A stretch of DNA of 64,000 nucleotides. It comes from an uncultured virus (IMG/VR IMGVR_UViG_3300035210_000191). Its lineage: Duplodnaviria; Heunggongvirae; Uroviricota; Caudoviricetes. The position numbers and the translations under genes were made by a program. The notes under the pieces are model-generated. The model searched no databases. It was given only the letters and a program-made list of their open reading frames with translations, and had not been told where the DNA came from. This document shows, piece after piece, positions 1 to 64,000 of the stretch. The stretch lies in IMG/VR virus record IMGVR_UViG_3300035210_000191; one strand, written 5' to 3'. Position 1 is the stretch's first letter; the number at the start of each line of letters is the position of its first letter.

Positions 1-207
1 GCTACTCAATATCGGTTTAATAATAAATCAATGTCTCCATTACAGGTTACCTATTATAACGATAAATTTCCGACGAGCTTTATTGAATTCCATGCTTTAA
101 AACGACTTTATCCTGATTTAGCTCGACTGGTTGGGTATGACCGCATTAATTTGAACAAAAGTCTGACACCCGAAGAAATAACGCTGCTTGAAATGATGAT
201 GTTTTAA
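1..207 (+). CDS. 3' end of partial ORF, member of the C-terminal MxxI-motif family
   Basis: Frame 1 open from the window start, ends ...LTPEEITLLEMMMF-stop (TAA 205-207). Confidence 0.7.
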   Translation, partial: ATQYRFNNKSMSPLQVTYYNDKFPTSFIEFHALKRLYPDLARLVGYDRINLNKSLTPEEITLLEMMMF

Positions 208-239
208 AAAACGAATTTCGTTATTCAATGTCATATTCG

Positions 240-268
240 TTGACCTAATCATCTTTTTTTGATATAAT
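240..268 (+). promoter_or_regulatory. sigma70-like promoter with extended -10
   Basis: TTGACC-17 nt-TATAAT with TG at the extended -10 position; AAGGAG RBS before ATG 294. Confidence 0.75.
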
Positions 269-293
269 ATTAAAATAAATTAAGGAGTTAAAC

Positions 294-1478
294 ATGTATC
301 CAGTTATCAAGCACGGCTCAGAAGATTCTTTGGACATTGATGCGTATATCATCATTCCAGAACCACTCACTATGCAAGAAGCAAAAAAACTTTGCGATTC
401 TTACAAAGAAGTGAACGGCAACCTTTTGAGCGTTAAAGACGGTGTGGTTAACTGGTGCTATAAAGGTACAGTGGATGAGTGTAACAACTCTATTCTGGCA
501 ACCTATGCTCTGCACAAACAAGCAGCAGCCAACCCGATTACTGCAGCTTTGCCGCGTTCTTATGCATTGAAAATGATTCGTACTGTTCGTGGATTGCTTT
601 CTTATCATTCTCGCACTGAAAAGCGTGAAGAAGTTAAAAAAGCATTACAATCTGCTGATATGTTGTTCAAGTTGGATGTGTTGACTGGCATTGATTTGCG
701 TGATGTGGCTGACTATCAAAAATCTTCGTTGGTTGAAACCTACAAGTTCTTTGCTTTTCAGTTGGGTCAAACTATGGCACTGTTGAAAGACAACGTAGAG
801 CTGTTTACTAAAAGCTCAGTGGCCGAATACTACCCAGAGTTGAGTGGTTACTTGCAGCGTAAAGAAGGCGAACCTGTAGACGCATTGCAAAAAATGTGGG
901 CTGATTTTGGCACTTACTTGAAAGAAACTGTTCGTAAAGTTGAAAAGCATGAATTATATGCCACTGATTATCAGGGTGTTCGTGAAGTGTTCGATTGTAA
1001 AAAAGAAATCATCTTGCCTCCAGTGGTTGTATTCGATATTGATGGCACTTTGCTGGATGAAAAACACCGTGCTCAATACCGTGATGTGAAAGATTGGGAT
1101 AACTATTTTGACTTGTGTCACTTGGATACCCCTATTCAACACATTATTGATTTGACCAAAGAGTATCGTGCTAAAGGTTTCGAAATTTGGTTGATGAGTG
1201 GGCGAGTGGATCGAATCATGGACAAAACAATTAAATCTATGGAAGATTATGGGGTTTGTTATGACCGTATCAAATTGCGTAGCCCTGAAAACCGTGTTCC
1301 AGATTTTGTTATCAAGCCTGCTTGGATTTCAAAATACATCGGACTGGAACGTGTTGTAGCTGTTTATGATGACACTGACCGTGTAATTGAAGGATTCCGT
1401 AAAAAAGGATTGAATGTTATTGATGTCAAGTTGATGGCGGCTCCTGTTCAAGCAAAGAAGCCAAAATTAAAGCCTTGA
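294..1478 (+). CDS. Fusion: N-terminal nucleotidyltransferase-like region plus C-terminal HAD-family phosphatase (T4 PNK 3'-phosphatase-like)
   Basis: N-terminal HGSEDSLDIDAY (GS...DxD); C-terminal HAD motifs VVFDIDGTL, LMSGR, K, VYDD. Confidence 0.7.
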   Translation: MYPVIKHGSEDSLDIDAYIIIPEPLTMQEAKKLCDSYKEVNGNLLSVKDGVVNWCYKGTVDECNNSILATYALHKQAAANPITAALPRSYALKMIRTVRGLLSYHSRTEKREEVKKALQSADMLFKLDVLTGIDLRDVADYQKSSLVETYKFFAFQLGQTMALLKDNVELFTKSSVAEYYPELSGYLQRKEGEPVDALQKMWADFGTYLKETVRKVEKHELYATDYQGVREVFDCKKEIILPPVVVFDIDGTLLDEKHRAQYRDVKDWDNYFDLCHLDTPIQHIIDLTKEYRAKGFEIWLMSGRVDRIMDKTIKSMEDYGVCYDRIKLRSPENRVPDFVIKPAWISKYIGLERVVAVYDDTDRVIEGFRKKGLNVIDVKLMAAPVQAKKPKLKP

Positions 1479-1573
1479 TGTTCAATTGAAATGTTTAATA
1501 TATTAAGCCATCTATAGTGATATAGTTGGCTTTTTTTTTCTAATTGTGATAAAATATTGATGTTATTTTATAA

Positions 1574-2632
1574 GTGGAGAAATTCAAAGTGACACAACCT
1601 TATGATTTACTTTTATCAGAGATAAAATCCTTTTATGATTTAGACAATTGCTCTGTCATTCAAGGCAGTCGATCAAATGTTTATTTACTGGATAGAAGTC
1701 CACGAGATTATCAATTTATGGTGAATCTCTTCAAACCTGAGACTGCCAATTATAATATTTCAAAAATAAAACAAATGTCATCGTTATATGATTTACTTCA
1801 TCATGTTGACACAGAATATTCAACCATCAGTAATAAACAGTTAAGAATTGAGATTTATGATGTTTCTGACACCAATGACAGAGGTCTTGTGCAAGTTTCT
1901 TTTGGAAATGTTCTTTATTTTTCAATAGAAAAAAAAGCAAAAACGACACCTGAAGATATTTATTTTAGTTCACTATTTTTGAAGGATAGCTCACGTATTG
2001 ATAACAAAAAATTTGAAGCCCATTATTCTGAATTATTAGAAAAACTTGCTCTATTTATTGATAAAGATATGACCATGCAGGAATTTAATGATCGAGATAA
2101 AAAAACACTGGATGAGATACGAACCGAGAATTTGAGTAATAAAGACCTTATTTATTGCAGTAAAGCGGATTGTGCTACCTATTTCCATAGTTTTTCACGA
2201 CCCCCAGAAGATTTTTTTGTTCCGTTAACAAGAGCATTTAGTAAAAATCTTATGCAACAAGTTAAAACGATTGAAGCTTTGCTTCGTTTTGAATCGAATC
2301 TTAAACATAATCGATCTGTTTATGAGTTGGTATTTAACACTAATCTCTCTAATTATAAATTTATACTTCCAAATCTCTTGTATTCTATAGTTTTTGAATA
2401 TGAACAGGATTTAAATTTAAGTGTTACACTTTACTTTCAATTTAAAACAGATGTGCTTCGTTATCTTGAAATTGATCATCATACACACGAGAAGGTTGAT
2501 ATATTGGGTTATGAAGCGATCTACAATTATATTTCAAATCGTATTAAAACATTTATTACTGCCAATCTTGGAGTGTCACAGGAAGAGATCACAAACGAAT
2601 CAATTTTGCTTTATAGAATGATGGCAATATGA
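1574..2632 (+). CDS. Hypothetical protein, MxxI C-terminal family
   Basis: 352 aa ORF ending EEITNESILLYRMMAI. Confidence 0.75.
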   Translation: MEKFKVTQPYDLLLSEIKSFYDLDNCSVIQGSRSNVYLLDRSPRDYQFMVNLFKPETANYNISKIKQMSSLYDLLHHVDTEYSTISNKQLRIEIYDVSDTNDRGLVQVSFGNVLYFSIEKKAKTTPEDIYFSSLFLKDSSRIDNKKFEAHYSELLEKLALFIDKDMTMQEFNDRDKKTLDEIRTENLSNKDLIYCSKADCATYFHSFSRPPEDFFVPLTRAFSKNLMQQVKTIEALLRFESNLKHNRSVYELVFNTNLSNYKFILPNLLYSIVFEYEQDLNLSVTLYFQFKTDVLRYLEIDHHTHEKVDILGYEAIYNYISNRIKTFITANLGVSQEEITNESILLYRMMAI

Positions 2633-2637
2633 TTAAC

Positions 2638-2663
2638 AAAAAAAGACCTTCTCAGGTCTTTTT
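2638..2663. terminator. Bidirectional intrinsic terminator
   Basis: A-tract-AGACCT-loop-AGGTCT-T-tract between convergent genes. Confidence 0.75.
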
Positions 2664-2677
2664 GTTTATTTCAATTA

Positions 2678-3514
2678 TTACTTTTTGGCGGGTGTTTCTG
2701 CAATAACTTCACCATCCCCAATTCTAACTCTTAACTGATTGATAATATCTTGCAGTTGTTCTTTACTGGCTGCTTGCATTAAGACCAGTGTATTGTCGTC
2801 ATTTTGATTGCTGGTTGGCATAAAGATAAAGGCTGGTGTTCCATGAATCCCAATTTTTTTAGCCAATTCCATATTTTTATCAATTTTATCTTTGTATTCA
2901 TTAGGTTTTAATTTTGGATTTACACCAACAAGTTTTGCGGCCTTTTCAACATCAGCCACTGTTAACTCACCTTCAAAATGTTTTGTTTCATAAATAGCAT
3001 CATGGTATTTAAGGTAGGCTTCATTACCTTTTTCTTGTAATACTTTGTTGGCTAATTGTGCAGCTAATTTAGAGGTTGGGAAGCTATCTTCAAAAATAGG
3101 CATCTCTTTAAACACAAATTTTATATCAGGGTTGTTTTTCATAATCACTTTTAATTCTGGTGCAACTCTGGAACAATATATGCAGTTATAGTCAAAAAAT
3201 TCAATGACAGCAATTTTTGCATTTTCAGGCCCGATAAATGGGGTGTCTTTATCGTTTAATATTTGGTCTTGTAATTCAATAGCTATTTGTGCGGCATCTT
3301 TTAATTGAGACGCCTGTGCCTGTTCTTGTTTTGCTTTTAAACCATTTGACATCTCAATTAATACTTCTGGGTTTGCTACCATGTAATCTCTGGCTATTTT
3401 ACCTATTTCTTCTTTGTCTTGTGCGGTTAATTTTGAGAAGTCGATTGATTCTGCCTGTGCGTTAAATGTTAAGGCACCTAATAATGCGATACCTAATACT
3501 AATTTCTTTTTCAT
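2678..3514 (-). CDS. Secreted DsbA-family thiol:disulfide oxidoreductase (Com1/ScsC-like)
   Basis: Signal peptide MKKKLVLGIALLGALTFNAQA; EFFDYNCIYC (CxxC); GIHGTPAF cis-Pro motif; N-terminal NPEVL helix. Confidence 0.9.
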   Translation of the reverse strand: MKKKLVLGIALLGALTFNAQAESIDFSKLTAQDKEEIGKIARDYMVANPEVLIEMSNGLKAKQEQAQASQLKDAAQIAIELQDQILNDKDTPFIGPENAKIAVIEFFDYNCIYCSRVAPELKVIMKNNPDIKFVFKEMPIFEDSFPTSKLAAQLANKVLQEKGNEAYLKYHDAIYETKHFEGELTVADVEKAAKLVGVNPKLKPNEYKDKIDKNMELAKKIGIHGTPAFIFMPTSNQNDDNTLVLMQAASKEQLQDIINQLRVRIGDGEVIAETPAKK

Positions 3515-3592
3515 TGATAAACCCCTGATGTTAATTCGTATTACTATAACACCAAGTAGTTTTTTATCAAGGATATCACTTAAAAATAATAT

Positions 3593-4384
3593 TTAACATT
3601 TTAATTTTTCGAGCAGTAATTCCATTTCAGTGACTATCTTAGCCACATCAGACTTATACAAACCAGCCGAACTGATGTTATTCACTTCAATAATTTTTGG
3701 ACCTTTATCAGTTAAAGCAATGTCTATAACAAACGCTTGGCTTGGCGTCCATAAATCAACCATTTCCTGTGCAAATATTAAGGCTTCTTTGTCAATAGCA
3801 TCCGAAGTGATGAGTTGTCCACGTATTTTGTATAAGCTGCCTGTCACTATCTTTCCATCAATAACAAAGAATCGGTATTCAGCCAATATGGTTTTCTTTT
3901 CAGAGATGATTAAGAACTTATCTTTATGAGCATCAGTTATTTTAGTTGAAAGTGCCATTAACAAGTCTTCTTTCTTAAATAATCCACCTGTGATTAATTT
4001 ATCATCTTCCAAGGGGCGAGCAAAAACAGAATCCCAATCTTCTGGTATTTTTATGTCAGTTACCTTTTGTTTAAGGTATTCACCGTTTAACATGTGCTCT
4101 TTTGTCCAGTTTTGTGTCCAACTGGCATAGTTGAAGTTGTCATTTGAAAATGAACCGGGTGAAAACCCTTTCTCAGTCGCCATTCTGGATAGTCGATAAG
4201 ACCCTAACACGAATATGTTCTTTGTGTCCATAGGGTCAAATTTATCAAAAGTGTCTTTAAAATACATATTTTCATCATTTTTGTAAATATCAATTTCGAC
4301 CAATTCAATATTGTTAGATTTCAAGATATTTTTTATATTATCAATACCAACTTCAAAGTTTAAATTGTTTTGTATAACCCACAT
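3593..4384 (-). CDS. ATP-grasp domain protein (DUF4343/R2K-like)
   Basis: FARP, EYRFFVIDGKIVTGSLY, AFVIDIA...KIIEVN motifs. Confidence 0.8.
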   Translation of the reverse strand: MWVIQNNLNFEVGIDNIKNILKSNNIELVEIDIYKNDENMYFKDTFDKFDPMDTKNIFVLGSYRLSRMATEKGFSPGSFSNDNFNYASWTQNWTKEHMLNGEYLKQKVTDIKIPEDWDSVFARPLEDDKLITGGLFKKEDLLMALSTKITDAHKDKFLIISEKKTILAEYRFFVIDGKIVTGSLYKIRGQLITSDAIDKEALIFAQEMVDLWTPSQAFVIDIALTDKGPKIIEVNNISSAGLYKSDVAKIVTEMELLLEKLKC

Positions 4385-4485
4385 TTTAGCACCTCACGCA
4401 ATCTTCAAATTATACATTAAATTATTTTTTATTCAATTATTATTTTTACTATTGACTTTTATTTTATTATATCTATATTGATATT

Positions 4486-4618
4486 AGTGGTATACAAAAA
4501 AAAGCATAGTGGCAGTTTCTCATATCGACTGAATCCGCGAACTTATACCACATTACAGAAAAATTCATTTGAACATTGTTCAAATTGGAAACTATCCCCA
4601 CCACTTGGTGGGTTTTTT
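4486..4618 (+). ncRNA. Candidate small structured RNA (~130 nt)
   Basis: TTGACT/TATATT promoter-like element upstream; GTGGTATA...TATACCAC stem; TTTGAACA/TGTTCAAA hairpin; CCCACC-ACTT-GGTGGG-T6 terminator; no annotated ORF. Confidence 0.45.
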
Positions 4619-5088
4619 ACATCTACACTTTCTCATAAAAAAAATCAATCTTAATTATATTAGTTCGGAAAAATGACGCATCTTTGTATTATAGTAATAA
4701 CAGAACTTTAAAAATGTACATTAAATCACATTTTTTGAAATTTTAGTCTTATTTTTTGCCTTCATTTAGAAAATGGCTATTTATAATTTAACGGAAATTT
4801 GTACATCAATCGCCTGAATAACGTGTATTTACAGGTTACAGTTTTTAAATAATTATATCAAAATCTATATATAAATTTAAAGGTAACTTTAGTAAAAAAC
4901 CTCTATTAAAAGGGGGTTTTCTATAGCGATCATTCACCTTAACTTTTCAATATTACATGATGTTGACATATATCAAATAAGCATGCTTTTTATATGGTTT
5001 TTCCTTTTTAATGTACATTTTAAAGTCTAGAAGTGGGTACCATTTTTAATGTGTTTATGTTATAATAGCTATAAATATGGAGTACATC

Positions 5089-5535
5089 ATGACGACCAAT
5101 ACTGAAAGCCTAGTCTTTGAAAAAAAATTGAAATATATCTCTGATGTGCTTGGATATCTTGCTGCTGGTCTTTATTCAGGTTCAGCTTTTTTATATTTTT
5201 TTAATGATTCCCATTTGGCTCGTTGTGTTTACCTTATTATGACTGTTTATTTTGTGGTAATGTCTTCTTTGATGATTTATCGTATGGCGACCATCGACAG
5301 TGCCTCAGAACGAGTAAAATATGCACTATTGTCTTCAATTCCAGAAGCGTTGACTATTAATTTTAGCTTTTTGTTCTACCATTGGTTATTGATTATTGGT
5401 CTAGTGCTTCCATTTGTCATGCCACAAGCTGGTTCATTATCACAAACATTTGCTGTCATTGTTGGTTTGCTTGAAGTCATCATGTTAGCCACAGCAAAAA
5501 CACTTCAAAAAAAGATAAAAAAAGAGCAACCTTAG
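5089..5535 (+). CDS. Hypothetical membrane protein (about 4 TM)
   Basis: Hydrophobic stretches; GGAG RBS before ATG 5089. Confidence 0.7.
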   Translation: MTTNTESLVFEKKLKYISDVLGYLAAGLYSGSAFLYFFNDSHLARCVYLIMTVYFVVMSSLMIYRMATIDSASERVKYALLSSIPEALTINFSFLFYHWLLIIGLVLPFVMPQAGSLSQTFAVIVGLLEVIMLATAKTLQKKIKKEQP

Positions 5536-5548
5536 TTGCTCTTATCTT

Positions 5549-6664
5549 TTAATACTCTCTTGGTTTTGGTTCTTCATCCAGTAGACAACCACGTAAACGA
5601 CGATCTTTTACAGGATCTTCATCTATCACACCAATCATAATATTGCTTTTATCCACTAGACTGGTGATGTATTCCCACTCTTGCCCTTCTCGTTCAAAGT
5701 GTTGACCAATAGAACTGAATGCACCATCAGCAACTTTAACTTCCATTCTTTTTTCACCATGTTCGTCAAGATCTTCTTCATCATCGTCATTGTTGACAAG
5801 TTCGCCATCCGAAGCAACCACTTTTAGTTTTGGTTTTGCGTCTTCGATTTCTTGGGCTTGCTTATCATCTTCACGTTGAGCATCAAGTTCATCTATTGAA
5901 GCAAGAAGCATTTCTTTTTGAATGGCTGCACTTTGTGGAGAATAGCTCCATAGTCCATCACTGAACACAGCTTGCATGATTTCAAGAAGCGTTACACTGT
6001 CTTCTTTTGAACTTTCAACATAGTTAATATAATCGTAATGATTAACGCCAACAGTTTCTTTATTGATAACTAAACCTTTATCTTCGGCATTGCGGCTTTC
6101 GAACTCGATGAGTACAATGGATCTGTTAAGAATAAGTGGGACGTTCTTAAGTTCATCAATGCTAGTCATAGACATTGAGTAATTACTTGGATCGCCATCT
6201 TTATAGCCATTAATATCAAAAGATGATTCTAATTCGAAGAAATTAAGATACTCAGGTTCTTTTGGGGTGTTAAGCCACTCAATAAAGTCCATACCTTCTG
6301 GCATTTTACCATAATCAACTTCACGACTCACTGATATGTTACGTCTAACTTCGATTCGATCAAAAGCGTTTTTGGCGGCAGATGGTTTACGAGCTTCTTT
6401 AATATACGCTTCTACGTTCATATCGAGAATATCACCAGCCGCTTCTGCCCAAGGCTCTAAGCAAATCATGAATGAACCCAACGTTGTGCCTTTTTCAAGT
6501 AGAATGACTTTCTTCACATTCTGGATAAAGAACTTATACCCATCAAGTCCTAGTGCTTTTTGAATAGCGAGCATAGGCACAAGACGTTTGTGGTCAACGT
6601 CTGATTGAAACCTTAGTATTCCATCTTTACAAAAAACTATTTTTCCATCCATAATAAGCCTCAT
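5549..6664 (-). CDS. Hypothetical protein with acidic C-terminal region
   Basis: 371 aa ORF; no recognised motif. Confidence 0.75.
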   Translation of the reverse strand: MRLIMDGKIVFCKDGILRFQSDVDHKRLVPMLAIQKALGLDGYKFFIQNVKKVILLEKGTTLGSFMICLEPWAEAAGDILDMNVEAYIKEARKPSAAKNAFDRIEVRRNISVSREVDYGKMPEGMDFIEWLNTPKEPEYLNFFELESSFDINGYKDGDPSNYSMSMTSIDELKNVPLILNRSIVLIEFESRNAEDKGLVINKETVGVNHYDYINYVESSKEDSVTLLEIMQAVFSDGLWSYSPQSAAIQKEMLLASIDELDAQREDDKQAQEIEDAKPKLKVVASDGELVNNDDDEEDLDEHGEKRMEVKVADGAFSSIGQHFEREGQEWEYITSLVDKSNIMIGVIDEDPVKDRRLRGCLLDEEPKPREY

Positions 6665-6791
6665 AATTAAGGTTTATAAAATACAACATTCTTCAAAAAT
6701 AGTCAATCTTTTTTAAAAAACTCTTTAAATCTAGATTGTCTTGTGTTATTATAGTGTCTACATATTAATAACCAGATGGAGTTTTAAAATT

Positions 6792-6956
6792 ATGAACAAA
6801 TCATTGATGGCTGATATTGCCGAATCTTCTGTGACCGAAGCAGAAATTGAAGATCTTGATTATGATGTCAAGGAAGCTACTTTGCCGCGTGATGGCTGGG
6901 TAGAGCTTGAAGTGCCCTGCTCAGGTGCATTAAAGCATCCTACTGATGTTGCCTAA
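6792..6956 (+). CDS. Small acidic hypothetical protein (54 aa)
   Basis: GGAG RBS then MNKSLMADIAES...; TGTTATTAT -10-like element upstream. Confidence 0.55.
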   Translation: MNKSLMADIAESSVTEAEIEDLDYDVKEATLPRDGWVELEVPCSGALKHPTDVA

Positions 6957-6960
6957 TTAG

Positions 6961-7632
6961 GTGTTTCCTATTGTGAATGAGAACCATTTGCCCAATAATA
7001 TGATTACAGATCATAGGGCATTTGTTCCATCATTGGATTCTTTATTGAGTGCTGATAGGTTGTTGTCTAATAATCTTTATTTTTCTATGGATAAAGAAAC
7101 ATTTTGCCCATTCATGGAAATGCATGGATATCAGGTAGATAAGACAGTTATGCCAGCAAAAAGCACCACATTAAAATTCACCAACAAAACGACAACTATC
7201 CTTTTTCAAAAGGTGACCATAGACAATAAACGTCTTTTTACTGTTTTAATGATCTCTTACAAAGAGGGCGATGTTCGATCCATCGTCTTTAATTATGACG
7301 GAAGTTTTTATGAGATTACTTATAGAAGTGATAAAGATTTTCATATAGTTAAGAAAACCTCATTATCTCGTTATAATGATGGCACCATTTATTATCAGTT
7401 TTTTGTTCATAATAGTCTTCACTCAAAATGCTATTTATCTTCTTTTTGTTTAAATAAAGGCGTTATTAAAGACGTTTTATACTTTATAAATAACAAATGC
7501 TATCCATTGAACAAACTGTTAAATGCATTAGGTAGACCAGAAATAGATGTCAGTGCTGAAAGCGATTATTTGAAATTAGTTAATTTATTTACTGATGATG
7601 ACGCGATTCTTATCGAAATGGCTATGTGTTAA
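6961..7632 (+). CDS. Hypothetical protein, MxxI C-terminal family
   Basis: Ends LFTDDDAILIEMAMC. Confidence 0.75.
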   Translation: MFPIVNENHLPNNMITDHRAFVPSLDSLLSADRLLSNNLYFSMDKETFCPFMEMHGYQVDKTVMPAKSTTLKFTNKTTTILFQKVTIDNKRLFTVLMISYKEGDVRSIVFNYDGSFYEITYRSDKDFHIVKKTSLSRYNDGTIYYQFFVHNSLHSKCYLSSFCLNKGVIKDVLYFINNKCYPLNKLLNALGRPEIDVSAESDYLKLVNLFTDDDAILIEMAMC

Positions 7633-7654
7633 TATTGCCAAACAGGAGAAATTT

Positions 7655-8464
7655 ATGAAATTGGAACCATTATTTAAACCAGAAGACTATGTTAAAAAAC
7701 CTTTGACAGAGTATGTTATTACACCTGAGATTGCAGAGACATTAAATGAAGTAATGTTTCTTGATATGTTGAAAACAGATTATTTTTTTATGCTCTTTCT
7801 TTTGCCGCTTGGCGATATTGATTCATTTCTTAATAAGTTAGGTTTTAAACGACAAGAAAGATCTGTTTATAAGAATAGTTTAGGTTATCACTTAACTCTA
7901 TCTGTCCGTACATCACCTAAACATAAACAGGGTTATTATTTATCAACCCTTAACTACCCTGATAATGTTAAAAGAATTTCTTTTGAATTTGAGCATATGT
8001 ATAGAATTGACATCTATTACAAGAGTCAAGATGAGCGTTATTCTGAGGGTACATACCCGGTAGACTTTAACTATGTCATAAAACTCGATAAAGAAACTTA
8101 TAATATCATAAGCATTCATCATTCATGCGATCTATTTAATTTAAATCATGTTGAATTGCATACATCTAACTCGCTTAAAACATTTGCACATAAGCTTGAC
8201 TATAATATTCATCGTATTGAAGAAGAACCATTATCAAGTATTACTATTGATGAACAGTTATTCAACAATGTCTCACTATTTGATGTTGTTTATATTATTA
8301 CTTCTGAAACAGATCGTATTCGATCTTTTACCTTATCTGATATTGTTCAAACATGTGGGTTTAGCTTTGATAGGATGATTGGTAATAATATGGAGCACTT
8401 CATGAACATTGAGAACATCTTTGATGAAGATGAACTGAAAGTCATTGAAATGGTTTATATCTAA
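7655..8464 (+). CDS. Hypothetical protein, MxxI family (subfamily A)
   Basis: AGGAG RBS before ATG 7655; ends IFDEDELKVIEMVYI; similar to 9327 and 10111. Confidence 0.8.
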   Translation: MKLEPLFKPEDYVKKPLTEYVITPEIAETLNEVMFLDMLKTDYFFMLFLLPLGDIDSFLNKLGFKRQERSVYKNSLGYHLTLSVRTSPKHKQGYYLSTLNYPDNVKRISFEFEHMYRIDIYYKSQDERYSEGTYPVDFNYVIKLDKETYNIISIHHSCDLFNLNHVELHTSNSLKTFAHKLDYNIHRIEEEPLSSITIDEQLFNNVSLFDVVYIITSETDRIRSFTLSDIVQTCGFSFDRMIGNNMEHFMNIENIFDEDELKVIEMVYI

Positions 8465-8465
8465 T

Positions 8466-9233
8466 CTAGTATCCAAATAAGTTGTCTATCTTTTTGGCAA
8501 GATTTAATCTCATTTTTATGTTTTCATTGTATTCGCTTTTCATGAGTTCTTCTATTGAAAAATCATAAGCCTTTTCACGATCATTAAAGATATGATAACC
8601 TTCTGCTGGTGAGTAGTAGTTGTCTGTAAATTTTAGATTTATCAGTTCTATATTGTCTACATTAAACGCTCTTATGTTAGTTTTTATGCTAATGTTGTTT
8701 TCACTATCGAAAAAAGGCGTCAAGGATTCTATATAAACAGTTTCAAGATTGATTTTCGCTTTATTTCTTAAATCAACAATGTGGATGTAATCATGCACCT
8801 TCATTTCAGATTCATGTATATTCACCATCTTAGTTGTATCATAAATATAAATATCTTTTTTAAAGTAATCGTAGACTTTATTTAACTCTTGTATTCTGTC
8901 TTGATGGTATTTAATTTTATCTTTTTTATCTTTATTTATAAGTGTTGATAAGAAACCTTTGCTCAATTGAGCTATTTCTTCACTGTGATAATCGACTAAA
9001 TTTTTGTGATCCTCTTTGATTAACGAATCAAATTCAGAAATAATATCATTTATTAACCAAAATGAATTTTTATTGCTAGATTGATGGCGTCCAAACTTTT
9101 TCTCAATTTCAAAGATAATACCTTTTTCTATGCTGGCATGATATTTCACAACATAATGAGAGCCATAGGCTTCAAACACGTCTGATAATTTAACTTTTTT
9201 CATATTCATGGGCGGTATCCTTTTCTTAGGCAT
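8466..9233 (-). CDS. Hypothetical protein
   Basis: 255 aa ORF. Confidence 0.7.
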   Translation of the reverse strand: MPKKRIPPMNMKKVKLSDVFEAYGSHYVVKYHASIEKGIIFEIEKKFGRHQSSNKNSFWLINDIISEFDSLIKEDHKNLVDYHSEEIAQLSKGFLSTLINKDKKDKIKYHQDRIQELNKVYDYFKKDIYIYDTTKMVNIHESEMKVHDYIHIVDLRNKAKINLETVYIESLTPFFDSENNISIKTNIRAFNVDNIELINLKFTDNYYSPAEGYHIFNDREKAYDFSIEELMKSEYNENIKMRLNLAKKIDNLFGY

Positions 9234-9326
9234 AGGATAACAAATTAAAAAATAAAATCAACATTTCAATTGATTTATTAAGTAAAATAGTATAATATGG
9301 AGTGAATTATTGGGTGACCATTTTCT

Positions 9327-10097
9327 ATGAATACGATAAAACCTACCAGCCTAGAAGCAGAAATTGAATATCGTTATTTGGAAACACATGTTATTAATGA
9401 AAATAATATGCATGAATACAAAGATAATTTCATTGATATGTTGAAAGATTTTTCTCATATTATAAAATTTGAGTTTAAACGAGCACAATTGAATGACTTT
9501 TTATCATTATTCGGATTTTCGTCTGCAAAAGATACTTTGTCTTTTGACGATGAGCAAGGGTGTAAGATAGCTTTAACTATTCTCGTTGAGGATGAGGTTG
9601 TACAAGACCTCTATGTTTTACAATGGGTTGAATTTACTAAGAATGATCGTTATGAACACAGTTATTTTACATCTTACAATCTACAAGGTGTTGCTGTTTC
9701 TCGGACCTTTAAGTCAGCAAACAAAATATTGAAAGGACTCACCCTTAAAACTATTCATTATATCATAGACCGTGAGACTCTTAAAATTGAGCAAATTGGT
9801 TATTGTTTTAACGATAATAGAAAGCTACAAAAAGGGATTAATGGCTATGTAACAATGATCGTTGAACATCCATTAAAAAGAATTGTTGAACACACTCATT
9901 CATTTGATCATGTAAATATTTATGATGTTTACTATACTGTACATGGGAAATCTAAGGAAATACGACTAATTGATATATTAACCCAGTGTGATTTTAGTTG
10001 TGCTAAAATGTATGGCACCGATTATACTGATTTTCTTAATATGTCTAAAATGTTTACTAAAAGAGAGCGGGACATCATTGAGATGATGTATATCTGA
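9327..10097 (+). CDS. Hypothetical protein, MxxI family (subfamily A)
   Basis: Ends MFTKRERDIIEMMYI; shares LQKGING and VNIYDV with 10111. Confidence 0.8.
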   Translation: MNTIKPTSLEAEIEYRYLETHVINENNMHEYKDNFIDMLKDFSHIIKFEFKRAQLNDFLSLFGFSSAKDTLSFDDEQGCKIALTILVEDEVVQDLYVLQWVEFTKNDRYEHSYFTSYNLQGVAVSRTFKSANKILKGLTLKTIHYIIDRETLKIEQIGYCFNDNRKLQKGINGYVTMIVEHPLKRIVEHTHSFDHVNIYDVYYTVHGKSKEIRLIDILTQCDFSCAKMYGTDYTDFLNMSKMFTKRERDIIEMMYI

Positions 10098-10110
10098 ATA
10101 CGATTAAGGG

Positions 10111-10902
10111 GTGAGAGAGAATATGCCAGAAGCTATTGAAGATGATTACTTATCTAGAATTGAATTTCATTATGTTGATAACTATCTGATCAATAAAGAA
10201 AACTGTGAAGAATACAAACCGCTGGTTATGAATATTATTGAAAGTTCAAATTATTGCTTGAAGTTTGAATTGAACACTGATGAACTCAATCAGTTTTTTA
10301 GTGATCTTGGTTTTGAAGTTAATGAAATTACTTATAGATACAGTAATCACAAAGGCTGTGTACTTGAACTTGCTTCAGCGGTTGTTGATAAAAAAGAGCA
10401 GTCCTATTTTATAATAATTAGTGCATCCTTTGAAAAAGGAATCGAATATTCTTTGTCATATACCCTAAATTTCAATCCGTCAGGACTGCCACGGATGATT
10501 AAATTTGCAAAACCTAAACGATTATTAAAAGATCTTTATTTAAAAAGTATGTCCTATGAAATTGATGACACCACGTTTAAAATCGACCAAATTTGGTATT
10601 TCTTGGAAGACTGCAGACCTTTGCAGAAAGGTATTAATGGCACAGTTCCTATGGTGGTTGAACGCCCCATTAAAAGCATACTTCAAGAAGATGGCACAAC
10701 TTTACACGATGTTAATATTTATGATGTGCATTATTTTGTCTTTAAATCAGGTGAACTGGAATCTATTTTACTGAGTGATATTCTTAAGACATGTGAGATC
10801 AGTGTGACTAAACTGTATGGCAGTAGCTTTACTCATTTTTTAAGAACCAATAAGATGTTTAATAAAAGAGAGCTTGATCTTATCAGAATGGCTTATATTT
10901 GA
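10111..10902 (+). CDS. Hypothetical protein, MxxI family (subfamily A)
   Basis: Ends MFNKRELDLIRMAYI. Confidence 0.8.
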   Translation: MRENMPEAIEDDYLSRIEFHYVDNYLINKENCEEYKPLVMNIIESSNYCLKFELNTDELNQFFSDLGFEVNEITYRYSNHKGCVLELASAVVDKKEQSYFIIISASFEKGIEYSLSYTLNFNPSGLPRMIKFAKPKRLLKDLYLKSMSYEIDDTTFKIDQIWYFLEDCRPLQKGINGTVPMVVERPIKSILQEDGTTLHDVNIYDVHYFVFKSGELESILLSDILKTCEISVTKLYGSSFTHFLRTNKMFNKRELDLIRMAYI

Positions 10903-10906
10903 ATAC

Positions 10907-10935
10907 AAAAAAACCACATCTATATGTGGTTTTTT
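10907..10935. terminator. Bidirectional intrinsic terminator
   Basis: A-tract-CCACAT-loop-ATGTGG-T-tract. Confidence 0.75.
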
Positions 10936-10948
10936 ATTCGTAGTGTTA

Positions 10949-11401
10949 TCAAGGTTTGTTTTTAATTGGTTTCACTTTTACTTCTGGCGTCTCTGGCTTA
11001 GGTGCATGAATTTCTTGATATTTTTTAGCCACTGGATAAATATCGCTTAGGTCTGTTTCTCCAAGAAAATCTTCTTTAAAATACTGCGAATCAAAATAAC
11101 GATCAATGTCTTCATTGTAATACAATTCATAGTTACAAATATGTTTTTCAACAAGATCATAAAACTTATCAGGATTGTCAATATTTTCAGTCAATAAAGA
11201 CGTTTTTAATTCCTTGACAAACTCATCAAAGGCTTCATCACCCTTTTCAAAAGGTGGAAAGTCATCTGCTGACATTGTGTCATAACTCCATGCCGCCCAT
11301 ACTCTTGTGCAGGAATAAATATTGCTAAATGCTTTTCCGATTTCTTTGTCCAATGCTTCATTGGTTTCAAGTTTTGCTTTAATTTCTTCTAATACACTCA
11401 T
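10949..11401 (-). CDS. Hypothetical protein with Lys/Pro-rich tail
   Basis: Likely start MSVLEEIK; ends PKPETPEVKVKPIKNKP. Confidence 0.7.
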   Translation of the reverse strand: MSVLEEIKAKLETNEALDKEIGKAFSNIYSCTRVWAAWSYDTMSADDFPPFEKGDEAFDEFVKELKTSLLTENIDNPDKFYDLVEKHICNYELYYNEDIDRYFDSQYFKEDFLGETDLSDIYPVAKKYQEIHAPKPETPEVKVKPIKNKP

Positions 11402-11523
11402 TTTTGTAACCTTTTTTGTTTGATTATTTCTTATTATATCATTTATTTCTAAAAAAAACATTGCGATTTTTATATTTTTTTGTTAATATCTTTATACAAA
11501 ATATGCAATAAGTAGAGGTAGTT

Positions 11524-11958
11524 ATGAAAAATACATCAGCAGAATGGGTAAATTTAATTCGTTACAGACTACAATGTGAAAAAGATGGTTATCCAGAGAA
11601 TTATCTTGCCATTGTTATTAATGCTATGAATGATGAATGTATTGATCCTCAGAACCCTCTTATTTTTATGGACAACGTAGGTCATGTGCTTACCATTAAA
11701 TACCTTAACACATTAACGATTAAAGCGATTAATAAGTTGTTTACTGATTATGGCTTTGCCGATGACATTAAATACTTTTTAACACTTACTGAGCCTATGG
11801 CTTTGCAGTATATAGAGGATTATCGTATTAACTATCAGCAATACAGTGTCTTTAAAACGCTGTTGAGTTTTCAGGCAATTGAAAGCATTTCAAATATTGA
11901 TAAAAAAAGATTTATTTTAACATTAAAAAGAAGCAAAAACAGTGAAGGTGTGGTATAA
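11524..11958 (+). CDS. Hypothetical protein
   Basis: GAGG RBS; 144 aa. Confidence 0.7.
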   Translation: MKNTSAEWVNLIRYRLQCEKDGYPENYLAIVINAMNDECIDPQNPLIFMDNVGHVLTIKYLNTLTIKAINKLFTDYGFADDIKYFLTLTEPMALQYIEDYRINYQQYSVFKTLLSFQAIESISNIDKKRFILTLKRSKNSEGVV

Positions 11959-11985
11959 TACTCATCTACTTTACGGAGAGTTCTA

Positions 11986-12579
11986 ATGATTTATCTATTT
12001 AAGCGAGCCAGCAGTGATTTCAATCGAGTGTTAAAGACCCTTGGCTACGAGATTGCTCAAGCTAAAAATGAATATGAAATGAAAACTCATATGTTGGAAT
12101 ACTTTTCTGAATCGTGTCTGGGTTTGGATGATATTAAACGTGATGAAGAAGTTAGATTTAAACTCAATGAAGTTTTTATGGCTCTTACGGATGGCGAAAT
12201 TGAACGAGCAAAGTCTCATATTGAGCGTCTTGAACCTGTTGTTAAAGCAATGATTCCCCATAGCCTGCTTGAACTAGTTGGCCTTGATTTTGATGGTAAG
12301 AAAGTATTTAACCATTCAAACCTTGATTTAAATGAATACGCTGAATATGCTCGACTAATTTCAGTAATTTCGCATCATTATCGTGAAGATGAGATCGATA
12401 AAGCTGAGTATTTTGAGAAGAGATTGTACGAACTAGTCAGGGTTAGCGAACTTAGTGTGGCAGTTGATGACAAAATGCCTGATGATGAACTTCTTGATAT
12501 TTGTGCTGAATACCTTAAAAAGTGTAAAGATCCAGAAGCCAAAATGATCGCTTTTCTTATCAACAAAGCCAAAGCTTAA
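11986..12579 (+). CDS. Hypothetical protein
   Basis: TGGTATAAT upstream, GGAG RBS; 197 aa. Confidence 0.75.
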   Translation: MIYLFKRASSDFNRVLKTLGYEIAQAKNEYEMKTHMLEYFSESCLGLDDIKRDEEVRFKLNEVFMALTDGEIERAKSHIERLEPVVKAMIPHSLLELVGLDFDGKKVFNHSNLDLNEYAEYARLISVISHHYREDEIDKAEYFEKRLYELVRVSELSVAVDDKMPDDELLDICAEYLKKCKDPEAKMIAFLINKAKA

Positions 12580-12594
12580 TTAGAGGATTACTTT

Positions 12595-13866
12595 ATGATG
12601 CGAAATATTGATTTGCCTAAATTCGCTGGATCTATTTCTGTGGTCTTGCAAGACATGTTTCTTGCAGGTCTTAAAAATGGCGACTTTAAGAAATTATCTG
12701 AAATCAAGAACTATAATAATAAAACAGAAACCACCTTGATTACATCAAGACCTTATGATTGTTTTCAGTATATTTTTAAACTGGATGAACTTTTCAGTGT
12801 GTATCGTATTGCACAAGAAAAAGTTGCTGAACATATGGATTACCAACGAGAACATATCATGACAGCTCTGTTAACCAGTCCAAAAGAATGGGAGCGAATG
12901 AAGAAAGATGGTTCATTTAACATGATGGCGTCTTATCAATTTCATGTGTCCAGCATTTCATTGTTGAAAAAAATGATGGTTGATCTTGATCTTAATCATT
13001 TTGACGATAAATATCATTATTTTGAAGAAGACATGGCTCTTTATAATTTTGGTTTCAAAAGTGATATTGATATTATTTTTGAGGCTTCAACTGAGTATGA
13101 AAATGAATTTGAAATGGGTAGTGATTGTTTTCATAAACATCAAATAGGTTCAAAAGAAGTTGTTTCCTATACCAGTACATCAGCGTGTGTGACTAAATTC
13201 ATTCTGTATGAACGTGATGTGAATACTGGCACTATTCGTGTTTTTGAAGAGCTTGAAGAAAATGTCGATGGTGAACAGTTTCCGCACGACACAATTGTTA
13301 TTGGTGAATATCCAGAAATTGTAAAACATTACATTGATAACGCTGAACCTTGTGTTGTCATTGAAAATGGTGTTTTTATTAAAAATGAAAACCCCTATGT
13401 TATTCTTACGTCTTCTTTTATTGGAGAGAGCTTGGCACAGGAGTTCTCGATTGAGAAAACTAAACCTTATGATGTTACCAGTTTAGCGTCTGTTATGGAA
13501 TATATGACTTATGACAACATTAACTTGTTGTATACTTATGGCATGTGGTCAAGTGATTGCAAATGGAAGAAAAATTCCTCTGGTAAGTATTACATTGCTT
13601 TTAATGAAGAGCTACTAAGCACTTATAAACGTGAAACTGCAATGGTTCATGGTAGTAACGAATATGGATATATCAGTGTGTATAGTTATAAAAGTCCCAT
13701 GTATAAACTACCAGAAACAGGTGAAATTGAACCTGAATGGTTAGATTTGGTGGTGAAATCCTATACATTTGTTTCTAAAAACCATAAGAAACTGCCAGTG
13801 TGTGAGGCCAAAGAAAAAGACATTCAACAAGTAGCAGAAAAACTATTGGCAAGAAATTGCATTTAA
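12595..13866 (+). CDS. Hypothetical protein
   Basis: 423 aa ORF with GAGG RBS, followed by a terminator hairpin at about 13872-13895. Confidence 0.75.
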   Translation: MMRNIDLPKFAGSISVVLQDMFLAGLKNGDFKKLSEIKNYNNKTETTLITSRPYDCFQYIFKLDELFSVYRIAQEKVAEHMDYQREHIMTALLTSPKEWERMKKDGSFNMMASYQFHVSSISLLKKMMVDLDLNHFDDKYHYFEEDMALYNFGFKSDIDIIFEASTEYENEFEMGSDCFHKHQIGSKEVVSYTSTSACVTKFILYERDVNTGTIRVFEELEENVDGEQFPHDTIVIGEYPEIVKHYIDNAEPCVVIENGVFIKNENPYVILTSSFIGESLAQEFSIEKTKPYDVTSLASVMEYMTYDNINLLYTYGMWSSDCKWKKNSSGKYYIAFNEELLSTYKRETAMVHGSNEYGYISVYSYKSPMYKLPETGEIEPEWLDLVVKSYTFVSKNHKKLPVCEAKEKDIQQVAEKLLARNCI

Positions 13867-13980
13867 ATTAGAAGGCTAAGCGATTAGCCTTTTTTATTGT
13901 CTACGAAGTCATTTTTTTAAATAAAAGATGACTTTTTTCATTTATTTTGATACAATACACAAAATTATAGAGGGCTAGTT

Positions 13981-14799
13981 ATGATTGAACTGATGGCTAA
14001 ACATTATAAATCTGGTTTTGATGATCAGGACATTAAACCTTTCATGAAATCCTGCCTGAAAATGGTAGATAATGGCTTAGTTGTTCATAACTTGCCCAAA
14101 GTGACGAGAGATGGCATTGATTTACAAGTTGGCTTTAATAAGGCATATACTGCTTTGATTGATAACATGGAGTATGAAGCCCCATTCAGTCAGGAACAGA
14201 TGTTCGAAATTTGTACTAATCTTTTCACAGTGATGTTTGAATATCGACTATTCACATCAGGTACTGGGTTTGAAAGCCGGTTTAAGACACCACAACGGAT
14301 GAGCAGTAAGCTATCCAGCTTCTGGTATGATAAGCGATTTAATCGCATGACAGTACCAGCAGAAATCTATGATGATCACGGTGATTACCGCACAAACAGC
14401 ACTATTCCAGTGTCGTTGACCTATGATATTATTTTTAATGAATACATTGCAGGCATTCAACATACCTTTCATACGCCAACCAAATTCAGTTCAGCAATGA
14501 TGGGGCAGAAGAACCATCAAGAATTGATTATTAATTTTAGAAAACTGGCTAACGTTTTTTATTACAATGTGAAAATTATTAGTCTTGATGACTTGGATAA
14601 AGAAAATGTTCTTTTTCAAACATTCAAGACATTTGAAAAATTCGATGACTTCTTAGCCGAGTTGACGTATGTGATTAAACGTGAGCTGTTTAACATTAAC
14701 TATAAAGCTCGTTTTGAAGCCTTCACTGGCACCACTATTGATTTTGAGAGCTTTGATGTCGAATCAATTAATACACTTTTCGATATGATGAAAATTTAA
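13981..14799 (+). CDS. Hypothetical protein, MxxI family
   Basis: Ends FDVESINTLFDMMKI. Confidence 0.8.
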   Translation: MIELMAKHYKSGFDDQDIKPFMKSCLKMVDNGLVVHNLPKVTRDGIDLQVGFNKAYTALIDNMEYEAPFSQEQMFEICTNLFTVMFEYRLFTSGTGFESRFKTPQRMSSKLSSFWYDKRFNRMTVPAEIYDDHGDYRTNSTIPVSLTYDIIFNEYIAGIQHTFHTPTKFSSAMMGQKNHQELIINFRKLANVFYYNVKIISLDDLDKENVLFQTFKTFEKFDDFLAELTYVIKRELFNINYKARFEAFTGTTIDFESFDVESINTLFDMMKI

Positions 14800-14829
14800 C
14801 AAAAAATCACCTTCAAAGCCTTAATTTAC

Positions 14830-14858
14830 TTGATCTAGGCCATTTAAAATGGTATAAT
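14830..14858 (+). promoter_or_regulatory. sigma70-like promoter of ligA
   Basis: TTGATC-17 nt-TATAAT with TG extension. Confidence 0.7.
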
Positions 14859-14884
14859 ATATGAAATCAAACGGAGCTTAATAC

Positions 14885-16759
14885 ATGAATATCAATGACA
14901 TCAAATACCCAACAACCGAAGCTGCTTTCATTGAGCTGCTTGAAGATTATAACGATTGCTACCGTAAATCGTTGCCAAAGACTGCCTTGTTTGGTCTTGA
15001 TCCAATTGCCGATGAAAATTATGACGCTGTTGTTGAAGATTTTCGTGCTAAATTCCCTGAATCAACATGGTTTGATGAAATTGAATTGGAAGAAGTGGGC
15101 GAAAACGCTATTACTCACTCTTCTCCTATGCTGTCAACCGAAAAATTCTATACTTCCGAAGCGTTGGCTAAATGGTTTAAACGTGTTGAAGACGTAGCTC
15201 ACGATCTTCATGTGAAATCCATGTATAAAGTTACTTGCAAACTTGATGGTTTTGCGGGTTGCCATGAAACAGAAAAACTGTCCACTCGTGGTGATGGCAT
15301 TCGTGGTAACGACATTACTTACATCTACGATAAAGGTGTTATTCGTAAAGAAAATGCCGAAGGCCGTGGCGAGTTGGTGATTGATAAAACTTATTTTGCA
15401 GAAAACCTTGCTTCGATGTTCCCACATCCACGTAACATGATGAGCAGCGTTTTGTCTCAGGAAGACACACGCCCTGAAACTCAGAAGGCTTTGGATGACG
15501 GTGCGATTCACTTTGTTCCTTATACCACTTTGCAGGCTTATGTTGGCACGGCTGATGACATTCTTGCTAACCTTGAACAAATCAACAACGATTTGCGTGC
15601 TGCGATTCCTTACTTGATTGACGGTTTCGTGATTGAATCCATTGTTCCAGAAATTAAGGAATACATGGGCTACAACAACCATCACAACAAATGGCAGTGT
15701 GCGTTTAAAGAACGTGGTGAAACTGCACAAACTACCGTGCTTGATGTCAAACTTCAAGTCGGTCGCACGGGCACTATCACGCCGGTTCTTGCTGTGGCTC
15801 CTGTGCTTGTGTCGGGTGCAACCATCAGTAACGTAACCGCTCACCACATGAACAACGTTCGCACGAACAAAATGGGTGTAGGTGCTGTCATTGAAATCAT
15901 TCGTAGTGGTGAAGTAATCCCTAAAATTGAAAAAGTGATTACCCAAGCTGAATACGAGGTTCCAACGAACTGCCCTTGCTGTAACACTGTGCTTGAATGG
16001 GAAAGTCACTTCCTTTTCTGCCCTAACCATTCCGGTTGTTCGGAACAAATTAGCCAGACCTTGTTGCACTTCTTTGCAACATTGGCTAACAACGATGGTT
16101 TTGGTGGCAAAACAGTCGCTAAGTTGGTTGAAGCAGGTTTCGACACCTTGGAAAAGATTTACGCCATGAAAGAGCAAGATTTCTTGACCGCAGGTTTTGG
16201 TAAAGGTGAAAGCCCTAACTTGGTCGCCGCTCTTGAAACCAGTAAATCAAGTCAAATTGAAGACTGGCGTTTCCTTGCAGCCTTCGGTATTTCAAGTCTT
16301 GGTAAAGGTGACTCTAAAAAGTTGCTTAAAGTCTTCAATATCGACGCATTGCATGAAGTCGAAGAAGGTAAGTTGATTAAGATGAAAGGTTACGGCAAAG
16401 TGAACAGCGTTATCATTCCAGCCGGTATTCAAGAAAAACTTGAATTGATTAACACCTTGCGTCCTTTGTTCAACCTTGAATTGTCTTCACAAGCAGTTGT
16501 TGACAACGATAGTCCATTCTCTGGTAAGAACGTGGTGGTAACTGGCACAATGGTTAGCTATTCACGTAAAGAGATTGAAGCGTTCTTCACATCGAAAGGT
16601 GCGAAGATTCAAAGCAAAGCAAGCAAGACAACACAAATTCTTGTTTATGGTGAAAGTGCTGGTAGTAAACTCGCTGACGCCCAAGCCTTGAAAGCGAAAG
16701 GTGTTGATATTGAAATCTTGACCGAAGCTGAATTTGTTGCAAAATACATTTCAGTTTAA
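14885..16759 (+). CDS. ligA: NAD-dependent DNA ligase
   Basis: HSSPMLS, KLDG adenylation motif, STRGDG, RGE, IDGFV, QVGRTG, IRSGEVIP, CPCC...C...C zinc finger, HhH repeats, C-terminal BRCT (VVTGT...GSKL). Confidence 0.96.
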   Translation: MNINDIKYPTTEAAFIELLEDYNDCYRKSLPKTALFGLDPIADENYDAVVEDFRAKFPESTWFDEIELEEVGENAITHSSPMLSTEKFYTSEALAKWFKRVEDVAHDLHVKSMYKVTCKLDGFAGCHETEKLSTRGDGIRGNDITYIYDKGVIRKENAEGRGELVIDKTYFAENLASMFPHPRNMMSSVLSQEDTRPETQKALDDGAIHFVPYTTLQAYVGTADDILANLEQINNDLRAAIPYLIDGFVIESIVPEIKEYMGYNNHHNKWQCAFKERGETAQTTVLDVKLQVGRTGTITPVLAVAPVLVSGATISNVTAHHMNNVRTNKMGVGAVIEIIRSGEVIPKIEKVITQAEYEVPTNCPCCNTVLEWESHFLFCPNHSGCSEQISQTLLHFFATLANNDGFGGKTVAKLVEAGFDTLEKIYAMKEQDFLTAGFGKGESPNLVAALETSKSSQIEDWRFLAAFGISSLGKGDSKKLLKVFNIDALHEVEEGKLIKMKGYGKVNSVIIPAGIQEKLELINTLRPLFNLELSSQAVVDNDSPFSGKNVVVTGTMVSYSRKEIEAFFTSKGAKIQSKASKTTQILVYGESAGSKLADAQALKAKGVDIEILTEAEFVAKYISV

Positions 16760-16777
16760 TTCACACAGCTAGCAGAT

Positions 16778-16800
16778 AAAGCCTCTTCGGAGGCTTTTTT
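16778..16800 (+). terminator. Intrinsic terminator
   Basis: AAAGCCTC-TTCG-GAGGCTTTTTT. Confidence 0.85.
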
Positions 16801-16852
16801 GTTGCTTATACATTTAAGACATGCTATAATCGTCCTATTATTGGGGGATGTT

Positions 16853-17716
16853 ATGCAATCTATTATAAACAGTCTACGGCCAGAAGAAATTGTTGCTAAT
16901 CACATACATCAAGCACTCAGTGCTCATGTCGCTATCAACATGCCCTCAGAAGGCGGAAGTGTTCCCGGCACTTTTGGACAGTTTGAATTTAAAATCACTC
17001 ATACAGACAGTCACTTTAATGTTTTTATTCATAAAAACCGTGCAATTTTCAAAGTCGATCACTTTGTAAAAGAAGATCGTAATGAGTTTGAACACACTTT
17101 TTGCAAAGCCTTTAACATCAAAAGAGAAACTGTCGATAATGTGTTAAAAGCCTATCTTGACGTTGCTAAAAATATGTCTTCATCTGGCATATTGTCGATT
17201 GTTCAGAATGATTTTGAACCAGTAGCTTCAAATCCAGTGGCCTATATTTCTTTTAAATCTAAATATGCCCAAGATGATGTATGTTGCCGGTGTAATATTG
17301 CCCAATTAAAATTCAATCAGGCTTACAAAAAAAACAAAAGATACAGCCATATAAAGGTTTCTTTGATTAAAAGTCAACTTCATTTTTATATTGATCAACA
17401 CAACAACCTTAAACCCATATTTATTGTAGATACTTGGTTTGACCAAGACTATGCGGCCAGTTTTATTGTGGATGTTTATGCTGATGCTGTGTATACAACT
17501 CGACAAGTGTTTGCGGCTCGTTCTTATGAAGACCTTATTTCGATGTCTCGACCTATTAATAAAGACCAATTGCTTGAAATCATGGAAGCACAATTTATCA
17601 GTAGGCTTCTCCCTGTCATTAAGCAACGTTACGGCTTAAAAAAAGATCAGATTGATTTGGCTAATACTGAAATGCGAGATCGTTACCTTTCTTTATTGAT
17701 GATGGAGTCCATATGA
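16853..17716 (+). CDS. Hypothetical protein, MxxI family
   Basis: TGCTATAAT upstream; ends EMRDRYLSLLMMESI. Confidence 0.8.
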   Translation: MQSIINSLRPEEIVANHIHQALSAHVAINMPSEGGSVPGTFGQFEFKITHTDSHFNVFIHKNRAIFKVDHFVKEDRNEFEHTFCKAFNIKRETVDNVLKAYLDVAKNMSSSGILSIVQNDFEPVASNPVAYISFKSKYAQDDVCCRCNIAQLKFNQAYKKNKRYSHIKVSLIKSQLHFYIDQHNNLKPIFIVDTWFDQDYAASFIVDVYADAVYTTRQVFAARSYEDLISMSRPINKDQLLEIMEAQFISRLLPVIKQRYGLKKDQIDLANTEMRDRYLSLLMMESI

Positions 17717-18333
17717 GCCAAGATTTTTACCAACATAAAGACTACCCTAAAATCTCAAAAGAATACACACTTGATGATATTAGAAAATTTATAGACACTA
17801 TTACATTTACTAAAGACGATAAGGTTTATACCACTGATGAAGTGATGGATAACGTTACCACCTATAATAACTATTGTGACTACAGTAAAATTTCGGTTGA
17901 TTGTTTCACTATTTTTTGGCAACTTGAAAGCTGTGAACGTAAGCTAACTCAATTAGCAGCCGCACATTGCACACGGAATAATGATGGTGATATCCATTTT
18001 CCTATTTTGGATAAAATTTACCAAATTGCTAATAGTCTGAATGTTCAAGATGACCCATTCGATGATTATGAAGAAGCTTTTTATTTTGATAAAAATGGAT
18101 TGCTTAAAGTGGCTAGGACACTTAGATTAACGGACTCTTGTAACGAAGACGATGATGGTGTTGAAATTATTATGTATGAAGGCATGGATGATACGCTTTA
18201 CTATGACATGATTGAGGAATTCTTTAATAGAGCCTATATTCGTTATATGTCTGATTTACCCGATGAACTTAGAAAACCTATTACTCAGATGACACCAGAG
18301 GAATATAAAGTATTTTTGATGTATGTGATTTGA
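17713..18333 (+). CDS. Hypothetical protein, MxxI family (subfamily B)
   Basis: ATGA overlap; ends PDELRKPITQMTPEEYKVFLMYVI. Confidence 0.8.
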   Translation: MSQDFYQHKDYPKISKEYTLDDIRKFIDTITFTKDDKVYTTDEVMDNVTTYNNYCDYSKISVDCFTIFWQLESCERKLTQLAAAHCTRNNDGDIHFPILDKIYQIANSLNVQDDPFDDYEEAFYFDKNGLLKVARTLRLTDSCNEDDDGVEIIMYEGMDDTLYYDMIEEFFNRAYIRYMSDLPDELRKPITQMTPEEYKVFLMYVI

Positions 18334-18348
18334 TTCTAGGAGTTTTTT

Positions 18349-18915
18349 ATGACGATTGAAACCTATAAGTTTACTGATGAGACTGTCTTTGAAGCTCTTC
18401 AAACTTTTTGTTTGATTAATTCTATTAAAAAGGAAGAGTTTTGTGCAGCACTTCCAGAGATTATGACTCGTGAAATTATTTTTGATAATCAAACTATTTC
18501 GATGGGTCATTGTTTCAAAATCAAATGGAACCATCCTTTTTGTGAACCATTGGCTGAATATTTAGACCATCGTTATACGTTTGAGAGCCGTCTTGAAAAA
18601 ACACTGGGTTTTTATGATGACTTTTTTAATAAGTATCCAAGAAAAGACTGTTATTATGTTAATGGTCATTATGCTTTTGATATGGATCAAAGACTGAGAA
18701 AAGTTTATTCATTTGACTTTACTGACATTGAGTTGGGCAATGATTATATGCGGTTTCTTGAATTTGATGACACTAATTTAATCTCATTGGAAACTAGAAT
18801 TTTCGATTACTATTTTCAGTATTTTGGTAATACCAATACCCCAGAAGAGTTAAGAAGACCATTAAGTCAATTAACAAAAGAAGAGATATCGTTACTTCAA
18901 ATGATTCATATCTAA
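18349..18915 (+). CDS. Hypothetical protein, MxxI family (subfamily B)
   Basis: Ends PEELRRPLSQLTKEEISLLQMIHI. Confidence 0.8.
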   Translation: MTIETYKFTDETVFEALQTFCLINSIKKEEFCAALPEIMTREIIFDNQTISMGHCFKIKWNHPFCEPLAEYLDHRYTFESRLEKTLGFYDDFFNKYPRKDCYYVNGHYAFDMDQRLRKVYSFDFTDIELGNDYMRFLEFDDTNLISLETRIFDYYFQYFGNTNTPEELRRPLSQLTKEEISLLQMIHI

Positions 18916-18981
18916 ATAGATTGTATAGATTTTTTGTTGTTATAATGATATAATGTCTTATCTATTTTAAAGGTGATATTG

Positions 18982-19542
18982 ATGATTGAAACCAGAGAGT
19001 TTTCCTATGACACAATTTATGAACAGGCCCAAGATTTTTTTATTTCGAGAGGAATTACTAAAAAAAGTTTTAGAATGACCCGGCCAAATCTTGTTCATGA
19101 ACACAATCTAGTTGATCATCTCACACTGGACGAAGGGCATGCCTTTGGCATTAACTCAAACCATCGCCATTGGTGTGATTTTTTAAATTACCTTGAAGAA
19201 AAATATTCATTTGAGTCAAAATTATATAACATCATTAAAGACTATGATGAATTTTTCAATCTTGAAAAAAATGATGAGTGTTATAATGAATATGCTTATT
19301 ATTTTATCAATTCATCTGGGCATATTCAAAAGGTTCATCTCTTTGAATTTAACGAGCTTGAATATGGTGATTATCACATGTCTCTTTTTGAAGTAAATGA
19401 TAGCAATATTGAAGAAATGGAAAGGAAAGTGTTAGATTATTACATTAGTTATTTTGGTAAACCGATTCCAGAAGAATTGATCAAACCCTTAGCAATCATG
19501 ACACCAGAAGAACGTGAAGTCATTCGCATGATTTGCATTTAA
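18982..19542 (+). CDS. Hypothetical protein, MxxI family (subfamily B)
   Basis: Ends PEELIKPLAIMTPEEREVIRMICI. Confidence 0.8.
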   Translation: MIETREFSYDTIYEQAQDFFISRGITKKSFRMTRPNLVHEHNLVDHLTLDEGHAFGINSNHRHWCDFLNYLEEKYSFESKLYNIIKDYDEFFNLEKNDECYNEYAYYFINSSGHIQKVHLFEFNELEYGDYHMSLFEVNDSNIEEMERKVLDYYISYFGKPIPEELIKPLAIMTPEEREVIRMICI

Positions 19543-19611
19543 TTGTTGTAAAAACGTCTGCGTTTTGCTATAATATGGCCTTAACATTAACCACTTGGAG
19601 TTTTAAAAGAA

Positions 19612-20262
19612 ATGAAAACATCTACGGCTTATGCTTCGGAAAATACAATCTCTACCCGATTGTATAATTTTATCATTGGTGCTGTATTGCTGTATGGTTT
19701 TTTGATGAACGTTTTTATCGTTAAAACCGTTCCAGTAGCCAGTCTGTTGTCCATCAATATTTGGGTTTTCTTGATTGGTTATTTTGCAAGCTGCTTGTTT
19801 GGTATTTATTTGTTTACTAAATCTGATAACGCTCTTGTCAGTTTTATCGGGTTTAACTTTGTGGCAGTGCCATTTGGTTTGATTGTGAATATGGTCACTT
19901 CACAGTATTCACCTGAGCTGGTTATCAATGCCATGCAGGTTACAACAGTGGTTACGTGTATCATGATGGTGTTGGGCACTGCCTATCCTAAGTTCTTTGA
20001 AAGTATTGCATCAGGTCTGTTTTGGGGTTTGCTGGCATCTATCATTGCTGAATTGATTTTGACCTTTGTGTTTAAAATGGACTTGGGCATTATGGATTGG
20101 ATTATTGCCGCTATCTTCTGTGGTTACATCGGTTATGATTGGGGTAAGGCTTCTGCACTCCCTAAAACAGTCGATAACGCCGTAGACTCAGCAGCCGCTC
20201 TGTATATGGATATTATCAACCTGTTCTTGCGAATCCTCAGTATTATGGGCAAGAAAGACTGA
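19612..20262 (+). CDS. Bax inhibitor-1/YccA-family membrane protein
   Basis: About 7 TM segments; YIGYD and AAALYMDIINLFLRILSI C-terminal signature. Confidence 0.88.
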   Translation: MKTSTAYASENTISTRLYNFIIGAVLLYGFLMNVFIVKTVPVASLLSINIWVFLIGYFASCLFGIYLFTKSDNALVSFIGFNFVAVPFGLIVNMVTSQYSPELVINAMQVTTVVTCIMMVLGTAYPKFFESIASGLFWGLLASIIAELILTFVFKMDLGIMDWIIAAIFCGYIGYDWGKASALPKTVDNAVDSAAALYMDIINLFLRILSIMGKKD

Positions 20263-20327
20263 TAAAATGAGTAATGTTTACGGATGGCTTCGGCCATCCG
20301 TTTTTATATCTAATGGAGTAATTTTTG

Positions 20328-21059
20328 ATGAATGAAATCATTGATGAAGAAAAAAAGAAGAATTGTCCAATTAATGGACTACTTGATTATTTCGTTAGTA
20401 ATTTTACTGACAAAAATTATGAGTATGGAAGAGATCAAATGGGCATCTGTCGGTATCCTTTAAATTCTGAAGGTAAGCGTATTGTGGAGCAACTTGAAGA
20501 AGATCGCTTTACTTATGGTTTGGATGGTTGCACAGCCATTAAGTCTGAATCAATTGTTCCTTTTCGTAAAGGTGATACACCAAGTTCTATTTATTTTAAT
20601 ATTTCGACAAAATATGATGATATTTATTCTGAACATTTTGGTGATTTGTCGTCTCCAATGATAGATTTATTTGTAGAACATACCAATAACCACTTAGATT
20701 TAATTAATCAAAAGAAAATTTCAGACGATTATCAATTTCTTATATGTAAAGACTTTTCATATGATGCGATATTTAAATATGATCAAATCACCCAAAAAAT
20801 TACAAGAGTTTTATCTATTGTTTTTAGAAGAAACAATACATCATCCGAACAAAATCGTAACGTTCATTGTATTACTGACAACATATTAACCACTCAGGCT
20901 ACATTAAAACACATGGATAGTGAGTTTTTTAATCGTTATTACAAAGAAAAAATAAAAGAAGCCTATCCCGATTTGAGTTATGAACAAGTGTATGAGTTAT
21001 TGGATCTTTCAAAATGGAATGAACATTTAAAATCTCTTGTAAAAATGACATACTATTGA
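20328..21059 (+). CDS. Hypothetical protein, MxxI family (subfamily C)
   Basis: YEYGRD...RYPL...GKRI; ends HLKSLVKMTYY. Confidence 0.8.
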   Translation: MNEIIDEEKKKNCPINGLLDYFVSNFTDKNYEYGRDQMGICRYPLNSEGKRIVEQLEEDRFTYGLDGCTAIKSESIVPFRKGDTPSSIYFNISTKYDDIYSEHFGDLSSPMIDLFVEHTNNHLDLINQKKISDDYQFLICKDFSYDAIFKYDQITQKITRVLSIVFRRNNTSSEQNRNVHCITDNILTTQATLKHMDSEFFNRYYKEKIKEAYPDLSYEQVYELLDLSKWNEHLKSLVKMTYY

Positions 21060-21093
21060 TATAATTAATTAAATAAAAAAAGGCTTATTTCTT

Positions 21094-21786
21094 ATGATAA
21101 AAGCAAGCATGTATGGAAATGACAATAAGTTAAAAGAACTGGGTCACTTATTTTCTAAATTTTCGAATCAAGACTATCAATATGGGCAGGATGGATTGTC
21201 TGTTGTCCGTTATCCACTCACCCCTGATGGTAAGCGAATTCATATGTATGAAGTTAATCGCTGGGATGGGGATATTCGTGGCTATGACAAGTCTTACAAC
21301 GTTGCAAATATCATTACATCTAACTGGGATTATGATTTTGATGTTTCTTTTGTTTTAACATCGGAGCAAAATGATAACGGAAAACCTATTAAGTTTGATT
21401 ATCTCTACAAATTTCATTCTAATGAGTTTTTCGTTCGGTTGAAAAAACACTTAAAACTTTTGAATGATTCTCCTGAAATGCATAGAAAACGCGAATTGGT
21501 TGAGTTTGAATCTACCCGATTTAAAGTGTCTATATTCTATCGTTATGATATTTCTACTAAAATTGTTAGCCGTTGTGCAGAGCTTAAGTTTAAAGCCTTC
21601 AATGGAATGCTGGAACATAGGATTACTGTTCTTAATGATGATCATAGATTTTTAGCAGCAATGGATGAAATGGAGCAGGAATTTCAAGAGCGTTATTATC
21701 GTAATATAATTGAACGTAAAAAAATTGAACGTGGTTCTTTTTTAAATAAAACCGAACAAAATCTTATTAAAATGGTTTATTACTAA
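21094..21786 (+). CDS. Hypothetical protein, MxxI family (subfamily C)
   Basis: YQYGQD...RYPL...GKRI; ends EQNLIKMVYY. Confidence 0.8.
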   Translation: MIKASMYGNDNKLKELGHLFSKFSNQDYQYGQDGLSVVRYPLTPDGKRIHMYEVNRWDGDIRGYDKSYNVANIITSNWDYDFDVSFVLTSEQNDNGKPIKFDYLYKFHSNEFFVRLKKHLKLLNDSPEMHRKRELVEFESTRFKVSIFYRYDISTKIVSRCAELKFKAFNGMLEHRITVLNDDHRFLAAMDEMEQEFQERYYRNIIERKKIERGSFLNKTEQNLIKMVYY

Positions 21787-21790
21787 TATT

Positions 21791-22459
21791 ATGGATATAG
21801 GAAAATTTGAATTACCTGATAATATGGCGTCCTTTAACTACTACTTAAAGCACTCAGCCAGCAATGTGAATTATAGATATCAAATATCTGCGGGGTACAC
21901 TATTGTTCAGGAAGCTTTAAATACAGATGGCACGCCAAAAATAAGGGCAGGTTATGATAGGTATCATGCTATTGGTAATCTTACTTATTTTCAACATGAC
22001 TCTGAGCATGAGTGTTCTTTCGACATAAAACCCAATCTATTATCAAAAAAAGAATCGCCTAGAAAAGTCTATTTTGAGAATGTTGATGATTATTATGCCA
22101 AACAATTTTTCAAATTGATTACCAATCATCTTCGTCTTATAAATATGGGAGACGAAATCAATAAAAAGAAAAATCCAGTGTATGCTAACCTTGATCATAT
22201 CGAAATTTATCCAGTCTATGTTTATCATTCATTACATGGAAATATCTATCAAAAAATAATTGTAAAATTTAAAAAGAATAAAGAGTTCCCAGAGCTTTAT
22301 ATTATTGTAAAAAATAATGCCTATAGTTTTGAGAATGCAGTTAAAATGATTGACAATGAATTTTTTATTAGATACTATTCACAACTTATTGAGAAAAAGG
22401 ACACGACAGAGAAGCTTACTAAATCAGAAAAGCAAATCGTTAAGATGTATTACTATTGA
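21791..22459 (+). CDS. Hypothetical protein, MxxI family (subfamily C)
   Basis: DNEFFIRYY; ends SEKQIVKMYYY. Confidence 0.8.
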   Translation: MDIGKFELPDNMASFNYYLKHSASNVNYRYQISAGYTIVQEALNTDGTPKIRAGYDRYHAIGNLTYFQHDSEHECSFDIKPNLLSKKESPRKVYFENVDDYYAKQFFKLITNHLRLINMGDEINKKKNPVYANLDHIEIYPVYVYHSLHGNIYQKIIVKFKKNKEFPELYIIVKNNAYSFENAVKMIDNEFFIRYYSQLIEKKDTTEKLTKSEKQIVKMYYY

Positions 22460-22468
22460 GGGCTTTTT

Positions 22469-23089
22469 ATGATTAAGGATTTTAACCGTTTTTTAAGAGA
22501 TAAATTAGACAACCAGAAACACACTTACACACATTGTGAAGGTGAAATATATCGTCATTCTAATCAAATAACATTTGATAAAGCCATGAGTGAAAATAAC
22601 TTTATTATTGTGGGTGAAGCTTTTTTCCATCTTGATAAAGAGACGGTAGACCAATATGACATGTTTTTCATGAATACTGTAAAATTTAATTCAAAAGCGA
22701 TGGCTGAGCATAATTTAATCATGGACTACTCTGAACACATTCAGACTCGAAAACTATTTTTAGCTTTCTTGGAAAATGTTCGTCTCATTGAAAAACATAA
22801 AAGACATCCAGATAAGTATACATTAGAGACAAAAAGTTTTTATTATAGTAATGTATTTTATTTTAGATCTGACAACAGTAAGCCGCTCGCATTACCTTAC
22901 TTAACGATGCAAACGCCAACAGGATACATTCAACTTGAATTCAATCACAATCAACTTCAAAATGTCAATGAACAAATAAGGGTTATCAATGAAACCTTCC
23001 GAGAGTATTATTTTAAACACGTTCTTGATAAGACGGTTACTGAGATGTCTGACGATGAAAAGAAAGCTGTGATTATGTTTTATCAATAG
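22469..23089 (+). CDS. Hypothetical protein, MxxI family (subfamily C, divergent)
   Basis: NETFREYY; ends MSDDEKKAVIMFYQ. Confidence 0.75.
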   Translation: MIKDFNRFLRDKLDNQKHTYTHCEGEIYRHSNQITFDKAMSENNFIIVGEAFFHLDKETVDQYDMFFMNTVKFNSKAMAEHNLIMDYSEHIQTRKLFLAFLENVRLIEKHKRHPDKYTLETKSFYYSNVFYFRSDNSKPLALPYLTMQTPTGYIQLEFNHNQLQNVNEQIRVINETFREYYFKHVLDKTVTEMSDDEKKAVIMFYQ

Positions 23090-23111
23090 AAAAAGAGGCC
23101 GAAGCCTCTTT
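23090..23111. terminator. Bidirectional intrinsic terminator
   Basis: AAAAAGAGGC-CGAA-GCCTCTTT between convergent genes. Confidence 0.8.
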
Positions 23112-23132
23112 AATTCTCAGTGGTGTTGATTG

Positions 23133-24311
23133 TTATGGTTTAATTTCTCTAACTTCTTTGACAGAACCACGATTGACGACAAAACTAATCACACCTTCAC
23201 TGTCATATTTACTTTGTTCAGCTTCACCGACTACAATAATCTCAGGAACACCGCGTTCTTTCCAGTATCGGATCTTCTTCCCTAATGAATCAGCACTTTG
23301 ATCCAGCTTAGATGATTTCTTATCCAGATGAGAAAATACGACCTTTGCATACTCCATAGATTTTTCGGATACTGGAATAACCACTGATTTCATAGGGTGT
23401 AAGAAGTCAGGTATGTCTTTACCAAAGGACTCCAACAAGATCCCTATCATGCGTTCAAGTGAACCTAATACGGCATGGTGGAGAATAATAGGACGCTTAG
23501 GTTTGTTATCGGCATCAATGTATTCAAGTCCAAACCGTTCTGGAAGAACATAATCGAGCTGTATCACACCTAATTGCCATGATCTACCGAGTTTGTCTTC
23601 GACTTGGAGTTCAAGTTTCGGGCCATAGAAAGCCCCGTCATTTTCGTTCTCTACGAAATCAAGGTTATTCATTCTGCAGGCTTCTCGTAAGGCTTCTTCT
23701 GCTTTATCCCATAAGCTGTCATCACCAAATCTTTTCTCTGGACGTAAAGCAATGGCGTATTTAATCTTTTTGAATCCGAGTTCTTCATATGCTTTCTGGC
23801 TCATCTGTATGTATTGATTGACCGAACTGATTAGATTTTCTTCGTTCACAAACACATGACTATCATCCTGACAAAATTGTCTTTGTCTGAATAATACTTG
23901 TAAAGCACCAGACGCTTCATTACGAAACACTTCACCAAATTCAAATATTGGTAATGGGAGTTCACGGTAGCTTCTTTTTTCTGATTGGTATATTAGGATA
24001 TGGTTGGGACAGCTCATAGGACGGAGAGCGTAGTTACTGGCTTCTGATGAATTGAGAAAGAACATGTTGTCTTTGTATTTATCCATATGACCAGATTGTT
24101 CAAATAAGCTAGGTACCACAATAGATGGACTCTTAACTTCAAGATAACCGGCGTCTTCATGGTGTTTACGGATAAAAGATTTTAAATTCTCATACAATTT
24201 AAGACCTTCTGGTTTCCAGTAAACAACACCTGCACTTTCAGCCAACATGAATAAGTTCATTTCTTTGGCAACTTGCATGTATCTCTTTTCTTCGTTTAAT
24301 TTGTCGTTCAT
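23133..24311 (-). CDS. thrS: Threonyl-tRNA synthetase, short form lacking the N-terminal TGS and editing domains
   Basis: SGHMDKY, LRPMSCPNH, FRNEASGAL, RQFCQDDSH, GAFYGPK, WQLGVIQLDY, HHAVLGSLER and anticodon-binding domain; only 392 aa. Confidence 0.95.
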   Translation of the reverse strand: MNDKLNEEKRYMQVAKEMNLFMLAESAGVVYWKPEGLKLYENLKSFIRKHHEDAGYLEVKSPSIVVPSLFEQSGHMDKYKDNMFFLNSSEASNYALRPMSCPNHILIYQSEKRSYRELPLPIFEFGEVFRNEASGALQVLFRQRQFCQDDSHVFVNEENLISSVNQYIQMSQKAYEELGFKKIKYAIALRPEKRFGDDSLWDKAEEALREACRMNNLDFVENENDGAFYGPKLELQVEDKLGRSWQLGVIQLDYVLPERFGLEYIDADNKPKRPIILHHAVLGSLERMIGILLESFGKDIPDFLHPMKSVVIPVSEKSMEYAKVVFSHLDKKSSKLDQSADSLGKKIRYWKERGVPEIIVVGEAEQSKYDSEGVISFVVNRGSVKEVREIKP

Positions 24312-24361
24312 TTTATTTCCCCTTGATGGTTTAGTTTGTGTTAATCATTTATTTTTGACAT

Positions 24362-24389
24362 AAAAAAACCCAGCCGTTTAGCTGGGTTT
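24362..24389 (-). terminator. Attenuator terminator upstream of thrS
   Basis: Minus strand AAACCCAGC-TAAACG-GCTGGGTTTTTTT. Confidence 0.85.
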
Positions 24390-24406
24390 GTGTGGTTCCG
24401 ATTATT

Positions 24407-24484
24407 TTAAGACAGCAACAATCGACCAGCCCAGCTATTGAACTGAGTTGTTGTAGTCGTTGTGTTTGCTGCAAATAATTTCAT
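24407..24484 (-). CDS. thrS leader peptide MKLFAANTTTTTTQFNSWAGRLLLS
   Basis: GGAG RBS, ATG, six consecutive Thr codons, TAA; lies directly upstream of the terminator and thrS. Confidence 0.88.
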   Translation of the reverse strand: MKLFAANTTTTTTQFNSWAGRLLLS

Positions 24485-24546
24485 CTGAATTTTCTCCAAT
24501 TACTTATATTGTGATCTTTATTTTCAAAAATGTCAACTATTATTTT

Positions 24547-24846
24547 TTAATCTATTGGTTTATTGGTTTCGTATTTTTTTATTTCTTTTCCATAAAAATA
24601 ACTTATTATAAAAAATATTGTTGGAATAATTACACCAATAACCCATCCTGCAACCAAACTCCAAAAAAGCCATGTTTCGTGCTTGTTAAACAAAGGATAG
24701 TCGATTAACTGATAATAATAATAAGTGAGAAAAGACATAACAACAAATCCAACAATTGCGTCAATAGATGTAGTCATTTTAAAATCTTCAGCCTCAGTTT
24801 TTTCCTTAGTTAAATCTTCTTCTGTTATTTTTTCTAGTTTATTCAT
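24547..24846 (-). CDS. Small membrane protein (2 TM)
   Basis: GGAG RBS; two hydrophobic segments. Confidence 0.65.
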   Translation of the reverse strand: MNKLEKITEEDLTKEKTEAEDFKMTTSIDAIVGFVVMSFLTYYYYQLIDYPLFNKHETWLFWSLVAGWVIGVIIPTIFFIISYFYGKEIKKYETNKPID

Positions 24847-25073
24847 TTTATACTCCAATATCGTTGTTTTAGCTTAGCTTATTTTAATTATTAAACAAGT
24901 AATTTTAAACAAAAAAGAATATAATTAACTATAAAATCATCTATTGTCAACTTTGACGTTACAATAAGCTGTTTATCTTTTTTCATTGTCTTGCGTTGTT
25001 AACTTTGTTGAAGACTTGTTGTTAAAACTTAATTTTTATGTTATTATAGTGTTCTTATTAGGAGAATATAATC

Positions 25074-25457
25074 ATGCTTCCAAAATTTATCTCAGATCTG
25101 TTGTGGCCTGAAATTGTTCCTTTACCTACTGCATTGGTTGAAACCTACCGAGTAGAAGTTGACGCCATCTTAACTGCATGTAATGTTCCCGGTTTTAAGG
25201 TGTCTGACAATACTAAAATTTCTAGTTTATTCTATACATCAAGTCATAGTGCAATGACTATTGGCATGAGTCCGAGAACTTATACTGAAAGTCAGTTGAA
25301 CGATAATAAAATGGATGCTTTGAAAGCTTTCGCTGAGGTTGTTAAACTGTTTGATGGTGTATCTCTTGTTTCGCTTGAAGATAAAGTGGTTAATCTAGCC
25401 AAATATTTGCACGAATATAAACTTACCATAGAAATGGAAAAAGAATCGGTTGAATAG
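25074..25457 (+). CDS. Hypothetical protein, probable paralog of 31233-31568
   Basis: AGGAG RBS; VETYRVEVDAILTACNVPGFKVSDNTKISSLF. Confidence 0.7.
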   Translation: MLPKFISDLLWPEIVPLPTALVETYRVEVDAILTACNVPGFKVSDNTKISSLFYTSSHSAMTIGMSPRTYTESQLNDNKMDALKAFAEVVKLFDGVSLVSLEDKVVNLAKYLHEYKLTIEMEKESVE

Positions 25458-25465
25458 TTCTTTTT

Positions 25466-26176
25466 TTAAATATAAACCATATCTTTAACTTTAAAGTAAT
25501 CCAATAATTCTTCATTTTTATTATTGATAATGTTGTTTATGTAGTATTCAATATTATCAATATCTTCATCATTTGCACTGTAATATAAGAGTGTAATCAA
25601 ATAATCTAGTTGTGTATGGTTAAAACTAATAAAGCCAGTCGTTGTATTATCATCTCCATCGTTTTGGATCTCAGTAGATAGAATTTCATTTTCTTTATTG
25701 ATATTAAGCATAATTCTCATCTTCTTATTTTGATTCTTGCCACCATAACGAATTGTTAAAAAATCTTGATTATTGAATGAAATTTGCATAATTACTACCT
25801 TAGATTTATACACTATAACAATAGTACTGTTTACATCATTAAACAAATGAATCTCGGCTTTCTTAAATTGTTCTGGTAGATTGTTTTCGTATTGTAATCC
25901 TAGGCGTTTATGAGCCTGTTCAAACATACCTTGAACAAATTTATTATATATTTTTGAATTTTTGTTTTGTTCATCCGAATGTGTGGTATGATCTTTTCCA
26001 TTAACAAGTGGTATTGTTAATGGTGTTGATTTATCATTTGCTATGAGCATTTGATTCATGACTTTATGATAAGTATTGAAAAATACGTCAAAATAGTGTT
26101 GCATATTTGTAATATGATTTTCTAATAATATTTCAAATGCTGGTGGTGTGGCTATATCTATGGTGACATATTTCAT
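25466..26176 (-). CDS. Hypothetical protein, MxxI family (subfamily D)
   Basis: HTQLDYLI; ends LLDYFKVKDMVYI. Confidence 0.8.
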   Translation of the reverse strand: MKYVTIDIATPPAFEILLENHITNMQHYFDVFFNTYHKVMNQMLIANDKSTPLTIPLVNGKDHTTHSDEQNKNSKIYNKFVQGMFEQAHKRLGLQYENNLPEQFKKAEIHLFNDVNSTIVIVYKSKVVIMQISFNNQDFLTIRYGGKNQNKKMRIMLNINKENEILSTEIQNDGDDNTTTGFISFNHTQLDYLITLLYYSANDEDIDNIEYYINNIINNKNEELLDYFKVKDMVYI

Positions 26177-26191
26177 TTGAATAAACCTCTA

Positions 26192-26986
26192 TTAAATATA
26201 AATCATCTCTTTAAGTTTTATATAATTTATAAAATCTTCATAGTTTTCTGCGAGAATATCATCGACGTATTTTTCTGTAATAAAATCAATTTCCTCACCA
26301 TCAGCGTAGTGGCTGAGCACAATAAGATAATCTAATTGTTGATGGTTTAAAGTAATCATATCTGTTTCATCTGATCGTGCATTATTAAAATTAAAGTAAA
26401 CTTCTGTTGAGATAATTTCAGTGTTGTGATTAATAGTAATGTCCAACATCATTTTATTGCTGTCACAACTATTTAGCATATAGACAATATTCAATCCATT
26501 TTTATCAAAATTTATACACATCATGATAGGTTTTGTAAAATAGGTGACACTTATCTTAGCATTGTCAAAAAAGTGAGAAAAAATAACGTCAGCTTTTTTA
26601 TGATTGTCTTTAATATATTCCACAAATGTTAAATTACTTCTAGCATGTGCCTTTTTAACAAGGTTCTCAATAAAATCCATGTAGACAGTAGAGTTCTGAT
26701 TTTTTACATCTGTATATTCCGTGCAATCATCTTTATCAGGAGCGTGATAAATTCGAACGTCAGCGAATTTTTTATTCGTTTCTTTTAGATATTGAGTAAC
26801 TTTATCTTTAACATTTAAGCACGCTGAAAAATAATATCTGATATTTGGGGTAATAATATCCAATAAATTTTTAAAATCTTCATTTTCTGTTTTTACAGTT
26901 AAATATTTGTTCTCAACACCCTTACTAGATGTCTCATCAAAGATATGTTTTGGACTGAGTTTTTTTATAATATATTGATTTGTCAT
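26192..26986 (-). CDS. Hypothetical protein, MxxI family (subfamily D)
   Basis: HQQLDYLI; ends FINYIKLKEMIYI. Confidence 0.8.
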   Translation of the reverse strand: MTNQYIIKKLSPKHIFDETSSKGVENKYLTVKTENEDFKNLLDIITPNIRYYFSACLNVKDKVTQYLKETNKKFADVRIYHAPDKDDCTEYTDVKNQNSTVYMDFIENLVKKAHARSNLTFVEYIKDNHKKADVIFSHFFDNAKISVTYFTKPIMMCINFDKNGLNIVYMLNSCDSNKMMLDITINHNTEIISTEVYFNFNNARSDETDMITLNHQQLDYLIVLSHYADGEEIDFITEKYVDDILAENYEDFINYIKLKEMIYI

Positions 26987-27711
26987 ATGTAAGTCATCTC
27001 TTTTACTTTAAAATAATCAATTACATCTTTATAGTTTTCGGCTAACACCTTATCAATATATGGTTCTACATTAAAATCGTTCTCTTCGACCATGCCATAA
27101 TGACATAAAGCAATAAGATAATCTAGCTGTTTATGACTTAATTTTATCTTTTCTGGCTCTTTATAAATTTTACCATTAAAGTGAACAATTGTTGATAATA
27201 TTTCATTATTTTCATTTATTTTTATTTCTATCATCATTTTATTACTGTCATTATTGTTAATTTTGTAGACAATAACCAAACCAGTTTCAGTAAATGTAAA
27301 AAGAGTGCTAATTGTTTGAGTGTGATAATTTATTTCTATTTTTGGGCGATTGAATAGATAGCAAATATCCATATAACCTTTTCGAGCATTTGATGGTAAA
27401 TGTTCATAATAATTGAGGTCATTTCTAGCATGAGATTGTTTTAATAATTGACTAATGAAATTATAATATATTCTATCATCACGATTCTCGACATCACAAT
27501 ATTCACGGTGACTTCCTTTTTCTGGATTTGCATACATATTAATCATATCAATGTGTATACCTGCCAGAATAAGTTTTTTAACAACTTCTTTAATTTTAGT
27601 TTCATTGTTAAACCAATTTGAAAAATAATAACTCATATTAATTTGACTGACATCGAACAATTCATCAAATTCTAAAAGATCATTCTGGACTATTGTGTAT
27701 TTTTCATTCAT
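26983..27711 (-). CDS. Hypothetical protein, MxxI family (subfamily D)
   Basis: HKQLDYLI; ends VIDYFKVKEMTYI. Confidence 0.8.
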   Translation of the reverse strand: MNEKYTIVQNDLLEFDELFDVSQINMSYYFSNWFNNETKIKEVVKKLILAGIHIDMINMYANPEKGSHREYCDVENRDDRIYYNFISQLLKQSHARNDLNYYEHLPSNARKGYMDICYLFNRPKIEINYHTQTISTLFTFTETGLVIVYKINNNDSNKMMIEIKINENNEILSTIVHFNGKIYKEPEKIKLSHKQLDYLIALCHYGMVEENDFNVEPYIDKVLAENYKDVIDYFKVKEMTYI

Positions 27712-27768
27712 ATTTTAATTTTCCCTAATAAAAAAATAAACCCCAAGTCTTCACAAGGGGCTTTCAAA

Positions 27769-28863
27769 TCAAGCTTCTTTCATTTTTACAAGCATTTCCA
27801 TTGCAATGTCTTTATAAGTTACTACAAATTCTTCAATGTCTGGAACACTTTTTTCAAGTGCTTTCAAATAATCACTGATTTCTTTGTTTTTCAACTCTGG
27901 CTTAAATTTCAAAAGACGCCCACCATTGAAATATTCTTTGAAAACCTTACGGCGTTCAAGCATAGCCCAAGTATCCACCTCAGTTTGAGCAAATGTTGGG
28001 AAGAATGCGTAGACACGATCTTTCCATTTATCACTGTCCATCGGTGTCTTGTCCTTGAAGTAACCCAGAGCATCTTGTTCCTCAATCCAATTCAAGAAAC
28101 CATTATATGTTGGACGTTTACGGTCACGGGTACGTTGGGTATGGTTACGGTTCTCAAATGCATACAGGCTTGGGCTGAAATATCGGCTAGACGCTGCATA
28201 TTCATAAATCTCCAAGAGGTTATCAAAACCAGCATAATAACGCTCTTGTGAGTAACCAAAGAACTCCAAAGCTTCATCCCAATCATTCGTCAACACAACG
28301 CTTTCAAAGAGGTTATCACCATCCCTGAACAAATAACGAAGACCATCATGACCATATTTCAAGAAACCATTAGAGCTGGCAACAACACCTACCAAGTTAC
28401 CCAAATCGTTCCAGTTCAAATAAGAAGAATGAAACTTATAATAAGCCCGCTCAGAAGCAATCAAATCAAGCTGGAAATAAACCGCTTCTTCATCCGAAGG
28501 CAGACCGATACTCATCACCATATCTTTTTTGTCTTTTGGTTTGTAAGGCAATGGGCCAGTGTGATTGAATTCCACACGAAGCATTTCCATCACTTCTTCA
28601 TAAGGAACGAAGCTAAACAATTCACCATCTACCAGCAAATCGAGATCACCAAAAGTTTCTTTTTGACGATACGCTTTGACTTCATGGGGAGCATCAACAA
28701 TGTGAGCACCCATAGAGTTTGCTTTTTCGATGGCAGCATTCAACACCTTGACAACTTTCGCCGTCAAGCTATCAAAATCTTTTTTATGGAGACGTTTCGA
28801 TTGAACGCCAACTGGCTCAGGGTTGCCGTTTACTACGGCAAGAGCTAATGCATTACCACCCAT
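27769..28863 (-). CDS. Nucleotidyltransferase-like protein of a type seen in large phages
   Basis: MGGNAL start; KETFGDLDLLV (DxD) and FQLDLI third Asp; AGGAG RBS. Confidence 0.65.
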   Translation of the reverse strand: MGGNALALAVVNGNPEPVGVQSKRLHKKDFDSLTAKVVKVLNAAIEKANSMGAHIVDAPHEVKAYRQKETFGDLDLLVDGELFSFVPYEEVMEMLRVEFNHTGPLPYKPKDKKDMVMSIGLPSDEEAVYFQLDLIASERAYYKFHSSYLNWNDLGNLVGVVASSNGFLKYGHDGLRYLFRDGDNLFESVVLTNDWDEALEFFGYSQERYYAGFDNLLEIYEYAASSRYFSPSLYAFENRNHTQRTRDRKRPTYNGFLNWIEEQDALGYFKDKTPMDSDKWKDRVYAFFPTFAQTEVDTWAMLERRKVFKEYFNGGRLLKFKPELKNKEISDYLKALEKSVPDIEEFVVTYKDIAMEMLVKMKEA

Positions 28864-28916
28864 GATGATACTCCTTTTAAAATAATGACTTATTATATCA
28901 TAAACCTATTAATAAA

Positions 28917-29237
28917 TCAAAGGATTAAAAAAGCATCGTTCTCAAAATAATAGATAAACGCCATCAACAAATCGTCTACTGTTGCATTTTCTTTTTGATC
29001 TTTAACATTTAATACAATATCTTCAATGGTTGCATTATCCAGTGTCACAATCCATGTTCCATCTCTTACTTCCAATGGCAGATATTCTTCTGAATCTGGT
29101 TCATAATTGCTGCTATCTTCTGTAAATGACCCAATGGTATCTAACGTCCATGATTGATGGTCTATTGGCAGACAAAACCAGCCTTCTGGATTTTGGGTTG
29201 GATTATTTAAAATAGAACGTATTGTATATTTTCCCAT
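28917..29237 (-). CDS. Small acidic hypothetical protein
   Basis: 106 aa; ends AFIYYFENDAFLIL. Confidence 0.7.
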   Translation of the reverse strand: MGKYTIRSILNNPTQNPEGWFCLPIDHQSWTLDTIGSFTEDSSNYEPDSEEYLPLEVRDGTWIVTLDNATIEDIVLNVKDQKENATVDDLLMAFIYYFENDAFLIL

Positions 29238-29267
29238 GTCTCACTCTTTTTAAAAGTTAATTATTTA

Positions 29268-30287
29268 TTATACTGCTTTAATGGTAAAGAAAGTATCTTG
29301 ATCATCATATTTAGCCGCATTATAGGAAGTGACTTCATATTTACCAGCCGGAACATCAATATAGACAGGTTTGTAATGAGCTTCGAGTGCTTCTAAATCG
29401 TCAATATTTTCAGTATTTTTTCCATTTTCTTTACATAGTTTGATAAATTCATCATAATCCATGCCAAAAACAGCCCATACTGTTGTATCAATTTTACCTT
29501 TTTTGATGGAATCCTTCTTAGATTTACCCATCTTGCAGGTAATTTCATGAGTTTTTGGATTTTGATACAATGTGGGTGATGTATTACCAACTTGAATATA
29601 AATAACTTTTAGGTTATTCCAAAACTCTGTGTTTAATTTTACGCCATAATCACTGTTAATACTATTTCGGTAGCCACATTTATCACTGATGTATTCATCT
29701 GACGTAATGGCAAGTTCTCTATCAAACAAATTCAATAAATAGTTTGAAAAAATTAATTTACCTGATGGTACATCAATCACGTTGCTGTAATGACCCACAC
29801 CTTCTGGGAATTTACACGCTGATTGGGCTTCTTTTACATAGACCCAATATTGTTCTTCGTCTTCTTTCAAGTCATTGGTATAGGTATCACCTTTCTTTTT
29901 CACTTTGAGATTGCAGCCACAATCAACACAGTGGATTTCTTCCATCCAGTGCGGATTACTTTCACCTTTTTTGAAAAATGGCACAATTTCTTCTTTCTTG
30001 TGAATACCTTTAACCAATGGATCTAACAAATAAGAGTCAATTACGCTTAGGTATCGGTCTTTTAAATCTCTCCATAGCCGTTGATTTTCAAAATCGGCCA
30101 TTGGCCTATTATCGACAACCGCTCTCAGATGTCCTTGTAAATTAATAGTTTGACTATTAAAGTTCTCTTTAAAATAAGTATTAAAGATATCTTCTGCTAA
30201 TGCTTTCACAACTGATTTGCTTTTATCAGTTTGTTTAAGATGTTCATTAGCGAAATCGTAAATAGCGGCGTGGTCAATAGGTGTCAT
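29268..30287 (-). CDS. Hypothetical protein
   Basis: 339 aa; CVDC, IDVPSGKLIF, QVGNTSP, VPAGKY. Confidence 0.75.
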   Translation of the reverse strand: MTPIDHAAIYDFANEHLKQTDKSKSVVKALAEDIFNTYFKENFNSQTINLQGHLRAVVDNRPMADFENQRLWRDLKDRYLSVIDSYLLDPLVKGIHKKEEIVPFFKKGESNPHWMEEIHCVDCGCNLKVKKKGDTYTNDLKEDEEQYWVYVKEAQSACKFPEGVGHYSNVIDVPSGKLIFSNYLLNLFDRELAITSDEYISDKCGYRNSINSDYGVKLNTEFWNNLKVIYIQVGNTSPTLYQNPKTHEITCKMGKSKKDSIKKGKIDTTVWAVFGMDYDEFIKLCKENGKNTENIDDLEALEAHYKPVYIDVPAGKYEVTSYNAAKYDDQDTFFTIKAV

Positions 30288-30339
30288 TTTTCAATTCCTC
30301 ATCAATTCTTTTTAAAATGTTAAGTTAAGTTTAATTCTT

Positions 30340-31113
30340 TTATTTACTTTTTACGAAAGTAATTAGCAACTCTTCAAGTGCTTGAATATCTTTATTTACA
30401 TCCACACCTTTACATTCAGAAAGATAAATATTGAAAATGGCTTTTAAAGCAGTTGAATCATGTTCCATCATTTCCAATACATCAATATAATGCAATTTAC
30501 TGGTTGGGTTGTGTTCTTTTTGTAGAGTTTTACAAACATCCATCATGTATTCAAAGAAGCCATGATAGTTTTTATGAAAGACTGTATGAATTTCAACATC
30601 CGTCAGGCCATCAAAAACACCAACTTCTTCAAGCACTTTATGACACCCCAGCCATTTTTCTTGTGCAATCAGTTCTCTGTTATCGTCACAGGTCTTAATG
30701 TTGTCTACAAGTTTAGTCATGTAGTGTTCATAACAATAGTATTCATAACCAATATTATGGATGACTTCATGTTTGCCACAGGCATTGCAAGTAGTTAGCA
30801 TTTTAAACATTTTGTCTTTTTTCATACTGCAATGTTTACATTTCCCCAGTTGGCTGGTGTCACTAAACCGTTGGAATTCATGATCGCAACCCATATAGAC
30901 TTGGTATTTATCCCAAGCCGCTTTTTCAGCCTCGGCCAGCGTAACACCTTCACCACGGATATAACTCATGTCTTTAATAAAGACTTCAAAAAAGACTACG
31001 GAACCAATACCATCAAGTGAACCACCACCCGCCTGCGAACCGGAACCTTCCGGCCATTCGTAAGTGGTTTCTTCTTTGTATTCATTGGTCAGTAGACCTG
31101 TTCTAATTTTCAT
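30340..31113 (-). CDS. Hypothetical protein with putative zinc-binding Cys/His motifs
   Basis: CDH, CKHC, CNAC, CYEH. Confidence 0.7.
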   Translation of the reverse strand: MKIRTGLLTNEYKEETTYEWPEGSGSQAGGGSLDGIGSVVFFEVFIKDMSYIRGEGVTLAEAEKAAWDKYQVYMGCDHEFQRFSDTSQLGKCKHCSMKKDKMFKMLTTCNACGKHEVIHNIGYEYYCYEHYMTKLVDNIKTCDDNRELIAQEKWLGCHKVLEEVGVFDGLTDVEIHTVFHKNYHGFFEYMMDVCKTLQKEHNPTSKLHYIDVLEMMEHDSTALKAIFNIYLSECKGVDVNKDIQALEELLITFVKSK

Positions 31114-31232
31114 CTATTAATTCCCATTAAATTTTCATTATTTTAACACAATTAAGTCGTTCTTTCAAGTCTCTTTAAGTTTGACATCGGCCTGTTTTTT
31201 TGCTATTATTAGACAACAATATTGGAGGCGAG

Positions 31233-31568
31233 ATGACTAACAAAGTAGAAGTTCAGAAAGCAGATAGCGATTTAGTAGATATCTTTGAAAAAGAAACAGC
31301 TATTATCCTTGAAGCCCTCGGCCATCCAGAAGCTATGGTTACTGATGAATCTGAGGTAGGCGATTTTCTTATTTTGCTTTTTGTTGAGCCTAAGACCGCC
31401 GATGATTTTCAGGAAATGCAGAAAATTGCAGAGTATAATAAGCTCAGTCTTGATCACCTTCAATCTATTTTTGATCCTATCTGTGAAGTTACGCGAACAT
31501 CACTCATTGGGGAACTCGCTCAAAAGCTGAGTTTCTATAACGCATCCAAGGTGAAAACACTGCATTAA
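31233..31568 (+). CDS. Hypothetical protein, probable paralog of 25074-25457
   Basis: TTGACA/TATTAT promoter, GGAGG RBS; VDIFEKETAIILEALGHPEAMVTDESEVGDFL. Confidence 0.7.
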   Translation: MTNKVEVQKADSDLVDIFEKETAIILEALGHPEAMVTDESEVGDFLILLFVEPKTADDFQEMQKIAEYNKLSLDHLQSIFDPICEVTRTSLIGELAQKLSFYNASKVKTLH

Positions 31569-31607
31569 TAGCGTGTTTTGTTACCTTTTAACAGATAGGT
31601 AAAACAT

Positions 31608-32270
31608 ATGAAGAAATTTGATAAAGCAGTAGGATCTCGTTACATTAAAAACGATGATCAAATCAACTTTAAAACACCAGCAAAGTCGAGAAGACATATT
31701 TTTCATTTCTACTGGAAAGATAAACGTATTATTAAAGATTGTGCCTACAGTGGTTGGGCCGATTTAGTTAATGACATTTTAAAAACAAACAATATCACAA
31801 CCGAATCGTATTTTAATTACAGTTTGCGTTTTATGGATAAATTTAATTCATTTGCGACTATGTTGAATTATCCGATTATGCTTTATAACAATTATAACTA
31901 TAAGATATCGGTTCATTATGATTCTGATGTTATTGAAGATATGCTGAAACCTAGTCGTGTGATTATTCGTTGGAACAATGGATTCAATCATTGTATTAAT
32001 TTGAATAAAGAAAAAGGCACGTTTGCTGAATATCAACAAGATGATGTAGAAAATTACAAAACCAATGGATTCTTTGTTGATGTTAGAGAATATTCATTTA
32101 CTCGTGGTGATGTATTTATTGAGCATGGCATTACTGATCAAAGTAAAGCAATCAAAGCCTTATTAAGAACGCGATATGAAGACATTCCAGATGAATACAA
32201 AGTAGGTGTCACACCCGAAACGATGGATTATGATTCGTTATGGTTACTGTTTGAGATGTCCACTATTTAA
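31608..32270 (+). CDS. Hypothetical protein, MxxI family
   Basis: Ends MDYDSLWLLFEMSTI. Confidence 0.8.
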   Translation: MKKFDKAVGSRYIKNDDQINFKTPAKSRRHIFHFYWKDKRIIKDCAYSGWADLVNDILKTNNITTESYFNYSLRFMDKFNSFATMLNYPIMLYNNYNYKISVHYDSDVIEDMLKPSRVIIRWNNGFNHCINLNKEKGTFAEYQQDDVENYKTNGFFVDVREYSFTRGDVFIEHGITDQSKAIKALLRTRYEDIPDEYKVGVTPETMDYDSLWLLFEMSTI

Positions 32271-32328
32271 GATTAATTGTTGAAAACAAGAAACCGCAGA
32301 AATGCGGTTTTTGTATTTAATGATAAAA

Positions 32329-33057
32329 TTAACTGTTATAGTTAGTGATAGGTTGTCTACATACTTCATACTCAACCGATGAACCATTTGTAACTTTTAC
32401 AACACTTTTTGTATAAAAATAACTCACAACCAATGTCATTGATATTGGGTTTGTACTATTATTTACATTATAGGATGAACCACCCCAAACAACTGTCTCT
32501 GTATAGTTACCACCCGTAGTAACAGTTTCCCAATAAGTGGCTGGTTGACCACCTGCTGGATGTAGGTAACGACATACTTTTGAACCTAGAATCCCCGTTG
32601 ATGGTATTGTTCTACTATCGACACTGGCAACTGTTTCAGTGATCGTTTCAGTTGTTGGACTGGATACATTTCTGTATTGATCGGTTTCAGCATTATACTC
32701 TCTTGCTTGCACGCTTCTTGTTTTATCTTTTGAACAAGATGTGGATGTTTGAGAGGTTGTATAACCAAAACCAGATGGTTGCTTATTGGATGATGGTGTC
32801 CAATTACAACTGTGCAGTGTTTCATTATAAACCCATGCTGTATACTCAGGTGCAGCAGCTACCCATATTTCTTCTGGTTGTGTTGGGACTTCTGGTGTTG
32901 ATGGTGTGTTGGAAAATGATATAGACCCATTGGCTAGTGAACCACCTTGGCTTTGCTCTAATGGTTCTATGACTACATACTCTGCTTTTACTTGATTTAT
33001 TGATAAAAATATTAAACATACAAAAAACGATAATTTCCATTTATATTCTACTTTCAT
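32329..33057 (-). CDS. Putative secreted/surface protein (PLE-GG-L-NGS family)
   Basis: Signal-peptide-like N-terminus then EYVVIEPLEQSQGGSLANGSISF; Thr/Ser-rich with paired Cys. Confidence 0.7.
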   Translation of the reverse strand: MKVEYKWKLSFFVCLIFLSINQVKAEYVVIEPLEQSQGGSLANGSISFSNTPSTPEVPTQPEEIWVAAAPEYTAWVYNETLHSCNWTPSSNKQPSGFGYTTSQTSTSCSKDKTRSVQAREYNAETDQYRNVSSPTTETITETVASVDSRTIPSTGILGSKVCRYLHPAGGQPATYWETVTTGGNYTETVVWGGSSYNVNNSTNPISMTLVVSYFYTKSVVKVTNGSSVEYEVCRQPITNYNS

Positions 33058-33182
33058 ACAAAAACCTATACATGTTTTTCTATATTTTATCAATAAGAAA
33101 GCTAATGTAAATACTTTTAATAATATATTTTTTTATATATTGTCCTACAATACTATAAGTGTATATAGTCTCTAAACCAATG

Positions 33183-33932
33183 TTATTGTTTGGTATTTCT
33201 AAGATTTAATGAAAATATTACGCAATAATTATTAGTATTTGATAAGATTCTCACCATGTACATTTTATTTTCTTGTTGTTTGAAAAATAAATCGTAACCA
33301 TCTATGTGAATGATGAAATCACCTTCTCTGTTTAATAGATACATTGTTTTATTATCTATGATCTCTTTGCTGATGAACTCTTTTTCTATATGATGAATTA
33401 GCTTGTCTTCAAAAGATTTTGTGAGACTTCTTGAACCACTTTTTTTCATTCGCAATGTGCCACTAAATTCAAAGGCATTTAATAAATCATTTTTATTCAA
33501 TGGTATTAGTTGGTAATCATCTTTTTTCCTAGTAATGATATACTTCACTTTTTTTTCTTTGTAATGCGTAAGAATGTAATCTACAATCAATTCTTGTGAC
33601 AACACTAATGGAATGTTTTTCTTTTCAATTTCGTTTAACTTATTTATGTTAATGTATTCAATAATTTCTTTTGAAAATTCATTAATCACAATCTTATTTC
33701 TTTCGCTAAAATAGAACTCGTTATCGTCATTTTTTAGTAGAACAAATTGCCCACATTGAGATTTTGGCATCTTGGCTTCTATGTAATGAGACAATACATC
33801 ATTTTCGATGACTTGAATATCTGATATTGTGGAGTCAGAACTCCCTTTTGATGTATATTTTCTCATTACATCGCGGTTGGTCTGGTTAAGATAGTCCAGA
33901 CAATTCTTTTCAAATATTTGCCAATTCTTCAT
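33183..33932 (-). CDS. Putative PD-(D/E)XK nuclease (restriction endonuclease-like)
   Basis: WQIFE...SDIQV...YIEAKMPKSQCGQF fits the E...D...ExK catalytic pattern. Confidence 0.55.
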   Translation of the reverse strand: MKNWQIFEKNCLDYLNQTNRDVMRKYTSKGSSDSTISDIQVIENDVLSHYIEAKMPKSQCGQFVLLKNDDNEFYFSERNKIVINEFSKEIIEYININKLNEIEKKNIPLVLSQELIVDYILTHYKEKKVKYIITRKKDDYQLIPLNKNDLLNAFEFSGTLRMKKSGSRSLTKSFEDKLIHHIEKEFISKEIIDNKTMYLLNREGDFIIHIDGYDLFFKQQENKMYMVRILSNTNNYCVIFSLNLRNTKQ

Positions 33933-34060
33933 AAAATAAATTAAATGTTTTCAACAGTTTACCATTTTTTATAAAAAGTCAATAAAATTAATAAGTAATG
34001 ATTTTTTTAAACATTTTAAATTTCAATATCCTTAGCAACACTTAAATCACAAAAAAAATG

Positions 34061-34089
34061 TTGACAATGTAGTACGAATATCGTATTAT
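34061..34089 (+). promoter_or_regulatory. sigma70-like promoter of the tRNA cluster
   Basis: TTGACA-17 nt-TATTAT. Confidence 0.8.
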
Positions 34090-34102
34090 TTACTTATCGA
34101 AA

Positions 34103-34179
34103 CGGAGTGTAGGTCAGCCCGGTAGACCGCTTGCTTTGGGAGCAAGATGCCGCAGGTTCAAATCCTGCCACTCCGACCA
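34103..34179 (+). tRNA. trnP: tRNA-Pro(TGG)
   Basis: Cloverleaf: CGGAGTG/CACTCCG acceptor, CTTGC-TTTGGGA-GCAAG anticodon arm, GGTTCAAATCC T-arm, encoded CCA. Confidence 0.95.
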
Positions 34180-34228
34180 ATTTTAAAAAGTAGAGTAACT
34201 GTGTTGCTCTATTGTTTTCTAAAGAGTT

Positions 34229-34303
34229 TGAAGGGTAGCTCAGTGGGTAGAGCAGCCTGCATTTTGGGCGGGTATGTCGGAGGTTCAAATCCTTCCTCTT
34301 CAA
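34229..34303 (+). tRNA. Atypical or pseudo tRNA (anticodon TTT or TTG)
   Basis: TGAAGGG/CTCTTCA acceptor, GCTC/GAGC D-arm, GGAGG-TTCAAAT-CCTTC T-arm; anticodon arm enlarged by 2 nt; no encoded CCA. Confidence 0.7.
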
Positions 34304-34358
34304 CATTATTACATAAATCTTATACTTCTATAAGGTTTATTTTTTTTGAGGTCTTGTT

Positions 34359-35198
34359 ATGCATCCGAATGTTGAGCCACACTGGTTTATTAAAACATCT
34401 CGTATTTACGGTGTTGAAATCAGTTTCTATTATGATGACATTACAAAAATTATGTATGCATTTTCCAGTAATGGCGTATCGTGTACGTTGACCGATTTAA
34501 AAGACATTCATTTTTATAAAAATAATCAATTCATTCTGCATACTGTTGCTCGTAAAAGCTACGTTTATCAAGGAGCGAGCATTGATAGCGTTATGTATTA
34601 CTTAGAGCAGTCTATCTTTCTTCATGTTACCGATGTGTTATCTGATAAAATTTTTGATCTTATCAAAGATAAACACAATATTAGTTTTATTTTACATCCA
34701 AAAGAAAGACTTTATTTTTTCAGTTACACTGATGGGCATGACTTAGAATACCGTGAAATCTGTATTATGCAGCACGATAATGAATTTTATTTTTCAGGTA
34801 CTGATTTTGTAGATATTCATAGAAGTTTCTTTTCATTTGTGTTAAAATATTCAATCTGTATTTTTGCTTTTTATGAAAGTCTGGAAACTGATAAGCTTTT
34901 ATTTACACAAGATTTGAATAAAGTAGTTGTCAATATGATATACACCAAAAGTTCACAAGAGCTTTTTATTACCAGTCAGCCAAAAGAAAATTATAAAAGT
35001 GACTTGGCAGCATTAGATGAATTAGTGCCAGAAGAAACAGTGGTGATTGCTGGAAGTGAATTGCAAGATTATGTATATCGTTATCTGTATGATTTAGCCT
35101 GTAAAAACTTGAAGCCAAGATTAAATAATGAATACGGCATTGATTTTAATATTGATTATCAAGATGTTTTAAAGCTTAATGATATGATTAGTGTATAA
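34359..35198 (+). CDS. Hypothetical protein, MxxI family
   Basis: GAGG RBS; ends IDYQDVLKLNDMISV. Confidence 0.8.
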   Translation: MHPNVEPHWFIKTSRIYGVEISFYYDDITKIMYAFSSNGVSCTLTDLKDIHFYKNNQFILHTVARKSYVYQGASIDSVMYYLEQSIFLHVTDVLSDKIFDLIKDKHNISFILHPKERLYFFSYTDGHDLEYREICIMQHDNEFYFSGTDFVDIHRSFFSFVLKYSICIFAFYESLETDKLLFTQDLNKVVVNMIYTKSSQELFITSQPKENYKSDLAALDELVPEETVVIAGSELQDYVYRYLYDLACKNLKPRLNNEYGIDFNIDYQDVLKLNDMISV

Positions 35199-35229
35199 AA
35201 ATGAATGAGATGGCTTACATCCATTCACC

Positions 35230-35345
35230 AGATTTAGGACGTGATGGCGAACGGCAGTAGTCTGTTGTGTTAAGCGGGGTTCGAGTCCCTAAACTAGAAG
35301 GTTCGACTCCTTCAGTGCATGGTGCAAAGCATGATGGTCCTATCT
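35230..35345 (+). ncRNA. tRNA-like structured RNA with two tandem T-loop hairpins
   Basis: TAGGAC/GTCCTA closing stem; GGGG-TTCGAGT-CCCT and GAAGG-TTCGACT-CCTTC; GC-rich island in AT-rich DNA. Confidence 0.55.
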
Positions 35346-35365
35346 ATTTTTAAAGGAGAACTGAT

Positions 35366-35536
35366 ATGAACCAAAGAGACATGTTTGAAAAGAGTTTTGA
35401 ACGGCCTACTGATTATTTCAAGTTGTCACCCGATTCTCAGTGGCGAATTGATGATCGACTTGGTATTTTGGACTGGGAAGGTGGTGATTTAAGCCCCGAA
35501 GATCTTCAACGCTTTAAAGAGCATTACAATAAGTAA
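35366..35536 (+). CDS. Small hypothetical protein (56 aa), below the ORF-track cutoff
   Basis: AAGGAG RBS; MNQRDMFEKSFERPTDYFKLSPDSQWRIDDRLGILDWEGGDLSPEDLQRFKEHYNK; terminator follows. Confidence 0.75.
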   Translation: MNQRDMFEKSFERPTDYFKLSPDSQWRIDDRLGILDWEGGDLSPEDLQRFKEHYNK

Positions 35537-35579
35537 TTAGACAATAAAAAAAGACCTTTTCTGGTCTTTTTTTTATTCT

Positions 35580-35990
35580 TTAATATGGATAGTATCCATT
35601 GTAATACACTCTTTGCACAGGTGGTGTGTAGTAAACAGGTCTATCAACATAAATGACTTGTTGTCTTACTGGTGGAGCGTAATAGACAGGTTGTGAATAG
35701 TATACAGGTTGTGGCTGATAACGTCTGCTCATCTCATAATCGTAAGCAGCTTGTTCTCTGGCAGCAGCCTGATATCTGTAACTGTCATTGTAACCTCTGT
35801 TGTAAGCATTGTTATTTCCAGAATTAATGACATAAGATACAGCACCAACTGTTAAAGCTGCAGCCGCAGTGTAACCCACAAATCTACCGAAGTCATTGCC
35901 GCCACCGTGATGATGTCCACCGCGTGCTTGAGCTACACCTACTGATAGTAATGTGCTTGCTAAAACTAAACTTGTGATTATCTTTTTCAT
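35580..35990 (-). CDS. Putative secreted Tyr/Pro-rich protein
   Basis: Signal peptide MKKIITSLVLASTLLSVGVAQA; PVYY repeats. Confidence 0.75.
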   Translation of the reverse strand: MKKIITSLVLASTLLSVGVAQARGGHHHGGGNDFGRFVGYTAAAALTVGAVSYVINSGNNNAYNRGYNDSYRYQAAAREQAAYDYEMSRRYQPQPVYYSQPVYYAPPVRQQVIYVDRPVYYTPPVQRVYYNGYYPY

Positions 35991-36111
35991 GGTAAACTCC
36001 ATTGTGGTGTTATCTTAATCATATCATATCAAAATAATAATCATTTACAATGAGATTTACACAATTATTACATAGCAAAAAAAAGCACCTATTCCTAAGT
36101 GCTTTTGATTT

Positions 36112-36855
36112 TTAAAGTTCCATTTTCTTAACACGACATATTTCTGAATATCCAAAATTAGGATTAGGCCCAGATATTCTTTCATCATCTTCTCTAAAAT
36201 TATCAAAATAAATATACGATGAAGTTGTTACAGGTGAAGACTCTGGATCATAGTCCGCAGGAACATAATACCAAGTAGTAGGTTTAAAATGGTTTAAGCC
36301 AAAAGTGGTTGAATGAAATTCACGAGTGCCATCTATTGTATTCCTAGCTGCATAGTCTGTGCTTGTATTCAAAATACATTCTGGCGTCCAATCTGGTCCT
36401 GTATGATCATCTATCGGTGGTCTATCATCTTCATCTACATCTCCCATTATTGGATATATTGATAAATCATTAGCACAGATTTCAAATACTGATCCTTGTG
36501 GATAGCTTTGCATTTGTTTTCCTTTACTTAAACCCGGTTTTATAAATTTGTTATTAGATGGGCTGTAATAACTAACAACACTTTCACCAGCAATAAATAT
36601 CATATCACCTATTTGATATGGCCCATCCGCCACACCATATAGCACAACATAGTTTTGATTATCATAAATACAATTAGTGCTTGGTGCTTCACCTTCATTT
36701 TCAGTGTTATCACCTTTACCAAAACTTACACTACCATTAGGTAATCCACCACCAGCATCCATTTCTAATGGTACTGCAACTTGATAGGCTGCAAATGTTA
36801 ATTGTGAAAAAGAAGTTATCATCAGCATTGTTGTTATTTTTAATAGCTTTGACAT
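36112..36855 (-). CDS. Putative secreted protein (PLE-GG-L-NGS family), paralog of 37010-37771
   Basis: Signal peptide; AYQVAVPLEMDAGGGLPNGS; GPDWTPECILNT...REFHSTTFGLNH. Confidence 0.8.
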   Translation of the reverse strand: MSKLLKITTMLMITSFSQLTFAAYQVAVPLEMDAGGGLPNGSVSFGKGDNTENEGEAPSTNCIYDNQNYVVLYGVADGPYQIGDMIFIAGESVVSYYSPSNNKFIKPGLSKGKQMQSYPQGSVFEICANDLSIYPIMGDVDEDDRPPIDDHTGPDWTPECILNTSTDYAARNTIDGTREFHSTTFGLNHFKPTTWYYVPADYDPESSPVTTSSYIYFDNFREDDERISGPNPNFGYSEICRVKKMEL

Positions 36856-37009
36856 CTTGTCAACCTTTAAATTATTTATGTATTTATATATATTAACTTG
36901 GTTGTGATTAAAGTCAAATTTATGACTTGTTTCTAAGTTTATGATTTTAATTAATAATATGTCATTATTTTGGCTAAAAAAAAGCACCTATTTCTAAGTG
37001 CTTTATTTT

Positions 37010-37771
37010 TTATAGATCTCTTTTTCTAACTCGACATATTTCAGAATAGCTGAAATTAGGATTAGGTCCAGAAACTCGTGGGTCGCCTGATTGTTCTGAT
37101 TTATCAAAAAATATATATGATGATGGGTTATTTGGATCATAATCAGCAGGAACATAATTCCAGTTTGGGACTGCAACATGATTTAATCCAAACGTTGTTG
37201 AATGAAATTCACGAGAATTGTTGAGCGTGTTTAGTGCTGCATAATCAGTCGTTGTATTTAATATACATTCAGGTGTCCAATCCGGTCCTGAGCGATCATC
37301 TACTGGTGGATCTATTGGTTCCGGTCCCGGCCCACTGAGTGGTGGTAATGATGGATAGCTTGAAAAGTTATCACTACATATTTCATACATCATCGCATCA
37401 GGATTACTACCATCATCTTTTCGAGCACCTTTACTTAGACCACTCGGCACTGTAAAACCTCTTGATGGAATATTAAATCCAATAATTGTTTGGTTGTATC
37501 CATACAATTCATCACCCACCTTGTATACACTGTTCTCTTTATTAAAAACAACAACAAGGTTGTCATCATTGTAGATGCAATTAGTGCTGGCTGGTGGTGG
37601 CGTTCCATTGTCAGGATTGGTTACATTGCCTATTACAATGCTTCCAGTTGGAAGAGCACCACCTTGTGTTGTTTCTAATGGAATTGCGATTCTGTAAGCA
37701 GCAAAAGTTGGCAGTATTCCCACCATAGCTATTAGCAGTGTTGTTAATTTTAATGTCTTAGTCACGATCAT
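37010..37771 (-). CDS. Putative secreted protein (PLE-GG-L-NGS family), paralog of 36112-36855
   Basis: Signal peptide; AYRIAIPLETTQGGALPTGS; GPDWTPECILNT...REFHSTTFGLNH. Confidence 0.8.
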   Translation of the reverse strand: MIVTKTLKLTTLLIAMVGILPTFAAYRIAIPLETTQGGALPTGSIVIGNVTNPDNGTPPPASTNCIYNDDNLVVVFNKENSVYKVGDELYGYNQTIIGFNIPSRGFTVPSGLSKGARKDDGSNPDAMMYEICSDNFSSYPSLPPLSGPGPEPIDPPVDDRSGPDWTPECILNTTTDYAALNTLNNSREFHSTTFGLNHVAVPNWNYVPADYDPNNPSSYIFFDKSEQSGDPRVSGPNPNFSYSEICRVRKRDL

Positions 37772-37864
37772 ACCTTATATTATAAATTATAGTTAAACAT
37801 AGACTACTTTAATTAATGTTAAAGTCAAATATTTATCTTGTTTTTAGAGGATAAAATAATGGCG

Positions 37865-38758
37865 TCATATAGTCGCCATATCTGTTAGGTCTAAGAAACC
37901 TTTAATCATTTCTTTACTATTGAAAACAACATCCATTTTAAATGTTTTCGATGTAAAATCTTCACTCTTTTTTATGATGGATGAATACAATGGAACATTG
38001 ATTTCATCATAGTTGTTGAACACATATTCCAACATTTTTCTTTGTTCTTTCTTATTCAAAATAAAATTAGCATCAAATAAGATGTCTGCTGAGTTTAGAT
38101 TAACGCTTGTTTTAATACCCATTAATCGATCACTTTCAAATCCACATGTCTTTATTAGTTCATGTACCTTATTCACATATGACGATCTATATTTATCAAC
38201 TTCTTCAATTTTAGTTTTACATATTGTTTCATACAATACAGTATTATCTTTAATTACTCTCGATTCTTCGTAATTAAAATAAGGAAATTTAAATTTTGTT
38301 TCATTCAATGGAGCGGCTAACATTCTCATCAAAATTGTTGAATTATTCATTCCACATCGTAATCTATATTTACCAAATTTCTCATAATTTAATGTCATTG
38401 AGAAATCTTTACTATTTTGTTTGAGTGACTTCATTTCTAACACATATTTACAGAATTCATCATTTTCAAATGTAAACCCATCCACTAAAAATTTTACATT
38501 CTTTTCATTAATTAAAATGGCACCTGTGATTACTGTATAACTATTATCATAGACAGACAAAGTACCTTTATTATTATTTTGTATGCCTTGAGACGTAAAA
38601 TCTATATGAATATCATGAAGTCCACGATACTTATTCAAAAGATATGGGAATAAGTCTAATGGTTCATCGTTTAACTGCAACACGCCCTCAACAACACTCA
38701 GTTTAAGTTGTTGAGTATAGATTTTTAAGACTTCTAATTCTTTGGGTGTTATTTTCAT
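37865..38758 (-). CDS. Hypothetical protein, MxxI family
   Basis: Ends MIKGFLDLTDMATI. Confidence 0.75.
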   Translation of the reverse strand: MKITPKELEVLKIYTQQLKLSVVEGVLQLNDEPLDLFPYLLNKYRGLHDIHIDFTSQGIQNNNKGTLSVYDNSYTVITGAILINEKNVKFLVDGFTFENDEFCKYVLEMKSLKQNSKDFSMTLNYEKFGKYRLRCGMNNSTILMRMLAAPLNETKFKFPYFNYEESRVIKDNTVLYETICKTKIEEVDKYRSSYVNKVHELIKTCGFESDRLMGIKTSVNLNSADILFDANFILNKKEQRKMLEYVFNNYDEINVPLYSSIIKKSEDFTSKTFKMDVVFNSKEMIKGFLDLTDMATI

Positions 38759-38924
38759 TAATTTTCCTAATCTGTTTTAATACAAGTAAAAAAAGGCCGT
38801 AAAGTTATTCGTAACTGTATCACTTATCCTTAATTTTATCAACAAAAAAGAACACAAAGAAATGGTTACTTTTTCTTTATTTTCTGTTATAATAGCTTCA
38901 ATTAAACCAGTTGAGGATTTCAAT

Positions 38925-39224
38925 ATGCGATTTGTTATGGAGTATTCTATCGGTGACGAGTTCACTTGGTATGGAACTGACATCGTTCCATTTGAATATG
39001 AAAGCAAAGAAAAGTTTCTTTATGATATGATGACTGCTTGCCTTGCGGCTGTTGAGCGTAAGGAATATGTCTTCCAATTCATCGGTCGAGAATTCGAATT
39101 GATGTATTTTGGATACTTTAAAAATAAAGAAAAACAAAAAGGTTTTGAATTCTCTGAACCAAGCATTCAAACACTTGAAGAATGGTTTGTTTCCAGACTG
39201 ACGACTGAATTGAAAACCAACTAA
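38925..39224 (+). CDS. Hypothetical protein
   Basis: TGTTATAAT and GAGG RBS before ATG 38925. Confidence 0.7.
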   Translation: MRFVMEYSIGDEFTWYGTDIVPFEYESKEKFLYDMMTACLAAVERKEYVFQFIGREFELMYFGYFKNKEKQKGFEFSEPSIQTLEEWFVSRLTTELKTN

Positions 39225-39234
39225 TCAAGATTGA

Positions 39235-39259
39235 AAAAAGGCACCTGAGTGCCTTTTTT
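39235..39259. terminator. Bidirectional intrinsic terminator
   Basis: AAAAAGGCAC-CTGA-GTGCCTTTTT. Confidence 0.8.
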
Positions 39260-40110
39260 TATACTGCTAGTTTTGTTTTTCGTTTTCCTACTTCATCGTC
39301 ATTCTTTACACCAAATTCTTTCTTGATTTGACGGTTTTCGATAGCTTCTGCTGCCATTCTTATTCCTGACCACGCCAAAGCTCCAACCCCACCAATGACA
39401 CCTAATCCAGTCACCATTAATGAAGCGGCTGACATTCCGCCAACTGCAGCAACTGCACCGCCCATTGCAACGGTTAATCCTAATCCTGTTTTCAAACTTT
39501 CTTTTCTGGTTGAGTAAAAAGATTGTGGTATGATCTTCTCAAGACTTGCCTCTAATTGACCAGAGAGATTTTCTTTAAATACTTTTTTGTGTTTTGTGTC
39601 TGGTAAATTCATTTCTTTGAGAGCGTTATCAAGTGACATGCCATCATCGTTTTTAACAGCATATTTTAAATTAGCCATTTGAGTGAATGATAATCCATCA
39701 TGGTCACTTGTATTTGATAAGATCTTGTTCATTTTCTGTTCAAATTTATTGTCAGCTACAGCCTCATTATCCAAACCCGCCATTTTATCAAGACGTGACT
39801 TATGGTAAGTAGAAACCATTGCATTAACGCCAGCATAAGCAAGTGCTGCTGTGGCTATTCCCAAACTACCTACTAATACAGCTCCACCCACTGGCCCTGC
39901 AATTATGCCACCCGCTACCGCCATTATTCCACCTAATCCACCTAATGTTGAAGCAGTCATTGTTAAAAAACCAACAGTTGACTTTAAATTACTTGATTTC
40001 ATTTTTTCTTCATGGCATGTTTTGGCGTTTAATGACTCTCTGTAATCTTGAATGGTATCTAATATTTTTGATTGCATTTCATCAGCAGTTTTTTTACGAA
40101 ATAAAGTCAT
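39259..40110 (-). CDS. Membrane-associated protein with two Gly/Ala-rich hydrophobic hairpins
   Basis: Two Gly-rich hydrophobic segments; basic tail GKRKTKLAV. Confidence 0.7.
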   Translation of the reverse strand: MTLFRKKTADEMQSKILDTIQDYRESLNAKTCHEEKMKSSNLKSTVGFLTMTASTLGGLGGIMAVAGGIIAGPVGGAVLVGSLGIATAALAYAGVNAMVSTYHKSRLDKMAGLDNEAVADNKFEQKMNKILSNTSDHDGLSFTQMANLKYAVKNDDGMSLDNALKEMNLPDTKHKKVFKENLSGQLEASLEKIIPQSFYSTRKESLKTGLGLTVAMGGAVAAVGGMSAASLMVTGLGVIGGVGALAWSGIRMAAEAIENRQIKKEFGVKNDDEVGKRKTKLAV

Positions 40111-40239
40111 TGACTTTCCTTGTTATTGTTTTAATTCATTTTATCATATTTAAAAAAAAAGATAAGCGGAGCATTAAAATATTTTGTTTTCATAAAAATT
40201 GTGCTATAATAAGTTCTACTCAACCGACAGGAGCTACCC

Positions 40240-40770
40240 ATGAATTCTTCGCTAAGTAAGCTTTTTAAATCGCAAAAAAGTGGCAATGCTCACTATTTAG
40301 AAACAAACTTAATCGAAGCTCCAACTCGTAAAAAACTGGTTGATTCCCGTTTGATGTTTGAACAAGCTGTTGAACTTCACAACCTTGCCGACACTGCAGA
40401 ATCCTTTAAATACTACTCTATCAGTTATGCATTCGCCATTGACAACATCCTTTATCAGTTTGCAAGCATTCAGCGTCGTATTTCTGCACAAGGTGTTAAC
40501 AAAGAGAATATCAAACAATTTGGTGAAGCATCAAAAGAATCCAAATCAAGTGCCTTCATTTACATTCTTCTTCAACAATTTAATACGGGGTCAGAGTTGA
40601 ATTGGAAACCTTTCGTGCGTGGTTACCGTGATGCTGAAATGAGAATTCGTGGTATTTGTGAATATATTTATAACGAAAAATTTACTCGACAATTGACTGA
40701 CGCTATGATTTACACCAGCTTCTGGGAACTCGCCGCTAGTGAACGCATTGAACTTCCTGTTGACTTTTAA
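40240..40770 (+). CDS. Hypothetical protein
   Basis: TGCTATAAT, AGGAG RBS; terminator at about 40790. Confidence 0.75.
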   Translation: MNSSLSKLFKSQKSGNAHYLETNLIEAPTRKKLVDSRLMFEQAVELHNLADTAESFKYYSISYAFAIDNILYQFASIQRRISAQGVNKENIKQFGEASKESKSSAFIYILLQQFNTGSELNWKPFVRGYRDAEMRIRGICEYIYNEKFTRQLTDAMIYTSFWELAASERIELPVDF

Positions 40771-40893
40771 CTGATTATAATACTTGTTAATGAGGCTTCG
40801 GCCTCATTTTTTTGTGTATCATTTTTGAGATTTTCAAATTTGACATTTATCTTCTTTAATTTATACTAGAAAAGCATTAATTTAAAAGGAGAA

Positions 40894-41802
40894 ATGTATA
40901 TGTTCGGAAATGCTTTTATGATACTACTATTAGTCGGATTAATAGGACTATTAGTTTACTCATGTGTTGTTTTGACCAAAAACAAACATGTTTCAGTAAT
41001 TGTTACATTTGGTAAGTTTTCTGCCATCAAAGAAGCTGGTTTGTCTTTCAAACTTCCTTGGCCGATTCAAGCTGTTGATAAAGTTGTTCCTTTGAACATT
41101 TTACAATTGAGCACTGTGCTTGAATTGAAAACTAATGACAACTTATTTATTAAATACCCAATAAACGTTCAGTACCATGTACTTGATGCCGAAAAAGCGG
41201 CTTATGAACTTGATGACCCAGAAACACAAATCATCAGTTATGTTAGCAACCTTGTTCGTTCCGAAGTGGGTAAGAAAACATTCTTAGAACTTTATAGCGT
41301 CCGTGATGAAATTCAAGATGTCATTGAAGAAGTATTGTCTAAAAAGATGGAAGAATTTGGTTTCAAAATTGTTGCTGTTCTCGTTGATGAACCAATTCCA
41401 ACCAGTGATGTTCAAGACTCATACAACTCAGTAACTGCATCTGAGCGTGAAAAAGAAGCTGCCAAGAACCGTGCAGAAGCTTCAAGAATTACTATTGTTG
41501 CAGAAGCTCAGGCACAAAAAGAGTCTAAGAAATTACAAGGTGAAGGTATTGCGGATCAACGTCTTGCTATTAGCCGTGGTTTTAATGAAGCAATTGAAAA
41601 TCTTTCTTCTTCATTGAACATTTCTAATGAAATGGCAGTAGCTATGATTCTTCAATTGAACAAATTTGACACATTACGTGATGTTGCAAACGGTAAAGGT
41701 TCTCTCATTATCAGTGACGCAGGCACTAACGCTGAACTTAAAGAGTTGACTAGTTTGGTAGCCGGTTTGAGATCTACTGAGTTGGGTCACCACAAAGTTT
41801 AA
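40894..41802 (+). CDS. SPFH/band-7 (stomatin-like) membrane protein
   Basis: N-terminal TM; FGKF...GLSFKLPWPI, KTNDNLF, AEAQA...LQGEGIADQR. Confidence 0.9.
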   Translation: MYMFGNAFMILLLVGLIGLLVYSCVVLTKNKHVSVIVTFGKFSAIKEAGLSFKLPWPIQAVDKVVPLNILQLSTVLELKTNDNLFIKYPINVQYHVLDAEKAAYELDDPETQIISYVSNLVRSEVGKKTFLELYSVRDEIQDVIEEVLSKKMEEFGFKIVAVLVDEPIPTSDVQDSYNSVTASEREKEAAKNRAEASRITIVAEAQAQKESKKLQGEGIADQRLAISRGFNEAIENLSSSLNISNEMAVAMILQLNKFDTLRDVANGKGSLIISDAGTNAELKELTSLVAGLRSTELGHHKV

Positions 41803-41818
41803 TTGATTAAGCTTAATT

Positions 41819-41844
41819 AAAAAAGAACCTTCGGGTTCTTTTTT
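41819..41844 (+). terminator. Intrinsic terminator
   Basis: AAAAGAACC-TTCG-GGTTCTTTTTT. Confidence 0.85.
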
Positions 41845-41905
41845 ATTGCCTAAAATTCCTCGTTGTGTTATAATTTCAGCATTATTTTTATAGAGAGAGC
41901 GTATT

Positions 41906-42325
41906 ATGAATCAGATTGTTATTTCAAGAACATTTACCCATCATGGTAAAAATAGCGAAGCTTCAGTGATTGTTATTGAATCTAATCATTCTGTTATTGA
42001 ATTTGATAATTTGTTGAGAAATGCTTTGTTTACTTTTATTACTCGTTGGCGAGATCTTTATGATCAAGTTCAACAAGATTTGAGTGCATGCCAGAAACTT
42101 GAAGAAGGCATGACTGGTTATGATGAAGCGTTGACGGCATTCACGCATTCATTTGACGAACAAATTAACTTTGAAACAAACCATTCAGTCTTTGTTCATG
42201 GCGATTTCAAAATCTCACTGGGTTCCTTTATTGTTGCTAGTGAAATTTGTGATTTCAGTGTCCTTTCCTTGATGGATTGGGTTTCTATTAAAACATCAGA
42301 ATCCAGTGTAGGGTTTAACGCATGA
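41906..42325 (+). CDS. Hypothetical protein
   Basis: TGTTATAAT upstream; ATGA coupling to the next gene. Confidence 0.7.
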   Translation: MNQIVISRTFTHHGKNSEASVIVIESNHSVIEFDNLLRNALFTFITRWRDLYDQVQQDLSACQKLEEGMTGYDEALTAFTHSFDEQINFETNHSVFVHGDFKISLGSFIVASEICDFSVLSLMDWVSIKTSESSVGFNA

Positions 42326-43059
42326 GTACAATGAACGAAGGGCTTAAAGATTTTGTTAATACGTTGAATGCCTATTCATTTGATACGAATAAACTTTTAT
42401 TTAATGGTGTTCACGAGACATCATTAAAGTTAATGAAGTATTCAGTAAAATGGTCAGAACTTGATTATTTCACACCTATCAATGTCGAAAACAACCTATT
42501 TAAAGACTATTCAGATATTTATGTTTTGACAACTAAGTTTTCATTGATTGAACGTGAAATTTATAAATCGTTTGGTTTTGATTTTGACAAGGTAGACTCT
42601 ATTTGCGAAGCATACGTTAATTACATGCGGGATTTCAAAATGCATGATCAGTTTGATGATTCTTATATCAAAGCTGTTTTCCGTGAAGAGTTTACCAGTA
42701 AGTATGATTCCTTTGCAGGAGTCGCAGCAGATGGTAATTACTACTCTAAGGAATTCAGTGGTGGATTAAATCTGAAAGACGCTCGTATTTATATCCAGTT
42801 GTTTTTGCATTTTAAAGATGGTGTCATTCATCCAAGGGCTAAAATTACATTCCCACTCTCAGCAGAGGGCTATTTCTCTGTTATTATTGGTAGCGATGAA
42901 TTATATCAAGTCGCCCAAAAAGTAGTCAAAGAAGGTGTTCTGAGTGAGTTTAAAGCCTTCTTGATTGACGCTTACCCAGAAGAATGTTTTGATGCTGTTG
43001 AATTTGATGAAGAAACGCTTAAACAATACTTAACCGTTCTTAGCATGGAAAAAATTTAA
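42322..43059 (+). CDS. Hypothetical protein, MxxI family
   Basis: Ends FDEETLKQYLTVLSMEKI. Confidence 0.8.
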   Translation: MSTMNEGLKDFVNTLNAYSFDTNKLLFNGVHETSLKLMKYSVKWSELDYFTPINVENNLFKDYSDIYVLTTKFSLIEREIYKSFGFDFDKVDSICEAYVNYMRDFKMHDQFDDSYIKAVFREEFTSKYDSFAGVAADGNYYSKEFSGGLNLKDARIYIQLFLHFKDGVIHPRAKITFPLSAEGYFSVIIGSDELYQVAQKVVKEGVLSEFKAFLIDAYPEECFDAVEFDEETLKQYLTVLSMEKI

Positions 43060-43060
43060 A

Positions 43061-43762
43061 ATGAAAAACTTTAAACAGATTGTTCTCAATGAAATCAATG
43101 AATATAAAGAATCCCGTAAAGAAGGAATCTTTAAATGTTACATTGAGGAAAATAAGTATAATCAATACATGACCTTCAATCAAATTAAAGCGGATGTTTT
43201 TGAAGTGAATGTGACAGCCTTAAATCTTGACATGCTTAAAGAAATTTATGGATTGTTTTCAATAGATTTAAAGATTGTGAGAGAAATTGTTGATCTGTTC
43301 ATGTCACATATGGACAACACACAATTGACAACAACCGTAAATAATCAACTTACATTTGATATTGAAAACTTTTGGGCTGATAGCTTTTATTATGAAATGC
43401 TAGTCCCCTTGAAACATCGACAGGTTATTGCGAATCGGGAAAATTTTTACACTGTCCTGAAAGGTTACAATGTTTGTCCAAGTGTTCAAGTGGTTATGAG
43501 ATTTGTTGTTAAAGGTGATCATTTTGAACCTTTTCTAGATATTTACTTGCCTTTGGCGTGTAAAGAACGTTTCTTGGTGAGCATTAAACACAATTACAAT
43601 ATTACTGATATTGATGAAATCATGAAGAAAGCAATTCGCCAACGTGTTCTTTGTTTGTTAACGACAAAGAAGATTAAACTGTTCAGCCGACAAGATATTA
43701 AATCAGCCGATTTTGACGACATTGGACGATACATGACACTGATTGCTATGGACTCTATTTAA
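43061..43762 (+). CDS. Hypothetical protein, MxxI family
   Basis: Ends FDDIGRYMTLIAMDSI. Confidence 0.8.
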   Translation: MKNFKQIVLNEINEYKESRKEGIFKCYIEENKYNQYMTFNQIKADVFEVNVTALNLDMLKEIYGLFSIDLKIVREIVDLFMSHMDNTQLTTTVNNQLTFDIENFWADSFYYEMLVPLKHRQVIANRENFYTVLKGYNVCPSVQVVMRFVVKGDHFEPFLDIYLPLACKERFLVSIKHNYNITDIDEIMKKAIRQRVLCLLTTKKIKLFSRQDIKSADFDDIGRYMTLIAMDSI

Positions 43763-44535
43763 TGCAAAAAATCACTGCACTAGAAGCGGACGAAATCCGA
43801 AAGTTTCAACAACATTTGTCATCTGTCATTCCATTTGAGCATGATAATCAATTAGTCGATATATTTCCAAGGTATAATGGCTTTAAATCTTCGGATTTTA
43901 TTTGCAATGCTAATCGTAGTAGTTTGAATATACGATGTAATCGATCCATTATGGAACATATTTGTAATTATTTTGATCTGTCATTTGTTCCCATAGTAGA
44001 AATGATGACATCAGTTGCTCAATGTTTTGACGAACATAAATTGATCTCATATGATTCGTATGAAAAAAGTTTAAAGACGTTTCCTAATATTGATGAGATG
44101 AGTCTTCCTGTTGATATCACACCTTTAAATTTTCACGATGTAAAAAAACCTTTATACCGAGCGGCTGATGTCGCTATGCGGAGTAAAATATTTTTCAGTG
44201 CGTCTTTTGATTTTACTGAAACTCCAAAACTATTGATTAACATTGATTTTTTAGTTAACTATGGCTATGTCGTAAGAGTGGAAATCTCTAAACCAGTGGA
44301 TGATATTAAACAGCTTCGAGTGAGCACCCTAACATCATTAAGTTCAGTCGGTCGTAATAGAAAAAATTATAAAGTTGTCAATGAAGCACAATTGTTTAGA
44401 CACTTGAAACGGTATGCATTCAGACGCATTCGTGTAGTCTTAATTAAATTACTGAAAATGGATAATGATACGTTTTTACAAGATAAAAAGAATCTTCCAC
44501 AATATATTTCTTTGGCTGAGATGGCTTTAATTTGA
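43762..44535 (+). CDS. Hypothetical protein, MxxI family
   Basis: TAATG coupling; ends LPQYISLAEMALI. Confidence 0.8.
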   Translation: MQKITALEADEIRKFQQHLSSVIPFEHDNQLVDIFPRYNGFKSSDFICNANRSSLNIRCNRSIMEHICNYFDLSFVPIVEMMTSVAQCFDEHKLISYDSYEKSLKTFPNIDEMSLPVDITPLNFHDVKKPLYRAADVAMRSKIFFSASFDFTETPKLLINIDFLVNYGYVVRVEISKPVDDIKQLRVSTLTSLSSVGRNRKNYKVVNEAQLFRHLKRYAFRRIRVVLIKLLKMDNDTFLQDKKNLPQYISLAEMALI

Positions 44536-44588
44536 CCTTACTGTCTAATTACTATATACTTAGTCATCTATTTTAAGAGGTATGCCCT

Positions 44589-45002
44589 ATGAGTTTCGAT
44601 AACCGTATTTTTAATGTCAATGGCGAAGATGACCAACATCTTGAAATGGCGATTAAGTTAGCCTTTCAAATTCAAAGTAATTATAATGAAAAAGGTGCAT
44701 CAGCCAAAGGTTATGTTGTCATGCCCACCAAAGGGCTAGTCTTTCTATGGTACAATACACCCGAAGCAATTGCGTTTCCTGAGCCTATTTATGCAGCAGA
44801 AGCATACACGTTTGCTAAGCAGTGGCTAGCCAGTCGTGATGCGAAACAGATTGAACTTAAAGAGCCGTGGGAAGGTGATTGTAAACATGATGGCTCAAAT
44901 GATCTTGGCTGGCGTGTGTATGTTGAAGACTGGGGCCATGTCGGTAGCAATAGCTACACGATTTGTGCGGTTAAGCCCTGTTATGTATGGTACGGTAAAT
45001 AA
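44589..45002 (+). CDS. Hypothetical protein
   Basis: GAGG RBS; HDGSNDLGWRVY...WYGK. Confidence 0.75.
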   Translation: MSFDNRIFNVNGEDDQHLEMAIKLAFQIQSNYNEKGASAKGYVVMPTKGLVFLWYNTPEAIAFPEPIYAAEAYTFAKQWLASRDAKQIELKEPWEGDCKHDGSNDLGWRVYVEDWGHVGSNSYTICAVKPCYVWYGK

Positions 45003-45007
45003 GCTTT

Positions 45008-45032
45008 AAAAAAGGCACTTAGGTGCCTTTTT
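45008..45032. terminator. Bidirectional intrinsic terminator
   Basis: AAAAAGGCAC-TTAG-GTGCCTTTTT, overlapping the stop of the 45019 ORF. Confidence 0.75.
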
Positions 45033-45477
45033 CATTAATTAAATTGTAAATGTTATTTGAAGCCTTTATTGCTTGGTTTAAATAATAAACCCATGATGTA
45101 ATGATACATATAACCATCAAGGGCATTGTTATTAGAATCATAATTTGGTCTACTATTACAAAAAAGAAAAACATTATTTCTGGTAATGGTATTTTTAATG
45201 TCAATGTTATGAATGTGGATGTAATCATGGGTATTAGTGATATAAACAAAATTATCATGGCAATTAGATATTTTTTCAAAATATTTCTAACGTGTATCTG
45301 TAATAATCTCTCTTCATTTTTTTTGTAGTATTTAATATAGATATATATATTTGGGATAAGTATATACAGCAATACAAATACTCCATAAAATAAAACAGTT
45401 ATTGGAATGGAAGCTATTAATATTATTAGTATCAAATATATTTTCTTTAATTGCTTGTAGTTATTTAATTCATTCAT
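45019..45477 (-). CDS. Membrane protein, tandem paralog 4
   Basis: About 4 TM; LKKIY...IPNIYIYIKYYK...SWVYYL. Confidence 0.75.
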   Translation of the reverse strand: MNELNNYKQLKKIYLILIILIASIPITVLFYGVFVLLYILIPNIYIYIKYYKKNEERLLQIHVRNILKKYLIAMIILFISLIPMITSTFITLTLKIPLPEIMFFFFVIVDQIMILITMPLMVICIITSWVYYLNQAIKASNNIYNLINEKGT

Positions 45478-45495
45478 GATTTTATCTTTTTTATT

Positions 45496-45924
45496 TTAAA
45501 TTGCATTATTAAATAGGCGACTATCTACGTTGCCAGAAGCTTTAATTAAACTGTACAAGTAATATATCCACCCACCTAAAAAACCTATAAAAATTGAAGT
45601 CATTGAAAATATTAACACTAAATAGCCTGTTCCATTTTCTATTTTTGCATAGTTTATGAATAACATTGATAGCAGAGGTAAAAATGAAATAATAACGATT
45701 GTCATCGAAATTACACATTTTTTCAACATCTCACTGATATGTAATTCAAACGTGCTTTCACCATCTCGTTTATAATATTTACTGTAAATGTAAAGATTAG
45801 GTATCAATATATACAGCAATAAAAATGGTCCAAAAAATAGTATGGCTATTGGTGAGATAGCTGTGAGCATTATCATTCTTGAATATATATTCTTTAAACA
45901 CTCATATTCGTTTAAATTATTCAA
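45496..45924 (-). CDS. Membrane protein, tandem paralog 3
   Basis: LKNIY...IPNLYIYSKYYK...GWIYYL. Confidence 0.75.
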   Translation of the reverse strand: MNNLNEYECLKNIYSRMIMLTAISPIAILFFGPFLLLYILIPNLYIYSKYYKRDGESTFELHISEMLKKCVISMTIVIISFLPLLSMLFINYAKIENGTGYLVLIFSMTSIFIGFLGGWIYYLYSLIKASGNVDSRLFNNAI

Positions 45925-46367
45925 ACTTCACCTCTTATTTGTTTATTGAGTAAACTGTGATTTTTAATTAATTTGTATCCATAATACGACCAAGAAAACG
46001 CTGGGCCTATGAAACATCCAATAGCCGCCAAGAACATCATTAGATATTCACCACCAGTGGGTTGACCACCATCTGCTCCAACAAAAACTAACATCGGCAA
46101 CAAAGAAACTACAAGTATTCCACCGGATATCCAAAAAGCCATCAATATTTTTTTAATATGAGATTGAAAAGCGTCATGATCAGTAAGCTTATAATATTTT
46201 GTCCAGATTAAGGCATGAGGAACAATAATTAATAAAAGGAGCAAAAGAATGGCAAGTATATAAGATTGAAACGCAATGTAAAAACAAAGTGTAGGCACTG
46301 CAAACGTCATAAAAATTAAAACTTTGTAAATATTATCCAATGTTGAATATCGGTTGTTGTCATCCAT
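45921..46367 (-). CDS. Membrane protein, tandem paralog 2
   Basis: Likely start MDDNNRY; LDNIY...WTKYYK...SWSYYG. Confidence 0.75.
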   Translation of the reverse strand: MDDNNRYSTLDNIYKVLIFMTFAVPTLCFYIAFQSYILAILLLLLLIIVPHALIWTKYYKLTDHDAFQSHIKKILMAFWISGGILVVSLLPMLVFVGADGGQPTGGEYLMMFLAAIGCFIGPAFSWSYYGYKLIKNHSLLNKQIRGEV

Positions 46368-46478
46368 GAGGACACATCTTTGATTGTTGTTTATATTATT
46401 ATAATATGTAGTTGTTCTTTTACAATCAAATAAACTAAAAAAAGACACATAAGTGCCTTTTAAATATTATTGTTGTTT

Positions 46479-46919
46479 TCAAGCTATAAATATATTATTT
46501 TTTTTCTTTTTCATTTTTTCAAATTGATGATATTCCTTTATCAAAACGACTAAATAATAGCCCCATGCACCGATAGAACCTATAAATTTTATGACCACAG
46601 CAATCATATCCATCGTCGCAGTCATGTCATTGACAACCGTATATGAAGTTATTAAAGCAGGTATAGAGGTTAGGAACAAAATAGTAATGGATGTGCTAAA
46701 GAAATGCAGTAATTTTCTAATCTCTCTATCAAAAGATGAGCGAACCAATTCGTTGTAATATTTCATAGACATGATTAAGTTGGCTATTAGAGCGATTGTT
46801 AACACCACTGGTAGTCCAAAGGGCAATGAAATGAATAATGCCATGATTGGCCCACAGATTGTGAGTGCTATAAAAATTCTATAAATTGTAGTTAATATTG
46901 ATTGATCCTGAGTGTTCAT
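46479..46919 (-). CDS. Membrane protein, tandem paralog 1
   Basis: LTTIY...SMKYYN...AWGYYL. Confidence 0.75.
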   Translation of the reverse strand: MNTQDQSILTTIYRIFIALTICGPIMALFISLPFGLPVVLTIALIANLIMSMKYYNELVRSSFDREIRKLLHFFSTSITILFLTSIPALITSYTVVNDMTATMDMIAVVIKFIGSIGAWGYYLVVLIKEYHQFEKMKKKKNNIFIA

Positions 46920-47031
46920 AATTTCCTTATTATAATTGTTTTAGGTTGTCGTTTAAATAATACATTCTAATTTATTATTACTACTTTAAGCATTATAATA
47001 TGACGATTTTCTTTTGCAATCATCGAACAAT

Positions 47032-47057
47032 AAAAAAGACACCGCAGTGTCTTTTTT
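47032..47057. terminator. Intrinsic terminator
   Basis: AAAAAAGACAC-CGCA-GTGTCTTTTTT. Confidence 0.8.
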
Positions 47058-47068
47058 ACATACTCTAA

Positions 47069-49207
47069 TTAGAATCCAATGGTTAAATTAGTAATATCGA
47101 CACCATCAGTTTCTTTTTTCTTTCTAGCCTTTCTAACTGCAGTTACTTTAGGTTTGACTTGTTCTTCTAGTTTCGTCACCTTCTCAATGAGATAATCAAT
47201 CATCTTCTTGTCGCTAAAATGTCCATCACTTTTACTATGAGCAGCTTTCACCGTTTTCGTACTTGTTAAAGTGATGCCCACCAGTGATTTAACACTTTTT
47301 GATGTTTGATTGAAATCATAAATGAAATATTGCTTTCCACCTCTTTCAACATATTGGTCAAAATAAGTCTTGTTTCGACTAATACACCAAGAACCACTTC
47401 CTAATTTTTTAGATTGCTCAAAGTTAGAAATTTCCAGAATAAGAATATTATCTGTATCTGAAATAACGTTTACTTTGTTAGATGAAGCTTTAATTTTAAT
47501 GGATTCCATATCAAAGTCATTAAAACTATTGATTAAACTTTTAATATGTTCATTAAACATTTTTTCAGTTTCAACAGCCGCCAACTTTTTACCAATCATT
47601 TCTTGCACAATCTTTGAATCAATGCCTAAATCATAGAGTTCTTTAAACAGCTTATAACTTTGAGTATTGTACAAATGTTTATACTTACTGCTCACAATGC
47701 TTTCAGCGTATTTTTTAATTTTATGTTCACGAATTAATTTGTGCATTTTGTCATCAATTTTTTCGAATGAAGCTACTTTTTTGCAGGCTTCAATGAAATC
47801 AAATTTTAATGATTTTAAAATGTTTTCGTTTTTGAAATAAGTATCAATGGATACCATTATTTTGTTAAACTGCAATGGTTTATCATAATACGGCTCAGCA
47901 CTCTCATTGATTTTATTAATAGCACTTTCAAACACATTGCTAATAACCTTGGCAATCGTTGGGTTTTTTCTAAGCGTGTGCTTCAAGTAACCAACCATTG
48001 CTGCTTTTACAAGATGTTTGGTTTCATTAATATCAACAAAAACTTCAAATCTCTCTTGACCATCCACCAAAATAGCTAAACTTTTATCTTCAAAAATGAT
48101 TACTTTTTTATAATGGATATTTTGATGAGAAATGTTCTCAGCAATCAACATGACATCTTTTGTTCTTTTTTCTAAGAAAGTTTCAATAGCGTGTTCGTCA
48201 TATATTTTGTTAGGTGTCAAAAGCGTTACATCTTCACTGAAAAACTTTGCTTTTGTTACAGGCAGAACAATTTTATCTTTCATTTTCTTATAGGCTGAAT
48301 GGATTGAGGTGATTAACACTTTATTATTGTTTCTAATTTCAACTTCATCATACTCATCTTTTTTAACAGAAACCATAGCCTTTTTGATGTTGTTTTTCAA
48401 AAAATCAATTTTTTCTTGAAGTCTGTCTACTTCATTGATAATTTCGTTATCTACAACATATTTCTCTCTATTCATTGAATTGAATGAATTACGTGGATTA
48501 ATAAAGCCTTCGAATCCGTGGTGTGGTTTGTTGTAATAAATCTCTCGCATAATACTGTGAGATTTCTTTATAAAACCTATCGAATGATTTCTAATATCAC
48601 TAAATTCAGACATCAATTGCTGGTAAATTTTAAAGCTCTCTTTATCTTTTTCTAGAAATTCAAGCACGGGTGCCATTTCACTGGAAATGGTTACATTATG
48701 TGTTTTTGCAAACGACAACCATTCATCCACCAGTGGGGTGCAATTTAAAACATTTCGAATCATAAATAGTTCTCTGATCGCATGATAGGACATTTGAATA
48801 GAGCTTTCAAAATTCATCAGTTTGTATTCAAATGTTTTTATAATGTCTTCTTTTGAGAGATCTTTGTTTCTTTTCATCAAGGATGGCATGAATTGGCGAG
48901 ATTCATTATCAAAATCCATGTAATGAGACATTTCAAGTTTTTTATTGGTCATACTGAGCATGGATAAATCCATATCTAGGAATTCTAACCCCAAACACAT
49001 TTTAAAATCATTATCATTACGAATATCAGATAAATTATATTTTTTAAATGCTTCATACTTATTAGTATCATCTAGGTCTTCCAAATAAACAAATGATCCA
49101 TAGTCTCTATCGAATCTTGAATTGTAATGATGATGATGATAGTGATAACCTTGTTGTTTTAAACAGAGTTCTTCAAGCACTTTGTAAAATTTAGGATTGA
49201 TATGCAT
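47069..49207 (-). CDS. Large hypothetical protein (712 aa)
   Basis: C-terminal domain SKKLGSGSWCIS...FDQY...QYFIYD; basic tail. Confidence 0.75.
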   Translation of the reverse strand: MHINPKFYKVLEELCLKQQGYHYHHHHYNSRFDRDYGSFVYLEDLDDTNKYEAFKKYNLSDIRNDNDFKMCLGLEFLDMDLSMLSMTNKKLEMSHYMDFDNESRQFMPSLMKRNKDLSKEDIIKTFEYKLMNFESSIQMSYHAIRELFMIRNVLNCTPLVDEWLSFAKTHNVTISSEMAPVLEFLEKDKESFKIYQQLMSEFSDIRNHSIGFIKKSHSIMREIYYNKPHHGFEGFINPRNSFNSMNREKYVVDNEIINEVDRLQEKIDFLKNNIKKAMVSVKKDEYDEVEIRNNNKVLITSIHSAYKKMKDKIVLPVTKAKFFSEDVTLLTPNKIYDEHAIETFLEKRTKDVMLIAENISHQNIHYKKVIIFEDKSLAILVDGQERFEVFVDINETKHLVKAAMVGYLKHTLRKNPTIAKVISNVFESAINKINESAEPYYDKPLQFNKIMVSIDTYFKNENILKSLKFDFIEACKKVASFEKIDDKMHKLIREHKIKKYAESIVSSKYKHLYNTQSYKLFKELYDLGIDSKIVQEMIGKKLAAVETEKMFNEHIKSLINSFNDFDMESIKIKASSNKVNVISDTDNILILEISNFEQSKKLGSGSWCISRNKTYFDQYVERGGKQYFIYDFNQTSKSVKSLVGITLTSTKTVKAAHSKSDGHFSDKKMIDYLIEKVTKLEEQVKPKVTAVRKARKKKETDGVDITNLTIGF

Positions 49208-49311
49208 ACAATAAACACCTCTTTAAAATTTGGGCTATTATAGCAAAATATGACGGCATCTGTCAATTTATTTACTTATTTTGAAGCCTTTAATTCGTTT
49301 ATTTTGAGCTA

Positions 49312-49340
49312 TTGACAATAAAGATAAATATTGCTATATT
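49312..49340 (+). promoter_or_regulatory. sigma70-like promoter
   Basis: TTGACA followed at canonical spacing by TGCTATATT. Confidence 0.7.
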
Positions 49341-49382
49341 TAAAGCTCAAACACATAAGCTTAATTAAATGAGGATTTAGAT

Positions 49383-49538
49383 ATGGCTAAAATTGTAGTG
49401 AACACCAAGACTGAACGCAAAGAACGTGAAATTGAGCTGGCATGGAAACAGCATGAAGCCAAATTTGCACCACGGGTATCGAAAGAACAAGCATGGGAAC
49501 GTTTCGAACAGCTACGAGAAAAAGCACTCGGTTATTGA
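49383..49538 (+). CDS. Small hypothetical protein (51 aa), below the ORF-track cutoff
   Basis: GAGG RBS; MAKIVVNTKTERKEREIELAWKQHEAKFAPRVSKEQAWERFEQLREKALGY; own promoter and terminator (about 49560-49586). Confidence 0.75.
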   Translation: MAKIVVNTKTERKEREIELAWKQHEAKFAPRVSKEQAWERFEQLREKALGY

Positions 49539-49649
49539 TTTTAACCACTTAAACACCATAGGCAGCCAAAATCGGTTGCCTTTTTTATTTCTTGCTCAAA
49601 ATGACCCAATATGTTATGATGGGACATCATTTTTTGGAGCTATACTACC

Positions 49650-50264
49650 ATGAGAGATTTAAATTCATTTGATTTTACCAACGTGAAGACCTTTATTCAG
49701 TCCGCATTTCAAAAGAGTGTTGACCTTGGAGCTTTTCAAGATGTTGGCTTTTCAGTGGAAAGCTTTATGAATCGTGTTATGGAGAATGGTTTCGAACCCA
49801 CATTCACTTACATGAAATCTCAATCCAATAATTTTGAGCGAATTACATACAGCACAGCGTATCGCCGTAAGTCCAGTAGTGGTAAGGTCGCTAAAACTTC
49901 GATTATCTACTATCGCTTCGATACCGAATTTGAAGCCCGAGAAGAGGGTGTAAAGCACGTCTATTCTGGTAACTTTCTTCGCCTTTGCTGGCCGGTTCAC
50001 CTGATGAATAAAAAAGACCTCTGGTTTAATTTGGATACGGGTGATATTTGGCTCACTTACCGCCATCCTAGTGAGGTTAACGAAAGTCATAAAAAAGTTA
50101 CTATGGAAGAACTTCTTAATTTGTTTTATGTCGAAACAATGGGTTCTCTTCATTATATTGTTAACAAAAAAACTAATGTTGGTATGACTAAAAAGTTCTT
50201 TTTTGAATTGCCTGATGAAACTATTCGTTCTCATGTGTCTCTTTGTGACATGATTGAGGTCTGA
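49650..50264 (+). CDS. Hypothetical protein, MxxI family
   Basis: Ends PDETIRSHVSLCDMIEV. Confidence 0.8.
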   Translation: MRDLNSFDFTNVKTFIQSAFQKSVDLGAFQDVGFSVESFMNRVMENGFEPTFTYMKSQSNNFERITYSTAYRRKSSSGKVAKTSIIYYRFDTEFEAREEGVKHVYSGNFLRLCWPVHLMNKKDLWFNLDTGDIWLTYRHPSEVNESHKKVTMEELLNLFYVETMGSLHYIVNKKTNVGMTKKFFFELPDETIRSHVSLCDMIEV

Positions 50265-50265
50265 G

Positions 50266-51033
50266 ATGAACAATACACATGCTGAATTGGTTCGATTGAC
50301 TGCTTTGTTTATTGAAAAGTATGGCTCTATCATTTCCAAAAACAGGCCAGATAGTGAAATGAAATATGGCTACAATACGAGTGGTTCGTCTAATGTCTCT
50401 TTTCATCTTAATGATGACACTTGCTATATTTTTGAAATTATCCCTCATACTCGTACTATAAAAATTCAATTAGCTACATTAAAAACACCAGAGCAGCCTA
50501 TTTATCGTGATTTTTTGAAGGCTGCACCTTTTATTAATATCGACTATAAAAGAGTTTTTGAGATATTTGATTTTATTAAAACCGATGATGCACAATTAGA
50601 CTCCATTAAATCATTTAAACGATTTAATGCTATTTCTGATTCTTGTCATGATTTCTTTAATACTAATAAATTGACTTACGAAATCGGATATAAAGATTTT
50701 TATAAAAAAATAAATAGACGAGTTAAAATAAATACCGTTATTGGTAAACATTTAGGTTTTGATGCCGATATGAACATCATTGTTCACTATAATATTGACT
50801 TCATGTTTTCTGATCGTGATGTTATTGCTATCAAATTTAATAATGTTGATGACCATTATTCAGTTGATGAAAATTATATGAATAAAGAACAGCTTTTAGA
50901 TTACATTTCAGTTAAAAGAAGACGTGCCATTCGTAAAAATATCAACAGAAGTTTTAAAAATATTGATTTTGATATTGACTTTGATAACAAATATCAAGAA
51001 CAAATACAATTATTAGAAATGCTGGCTATTTAA
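50266..51033 (+). CDS. Hypothetical protein, MxxI family
   Basis: Ends YQEQIQLLEMLAI. Confidence 0.8.
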   Translation: MNNTHAELVRLTALFIEKYGSIISKNRPDSEMKYGYNTSGSSNVSFHLNDDTCYIFEIIPHTRTIKIQLATLKTPEQPIYRDFLKAAPFINIDYKRVFEIFDFIKTDDAQLDSIKSFKRFNAISDSCHDFFNTNKLTYEIGYKDFYKKINRRVKINTVIGKHLGFDADMNIIVHYNIDFMFSDRDVIAIKFNNVDDHYSVDENYMNKEQLLDYISVKRRRAIRKNINRSFKNIDFDIDFDNKYQEQIQLLEMLAI

Positions 51034-51042
51034 GGATATTAC

Positions 51043-51786
51043 ATGTTAGAAGTAATTATTAATAAATTTTTAGAACGTTACCACACTGATTTTAGTTTGG
51101 GTGGCTATTCTGTACATAAGGTTACCCATTCTCCCAGTATTTCTGTGCTAAAAATGATTTCTGACGATTATGTTTTGACATTTACATTATTTAATGAACA
51201 GCCTTTACGTTTGTTGGTTGATATTCATTACTGTGATCAATTTAAACTTAATGAAAAAAACAAATCCGTTATTTTAAACAGAGAACTATCTTTTTTTCCA
51301 TTCAACTCGCATAAACATGAAATTCTAGACGCTGTTCAAAAAGAGATTTGTGAGCGTCTTGGGGTCTGTGAATTGGTAGACGCTACTGATGATCTTACTA
51401 AATCGGCTTCTGATAATTTATATAATGCTCGATTTAATAATAAGCTCTTTGAAGTTGTACCTAGTATGAAAAAAACAGTAGGTGGTCTTAAAATCTTTCG
51501 ATTAAATAATTATGTGATTAATATTACAACCGATGGTGAAGTATTTTATAACACTAAAACTTACTATTCTTTTGATAATGATTATTTTCTTTTTAATAAT
51601 AATGATGATGTCTATTCCTATTGTGGTGTTGATTATGTGGAACATGAACTTGAATCGTTATTTTTAAAAATTATTGTGAATAGAATTAATAATGAAATAT
51701 TTAAAGAGACAGAAATTTCTTTAATGCATGAATCAGAAGAATTCATTAAAAAAGCTATTAATGTTTACAAAATGCTGAAAATTTGA
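51043..51786 (+). CDS. Hypothetical protein, MxxI family
   Basis: Ends SEEFIKKAINVYKMLKI. Confidence 0.8.
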   Translation: MLEVIINKFLERYHTDFSLGGYSVHKVTHSPSISVLKMISDDYVLTFTLFNEQPLRLLVDIHYCDQFKLNEKNKSVILNRELSFFPFNSHKHEILDAVQKEICERLGVCELVDATDDLTKSASDNLYNARFNNKLFEVVPSMKKTVGGLKIFRLNNYVINITTDGEVFYNTKTYYSFDNDYFLFNNNDDVYSYCGVDYVEHELESLFLKIIVNRINNEIFKETEISLMHESEEFIKKAINVYKMLKI

Positions 51787-51839
51787 TTTATTTTTATATG
51801 TTTTTATGATATAATGGGTCATCTTTCATTGGAGAACCT

Positions 51840-52649
51840 ATGGACAATCTATTTATAGAACAATTTGCTTCAAATTATTCCGCCAAGCTGTTTGCGGAAG
51901 GTTTTGTCTATAAGGATAAATCTGCCAGTGAACCGAAATTTTTTGATCGTAAATTTTTCTCCGTATTGACCATCCCTAATAAAAATGGTGATATTCTTTA
52001 TATAGAAGAAACAGCCAAAGAAAATAATAGTAACTATAAGTCTTATGACCTTTATTTTTCGTTTAATACAAAAGATGATGATGAAAAGACAGTTCGTATG
52101 CTTCGTTACCTTGATAAAATCTTTAATGTTAATTTTAATTACATGAAAGCTATTCATGACAGCTATGTTCAGGCGGGTTTAGATGTAGGTTTGTTTATTA
52201 AAAAGGGTGATGTAGAATTTAAACCAAATTCTATGCTTTCCCATATGGACATATCTTTCGTTAATAAGAAGTTTAATCTAGCCATTCAGAATGTTATCTA
52301 TAATCCAGTTGTCGATAAGATTATCAGAACTAAGAAAATTGATTTGAAAGGTGGTGTTCCTCAATCTTTTGATGATGGCGAGTTTACAGCTACATTCCAG
52401 ACAAAGTTATTATTTCTTGACCAAAGTCCTTTCTTTTTTTATAACAATGGGGAAACGCCTATTTTAGTCCATTCCCCAAATAGCACCATGACTGATGTGT
52501 TAACAGTAGGTATGCTTTACACTTATTTTTATGACAGCTTTAAAGATCGTATCGGAAAAAAATTCTTGGACATTGACATTGATCTTAAAACTATCAGTAA
52601 AGAATTGTTTGATAGTTATATTGATGTTCTTGATATGGCAAAAATTTAA
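51840..52649 (+). CDS. Hypothetical protein, MxxI family
   Basis: Ends FDSYIDVLDMAKI. Confidence 0.8.
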   Translation: MDNLFIEQFASNYSAKLFAEGFVYKDKSASEPKFFDRKFFSVLTIPNKNGDILYIEETAKENNSNYKSYDLYFSFNTKDDDEKTVRMLRYLDKIFNVNFNYMKAIHDSYVQAGLDVGLFIKKGDVEFKPNSMLSHMDISFVNKKFNLAIQNVIYNPVVDKIIRTKKIDLKGGVPQSFDDGEFTATFQTKLLFLDQSPFFFYNNGETPILVHSPNSTMTDVLTVGMLYTYFYDSFKDRIGKKFLDIDIDLKTISKELFDSYIDVLDMAKI

Positions 52650-52671
52650 ATTAAATGATGGAGTTACAGAT

Positions 52672-53409
52672 ATGTTGAAAAAGTTAATCATTCCAGTATT
52701 TACTAAATTCTTTAAAGAACATTTCAGTGTAGATGTTGTTGTCGAAGAAGTTCCTGCTGTGAATCCAGTTTTTACAGTGAGTATTTATAATGGAAACAAA
52801 AAACAACACCTGCTTATTATTTATATCAATGATAGACAAGGCATCTTGCCTATCTTAAATGTTTACCATTATGATGGTGAAGGTGAAATTTACTTACGTG
52901 AAATGGTTAAAAAAGCTAAACGAGTTGATTCTCACTATACTCGTATTATTAAAATGTTTGAAAACATACATGAACAATTATCATTATTCAAAACTACCAA
53001 ATTAGAATCAGAAGACAATATTTTTAACCTTTTTACATCTGATCGGGTGAACCGAGTTAATGATTTTAATAAATTATCAGGGACTGATATTGCAAAGTTC
53101 ACGTCTGTATTAGGCTTAACAACTATTCGACATGATTGCGTATTTACTATTTACAATAAAGAGTTATATCTTGATCTTAGATTGAATTGCTCAGTTAACT
53201 TTTCTGATAAACTCATCAGCTCACACCCACAATTATTGGAGAATAATCCATCTTATTATAATGATTTAGAGAAAGGGCTGTATAATTTATCAAGATCATC
53301 TATTATTAATAGGATTCGGCAGAATTTAAAAATTACGCTTAATCCACAAGAAGTTTTAGATGAAGATATTGTTCGATATGTTCAACTATTAGAGATGAAT
53401 AAAATATGA
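52672..53409 (+). CDS. Hypothetical protein, MxxI family
   Basis: GGAG RBS before ATG 52672; ends DEDIVRYVQLLEMNKI. Confidence 0.8.
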   Translation: MLKKLIIPVFTKFFKEHFSVDVVVEEVPAVNPVFTVSIYNGNKKQHLLIIYINDRQGILPILNVYHYDGEGEIYLREMVKKAKRVDSHYTRIIKMFENIHEQLSLFKTTKLESEDNIFNLFTSDRVNRVNDFNKLSGTDIAKFTSVLGLTTIRHDCVFTIYNKELYLDLRLNCSVNFSDKLISSHPQLLENNPSYYNDLEKGLYNLSRSSIINRIRQNLKITLNPQEVLDEDIVRYVQLLEMNKI

Positions 53410-54158
53410 ATATGAATGATTTGTGTGATTCAATTATATTTAAAATAAAGCCATTTTTTAAGGAAAACGTTCTCGAACCAGTCTTTTTTCAGAAACGGAC
53501 TAAGGGCGATGTCGGCAGTCATAATGTTTTTCCTGATGTTCGTGTACTTACCGCGTCAGGAGACATTATTTTTAGTTTTATTATTTCAGCAGTAAGTCAG
53601 GCTAAAAGTCATTCAATTAATATAGTGATTGGTGACCAAAAGTATTTAGATATCTACAATTTATTTGTAAAAGAATGTTGTGTTGATGGCTTTAATTTCT
53701 TTTCATTGTTTGTTGATTCTATGATTAAAAAAAGTGCTCATTTAAAATTTATCAAAGCTGTCAATATATTACAAGATTCCAAGACAATTGAGTATTCATC
53801 AAGTTTGCATGGTATTATTGATCGACAAACCTATGCAATACTTGAAACTGCTTTTGAAACTATTGAAATACAACAAAGACCTCTATTCATTTTTGAAAAC
53901 AACAAATTCTATCTTAATCCAGAATTTATATTTACGTTGGGAGGTGGTAAATTAAAATTTATCAAGAAAACAGAAAATAATGATAAATACATTAAGGATT
54001 ATGTTTCTAAATGTGCTGATTTATTTTATACACAATATTTGAACTATATACAATCAGCATTAAGTGAACTCTATGATGTTCCAGTGAATGAGATTTCTAA
54101 TTGGTCGCCAGAATTATTGATGTCTTATTATCCTGTATTAGCGATGGAGGTTTGTTAA
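53406..54158 (+). CDS. Hypothetical protein, MxxI family (subfamily E)
   Basis: FIFENNKFYL; ends SYYPVLAMEVC. Confidence 0.8.
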   Translation: MNMNDLCDSIIFKIKPFFKENVLEPVFFQKRTKGDVGSHNVFPDVRVLTASGDIIFSFIISAVSQAKSHSINIVIGDQKYLDIYNLFVKECCVDGFNFFSLFVDSMIKKSAHLKFIKAVNILQDSKTIEYSSSLHGIIDRQTYAILETAFETIEIQQRPLFIFENNKFYLNPEFIFTLGGGKLKFIKKTENNDKYIKDYVSKCADLFYTQYLNYIQSALSELYDVPVNEISNWSPELLMSYYPVLAMEVC

Positions 54159-54917
54159 ATGACAACAGAACAACTGATTGAAAGCATGAAGTCAGTTTTA
54201 AGCTTGTTTGCGGCTCAGCATCTTAATTATCCTGTTATGTTTAAGGCGTCATTAAATAATACTAAGCCTAATGGCATTTCTTTGGATATTTTACATATGC
54301 AATCCTCTACAGGACAACTTTTATTATCTTTTATTATTATGAAAGACAGAAGGATCTATGATCAAAAATTTAAATCTATCGAAGTAAAAATCCACGATGA
54401 AAAACATTTAAACATATTGAATAAATTCATAGCTGTGTGTAGCCAATACAGTTCTAATTCATTTAATCTATTTATGAATGAAACACTTAAACAGACCGAT
54501 CATCTCAAATTAATAACCTCTATTGATGTATTGCCACTTGAGGAAAGAAAGTTGATTATAGATGGTGCATATATTAGAGTGGATTTTGCTGTCCATGCAG
54601 TTATGAAAACACCTTTTGAAGTCATCAACATTTATAAGATACCCAAATTCATTTTTGAGGATAATAAATTTTACTTACATGATAAGTTTAGTTTTAATTC
54701 ACTAGGTCAACACTATACGTTTGCTCAAAAAACTGAAGACGTAGATGTCATGAAGGTTGAAGTTAAAGAATTCGCTCAGAAATTTTATGAAGAACACTAT
54801 GAAATCATCACTTCAAAGATTAATGAACTGTATGATGTTCCGTTTACTGAATTTGGCCTTTGGACTGATAAACAGTTCCGTGCTTATTACCCAGTATTGT
54901 CAATGGAACGTTATTAA
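54159..54917 (+). CDS. Hypothetical protein, MxxI family (subfamily E)
   Basis: FIFEDNKFYL; ends AYYPVLSMERY. Confidence 0.8.
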   Translation: MTTEQLIESMKSVLSLFAAQHLNYPVMFKASLNNTKPNGISLDILHMQSSTGQLLLSFIIMKDRRIYDQKFKSIEVKIHDEKHLNILNKFIAVCSQYSSNSFNLFMNETLKQTDHLKLITSIDVLPLEERKLIIDGAYIRVDFAVHAVMKTPFEVINIYKIPKFIFEDNKFYLHDKFSFNSLGQHYTFAQKTEDVDVMKVEVKEFAQKFYEEHYEIITSKINELYDVPFTEFGLWTDKQFRAYYPVLSMERY

Positions 54918-54935
54918 TGATAGGAAACATAAAAA

Positions 54936-55700
54936 ATGAACGATAATGAATTATGTCAAGCAATGATCGCAGAGTTAAGACCTTTCTTTGAGAAAAACAT
55001 GAAAGGTTCTGTTATTTTTCATACCCGCACTGGGTTGGGGCAATATACTGGTGGTCGGACAATTTGTTGCTTGGATGTCAATACAAGTAAAGCTAAGTCT
55101 ATTTTTCGTTTTACCATTAATAACAATGTGGAAAAAGGTAATTATTTGGTAAATAATATTACCTTAGATATTGATAATAAAAAATATTTGCCACTTTATA
55201 ATAAGTTTATTAAACACTGCAGTGAACAAAGCACCGATTCTTTTTCATTATTTATGAAGGCTGCTAGTGATTACAGTGAACAACTAAAAATTATCTCGAA
55301 AATAAATGTTTTACCTTTTACAAAGCGAACATTAAAATTTGGTTCATGGAAGACACTCATGATGGATACAACTCTTCATGCGGAAGTTACAACACCTTTT
55401 GAGACTTTCAAAGTTTATAAAAGAGCTAAATTTATATTTGAAAATAATCAATTTTATCTTAATGATGAATTTCACTTCATATCATTTGGTATGGATTTTG
55501 TATTTCAGAAAAACAGTGAACAGGATGGTTTAGTTAAAATGCAGTTGCATAGTTTTGCTACTCAATTTTATGATCTTCATCAAGTTCAGATTTTAGGTTC
55601 AATCATTCGTTTATATAATTTACCTCACACCGAAGTTAATGATTTTAGTAACGAAGAAATTATGAGTTACTATCCAGTTTTGTCTATCGAACACTATTGA
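54936..55700 (+). CDS. Hypothetical protein, MxxI family (subfamily E, Met replaced by Ile)
   Basis: FIFENNQFYL; ends SYYPVLSIEHY. Confidence 0.8.
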   Translation: MNDNELCQAMIAELRPFFEKNMKGSVIFHTRTGLGQYTGGRTICCLDVNTSKAKSIFRFTINNNVEKGNYLVNNITLDIDNKKYLPLYNKFIKHCSEQSTDSFSLFMKAASDYSEQLKIISKINVLPFTKRTLKFGSWKTLMMDTTLHAEVTTPFETFKVYKRAKFIFENNQFYLNDEFHFISFGMDFVFQKNSEQDGLVKMQLHSFATQFYDLHQVQILGSIIRLYNLPHTEVNDFSNEEIMSYYPVLSIEHY

Positions 55701-55747
55701 ATAAACAGTATTACTGTGTTAGAATATCGAATATTTGAGAGGTTCCT

Positions 55748-57019
55748 ATGAAACGTAATTATAATATTCATCCATTGTTCAAAGATGACATTCAACACGC
55801 TAAAACATTATTGGCTAAAAAAGGCTATACACTTGATGTAGATCTTTTTACGACGCTTAATGAAAAAAGACTTTCATTGCTTCAAGAAGCAGAAAGCTAT
55901 AAAAAAGAAATCAATACGCTCTCAAAGTCTACCCCACGAGACACAGACTTCATTCAAAATATTGCTCGCTCAAAAGAGATGAAAGCTAAACTTTTGTTGG
56001 TTGAACAAGAGTACGTTGTGGCTGAAGAACAATTCGTTGATTACTTCTGTGCTATCCCTAACTTTCCACATGTCAGTGTTCCAGAAGGTTTTGATGAACA
56101 GGGTAACGTAGAAGTTAAACGTCATCTTGAACCCACTAAGTTTTCACATGATATTAAAGACCATGTGGCATTAGGTGACCGCAAACAGCAACTGGATATT
56201 AAAGCAGGTGTTGCTCTTTCAGGTAGCCGTTTTATCGTGCTGCGTAATGACATTGCTAAATTGCACCGTGCCTTGATTCAATTTATGTTGGACACTCATA
56301 CCGATGACGGATATCAAGAACACTATGTTCCTTATATTGTGAATGATGACGCTTTGTATGGAACTGGTCAGTTGCCTAAGTTTCAAGAAGACCTCTATCA
56401 GTTGAAAAACAAAGAGAATGCTTACTTGATCCCAACCGCAGAAGTCCCATTGACAAACTTGTTTGCGGGTCAATTCTTGCCAGAAGCTGACTTGCCTATT
56501 AATATCACTGCTCATACACCTTGCTTCCGTTCAGAAGCTGGCTCATACAGCAAGGATATTGTCGGTCTTATCCGTCAACATCAATTTGAGAAGGTCGAGC
56601 TTGTAAAGATTGTTAAAGCTGATGAATCTTATGTTGAACTTGAAAAAATGCTTAATCAATCAGAGAAGATTTTGCAGTTGCTTAACTTGCCTTATCGTGT
56701 CGTCGCTTTGTGTGGTGGTGATATGGGGTTCTCAGCCGCTAAAACTTATGACATTGAAGTCTGGGTTCCTAGCCAGAACACATATCGAGAGATTTCTTCT
56801 GTTTCAAACTGTGAAGACTTCCAAGCTCGTAGAATGCTGGCTAAATACAAAACATCAACTGGTAATCATTACGTTCATACATTGAATGGTTCTGCGTTGG
56901 CGGTAGGTCGTTGCTTATTGGCTATCTTGGAAAACTTCCAAAATGAAGATGGCTCTGTTAATGTTCCAGAAGTGCTTCAACCTTACATGAGAAATCAAAC
57001 AAAAATTTTGGAGCTTTAA
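55748..57019 (+). CDS. serS: Seryl-tRNA synthetase
   Basis: N-terminal coiled coil, IPN, GTGQLPKF, LIPTAEVP, CFRSEAGS, GLIRQHQFEKVEL, YREISSVSNC, HTLNGSALAVGR. Confidence 0.97.
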   Translation: MKRNYNIHPLFKDDIQHAKTLLAKKGYTLDVDLFTTLNEKRLSLLQEAESYKKEINTLSKSTPRDTDFIQNIARSKEMKAKLLLVEQEYVVAEEQFVDYFCAIPNFPHVSVPEGFDEQGNVEVKRHLEPTKFSHDIKDHVALGDRKQQLDIKAGVALSGSRFIVLRNDIAKLHRALIQFMLDTHTDDGYQEHYVPYIVNDDALYGTGQLPKFQEDLYQLKNKENAYLIPTAEVPLTNLFAGQFLPEADLPINITAHTPCFRSEAGSYSKDIVGLIRQHQFEKVELVKIVKADESYVELEKMLNQSEKILQLLNLPYRVVALCGGDMGFSAAKTYDIEVWVPSQNTYREISSVSNCEDFQARRMLAKYKTSTGNHYVHTLNGSALAVGRCLLAILENFQNEDGSVNVPEVLQPYMRNQTKILEL

Positions 57020-57853
57020 GTGTCTAAACTCAATTCAAAAGAAATCTGCCAGCCACTGTTAGAACATGCTAAAACAGTGCTGTCGGATGGTTTGGATCGC
57101 CCTTTTGAACAATACACTGTTGATTATGGACACGATGGTTTTTCAATTTTTAAAAATAGAAAGACAGGTTACAAATCGAGTGCTTATAACATCCTTAATG
57201 CCTACGTGTTACCCTGTGAAAATGGTAACTTTTTAAAAGTAGGTACGGATGGATCTATTGATGACTACAAGAACCTTTATTCAACACTTTTTAAAGATTC
57301 TATTGTGGATGAAGCCTACCTTCAAGCTATTATTCAGAAGTTTTTTGAAGCAGGATTAAGATGGAATCAGTTTGACTCTGTGGAATATCACCCAAAAGAT
57401 TTATCCATTGATTCATTAACTTCTGATGACAACCATCGAAGAAAATCAACGAGTAAAAAACATTTGGCAATGTTCTATTATTCAGCTCGTAGTCGTAAAG
57501 CTGAACAACGCCGTCGATTTAGCAATAGAAAAAGTAAAGCAGCCTATTCAGTGTGTACCATGAGTTTAAATATGTCTACTTATACAGGTGAATTGTCGCC
57601 TGTCTATGTGTTAAATATTCCTTTGTTGGCTGATATTAAGTTGACTATCATGGTGGATGCTAATAAAGGTATTAGTGAAGATGACGTTCAATTGTTAGTT
57701 TATAAATATGAACGCCGCATTCGTTCTCAGTTGTATGACATCATTAAACGTAATCTTAGACTTAAAGACCATGAGTCATTAGGTGAAGTCACTGAATACT
57801 CTATGCAGCAACTTGTTGATTATGTGATTGTAACAGAAATGGCTGCTTATTGA
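57020..57853 (+). CDS. Hypothetical protein, MxxI family
   Basis: GTG start abutting serS; ends LVDYVIVTEMAAY. Confidence 0.8.
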   Translation: MSKLNSKEICQPLLEHAKTVLSDGLDRPFEQYTVDYGHDGFSIFKNRKTGYKSSAYNILNAYVLPCENGNFLKVGTDGSIDDYKNLYSTLFKDSIVDEAYLQAIIQKFFEAGLRWNQFDSVEYHPKDLSIDSLTSDDNHRRKSTSKKHLAMFYYSARSRKAEQRRRFSNRKSKAAYSVCTMSLNMSTYTGELSPVYVLNIPLLADIKLTIMVDANKGISEDDVQLLVYKYERRIRSQLYDIIKRNLRLKDHESLGEVTEYSMQQLVDYVIVTEMAAY

Positions 57854-57904
57854 TTTAACTCTAAAAATATGGTATAATCGTGCCATATTTTGGAGATTTA
57901 ATTC

Positions 57905-58666
57905 ATGTCAACTTTATTAGACAATGCTACGTTTATTAAAAACAATATTGTAAAATTTATTGTTGACGTTTTAGTTTGTGAATTAGATTCTTTTTCTATT
58001 GAAGAGAATGCAGATCAAACAGGGGCTATTATTACCTGTTACTACAAAACAGAAAAAAATAAATTGCACTCTATTTCGGCAGATTGTTTACACGACACCC
58101 AAGAAATTAGTATTAAATCCAGTGCAAACCCCGGACTGATTCGAGACTTCTATTGGTTTTTCATGTCTAAACAAGAAAATGAACAACTACATCTTATTAA
58201 AGACTCTATCAACGCCATTCTTAGTGAATTTCAGGTAGGTTCAGTGCATATGAAATTTAATGCTCAGCCTATGGGTGAAATTTACCATGATAAAAAAAGA
58301 AAAAGTAAATATTGTATTCATAAAGAAATGTTACAAGGTAAAATTTCATTTGAAAGCCATTTTAATGAATTTTCTTTCATGAACGCACGTCTTAAATGTA
58401 AACCTTATTACTATTTGGATGGCTCCATATTAAAATCTAGTAAGATGATACAATTTGTTATTACAGCTCAATCATTTTCTCTTGACTTAAAAGATGATGA
58501 AGATTTTTTGAATAGAGTTAATACAATGTGCAGCAGTATTTACGCTATTGTTTTAAAAAACGCAGTTTCTACTATTTCAGAAAAGTTTTGTCTTGATGAT
58601 ATAAGCTGTTTTTCTGAGGATGATATTAAAGGTTATCTAACACTTATTACTATGGAAAATATTTAA
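57905..58666 (+). CDS. Hypothetical protein, MxxI family
   Basis: TGGTATAAT upstream; ends SEDDIKGYLTLITMENI. Confidence 0.8.
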   Translation: MSTLLDNATFIKNNIVKFIVDVLVCELDSFSIEENADQTGAIITCYYKTEKNKLHSISADCLHDTQEISIKSSANPGLIRDFYWFFMSKQENEQLHLIKDSINAILSEFQVGSVHMKFNAQPMGEIYHDKKRKSKYCIHKEMLQGKISFESHFNEFSFMNARLKCKPYYYLDGSILKSSKMIQFVITAQSFSLDLKDDEDFLNRVNTMCSSIYAIVLKNAVSTISEKFCLDDISCFSEDDIKGYLTLITMENI

Positions 58667-59478
58667 TGAACGAATTCACCACTGTTGATAACATTAAACA
58701 AGCATTCAGTTTGATACTGGGTGATGATTATTCTCTTAATTTTTATGAAGATCAAAAAACGTTTTATTTGTTTAATACTGTGACCATGAAAAGAATGCTC
58801 ACTTTTGAATACGATAAAGAATCTCGTAAATTTAGTTATTATATATTAACTGATTATGATTTTGCTGATACAGCAAGCTCTATTTTCAAACAAGTGATGG
58901 AATTTAAAACCTGTCAGATGATTTCAGATGCGTTTTTTTATCATGAAATTTCTAAGATTATTTTCAAAGATCCTATTGTTTTTGACGAAAAAACGTTTCA
59001 TCGATCAAAAAACTTGGGTAAACAGATAAAATCTTCTCCTAACTTCTATTACAGAAATGCATGGAATATGATTTTTGTAGAGATGGGTTATATTGTAACA
59101 GAAAATTTTAACATTAAACCGATTATTGATTTTTGTATCAATTTGCGTGGTTTTGGTAAAATTCGATTTTTTGTTGATGAGGATGCAGGAACATTTACTA
59201 AACTATTGGATACAACGCATTACAATTTATGTACAGAACAGCCTGATCTTAGTAATACTGTCGGCAGTATTATCTCATCAGCCGATGTCGGAGTAAAAGA
59301 TAGCGTTAATGATGAACCTACTTTGGTTAACCTTAATGATTACATTCAGGATTTCATGATTAAGCTGTCAACTGAGTTATACCCGTTTTATGTCAATCAA
59401 TTTAATTTGGTAGACATCAGTAGTGAGGCTAATGGATCTCTTAATGATTTTAAAGTATTGGAGATGTTAAAAGTATGA
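58666..59478 (+). CDS. Hypothetical protein, MxxI family
   Basis: TAATG coupling; ends LNDFKVLEMLKV. Confidence 0.8.
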   Translation: MNEFTTVDNIKQAFSLILGDDYSLNFYEDQKTFYLFNTVTMKRMLTFEYDKESRKFSYYILTDYDFADTASSIFKQVMEFKTCQMISDAFFYHEISKIIFKDPIVFDEKTFHRSKNLGKQIKSSPNFYYRNAWNMIFVEMGYIVTENFNIKPIIDFCINLRGFGKIRFFVDEDAGTFTKLLDTTHYNLCTEQPDLSNTVGSIISSADVGVKDSVNDEPTLVNLNDYIQDFMIKLSTELYPFYVNQFNLVDISSEANGSLNDFKVLEMLKV

Positions 59479-60254
59479 CAAATAAAAAAGAAGTCAATCA
59501 CCTTTTGTTTATTAAAAAGGATTTTAGTCACCTATTGAAAGAAAAATTTAATCTTGATGTGATTGGAACTAATATTAAACATAAAGTCGATATGTGTCAG
59601 TCTGATGTCATTAAATTTACTGTGTGTTTCAATAATGAGCATAAGTTTATTTATGTCTATATTAATCGACAAGATAAAAAGACTATTCATATTTCAACTG
59701 ATATTAATGAAACCTTTCTTGATGAACTATCTCAACTGCTTTTGCATAAAGATGCTGATTCATTCATCAAAGATTTTAATAAGGGATTTTTAGACTTTAC
59801 GAACAAATATAGTTTATTAAAGTCTTCAGATTTTCATGATGAACCCTTCTTTAAATCACAGTTTGGTTTCATTAGATCGTACAGCTCTCATTCTTATTTT
59901 TATGCGATGAGAAGCTATTCGAACCATTTTTTGAATGCTAAATTATACAAAGTTCAAAATTCAATGATTATGATGACCACTAAATTGATGTTTCAATATT
60001 GTGATGGTCAATTTATTGCGTATCCTTATCTTAAAATTAAGTTTGGTTCTGTTGAACATGATATTCATTTGTCGAGTGCTCACACTATGCAGAATAATCT
60101 TGCTGGTTTTTTGACAAAAGTTAAAAATGAAATCGACCCTATTGTGCAAACTCTTTTCAAAAAATTATTTGATATTGATGAAGCAGGTTTTAAAGCTCTC
60201 AATAAAGAATCTTTTGAAGATCACCTCGCCATCATTGCAATGCAGCATATTTGA
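59475..60254 (+). CDS. Hypothetical protein, MxxI family
   Basis: ATGA coupling; ends SFEDHLAIIAMQHI. Confidence 0.8.
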   Translation: MTNKKEVNHLLFIKKDFSHLLKEKFNLDVIGTNIKHKVDMCQSDVIKFTVCFNNEHKFIYVYINRQDKKTIHISTDINETFLDELSQLLLHKDADSFIKDFNKGFLDFTNKYSLLKSSDFHDEPFFKSQFGFIRSYSSHSYFYAMRSYSNHFLNAKLYKVQNSMIMMTTKLMFQYCDGQFIAYPYLKIKFGSVEHDIHLSSAHTMQNNLAGFLTKVKNEIDPIVQTLFKKLFDIDEAGFKALNKESFEDHLAIIAMQHI

Positions 60255-60269
60255 GATAGGATATTAATA

Positions 60270-61184
60270 ATGAAAAATATTGATCTAACAGCCTTACTTA
60301 GCAGTATCAACAGTGGTGCTGTCAAAGTGACAACTTTTAATCAAGCAACAAAAGATAACAAGGAAAAACAAGAGGCCGCTATGAAAGAATATGATCCACT
60401 TATAAAACAAATTAGATCTATACTGGTTGATAAGTATGGTCCTAAAACCTATCCTATTGAAATTAATGACCCCTATCAAACTTATGGATTCAGAATTGTT
60501 CTTGAAACTGGTCCTAGACCCTTTGATAATAAATACTTACGAGTTTATAACAATGTGTATGATGGTCAAGCTGTTTATTCAATTTTTAATGATAAGATTG
60601 ATAAAAGTAAAGTTGTTCTCACTTTATTTGAACAGTTGATGGCTGGCCGTGATTTTCCATCTTATATTATGGAGGCTGTTATTGATCGTTATATCAAAGA
60701 GACTAATGAATTTGAATTCTTTGAAAAGTTTGAAAAAAGTGCTATTCCACAACAGTTAAAAGATTTTTTCGTAAAGACTAAAACTTACAAAGATACAAAA
60801 GAGCAACGTTTGTGTAAATCTTATTATGGTTATCTTTCAAAGACTGAGAATTCAAGAAAACAAACGAGCTTTTCATTTTCTCCGTCCAAAGTAGAAATTG
60901 TCTTGCTGCGAGATGAAAAAGGGGGATTCGTGCCGGGATTTTTATTTAACTTACCTGTCTTATCAACTTTAAAATTTAAGTATGCAGTTCCTATGTTTTC
61001 TGATAATATGGAAGCTTCTATTGATGAGCTATTTGAGAAATTTAATGCTAAATTCATAAAGTGTGTGGTTAATATTATTGGTAGAGCTGAAAACTTAAAA
61101 CTGAAGGAGAAAAAATTAATGATGACCTTGCCAAGAGCCGAGTTAATTGGTCGATTGAAAGTAACTGAGATGTTGACGTATTAA
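60270..61184 (+). CDS. Hypothetical protein, MxxI family
   Basis: Ends LIGRLKVTEMLTY. Confidence 0.8.
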   Translation: MKNIDLTALLSSINSGAVKVTTFNQATKDNKEKQEAAMKEYDPLIKQIRSILVDKYGPKTYPIEINDPYQTYGFRIVLETGPRPFDNKYLRVYNNVYDGQAVYSIFNDKIDKSKVVLTLFEQLMAGRDFPSYIMEAVIDRYIKETNEFEFFEKFEKSAIPQQLKDFFVKTKTYKDTKEQRLCKSYYGYLSKTENSRKQTSFSFSPSKVEIVLLRDEKGGFVPGFLFNLPVLSTLKFKYAVPMFSDNMEASIDELFEKFNAKFIKCVVNIIGRAENLKLKEKKLMMTLPRAELIGRLKVTEMLTY

Positions 61185-61186
61185 CG

Positions 61187-61978
61187 ATGTCAAACATTAA
61201 CCAGACGATTATTGACGCTGTTTCTAAAACCTTTGATGGTCATTTTGTTTCGGCCACATTTTTAAACAGTTCAACACTTTCATTAACTCATCAGAACAAT
61301 GAGCCAGTCGCCTTGTTAAATTTTCATGGGAATGTTCTTTCGCGTTCAGTTTTTTATAATGAAGATGTCTATTTATCATGTATTCCAGATATTATGTATA
61401 CCCGAGAAGAAAACAAGCTACTCAAAAAAGCGTTTTCATCTTTTTGCTTGAATGATGCCCTTGTTCATATGATTAAAACTAAGGGGGATTTTGATTTAAA
61501 ATCCATTCATCGAGTCGTTACTGTCAACCAACGAGTCGAGCATATGTTTTATAATTCATGTACATTATCAGATATAGATCTTTATCACTCACCGAAAAGA
61601 CACAACTTCTATTATTCTTATGACAAGCGAATGGTTTTAGATAATGCTGGAAAATTTCACCCGATCTTAGTGTTGGATATCTCTTTAAAACAAAAGACTT
61701 ATTCAATTTTACTATCGCCTGAACTGAATAAAGCGGCGAATATTTCAACGTTTAGTGGAAATAATGCTGATAGGTGTTTATTGACCTTTGAACAATTGTT
61801 CGATAATGGTGTTGAGATTAATGATTTAAAGACTGCAATTGATAGTAATTGGACATACGATATTTTCTTTTACTATATTGACATTCTTCTTAACGACAGG
61901 AAACTGGTTGAGAGTATTTTTGACAGTTGTTCTAATTACGCTGAAATGATGAATTTGGTTGAAATGAATCGTATATAA
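61187..61978 (+). CDS. Hypothetical protein, MxxI family
   Basis: Ends YAEMMNLVEMNRI. Confidence 0.8.
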   Translation: MSNINQTIIDAVSKTFDGHFVSATFLNSSTLSLTHQNNEPVALLNFHGNVLSRSVFYNEDVYLSCIPDIMYTREENKLLKKAFSSFCLNDALVHMIKTKGDFDLKSIHRVVTVNQRVEHMFYNSCTLSDIDLYHSPKRHNFYYSYDKRMVLDNAGKFHPILVLDISLKQKTYSILLSPELNKAANISTFSGNNADRCLLTFEQLFDNGVEINDLKTAIDSNWTYDIFFYYIDILLNDRKLVESIFDSCSNYAEMMNLVEMNRI

Positions 61979-62011
61979 TGTTATACTCATTCATTATTTT
62001 TGGAGCTTATT

Positions 62012-62809
62012 ATGGAAAATTTTAGAAATGCTGTTTCTGGGGCATTTGATACCAGAACAACAAAAACAACATTTTTTGAATATGAGCAATATCCTATGAT
62101 GGACACGCAAGTTCATATTTTGTTTAAAAAACATAAAAACCCCGTTAATATAGATAAAACATTTTTAAGTTTTGCTATTTCGCCGGGACAACCATTTTTC
62201 CATTCAATTTGTCTCAAAGATCTTGCTTTTATAGATAAGTTTAATCAAATGTTTCAAATGCATAAAACATCAAGAGAAGATTTCGTCTTTATCAATGACT
62301 ATCTTCATTCTTTTCATAAAAATGATAATTTTTCAAAATTATTGATAATGAATGATCATATCAAATCTCATGAGTTTTATACTTTCAAAAAATTATATAT
62401 GTTAGAAAAAGACGAGACTAAATATGGTGTAACATCTTGTGTTCACACGTCTTACAGAAGTGTTGCACAATATGAATTTATTAAAAACTTTTCAATAACC
62501 CGTGATGGAGCAATAGCCCTGTTTCCAACTGTTCATTTTTTTAAGCATGTTAATCCATTTTCATTATATTTTAGCCTGTCTGATAAAAAGGTATATAAAC
62601 TTCCAGAAAGTTTAGCTGGCTTAGTGACGTTGGAAGATATTGTAGAAGCCAGCACCCTTTTTACACATCATGACATTGATGTTTTTACAGATGAAATATT
62701 GATGATGTATGTGTGTAATCTTCATAATGGAGTTTATCAAGAATTTTTAGACATACCACAAGAAAATATTTCTGATAAGATAGATTTATTACTAATGACC
62801 ACTATTTAA
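62012..62809 (+). CDS. Hypothetical protein, MxxI family
   Basis: GGAG RBS before ATG 62012; ends ISDKIDLLLMTTI. Confidence 0.8.
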   Translation: MENFRNAVSGAFDTRTTKTTFFEYEQYPMMDTQVHILFKKHKNPVNIDKTFLSFAISPGQPFFHSICLKDLAFIDKFNQMFQMHKTSREDFVFINDYLHSFHKNDNFSKLLIMNDHIKSHEFYTFKKLYMLEKDETKYGVTSCVHTSYRSVAQYEFIKNFSITRDGAIALFPTVHFFKHVNPFSLYFSLSDKKVYKLPESLAGLVTLEDIVEASTLFTHHDIDVFTDEILMMYVCNLHNGVYQEFLDIPQENISDKIDLLLMTTI

Positions 62810-62871
62810 AAATCGTTTACAAAAAAGGCATTCTAATTATCTTAGGTGCCTTTTTTTATTTATTTTAAATA

Positions 62872-63207
62872 TTATTTGACATTTTTCTCTTTGGAACGTT
62901 GGTAATTCATCATTCTTTTTTCCATTTGATAATACCAATGTCTACGTGGATATTGAGCTTTCACTTCGAGCCATGACTTATTGAAAAAGAAATCTAGTGT
63001 TGCTTGTGGTGTCTCCAATGTTACATATTTTGAACTGATGGATATTGATGAACATCCAAGTTCACCACGACTGTCCACAATCAATCCGTTCATATTACGC
63101 AGACGTGTAATCGTTAACAATTCATCGTGCATGAAAAAATCGCTGGATTGTTTAAACTTTGTATAGTAATCATACAATGACCACACATACCTTAATACAT
63201 TTAACAT
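62872..63207 (-). CDS. Hypothetical protein
   Basis: AGGAG RBS; 111 aa. Confidence 0.65.
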   Translation of the reverse strand: MLNVLRYVWSLYDYYTKFKQSSDFFMHDELLTITRLRNMNGLIVDSRGELGCSSISISSKYVTLETPQATLDFFFNKSWLEVKAQYPRRHWYYQMEKRMMNYQRSKEKNVK

Positions 63208-63232
63208 GGTTATCTCCTGTTCAGCAATGTGG

Positions 63233-63850
63233 TTAAATTCTTGCCATCTTTAATAATTCAAAAGCCTGATCATCAAACTGGCTCATGTGCGTAATTTCTA
63301 AGCCAATGCTTTCCCTCAGCATTTCTTGAAATTGTGGATAGATTACGTTTTCATATAACTCTTTATAACTGTAAGCTGTATTTTTCATACCTAATGTACA
63401 TTCCATCATTGGCCCAATCGATATTTCTTTACAAAGGTTGGAATAAGATATGACTTCTTTTTGTTTAATTTCAGGTTCTTTTTTAATTTTCCTTTCTATA
63501 TAGGTCGCTTCAAAACCTTTGCTGAAAACATTAAAACCATAGTCTTTAGGTGTATACAAAAAGTAATCAAAATGAGCGTATATATTAAAAATTTCGATAA
63601 TTTTTTCTAAATATTCGTCGTTTTCATCTTCAAAAGCAATGTTAAAAAAGCTTTTGGCGGTGTGTTTATTGATGATAAAAAGACCTTTGTGTAATCTAAT
63701 ATAGGGTATGTCATTAAAATCAATAAGGACACCTTCCGGTGTACAATTTAATTCACCCGGATTTTTTATTTCTAGAAATTTTCTACTTTTTTCTTTTATT
63801 TTATCAAGTAGCTCTTCTTTGTTTAACATGCTCTCATTCCGCCTTTTCAA
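63233..63850 (-). CDS. Hypothetical protein, MxxI family
   Basis: Ends QFDDQAFELLKMARI; the start may be ATG 63829. Confidence 0.75.
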   Translation of the reverse strand: MKRRNESMLNKEELLDKIKEKSRKFLEIKNPGELNCTPEGVLIDFNDIPYIRLHKGLFIINKHTAKSFFNIAFEDENDEYLEKIIEIFNIYAHFDYFLYTPKDYGFNVFSKGFEATYIERKIKKEPEIKQKEVISYSNLCKEISIGPMMECTLGMKNTAYSYKELYENVIYPQFQEMLRESIGLEITHMSQFDDQAFELLKMARI

Positions 63851-64000
63851 TAATTATCAATAAATTTAAAGGAAATTATAACAAAATATGACAATGAGGT
63901 AAAGCATTATTTAAACACTATTTAAGTTGATTTACTGTTATGTTTTTGATACACTAGCAACCTACTTAAATGATGACTAAGGAAGCTTACAGATGAAACA

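Follow-up and report, generated by a model that had tools for sequence, protein, structure and literature searches.

A hyperdivergent protein family of a large phage-like replicon shares an inherited C-terminal signature

Results

We analyzed a 64-kb stretch of DNA (64,000 nucleotides, referred to here in its entirety as the window) in which 40 proteins end in the same short pattern. The carriers constitute one lineage-specific protein family, tandemly amplified, very fast evolving and confined to a narrow clade, and the pattern is an inherited signature of this family, not an add-on tag of otherwise unrelated proteins. The motif holds up as real, and selection acts on it in the protein, at the very C-terminus. 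Taken as a whole, our reading of one family with an inherited C-terminal signature, in which a constant handle is joined to a variable body, has in our judgment about an even chance of being correct.

A strict motif at the exact C-terminus

Coordinates and tails of the members were taken from our own ORF call over the window (Table 1). The motif [LVI]xx[M/I]xx[I/Y/V/C/F]-stop ended 38 complete ORFs and the partial ORF at 1-207, and the variant ending AVIMFYQ of the ORF at 22469-23089 brought the total to 40, the number given in an earlier note on this DNA. The residue counts in that note were likewise reproduced: Met stood at position -4 in 39/40 endings (the odd one out being VLSIEHY, 54936-55700) and L, V or I at -7 in 39/40 (the odd one out being the Ala of 22469-23089), while the final residue was I in 26, Y in 7, V in 3, C in 2, F in 1 and Q in 1. 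The ligase, ThrRS, SerRS, DsbA-like and SPFH proteins were also found to lack the tail, as had been stated. The strict form, [LVI]xxMxx[IYVCF], was present at the exact C-terminus of 37/78 non-overlapping window ORFs of at least 100 aa and at offsets 1 to 8 from it in 0/78. With an internal rate of 0.0016 per position, ~0.12 terminal occurrences would be expected, so that the terminal motif lies far above its chance background. In G001, a 437-kb relative of the replicon, it was found at the exact terminus of 61/499 genes and 0 to 3 times at each of offsets 1 to 8. The acidic patch that had been described upstream of the tail is a real enrichment but a loosely placed one, with D/E at -22 in 22/39, E at -15 in 14/39 and D/E at -11 in 15/39 tagged window proteins. 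The ORF at 27769-28863 (NTase-like, annotated as a DNA polymerase), which ends in LVKMKEA, was rejected as a member; its ending is a chance match, since orthologues do not retain it.

A DNA-level signal, such as the ribosome-binding site, terminator or promoter of the next gene overlapping the last codons by chance, might leave a similar trace, and some members do abut or overlap the next start codon. However, window members used 9 different codons at -7 and 8 at -1, tagged ORFs ended in TAA (21) or TGA (17), and the DNA 3' of them consisted of unrelated sequences, being made up of terminators, promoters or overlapping starts. The motif was moreover found on both strands and also ahead of terminators. 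Conservation at the DNA level only, which the earlier note had named among the results that would refute its proposal, is refuted by these observations, and we assign it a negligible probability.

One hyperdivergent paralogue family

No Pfam domain was detected in tagged proteins, either in the window (0/39, E ≤ 0.01) or in G001 (0/59, E ≤ 0.001); untagged genes had one in 13/37 cases in the window and 99/421 in G001 (E ≤ 1e-5). PHROGs matches were found for 0/22 tagged proteins, that of 22469-23089 among them. The lengths of tagged proteins clustered, with medians of 255 aa in the window and 252 aa in G001, and their genes were arranged in tandem arrays.

For body-only profiles, the last 30 residues were cut off before 24 subfamilies were compared by hhalign (276 pairs). 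Six of the 276 pairs reached a probability of at least 20% (21 to 96.8%), all of them collinear, and these links covered 7/24 subfamilies, namely five that were joined, from three window loci, and two others. The remaining 270/276 pairs were at background level; in a first, smaller run of 55 pairs, reversed-sequence controls gave a maximum probability of 1.1%. Body-only HMMs searched against the window and G001 yielded 64 matches, 53 with the tail and 11 with a decayed tail, and a body without any tail was found in 0/64. The absence of Pfam domains, the body profiles, this co-occurrence of body and tail and the structure models described below overturn the premise of the earlier note that the tag sits on unrelated, unalignable cargo: its carriers are paralogues of one hyperdivergent family. 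What survives of its interpretation is a real motif under protein-level selection and the possibility of a common interaction surface.

Table 1. Family members in the window, with their C-terminal heptads.
Position	Strand	Assignment	Tail	Remarks
1..207	+	family member	LLEMMMF	5'-partial
1574..2632	+	family member	LYRMMAI	orthologue in G001
6961..7632	+	family member	LIEMAMC	
7595..8464	+	subfamily A	VIEMVYI	real start probably 3' of 7632
9327..10097	+	subfamily A	IIEMMYI	
10111..10902	+	subfamily A	LIRMAYI	
13981..14799	+	family member	LFDMMKI	
16799..17716	+	family member	LLMMESI	body profile linked to other subfamilies
17713..18333	+	subfamily B	VFLMYVI	
18349..18915	+	subfamily B	LLQMIHI	AF2 model 2 (pLDDT 90.6)
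18973..19542	+	subfamily B	VIRMICI	
20325..21059	+	subfamily C	LVKMTYY	
21094..21786	+	subfamily C	LIKMVYY	
21791..22459	+	subfamily C	IVKMYYY	
22469..23089	+	variant member	AVIMFYQ	-7 Ala, -1 Gln; orthologues keep variant
25466..26176	-	subfamily D	VKDMVYI	
26192..26986	-	subfamily D	LKEMIYI	
26983..27711	-	subfamily D	VKEMTYI	
31608..32270	+	family member	LFEMSTI	
34359..35198	+	family member	LNDMISV	
37865..38758	-	family member	LTDMATI	
42322..43059	+	family member	VLSMEKI	body profile linked to 43061 and 16799 groups
43061..43762	+	family member	LIAMDSI	
43762..44535	+	family member	LAEMALI	
49650..50264	+	family member	LCDMIEV	
50254..51033	+	family member	LLEMLAI	
51043..51786	+	family member	VYKMLKI	
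51840..52649	+	family member	VLDMAKI	
52531..53409	+	family member	LLEMNKI	real start probably 3' of 52649
53406..54158	+	subfamily E	VLAMEVC	
54159..54917	+	subfamily E	VLSMERY	AF2 model 1 (pLDDT 84.1)
54936..55700	+	subfamily E	VLSIEHY	Ile at -4
57020..57853	+	family member	VTEMAAY	body profile linked to other subfamilies
57905..58666	+	family member	LITMENI	
58666..59478	+	family member	VLEMLKV	
59475..60254	+	family member	IIAMQHI	
60270..61184	+	family member	VTEMLTY	
61187..61978	+	family member	LVEMNRI	
62000..62809	+	family member	LLLMTTI	
63233..63850	-	family member	LLKMARI	

Predicted structure and conservation of the tail

AF2 models were obtained for two members (mean pLDDT in Table 1) from subfamilies without detectable sequence similarity. 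Both show the same order of elements: initial helices and a small sheet are followed by two further helices and a second sheet, after which a long helix leads through a linker into the terminal helix; the tail blocks had pLDDT values of 81 to 95 and the linker 87 to 95. The comparison of the two models was limited to this order and to a handful of weak PDB matches common to both (4h62_Q, 4ouh_A, 1a6z_A, 7pb8_P). Foldseek returned nothing at E ≤ 0.001 for either model, the best VIA Z values being 6.6 and 4.7, and there was no clear PDB or viral match. The family is without a relative in Pfam, PHROGs or PDB. A common fold for all 40 members is likely, a grade that we do not raise because most subfamily pairs stayed at background and the comparison of the two models is coarse. 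Judged from pLDDT, linker and terminal helix are confidently positioned in both models, which suggests that the helix is docked in cis on the protein's own alpha/beta body. The tail pLDDT of the two models partly bears out the objection, raised in the earlier note itself, that the helix might be a buried part of one shared fold.

In 39 best-hit pairs (putative orthologues), identity was 39% over the body, 45% from -25 to -8 and 62% over the last 7 residues; a neighboring NTase-like gene was 75 to 90% identical between the same genomes. All 11 decayed tails belonged to G001 proteins and had a changed last residue, -7 or -4, or a one-residue extension. Among 23 diverse representatives of subfamily B, Ile replaced Met in 5/23 and a C-terminal extension was present in 2. 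The end of the tail is therefore fixed within the window but not absolutely fixed outside it. At the level of sequence, a shared interface is suggested by Met(-4), by the fixed end and by a tail that is more conserved than the body; no partner for it was found.

Possible roles of the terminal helix

In the explanation that we propose, the genes of the family would lie on a phage-like or plasmid-like replicon of very large size with bacterial expression signals, and the heptad [LVI]xxMxx[IYV]-stop would be the end of an inherited signature of ~25 residues, in which an acidic/hydrophobic turn would lead into an S/T-x-x-E helix cap and then an amphipathic helix ending at the C-terminus. The terminal helix would close the fold and also offer one invariant surface (Met -4, fixed end) through which all paralogues would most likely contact either a single shared partner or one another; we infer such a partner for the tails. 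The bodies would diversify as in arms-race gene families, for example host take-over or anti-defence genes, a role that we infer from fast evolution and tandem amplification only. Lineage-specific multigene families of giant viruses combine a constant short terminal module with variable bodies, as in poxvirus ankyrin proteins with a C-terminal PRANC/F-box-like module. The present family resembles them in that it is amplified in tandem, diverges fast and keeps a small C-terminal module that possibly contacts one hub, but differs in its bacterial host type and in a body that is not a known repeat fold; unlike PRANC-type modules, moreover, its constant module spans no more than the heptad to ~25 residues and has no match among known domains. 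It is possible, though we hold it to be doubtful, that a megabase-scale phage-like replicon carries a hub-and-adaptor system, in which variable binding modules (more than 1/10 of its genes, and about half of those in the window) would present the shared LxxMxxI-COOH helix to one hub, with a clamp-like ring, a shell or a protease as candidates. Such a system, if true, would be to bacterial viruses what the F-box or PRANC adaptor families are to eukaryotic ones.

The helix may instead be a structural keystone only, a buried core element needed by the fold with no shared external partner, which we regard as unlikely yet a serious contender. The confident modeling of tail and linker, unlike typical floppy docking peptides, is equally compatible with a purely structural helix; the linker is itself conserved in subfamily B (LPxELxKPL), the tail was never found apart from the body, and positions -7, -6 and -1 accept one hydrophobic residue for another, as those of a core helix would. 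However, Met is kept at -4 in 38/39 cases while its neighbors swap freely, the surface needed to hold the helix differs between subfamilies, the last 7 residues are conserved well above the body, and the end lies at offset 0 in 37/37 window cases, all of which speaks against this reading. The tail could also be a clamp-binding peptide that tethers numerous paralogues to a ring-shaped processivity factor, in the manner of a toolbelt, which we consider improbable. In T4-family phages, according to PMC2988020, several tails bind one hub, the gp45 clamp, and unrelated proteins share interchangeable gp45-binding C-termini. Like those of gp43, gp55 and gp33, the tails described here are hydrophobic-acidic extreme C-termini common to several proteins of one phage, and the RB69 gp43 end, KKASLFDMFDF-stop (L at -7, M at -4, F at -1), fits the motif exactly in its spacing and its Met, with one family member ending in LFDMMKI. 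This is nevertheless a single comparator, chosen after the motif had been seen, and the motif is not strictly terminal even in RB69, where gp55 ends in …SLDFLYEDDN. The T4-family tails belong to three proteins of known function and are borne on flexible, divergent linkers (17 residues in gp55; PMC2988020), whereas here dozens of paralogues of one family have a confidently modeled linker. Neither the window nor G001, both fragments of a larger replicon, yielded a sliding clamp of gp45, PCNA or DnaN type, no carrier had a replication or transcription domain, and clamp binding by 12 to 47% of genes would be hard to explain.

Use of the tail as a loading signal for a capsid, inner body or protein compartment appears improbable to the same degree. 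Being a short amphipathic helix capped by S/T-x-x-E, the tail is reminiscent of encapsulation peptides, and the replicon has phage-like content, with its 437-kb relative listed as viral in IMG/VR. Encapsulin cargo-loading peptides, microcompartment encapsulation helices and Dot/Icm signals are, like the family tail, short, with hydrophobic periodicity and acidic residues nearby; they are, however, usually flexible and decorate enzymes of many unrelated families, whereas the present motif is confined to one family, with a known domain in 0/98 carriers, and is modeled as docked rather than free. Genes for a capsid, portal, terminase, prohead protease, encapsulin or BMC shell were absent from the window and the 437 kb of G001. 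A C-terminal degron, or an adaptor handle by which a host AAA+ protease would receive these proteins or the targets bound to them, is very unlikely. AAA+ proteases do read C-terminal tails, the non-polar heptad has a fixed end, and a gene for an HflK-like SPFH protein lies in the vicinity (40894-41802); yet the i/i+3/i+6 pattern and both models point to a helix rather than an extended degron, to our knowledge no ClpX or SspB tail is like it, the arrays have no associated protease, and neither the window nor G001 yielded an adaptor dedicated to a protease or chaperone. Export by a type IV (Dot/Icm-like) or other secretion machine is scarcely credible: acidic residues upstream of a hydrophobic terminus recall Dot/Icm signals, but effector sets are diverse in their domains and follow no strict motif, whereas the carriers form a single family of one length class with a strict motif and no known domain, and neither the 64-kb window nor the 437 kb of G001 encodes T4SS, coupling-protein or relaxase domains. 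The missing machine genes are not decisive, because both sequences are fragments of a larger replicon (relatives reach 1.9 Mb).

The carrier replicon

Together, these properties describe an undescribed family without a sequence or fold relative that evolves much faster than its neighbors while keeping one invariant terminal helix. In large viruses, such families usually serve as weapons directed at the host or as counter-weapons, and the constant helix provides a direct experimental handle on what all members touch. The carrier is itself unusual, and explaining its largest gene family (47% of genes in the window and at least 12% in G001) would help to define the nature of the element. The window and G001 have phage-like gene content (PNKP, RNA ligases, RegB and R2K) along with many translation genes, including aminoacyl-tRNA synthetases and tRNAs, and relatives of the replicon are found on contigs of 1.85 to 1.92 Mb. 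Its expression signals are of bacterial type, with Shine-Dalgarno sites, TATAAT boxes and terminators.

The C-terminal heptad is conserved at the protein level

We called ORFs in all six frames of the window and inspected their C-terminal ends. The heptad [LVI]xx[M/I]xx[I/Y/V/C/F]-stop, referred to here as the tail, closes 38 complete ORFs and the 5'-partial ORF 1-207; ORF 22469-23089, which terminates in AVIMFYQ, brings the tail-bearing total to 40. Counting back from the stop, Met occupies position -4 and L/V/I position -7 in 39/40 ORFs each, and the final residue is I (26 ORFs), Y (7), V (3), C (2), F (1) or Q (1). Our own ORF call thus reproduced the number of tail-bearing ORFs and the residue statistics of an earlier note, which had proposed the tail as a common tag on divergent cargo or adaptor proteins. 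The strict pattern lies exactly at the C-terminus in 37 of the 78 non-overlapping window ORFs of at least 100 aa and in none of the 78 at any offset from 1 to 8. Its frequency within proteins (0.0016 per position) would give ∼0.12 terminal matches by chance in 78 ORFs. The stretch ahead of the heptad follows a looser pattern: D/E at -22, then hydrophobic positions at -21 and -20, E at -15, either Y or E at -10, and again a hydrophobic position at -9.

The possibility, raised in the same note, that conservation lies only at the DNA level did not hold. The tails use nine codons at -7, eight at -1 and two stops (TAA, 21; TGA, 17), and the DNA 3' of the stops is varied, including terminators, promoters and overlapping start codons. 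The tail is conserved as protein, not as DNA. When taken at their longest, two family ORFs start within the tail of the preceding member (7595-7632, 38 bases of overlap; 52531-52649, 119 bases), and their true starts are probably the next downstream in-frame ATG. We rejected the nucleotidyltransferase (NTase)-like ORF of the window as a tagged "polymerase": it ends in LVKMKEA, a chance match, since its orthologues end otherwise.

Tail-bearing proteins very probably form one family

No Pfam match was obtained for any of 39 tail-bearing proteins of the window (E ≤ 0.01) or of 59 in a related 437-kb contig, G001 (E ≤ 0.001), and 22 tail-bearing proteins searched against PHROGs gave no match. Among untagged proteins, Pfam domains were found in 13/37 in the window and 99/421 in G001 (E ≤ 1e-5). 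The absence of the tail from proteins with known domains counts in favor of one family, since a modular signal would be expected across many families. The tail-bearing proteins are also narrow in size (median, 255 aa in the window and 252 aa in G001), and their genes lie in tandem arrays.

All-against-all blastp of 39 members yielded small groups only (5 triplets and 24 singletons), and hhalign between the triplets with tails kept gave weak matches confined to the tails. We then compared profiles of the bodies, from which the last 30 residues had been cut off, for 24 subfamilies (276 pairs). Six pairs were matched at a probability of 21 to 97%, all collinear across the C-terminal lobe, linking five window subfamilies (three loci, at 16.8, 42-43 and 57-61 kb) and two in G001; the remaining 270 pairs were at background level, and reversed-sequence controls (first run, 55 pairs) reached at most 1.1%. 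Body-only HMMs retrieved 64 proteins in the window and G001, 53 with a strict tail, 11 with a decayed one and none without. We consider it very probable that the tagged proteins are one family. The observation of the earlier note is borne out, and its interpretation has partial support; its starting point, a tag shared by cargo proteins that are otherwise unrelated, is not supported, given the lack of known domains in the carriers, their single size class, the links between bodies and the tail on all 64 body-HMM matches. We take the tagged proteins to be a new family, restricted to one clade and greatly expanded, in which the fold is apparently novel and the terminal helix strictly positioned.

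The strict tail is found at offset 0 in 61 of the 499 ORFs of G001, compared with 0 to 3 at every other offset; 72 ORFs carry it once Ile is accepted at -4, and about a dozen more have decayed tails, with a different last residue or one or two residues added. Orthologous genes in the syntenic loci of relatives (L081-L084) retain their tails. Identity in 39 best-hit pairs was 39% in the body, 45% from -25 to -8 and 62% in the last seven residues, whereas the NTase-like neighbor gene is 75 to 90% identical between the same genomes; the family thus evolves fast, and its end more slowly.

One member of subfamily E (the subfamily spans 53406-55700) had 6 clusters among 5.8 billion proteins, and a pattern search found no subfamily E relatives in viral, GTDB or JGI contigs. 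With the profile of subfamily B (17713-19542), 36 out of 1.84 billion representatives were retrieved at E ≤ 0.001; some 30 are members of full length, and the majority of these have a terminal tail. A tail-only HMM (45 columns) scored a median of 11.7 bits and is therefore too weak for scanning whole databases. Judged by this sequence distribution, the tail-bearing family is confined to a narrow clade. Our literature search, mostly of listings and abstracts, returned no description of such a tailed family.

Predicted structures and the role of the terminal helix

AF2 models were obtained for one protein each of subfamily E (model 1, 54159-54917; 9 sequences, pLDDT 84.1) and subfamily B (model 2, 18349-18915; 10 sequences, pLDDT 90.6), which have no detectable sequence similarity to each other. 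The predicted order of elements is the same in both: N-terminal helices are followed by a small sheet, two helices and a second sheet, after which come a long helix, the linker and the terminal helix. Foldseek (E ≤ 0.001) returned nothing for model 1 in PDB or for model 2 in PDB and BFVD. The highest Z scores from VIA-align wide were 6.6 and 4.7 for the two models, with no convincing match in PDB or among viral models; 4h62_Q, 4ouh_A, 1a6z_A and 7pb8_P recurred as weak matches with both. In the ESM Atlas we found unnamed clusters only (scores up to 0.92).

Tail and linker have a pLDDT of 81 to 95 in both models, and the linker LPxELxKPL is conserved within subfamily B. This speaks for a terminal helix that packs against the body of the same protein, burial being read from confidence values only, and partly bears out the case that the earlier note had set against its own reading, a helix that is a core element of one shared fold. 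That the helix is purely structural nevertheless seems rather unlikely to us. Position -4 is nearly always Met while -7, -6 and -1 exchange hydrophobic residues, the tail end is fixed in 37/37 window cases, conservation peaks in the last seven residues, and the part of the body surface against which the helix would rest is not conserved. On the reading that we favor, the helix would both close the fold and present the only surface held constant, by which the paralogues would meet a common partner or one another. We regard the chances of such a "constant handle, variable body" family, taken as a whole statement, as evenly balanced; that the helix provides a common interface is a tentative proposal that falls a little short of even, and a true hub-and-adaptor system with a shared docking function is unlikely. 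Complex prediction for a subfamily E body with a subfamily B tail scored 0.12, in the range that gives no answer either way.

The closest motif known to us is that of the T4-family clamp-binding C-termini, a likeness that was first proposed and then checked against RB69. RB69 gp43 ends in KKASLFDMFDF-stop, which fits the tail pattern, Met included; gp55 ends in SLDFLYEDDN. According to a review, gp43, gp55 and gp33 have interchangeable hydrophobic-acidic C-termini that bind gp45 via flexible linkers (PMC2988020). A literature search turned up no paper with the RB69 peptide string. Membership in this group is opposed by the confidently modeled linker of the present family, in contrast to the flexible ones of T4; moreover, no clamp gene was seen in the window or G001, and the carriers lack replication or transcription domains. 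Encapsulin and microcompartment cargo signals and Dot/Icm signals are carried by many protein families. Their likeness to the tail does not go beyond that of a short amphipathic or acidic-hydrophobic motif at a terminus, and neither the window nor G001 yielded shell or secretion genes. By analogy, the family may be most akin in its working to the adaptor-type gene families that have expanded in large viruses.

Gene content of the window and the carrier replicon

Shine-Dalgarno sites and TATAAT boxes occur in the window (32% G+C) together with coupled genes and terminators, bacterial-type signals which indicate expression in a bacterium; on the first two, with the operon-like coupling, we rejected a giant-virus (eukaryotic) origin. 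The AAAATTGA motif was not enriched upstream of genes. Other window genes encode a PNKP-type HAD phosphatase, a DsbA/ScsC-like protein, an R2K ATP-grasp protein, a divergent NAD-dependent ligase, BI-1, an HflK-like SPFH protein, two tRNAs, ThrRS and SerRS, the last about 50 to 54% identical to various gammaproteobacterial SerRS. The ThrRS lacks the N-terminal part of the thrS model, as judged from the span of its match (see the table), a part which holds the TGS and editing domains; its G001 orthologue has 421 aa. The window itself is absent from the phage collection searched and has no exact match in viral_contigs; its proteins gave a single weak match in the phage collection, to a 642-kb uncultured phage. 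The NTase-like protein has 888 relatives, in some records named "nucleotidyltransferase family protein," many of them on Pseudomonas megaplasmids and 400- to 900-kb contigs, and no PDB sequence match. Two untagged neighboring paralogues (36112-36987 and 37010-37771, both minus strand) end in …GPNPNF.YSEICRV.K…, and 45019-46919 (minus strand) holds four tandem untagged ORFs of 142 to 175 aa, three of which resemble each other toward the C-terminus (…YY…IKASxN…); neither group had a Pfam or PHROG match.

Coordinates of selected features in the window and in contig G001
Feature	Source	Coordinates	Strand	Remarks
NTase-like protein	window	27769-28863	-	364 aa; matches phrog_24943, annotated "DNA polymerase"
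ThrRS	window	23133-24311	-	392 aa; covers 173-535 of 565-position thrS model
DnaK/GatA/GatB/TyrRS/NAPRTase/NAD synthase set	G001	L110:2807-4708, L114:15373-18212, L113:3050-4309, L103:7234-8463, L103:18959-19825		
CUA and agaa tRNAs	G001	L119:15947-16020, L120:9162-9237		
DEDDh_C family, examples	G001	L101:834-1829, L101:6308-7222, L104:9351-10271, L107:7839-8882		
DEDDh_C family, further examples	G001	L109:5445-7459, L109:13912-14937, L121:13528-14487		

Close relatives of the window proteins lie on contigs of 1.84 to 1.92 Mb. Four related JGI contigs measure 1.86 Mb (the L081 contig, 1,859,102 bases), 520 kb, 437 kb and 604 kb. In the literature listing consulted, no phage above about 0.84 Mb was found, the largest being 841 kb. 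The 437-kb relative, G001 (30.9% G+C; 499 ORFs with 100 aa or more), is a viral genome according to IMG/VR, with a CheckV completeness of 98%. No capsid, portal, terminase, polymerase, clamp, ribosomal-protein or secretion-system domains were found in it, and because of their absence it looks like one part of a bigger replicon of phage- or plasmid-like type.

Of the untagged G001 ORFs, 322/421 are without a Pfam match. Those identified include Thr/Ser/Tyr/Trp-type aminoacyl-tRNA synthetases, NAD salvage enzymes, RNA ligases, RegB, PNKP, ART-PolyVal, PcfJ, and efflux and chemotaxis genes. With full-length DnaK/Hsp70 (844 bits), GatA, GatB, TyrRS, NAPRTase and NAD synthase, this gene set is unusually cell-like for a mobile element. 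G001 carries 26 tRNAs, one with the anticodon CUA (amber suppressor type; tRNA-Pyl according to ARAGORN) and one with the four-base anticodon agaa; TAG still serves as a stop in 57/499 G001 ORFs and 4/78 window ORFs. A second expanded family in G001 comprises nine paralogues of 300 to 350 aa, in which a DEDDh_C domain (DNA polymerase III epsilon-like, C-terminal) is joined to an unannotated N-terminal half.

Follow-up and report, generated by a model that had tools for sequence, protein, structure and literature searches.

A putative leader-peptide attenuator with six consecutive threonine codons upstream of the gene for a short, threonine-free threonyl-tRNA synthetase in an uncultured virus record

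Leader-peptide attenuation is textbook regulation for amino acid biosynthesis operons, and trpL, thrL, and pheM are leader-peptide attenuators of the same mechanism. The textbook synthetase operon under such control is E. coli pheST, with its pheM leader peptide. To our knowledge, control of a synthetase by leader-peptide attenuation is known essentially from pheST, whose product, PheRS, is the housekeeping enzyme and is not known to be Phe-free. The thrL leader controls the thrABC biosynthesis genes and also counts Ile codons. In Bacillus subtilis, thrZ encodes a second, full-length ThrRS that is induced through a T-box riboswitch when the charging of Thr-tRNA falls. A further duplicated ThrRS, the T2 enzyme of Anabaena (Rubio et al. 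2015), is described in PMC9437257 and PMC4787780 as stress induced, as working when the housekeeping enzyme fails, and as producing Ser-tRNA(Thr). Minimal forms of the enzyme, consisting of the core and the anticodon domain, are represented by E. coli delta-N (PDB 1EVK/1EVL, 401 amino acids) and by the yeast mitochondrial enzyme (3UGQ; PMC4267643).

The locus described here lies in the uncultured virus record IMGVR_UViG_3300035210_000191, in a stretch of 64,000 nucleotides that was analyzed as a whole and is called the window. An initial annotation of this DNA had placed, in this order on the minus strand, a promoter, a GGAG ribosome binding site, a leader with six Thr codons, a hairpin with a U-tract, and thrS, and every one of these elements was found where it had put them. 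Judged from these elements and from the comparisons below, the arrangement is very likely a ribosome-mediated (leader-peptide) transcription attenuator that would sense the supply of Thr-tRNA(Thr) and control a single-gene thrS unit. The features, in the direction of transcription, are as follows.

24508..24536, minus strand: sigma-70-like promoter, with TTGACA at 24536-24531, a 17-nt spacer, and CACAAT at 24513-24508 (10 of 12 matches)
24494..24497, minus strand: GGAG, the Shine-Dalgarno (SD) sequence for the leader ORF, separated from its ATG by 9 nt, read directly
24407..24484, minus strand: leader ORF of 25 codons plus TAA, translated as MKLFAANTTTTTTQFNSWAGRLLLS and stop
24446..24463, minus strand: six consecutive Thr codons (ACA ACG ACT ACA ACA ACT), the proposed stall site
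24441..24447, minus strand: core of segment 1, CUCAGUU, which pairs with AGCUGGG of segment 2 in the free RNA (MFE folds)
24420..24436, minus strand: segment 2, AGCUGGG CU GGUCGAUU, the 5' half of the antiterminator (from the pair list)
24380..24403, minus strand: segment 3, AAUCGGAACC ... CCCAGCU, the 3' half of the antiterminator, its last 7 nt being the terminator 5' arm
24362..24389, minus strand: intrinsic terminator AAACCCAGCU / AAAC / GGCUGGGUUU, stem 24389-24366 with 10 pairs (5 GC) and loop AAAC
24319..24324, minus strand: SD-like sequence AAGGGG of thrS, read from the sequence
23133..24311, minus strand: thrS ORF of 392 codons, starting 50 nt past the U-tract of the leader
23092..23111, minus strand: terminator-like hairpin AAAGAGGC UUCG GCCUCUUU with a U-rich tail, 3' of thrS

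Because the last of these hairpins lies downstream of the gene, thrS is deduced to be a single-gene unit. The leader terminator is followed by U7 (T7 in the DNA), with the tract ending at 24362, and its energy is -14.5 kcal/mol. In the A/U-rich 50-nt stretch before the thrS ATG, where an operator of the E. coli thrS type would have anticodon-arm-like hairpins, no stem is evident by eye; the folds covered the first 12 nt beyond the U-tract (to 24350). The -10 box CACAAT of the promoter is poor. The promoter box of the window also occurs in the close relatives L091 and L096; over the 22 leaders compared below, a promoter-like box was scored in 9 by our own rule, and in several relatives a -10-like box lies 5 to 8 nt upstream of the leader start. 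SD-like motifs precede 40 of the 76 window ORFs, against about 13% expected (an estimate from base composition, made without a computation), and since they do, the host is judged to be bacterial.

The leader ORF was said in the initial annotation to be missed by the ORF track. This does not hold, as the ORF listing has the frame as a 30-amino-acid, TTG-started ORF (24407-24499), which is absent only at the default length cutoff. The codons of the Thr run track the general usage of the window (ACA, 379; ACT, 343; ACC, 173; ACG, 108), and rare codons are not used. Runs of at least five identical residues were found in 5 of 794 short ATG ORFs (10 to 60 amino acids, six frames, whole window), and the leader ORF holds the sole Thr run among these five. 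With no second Thr run among the 794, it is unlikely to have arisen by chance.

The alternative RNA structures were examined by pairing and folding. The antiterminator proposed earlier, AGCTGGG..GGTCGATT with AATCGGAACC..CCCAGCT, proved to be exact, comprising 15 Watson-Crick pairs (AGCUGGG:CCCAGCU plus GGU/CGAUU with AAUCG/ACC). Segment 2 begins 9 nt past the Thr run, and its duplex with the terminator 5' arm was calculated at -13.0 kcal/mol versus -7.6 +/- 2.0 for shuffles. The free 151-nt leader RNA folded into a 1:2 structure plus the terminator at -39.2 kcal/mol (z = -3.4 versus dinucleotide shuffles). In the MFE folds of the free RNA, the 1:2 structure includes pairing of the Thr-codon stretch with GGUCGAUUGUUGCUG, and the 1:2 pairing thus overlaps the regulatory Thr codons in the MFE of the window's free leader, to which this statement is confined. 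The leader stop codon (UAA, 24409-24407) lies inside the antiterminator loop.

A ribosome with any of Thr codons 1 to 4 in its A site would, as modeled, cover segment 1 and leave AGCUGGG free, which fits the attenuator. Folding with and without the ribosome footprint settled the proposed switch only in part: the antiterminator was the MFE structure with the ribosome at Thr codon 1 or 4, and the terminator was the MFE structure at codons 2, 3, 5, and 6. The alternative energies in these masked-ribosome equilibrium folds were within about 5 kcal/mol. With the ribosome masked at the stop codon, the folding program still drew the outer 2:3 helix around the footprint, an arrangement that would presumably be sterically impossible. 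Because the masked-footprint equilibrium folds were not decisive, the predicted outcome of the switch must depend on cotranscriptional kinetics and the order of synthesis, as it does in the textbook cases.

The proposed sequence of events is as follows. Transcription would start about 16 nt before the leader ATG, and a ribosome would translate the 25-codon leader as RNA polymerase advances. With plentiful Thr-tRNA(Thr), the ribosome would run to the UAA at 24409-24407, inside the would-be antiterminator loop, so that segments 2 and 3 could not close; the hairpin 24389-24366 with U7 would then form and transcription would end at about 24362. With scarce Thr-tRNA(Thr), the ribosome would stall in the six Thr codons, covering segment 1, made up of these codons and CUCAGUU, and leaving segment 2 (AGCUGGG..GGUCGAUU) exposed. 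This segment would pair with segment 3 (AAUCGGAACC..CCCAGCU) once the latter is made, the terminator 5' arm would be taken, and the polymerase would enter thrS. As the thrS frame has no Thr codons, the enzyme could be synthesized without the Thr-tRNA(Thr) that is missing. Exhaustion of charged tRNA(Thr) would thus probably turn thrS on while leaving its message translatable. We infer the ribosome stalling, the switch, the activity of the enzyme, and the presence of a second, canonical ThrRS in the host.

The thrS product of 392 amino acids matched only PF00587 (class II core) and PF03129 (anticodon-binding domain) in Pfam, and matched TIGR00418 with 394.2 bits (cutoff, 383.65) over profile positions 173 to 535 of 565. 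The TGS and editing (tRNA_SAD) domains are absent. Against solved ThrRS structures, the alignment runs from residue 9 to 11 to residue 366 to 367, with 6vu9 the best match (318 bits); the protein also aligns with residues 242 to 601 of E. coli ThrRS (1qf6), and residues 11-366 of P0001 align with residues 3-360 of 1EVK (295 bits). Since the Pfam, TIGR00418, and structure alignments all cover the core and the anticodon domain only, the enzyme is assigned from its sequence as a naturally short ThrRS that has neither a TGS nor an editing domain. The Cys/His/His motifs RPMSCPNH, QDDSHVF, and LHHAVLGSLER line up with solved ThrRS sequences and are taken, from the E. coli structure literature, to be the active-site zinc ligands. 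The zinc-ligand motifs set the threonine specificity of ThrRS, and Thr is the expected substrate of the short enzyme.

The composition of the protein is unusual. It contains no threonine in 392 residues and 33 serines; the 76 ORFs of the window average 5.3% Thr, the next-poorest has 1.5%, and the binomial P of zero Thr in 392 residues is about 5e-10. Where the solved enzymes have Thr, this protein has Cys, Val, or Ser (FTQDD to FCQDD, GTxQLD to GVIQLD, and KTGH to QSGH). Many relatives of about 385 amino acids and 57 to 99% identity were found in a search of 5.8 billion proteins. Among the 120 homologs listed, 53 have no Thr, 48 have one, 10 have two, and 9 have at least three, and the catalytic cores of canonical ThrRS at 80 control loci have 9 to 22. 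The short ThrRS is accordingly read, from this composition and its domain content, as what may be a spare or "emergency" enzyme.

The locus shares with pheST a synthetase gene behind a short leader that is rich in codons for the enzyme's own amino acid and that has terminator and antiterminator alternatives; it differs in the amino acid, the sequence, and the taxa. In a cmscan of positions 22000 to 26000 (E <= 10), the best leader-type match was Phe_leader RF01859 with 22.2 bits (gathering threshold, 55; E = 1.9), which is treated as chance; every Rfam hit lay below its threshold, and neither Thr_leader RF00506 nor a T-box gave any match. As in the thrL leader of E. coli and Salmonella, Thr codons of a leader peptide would report on Thr-tRNA(Thr) and decide whether an intrinsic terminator forms; since RF00506 was not matched at E <= 10, the thrS leader is regarded as an analog of thrL and not as a member of that family. 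With thrZ it has in common a spare ThrRS that would be turned on by a leader sensing uncharged or scarce tRNA(Thr), the difference being the T-box of thrZ, for which no counterpart was found in the leader of the window. The regulation of ThrRS proposed here is thus by a predicted attenuator that lies outside the curated Rfam families and is not a T-box. Anabaena T2 is induced by zinc shortage and not by a Thr-codon leader, and PMC9437257, in the parts that deal with T2, does not report a Thr-free composition; neither T2 nor thrZ is known for a leader with Thr codons or for a lack of Thr in the enzyme. The short ThrRS resembles the minimal enzymes in its domains; delta-N is engineered and 3UGQ organellar, and neither is reported as Thr-free or attenuator controlled in the entries and text consulted for them. 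The switching logic is classical, and what is new is the target (ThrRS), the Thr-free enzyme, and the carrier. The literature search brought up no description of a thrS behind a Thr-codon leader or of a ThrRS devoid of Thr, nor was the control of huge-phage synthetase genes found described in that search. Synthetases of this kind may be listed without comment in supplements (e.g., in Supplementary Tables 6 and 7 of PMC7162821).

Conservation of the leader was assessed with a degenerate DNA pattern for the family-specific sequence FRQRQFCQDD, which occurs once in the window where none is expected. The pattern returned 24 metagenome loci and one IMG/VR locus duplicating L081. Upstream DNA was present for 23 of the metagenome loci (all except L090), three were exact upstream repeats, and the set of distinct upstream regions, including that of the window, came to 22. 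All 22 have a short ORF with 5 to 10 consecutive Thr codons, which upholds the expectation that the Thr run would be kept upstream of homologs, and the loci with such a leader span 21 to 67% GC. A hairpin with a T-run was found by a strict rule in 21 of the 22 regions, and at the remaining one, L104, the tail behind the GC hairpin is just T3. The segment that pairs best with the terminator 5' arm is situated 0 to 21 nt past the Thr run in 21 of 21 loci. The z-scores of this antiterminator against dinucleotide shuffles were negative in all 21 loci, with a mean of -2.39; taken individually, P was <=0.05 in 12 loci and >0.05 in 9.

The paired sequences vary by lineage and remain complementary, examples being AGCUGGG:CCCAGCU, ACACUGGG:CCCAGUG, UCUGGCUU:AAGCCAG, and GCCUGCCCGGGCC with its GC-rich partner. 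When 10 low-GC relatives were aligned, 88.4% of cells were paired in the outer antiterminator helix versus 18 to 49% with slid partners, and 96% were paired in the terminator; each of these two helices has two pairs in which both sides have changed. The helices vary little within the low-GC group, and most of the covariation comes from distant lineages that are not alignable column by column. L091 and L096 keep the promoter, leader, and terminator but are unlike the window farther upstream, from which it is deduced that the module travels with thrS and not with the upstream gene.

The control consisted of 80 thrS loci of the canonical full-length kind, taken from species genomes (ORFs of 497 to 687 amino acids, the shortest being cut by contig ends); none of the 80 had a short ORF with a run of at least four Thr within 400 nt upstream. 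The GTDB contig scan that served for controls gave, among the matches listed, canonical ThrRS only, at 39 to 45% identity. ThrRS genes of cultured phages (Sinorhizobium phage Phosso and a Vibrio phage record with thrS-infC-rpmI-rplT) are full length and Thr-normal and have no Thr-run leader. Searches for the FRQRQFCQDD pattern in a sample of 401 genomes of one phylum and in four further sequence sets gave no hit, the locus had no blastn match among 50,697 phage records, and a single-protein scan of IMG/VR found no relative of the ThrRS. The thrL/trpL type of mechanism named in the initial annotation is consistent with all of the sequence-level tests run, namely, those of the leader, the terminator, the antiterminator, the 1:2 hairpin, and conservation with covariation.

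The carrier was examined through its gene content. In the window, a low-GC region, 65 of 75 ORFs had no Pfam match and 69 of 75 had no PHROG match; among the 64 ORFs flanking thrS in relatives, Pfam matches were likewise missing in 61. The recognizable window genes encode PNKP, an NAD-dependent ligase, an R2K ATP-grasp protein, a DsbA-like protein, Bax1-I, SPFH, SerRS, and two tRNAs, and no tRNA_SAD domain was found among the 75 ORFs scanned. A 437-kb IMG/VR record, G001, runs collinear with the window: 40 of 76 window ORFs have matches in it, and its ThrRS is 83.5% identical. G001 carries about 26 tRNA genes, DnaK, TilS, GatA/B, TyrRS, TrpRS, SerRS, RNA ligases, PNK, and TnpB copies, as well as EmrAB-type efflux genes and a chemoreceptor. 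No match to 16S rRNA, Terminase_6N, Phage_capsid, or tRNA_SAD was found in G001, and none of 75 large ORFs could be assigned to a PHROG family annotated as head, portal, sheath, or terminase. The G001 inventory resembles that of the huge phages as described in PMC7162821, where up to 15 synthetases per phage and a largest phage genome of 735 kb are given. Relatives with 72 to 98% ThrRS identity lie on contigs of 0.29 to 1.86 Mb, and the 98% copy is on the 1.86-Mb contig, which exceeds 735 kb. That thrS is element encoded, as the initial annotation put it, is plausible, being supported by synteny with an IMG/VR record in which no capsid or terminase was recognized.

Three candidates for related cases at other genes were considered and set aside. 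The TrpRS of G001 has no Trp, which is not significant (P = 0.11), and 18 of 107 large ORFs likewise have none. The SerRS of the window (55748-57019) has 22 Ser in 423 residues and is not Ser-poor, and only 47 nt lie upstream, with no leader. The tRNA-Pro and tRNA-Lys genes (34103-34304) stand directly behind a promoter with no leader ORF. The TyrRS of G001 has 2 Tyr in 419 residues.

Three other explanations were considered. The module might serve mainly to make Ser-tRNA(Thr), an editing-less enzyme charging tRNA(Thr) with serine under Thr shortage; the attenuation sensing would be the same, and the payoff would be deliberate Ser-for-Thr mistranslation instead of restored Thr charging. The absence of editing and TGS domains from the enzyme and the lack of any tRNA_SAD found in the syntenic 437-kb record or in the 75 scanned window ORFs speak for this, as does the stress-induced Anabaena T2 enzyme, which is listed as a Ser-tRNA(Thr) producer in PMC9437257. 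The enzyme's own Thr, moreover, has been largely replaced by Ser (33 Ser, 0 Thr). Nevertheless, we consider this purpose unlikely: the zinc-ligand motifs for Thr specificity are intact, which leaves Thr the expected substrate, no feature of the sequence measures Ser charging, and the host could supply the editing. Quite improbable, in our judgment, is a role of the short ThrRS as an inhibitor-resistant paralog for self-defense or resistance, induced when a sensitive housekeeping enzyme is blocked. Any drop in Thr-tRNA(Thr), also one caused by a blocked housekeeping enzyme, would be expected to trigger such an attenuator, and PMC5388404 describes resistant synthetase paralogs gained by horizontal transfer and counts ThrRS among the targets of natural toxins. 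Such a role leaves unexplained why 53 of the 120 listed homologs have no Thr and 48 more have a single one, and there is no biosynthetic gene cluster nearby (65 of 75 window ORFs are without a Pfam match and the rest are unrelated).

In the third explanation, the hairpin would simply be the terminator of the upstream ORF at 24858-24547, in which case the Thr-rich ORF would be an untranslated accident and thrS would be unregulated or expressed by readthrough. The hairpin does lie about 160 nt past the stop of this same-strand ORF of 103 amino acids, which has a TTG start and no family match. This explanation is nonetheless extremely improbable, as 22 of 22 relatives, whose upstream genes differ, have retained the leader, the terminator, and the antiterminator, a promoter-like site is situated between the upstream ORF and the leader, such an ORF was present at 0 of 80 canonical thrS loci, and the Thr run is the single one among the 794 short ORFs of the window.

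With the leader-peptide attenuator as the preferred reading, a broader picture can be offered for the carrier, which we regard as conceivable though doubtful: a giant, largely unannotatable bacterial element, possibly a huge phage, might hold "starvation-proof" synthetases (ThrRS with 0 Thr; the G001 TyrRS with 2 Tyr in 419), its ThrRS being wired to an attenuator that counts codons, and might thereby restart translation, or loosen it toward Ser-for-Thr, after a collapse of host Thr-tRNA through starvation, infection load, or tRNA-directed defense. Should the carrier be a huge phage or something similar, the module would illustrate how translation in the host is watched and mended by elements of this sort. 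A Thr-free enzyme would break the circle in which ThrRS has to be made while Thr-tRNA is missing, and the locus would offer a clean, testable case in which one emergency has selected both a regulatory element and the composition of a protein. It would also represent a compact, portable sensor of Thr-tRNA of about 175 nt.

Possible transcripts were sought in sequencing runs. DNA of the window was found in peat metagenome runs, and RNA-labeled runs contained 4 to 15% of the sampled words, as contigs only. Two RNA-library contigs from one study, 90 to 97% alike to the window, correspond to 24276-24497 and 24311-24485; both bridge the thrS start, the terminator, and the leader, and neither transcript starts nor ends, strand, expression levels, or regulation can be read from contigs. 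The RNA-library contig of a relative stops at 24497, and the DNA contigs reach 24514 before diverging. These contigs are compatible with a transcription start near 24500 and with readthrough transcripts; they may derive from contaminating DNA and are deemed a weak hint.

A distant version of the module was present in LR756504.1, a 636-kb huge-phage record, which has a mixed Thr/Ile/Asn/Arg leader and a strong terminator. With Thr, Ile, and Asn codons mixed, this leader is closer in composition to thrL. After the terminator, the order of genes is tRNA-Thr(GGU), a ThrRS of 386 amino acids with one Thr, tRNA-Asn, and tRNA-Thr(UGU).

Depletion of a synthetase's own amino acid was also considered for synthetases other than the ThrRS, encoded in the window and in G001, the 437-kb IMG/VR record collinear with it:

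G001 locus L120, 3050-4309, plus strand: TyrRS (419 residues), 2 Tyr
G001 locus L128, 14625-15620, plus strand: TrpRS, 0 Trp
Window 55748-57019, plus strand: SerRS (423 aa), the second synthetase of the window

The two Tyr of the TyrRS correspond to a binomial P of ~1e-7, and among the 107 G001 ORFs of at least 300 aa it is alone in having a Tyr content of 0.5% or less. Given this depletion, the ThrRS may not be the only synthetase poor in its own amino acid. The TrpRS lacks Trp entirely, but this was not significant, and the Ser content of the SerRS is ordinary (22 residues). The region upstream of the TyrRS contains a promoter-like site as well as an ORF of 15 codons with Tyr as its last residue, but neither a clear Tyr run nor a strong terminator was seen there. 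The 47-nt gap upstream of the SerRS leaves no space for a leader.

A huge-phage version of the Thr module was found in the published 636-kb record LR756504.1:

LR756504.1 953-2530: leader ORF, terminator and tRNA/ThrRS array

The order here is the leader ORF MTTIIRNMNNNINRTRTTLGLSDKVLSFMKR, a strong terminator, tRNA-Thr(GGU), ThrRS, tRNA-Asn(GUU) and tRNA-Thr(UGU). The ThrRS (386 aa) contains a single Thr, and the codons of the leader ORF mirror the tRNAs encoded downstream. Leaderless translation of the leader peptide is suggested for several metagenomic relatives (L085, L089, L093, L099, L100, L101 and L104), because a -10-like box lies just 5-8 nt 5' of the leader start codon and no Shine-Dalgarno sequence is visible before that start.

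The tRNA genes of the window immediately follow a promoter close to the consensus (TTGACA, 17 nt, TATTAT) and lack an intervening leader ORF:

Window 34103-34304, plus strand: tRNA-Pro(UGG) and tRNA-Lys(UUU)

In the tRNA cluster of G001 (L126), ARAGORN labelled a tRNA with a CUA anticodon as tRNA-Pyl; this predicted tRNA is a possible amber suppressor. Genes with a possible role in RNA or tRNA repair were also present:

Window 294-1478, plus strand: PNKP-type polynucleotide kinase-phosphatase
Window 14885-16759, plus strand: NAD-dependent DNA ligase
Window 3593-4384, minus strand: R2K ATP-grasp protein

Together with the further ligases of G001 (T4 Rnl1-like and DRB0094-type RNA ligases), these resemble a toolkit for repairing RNA or tRNA, of a type described for huge phages in PMC7162821.

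The remaining genes include three of membrane or envelope type, unusual for a phage, and paralogous ORFs with no assigned function that form five small tandem families (3-4 members each):

Window 19612-20262, plus strand: Bax1-I family protein
Window 40894-41802, plus strand: SPFH/Band 7 protein
Window 2678-3514, minus strand: DsbA/ScsC-like thioredoxin
Window 7595-10902, 20325-22459, 25466-27711, 45019-46919 and 53406-55700: paralogous tandem ORF families

As to the carrier, ThrRS relatives occur on contigs of 1.46-1.86 Mb, among them the contigs behind L096, L086 and L087, larger than every phage genome described in PMC7162821. In the low-GC members the ThrRS flanks carry no recognisable genes. 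These contigs may be chromosomes, huge elements or assembly concatemers. DNA sequencing runs (X8-X18) that share one coded organism label ('organism A', 2023-2024) contained 29-40% of the sampled words, and in X8, the one run compared, contigs were mostly 90-99% alike to the window across thrS and its leader (23100-24514); a close relative may therefore be present in a culture or host-associated sample.
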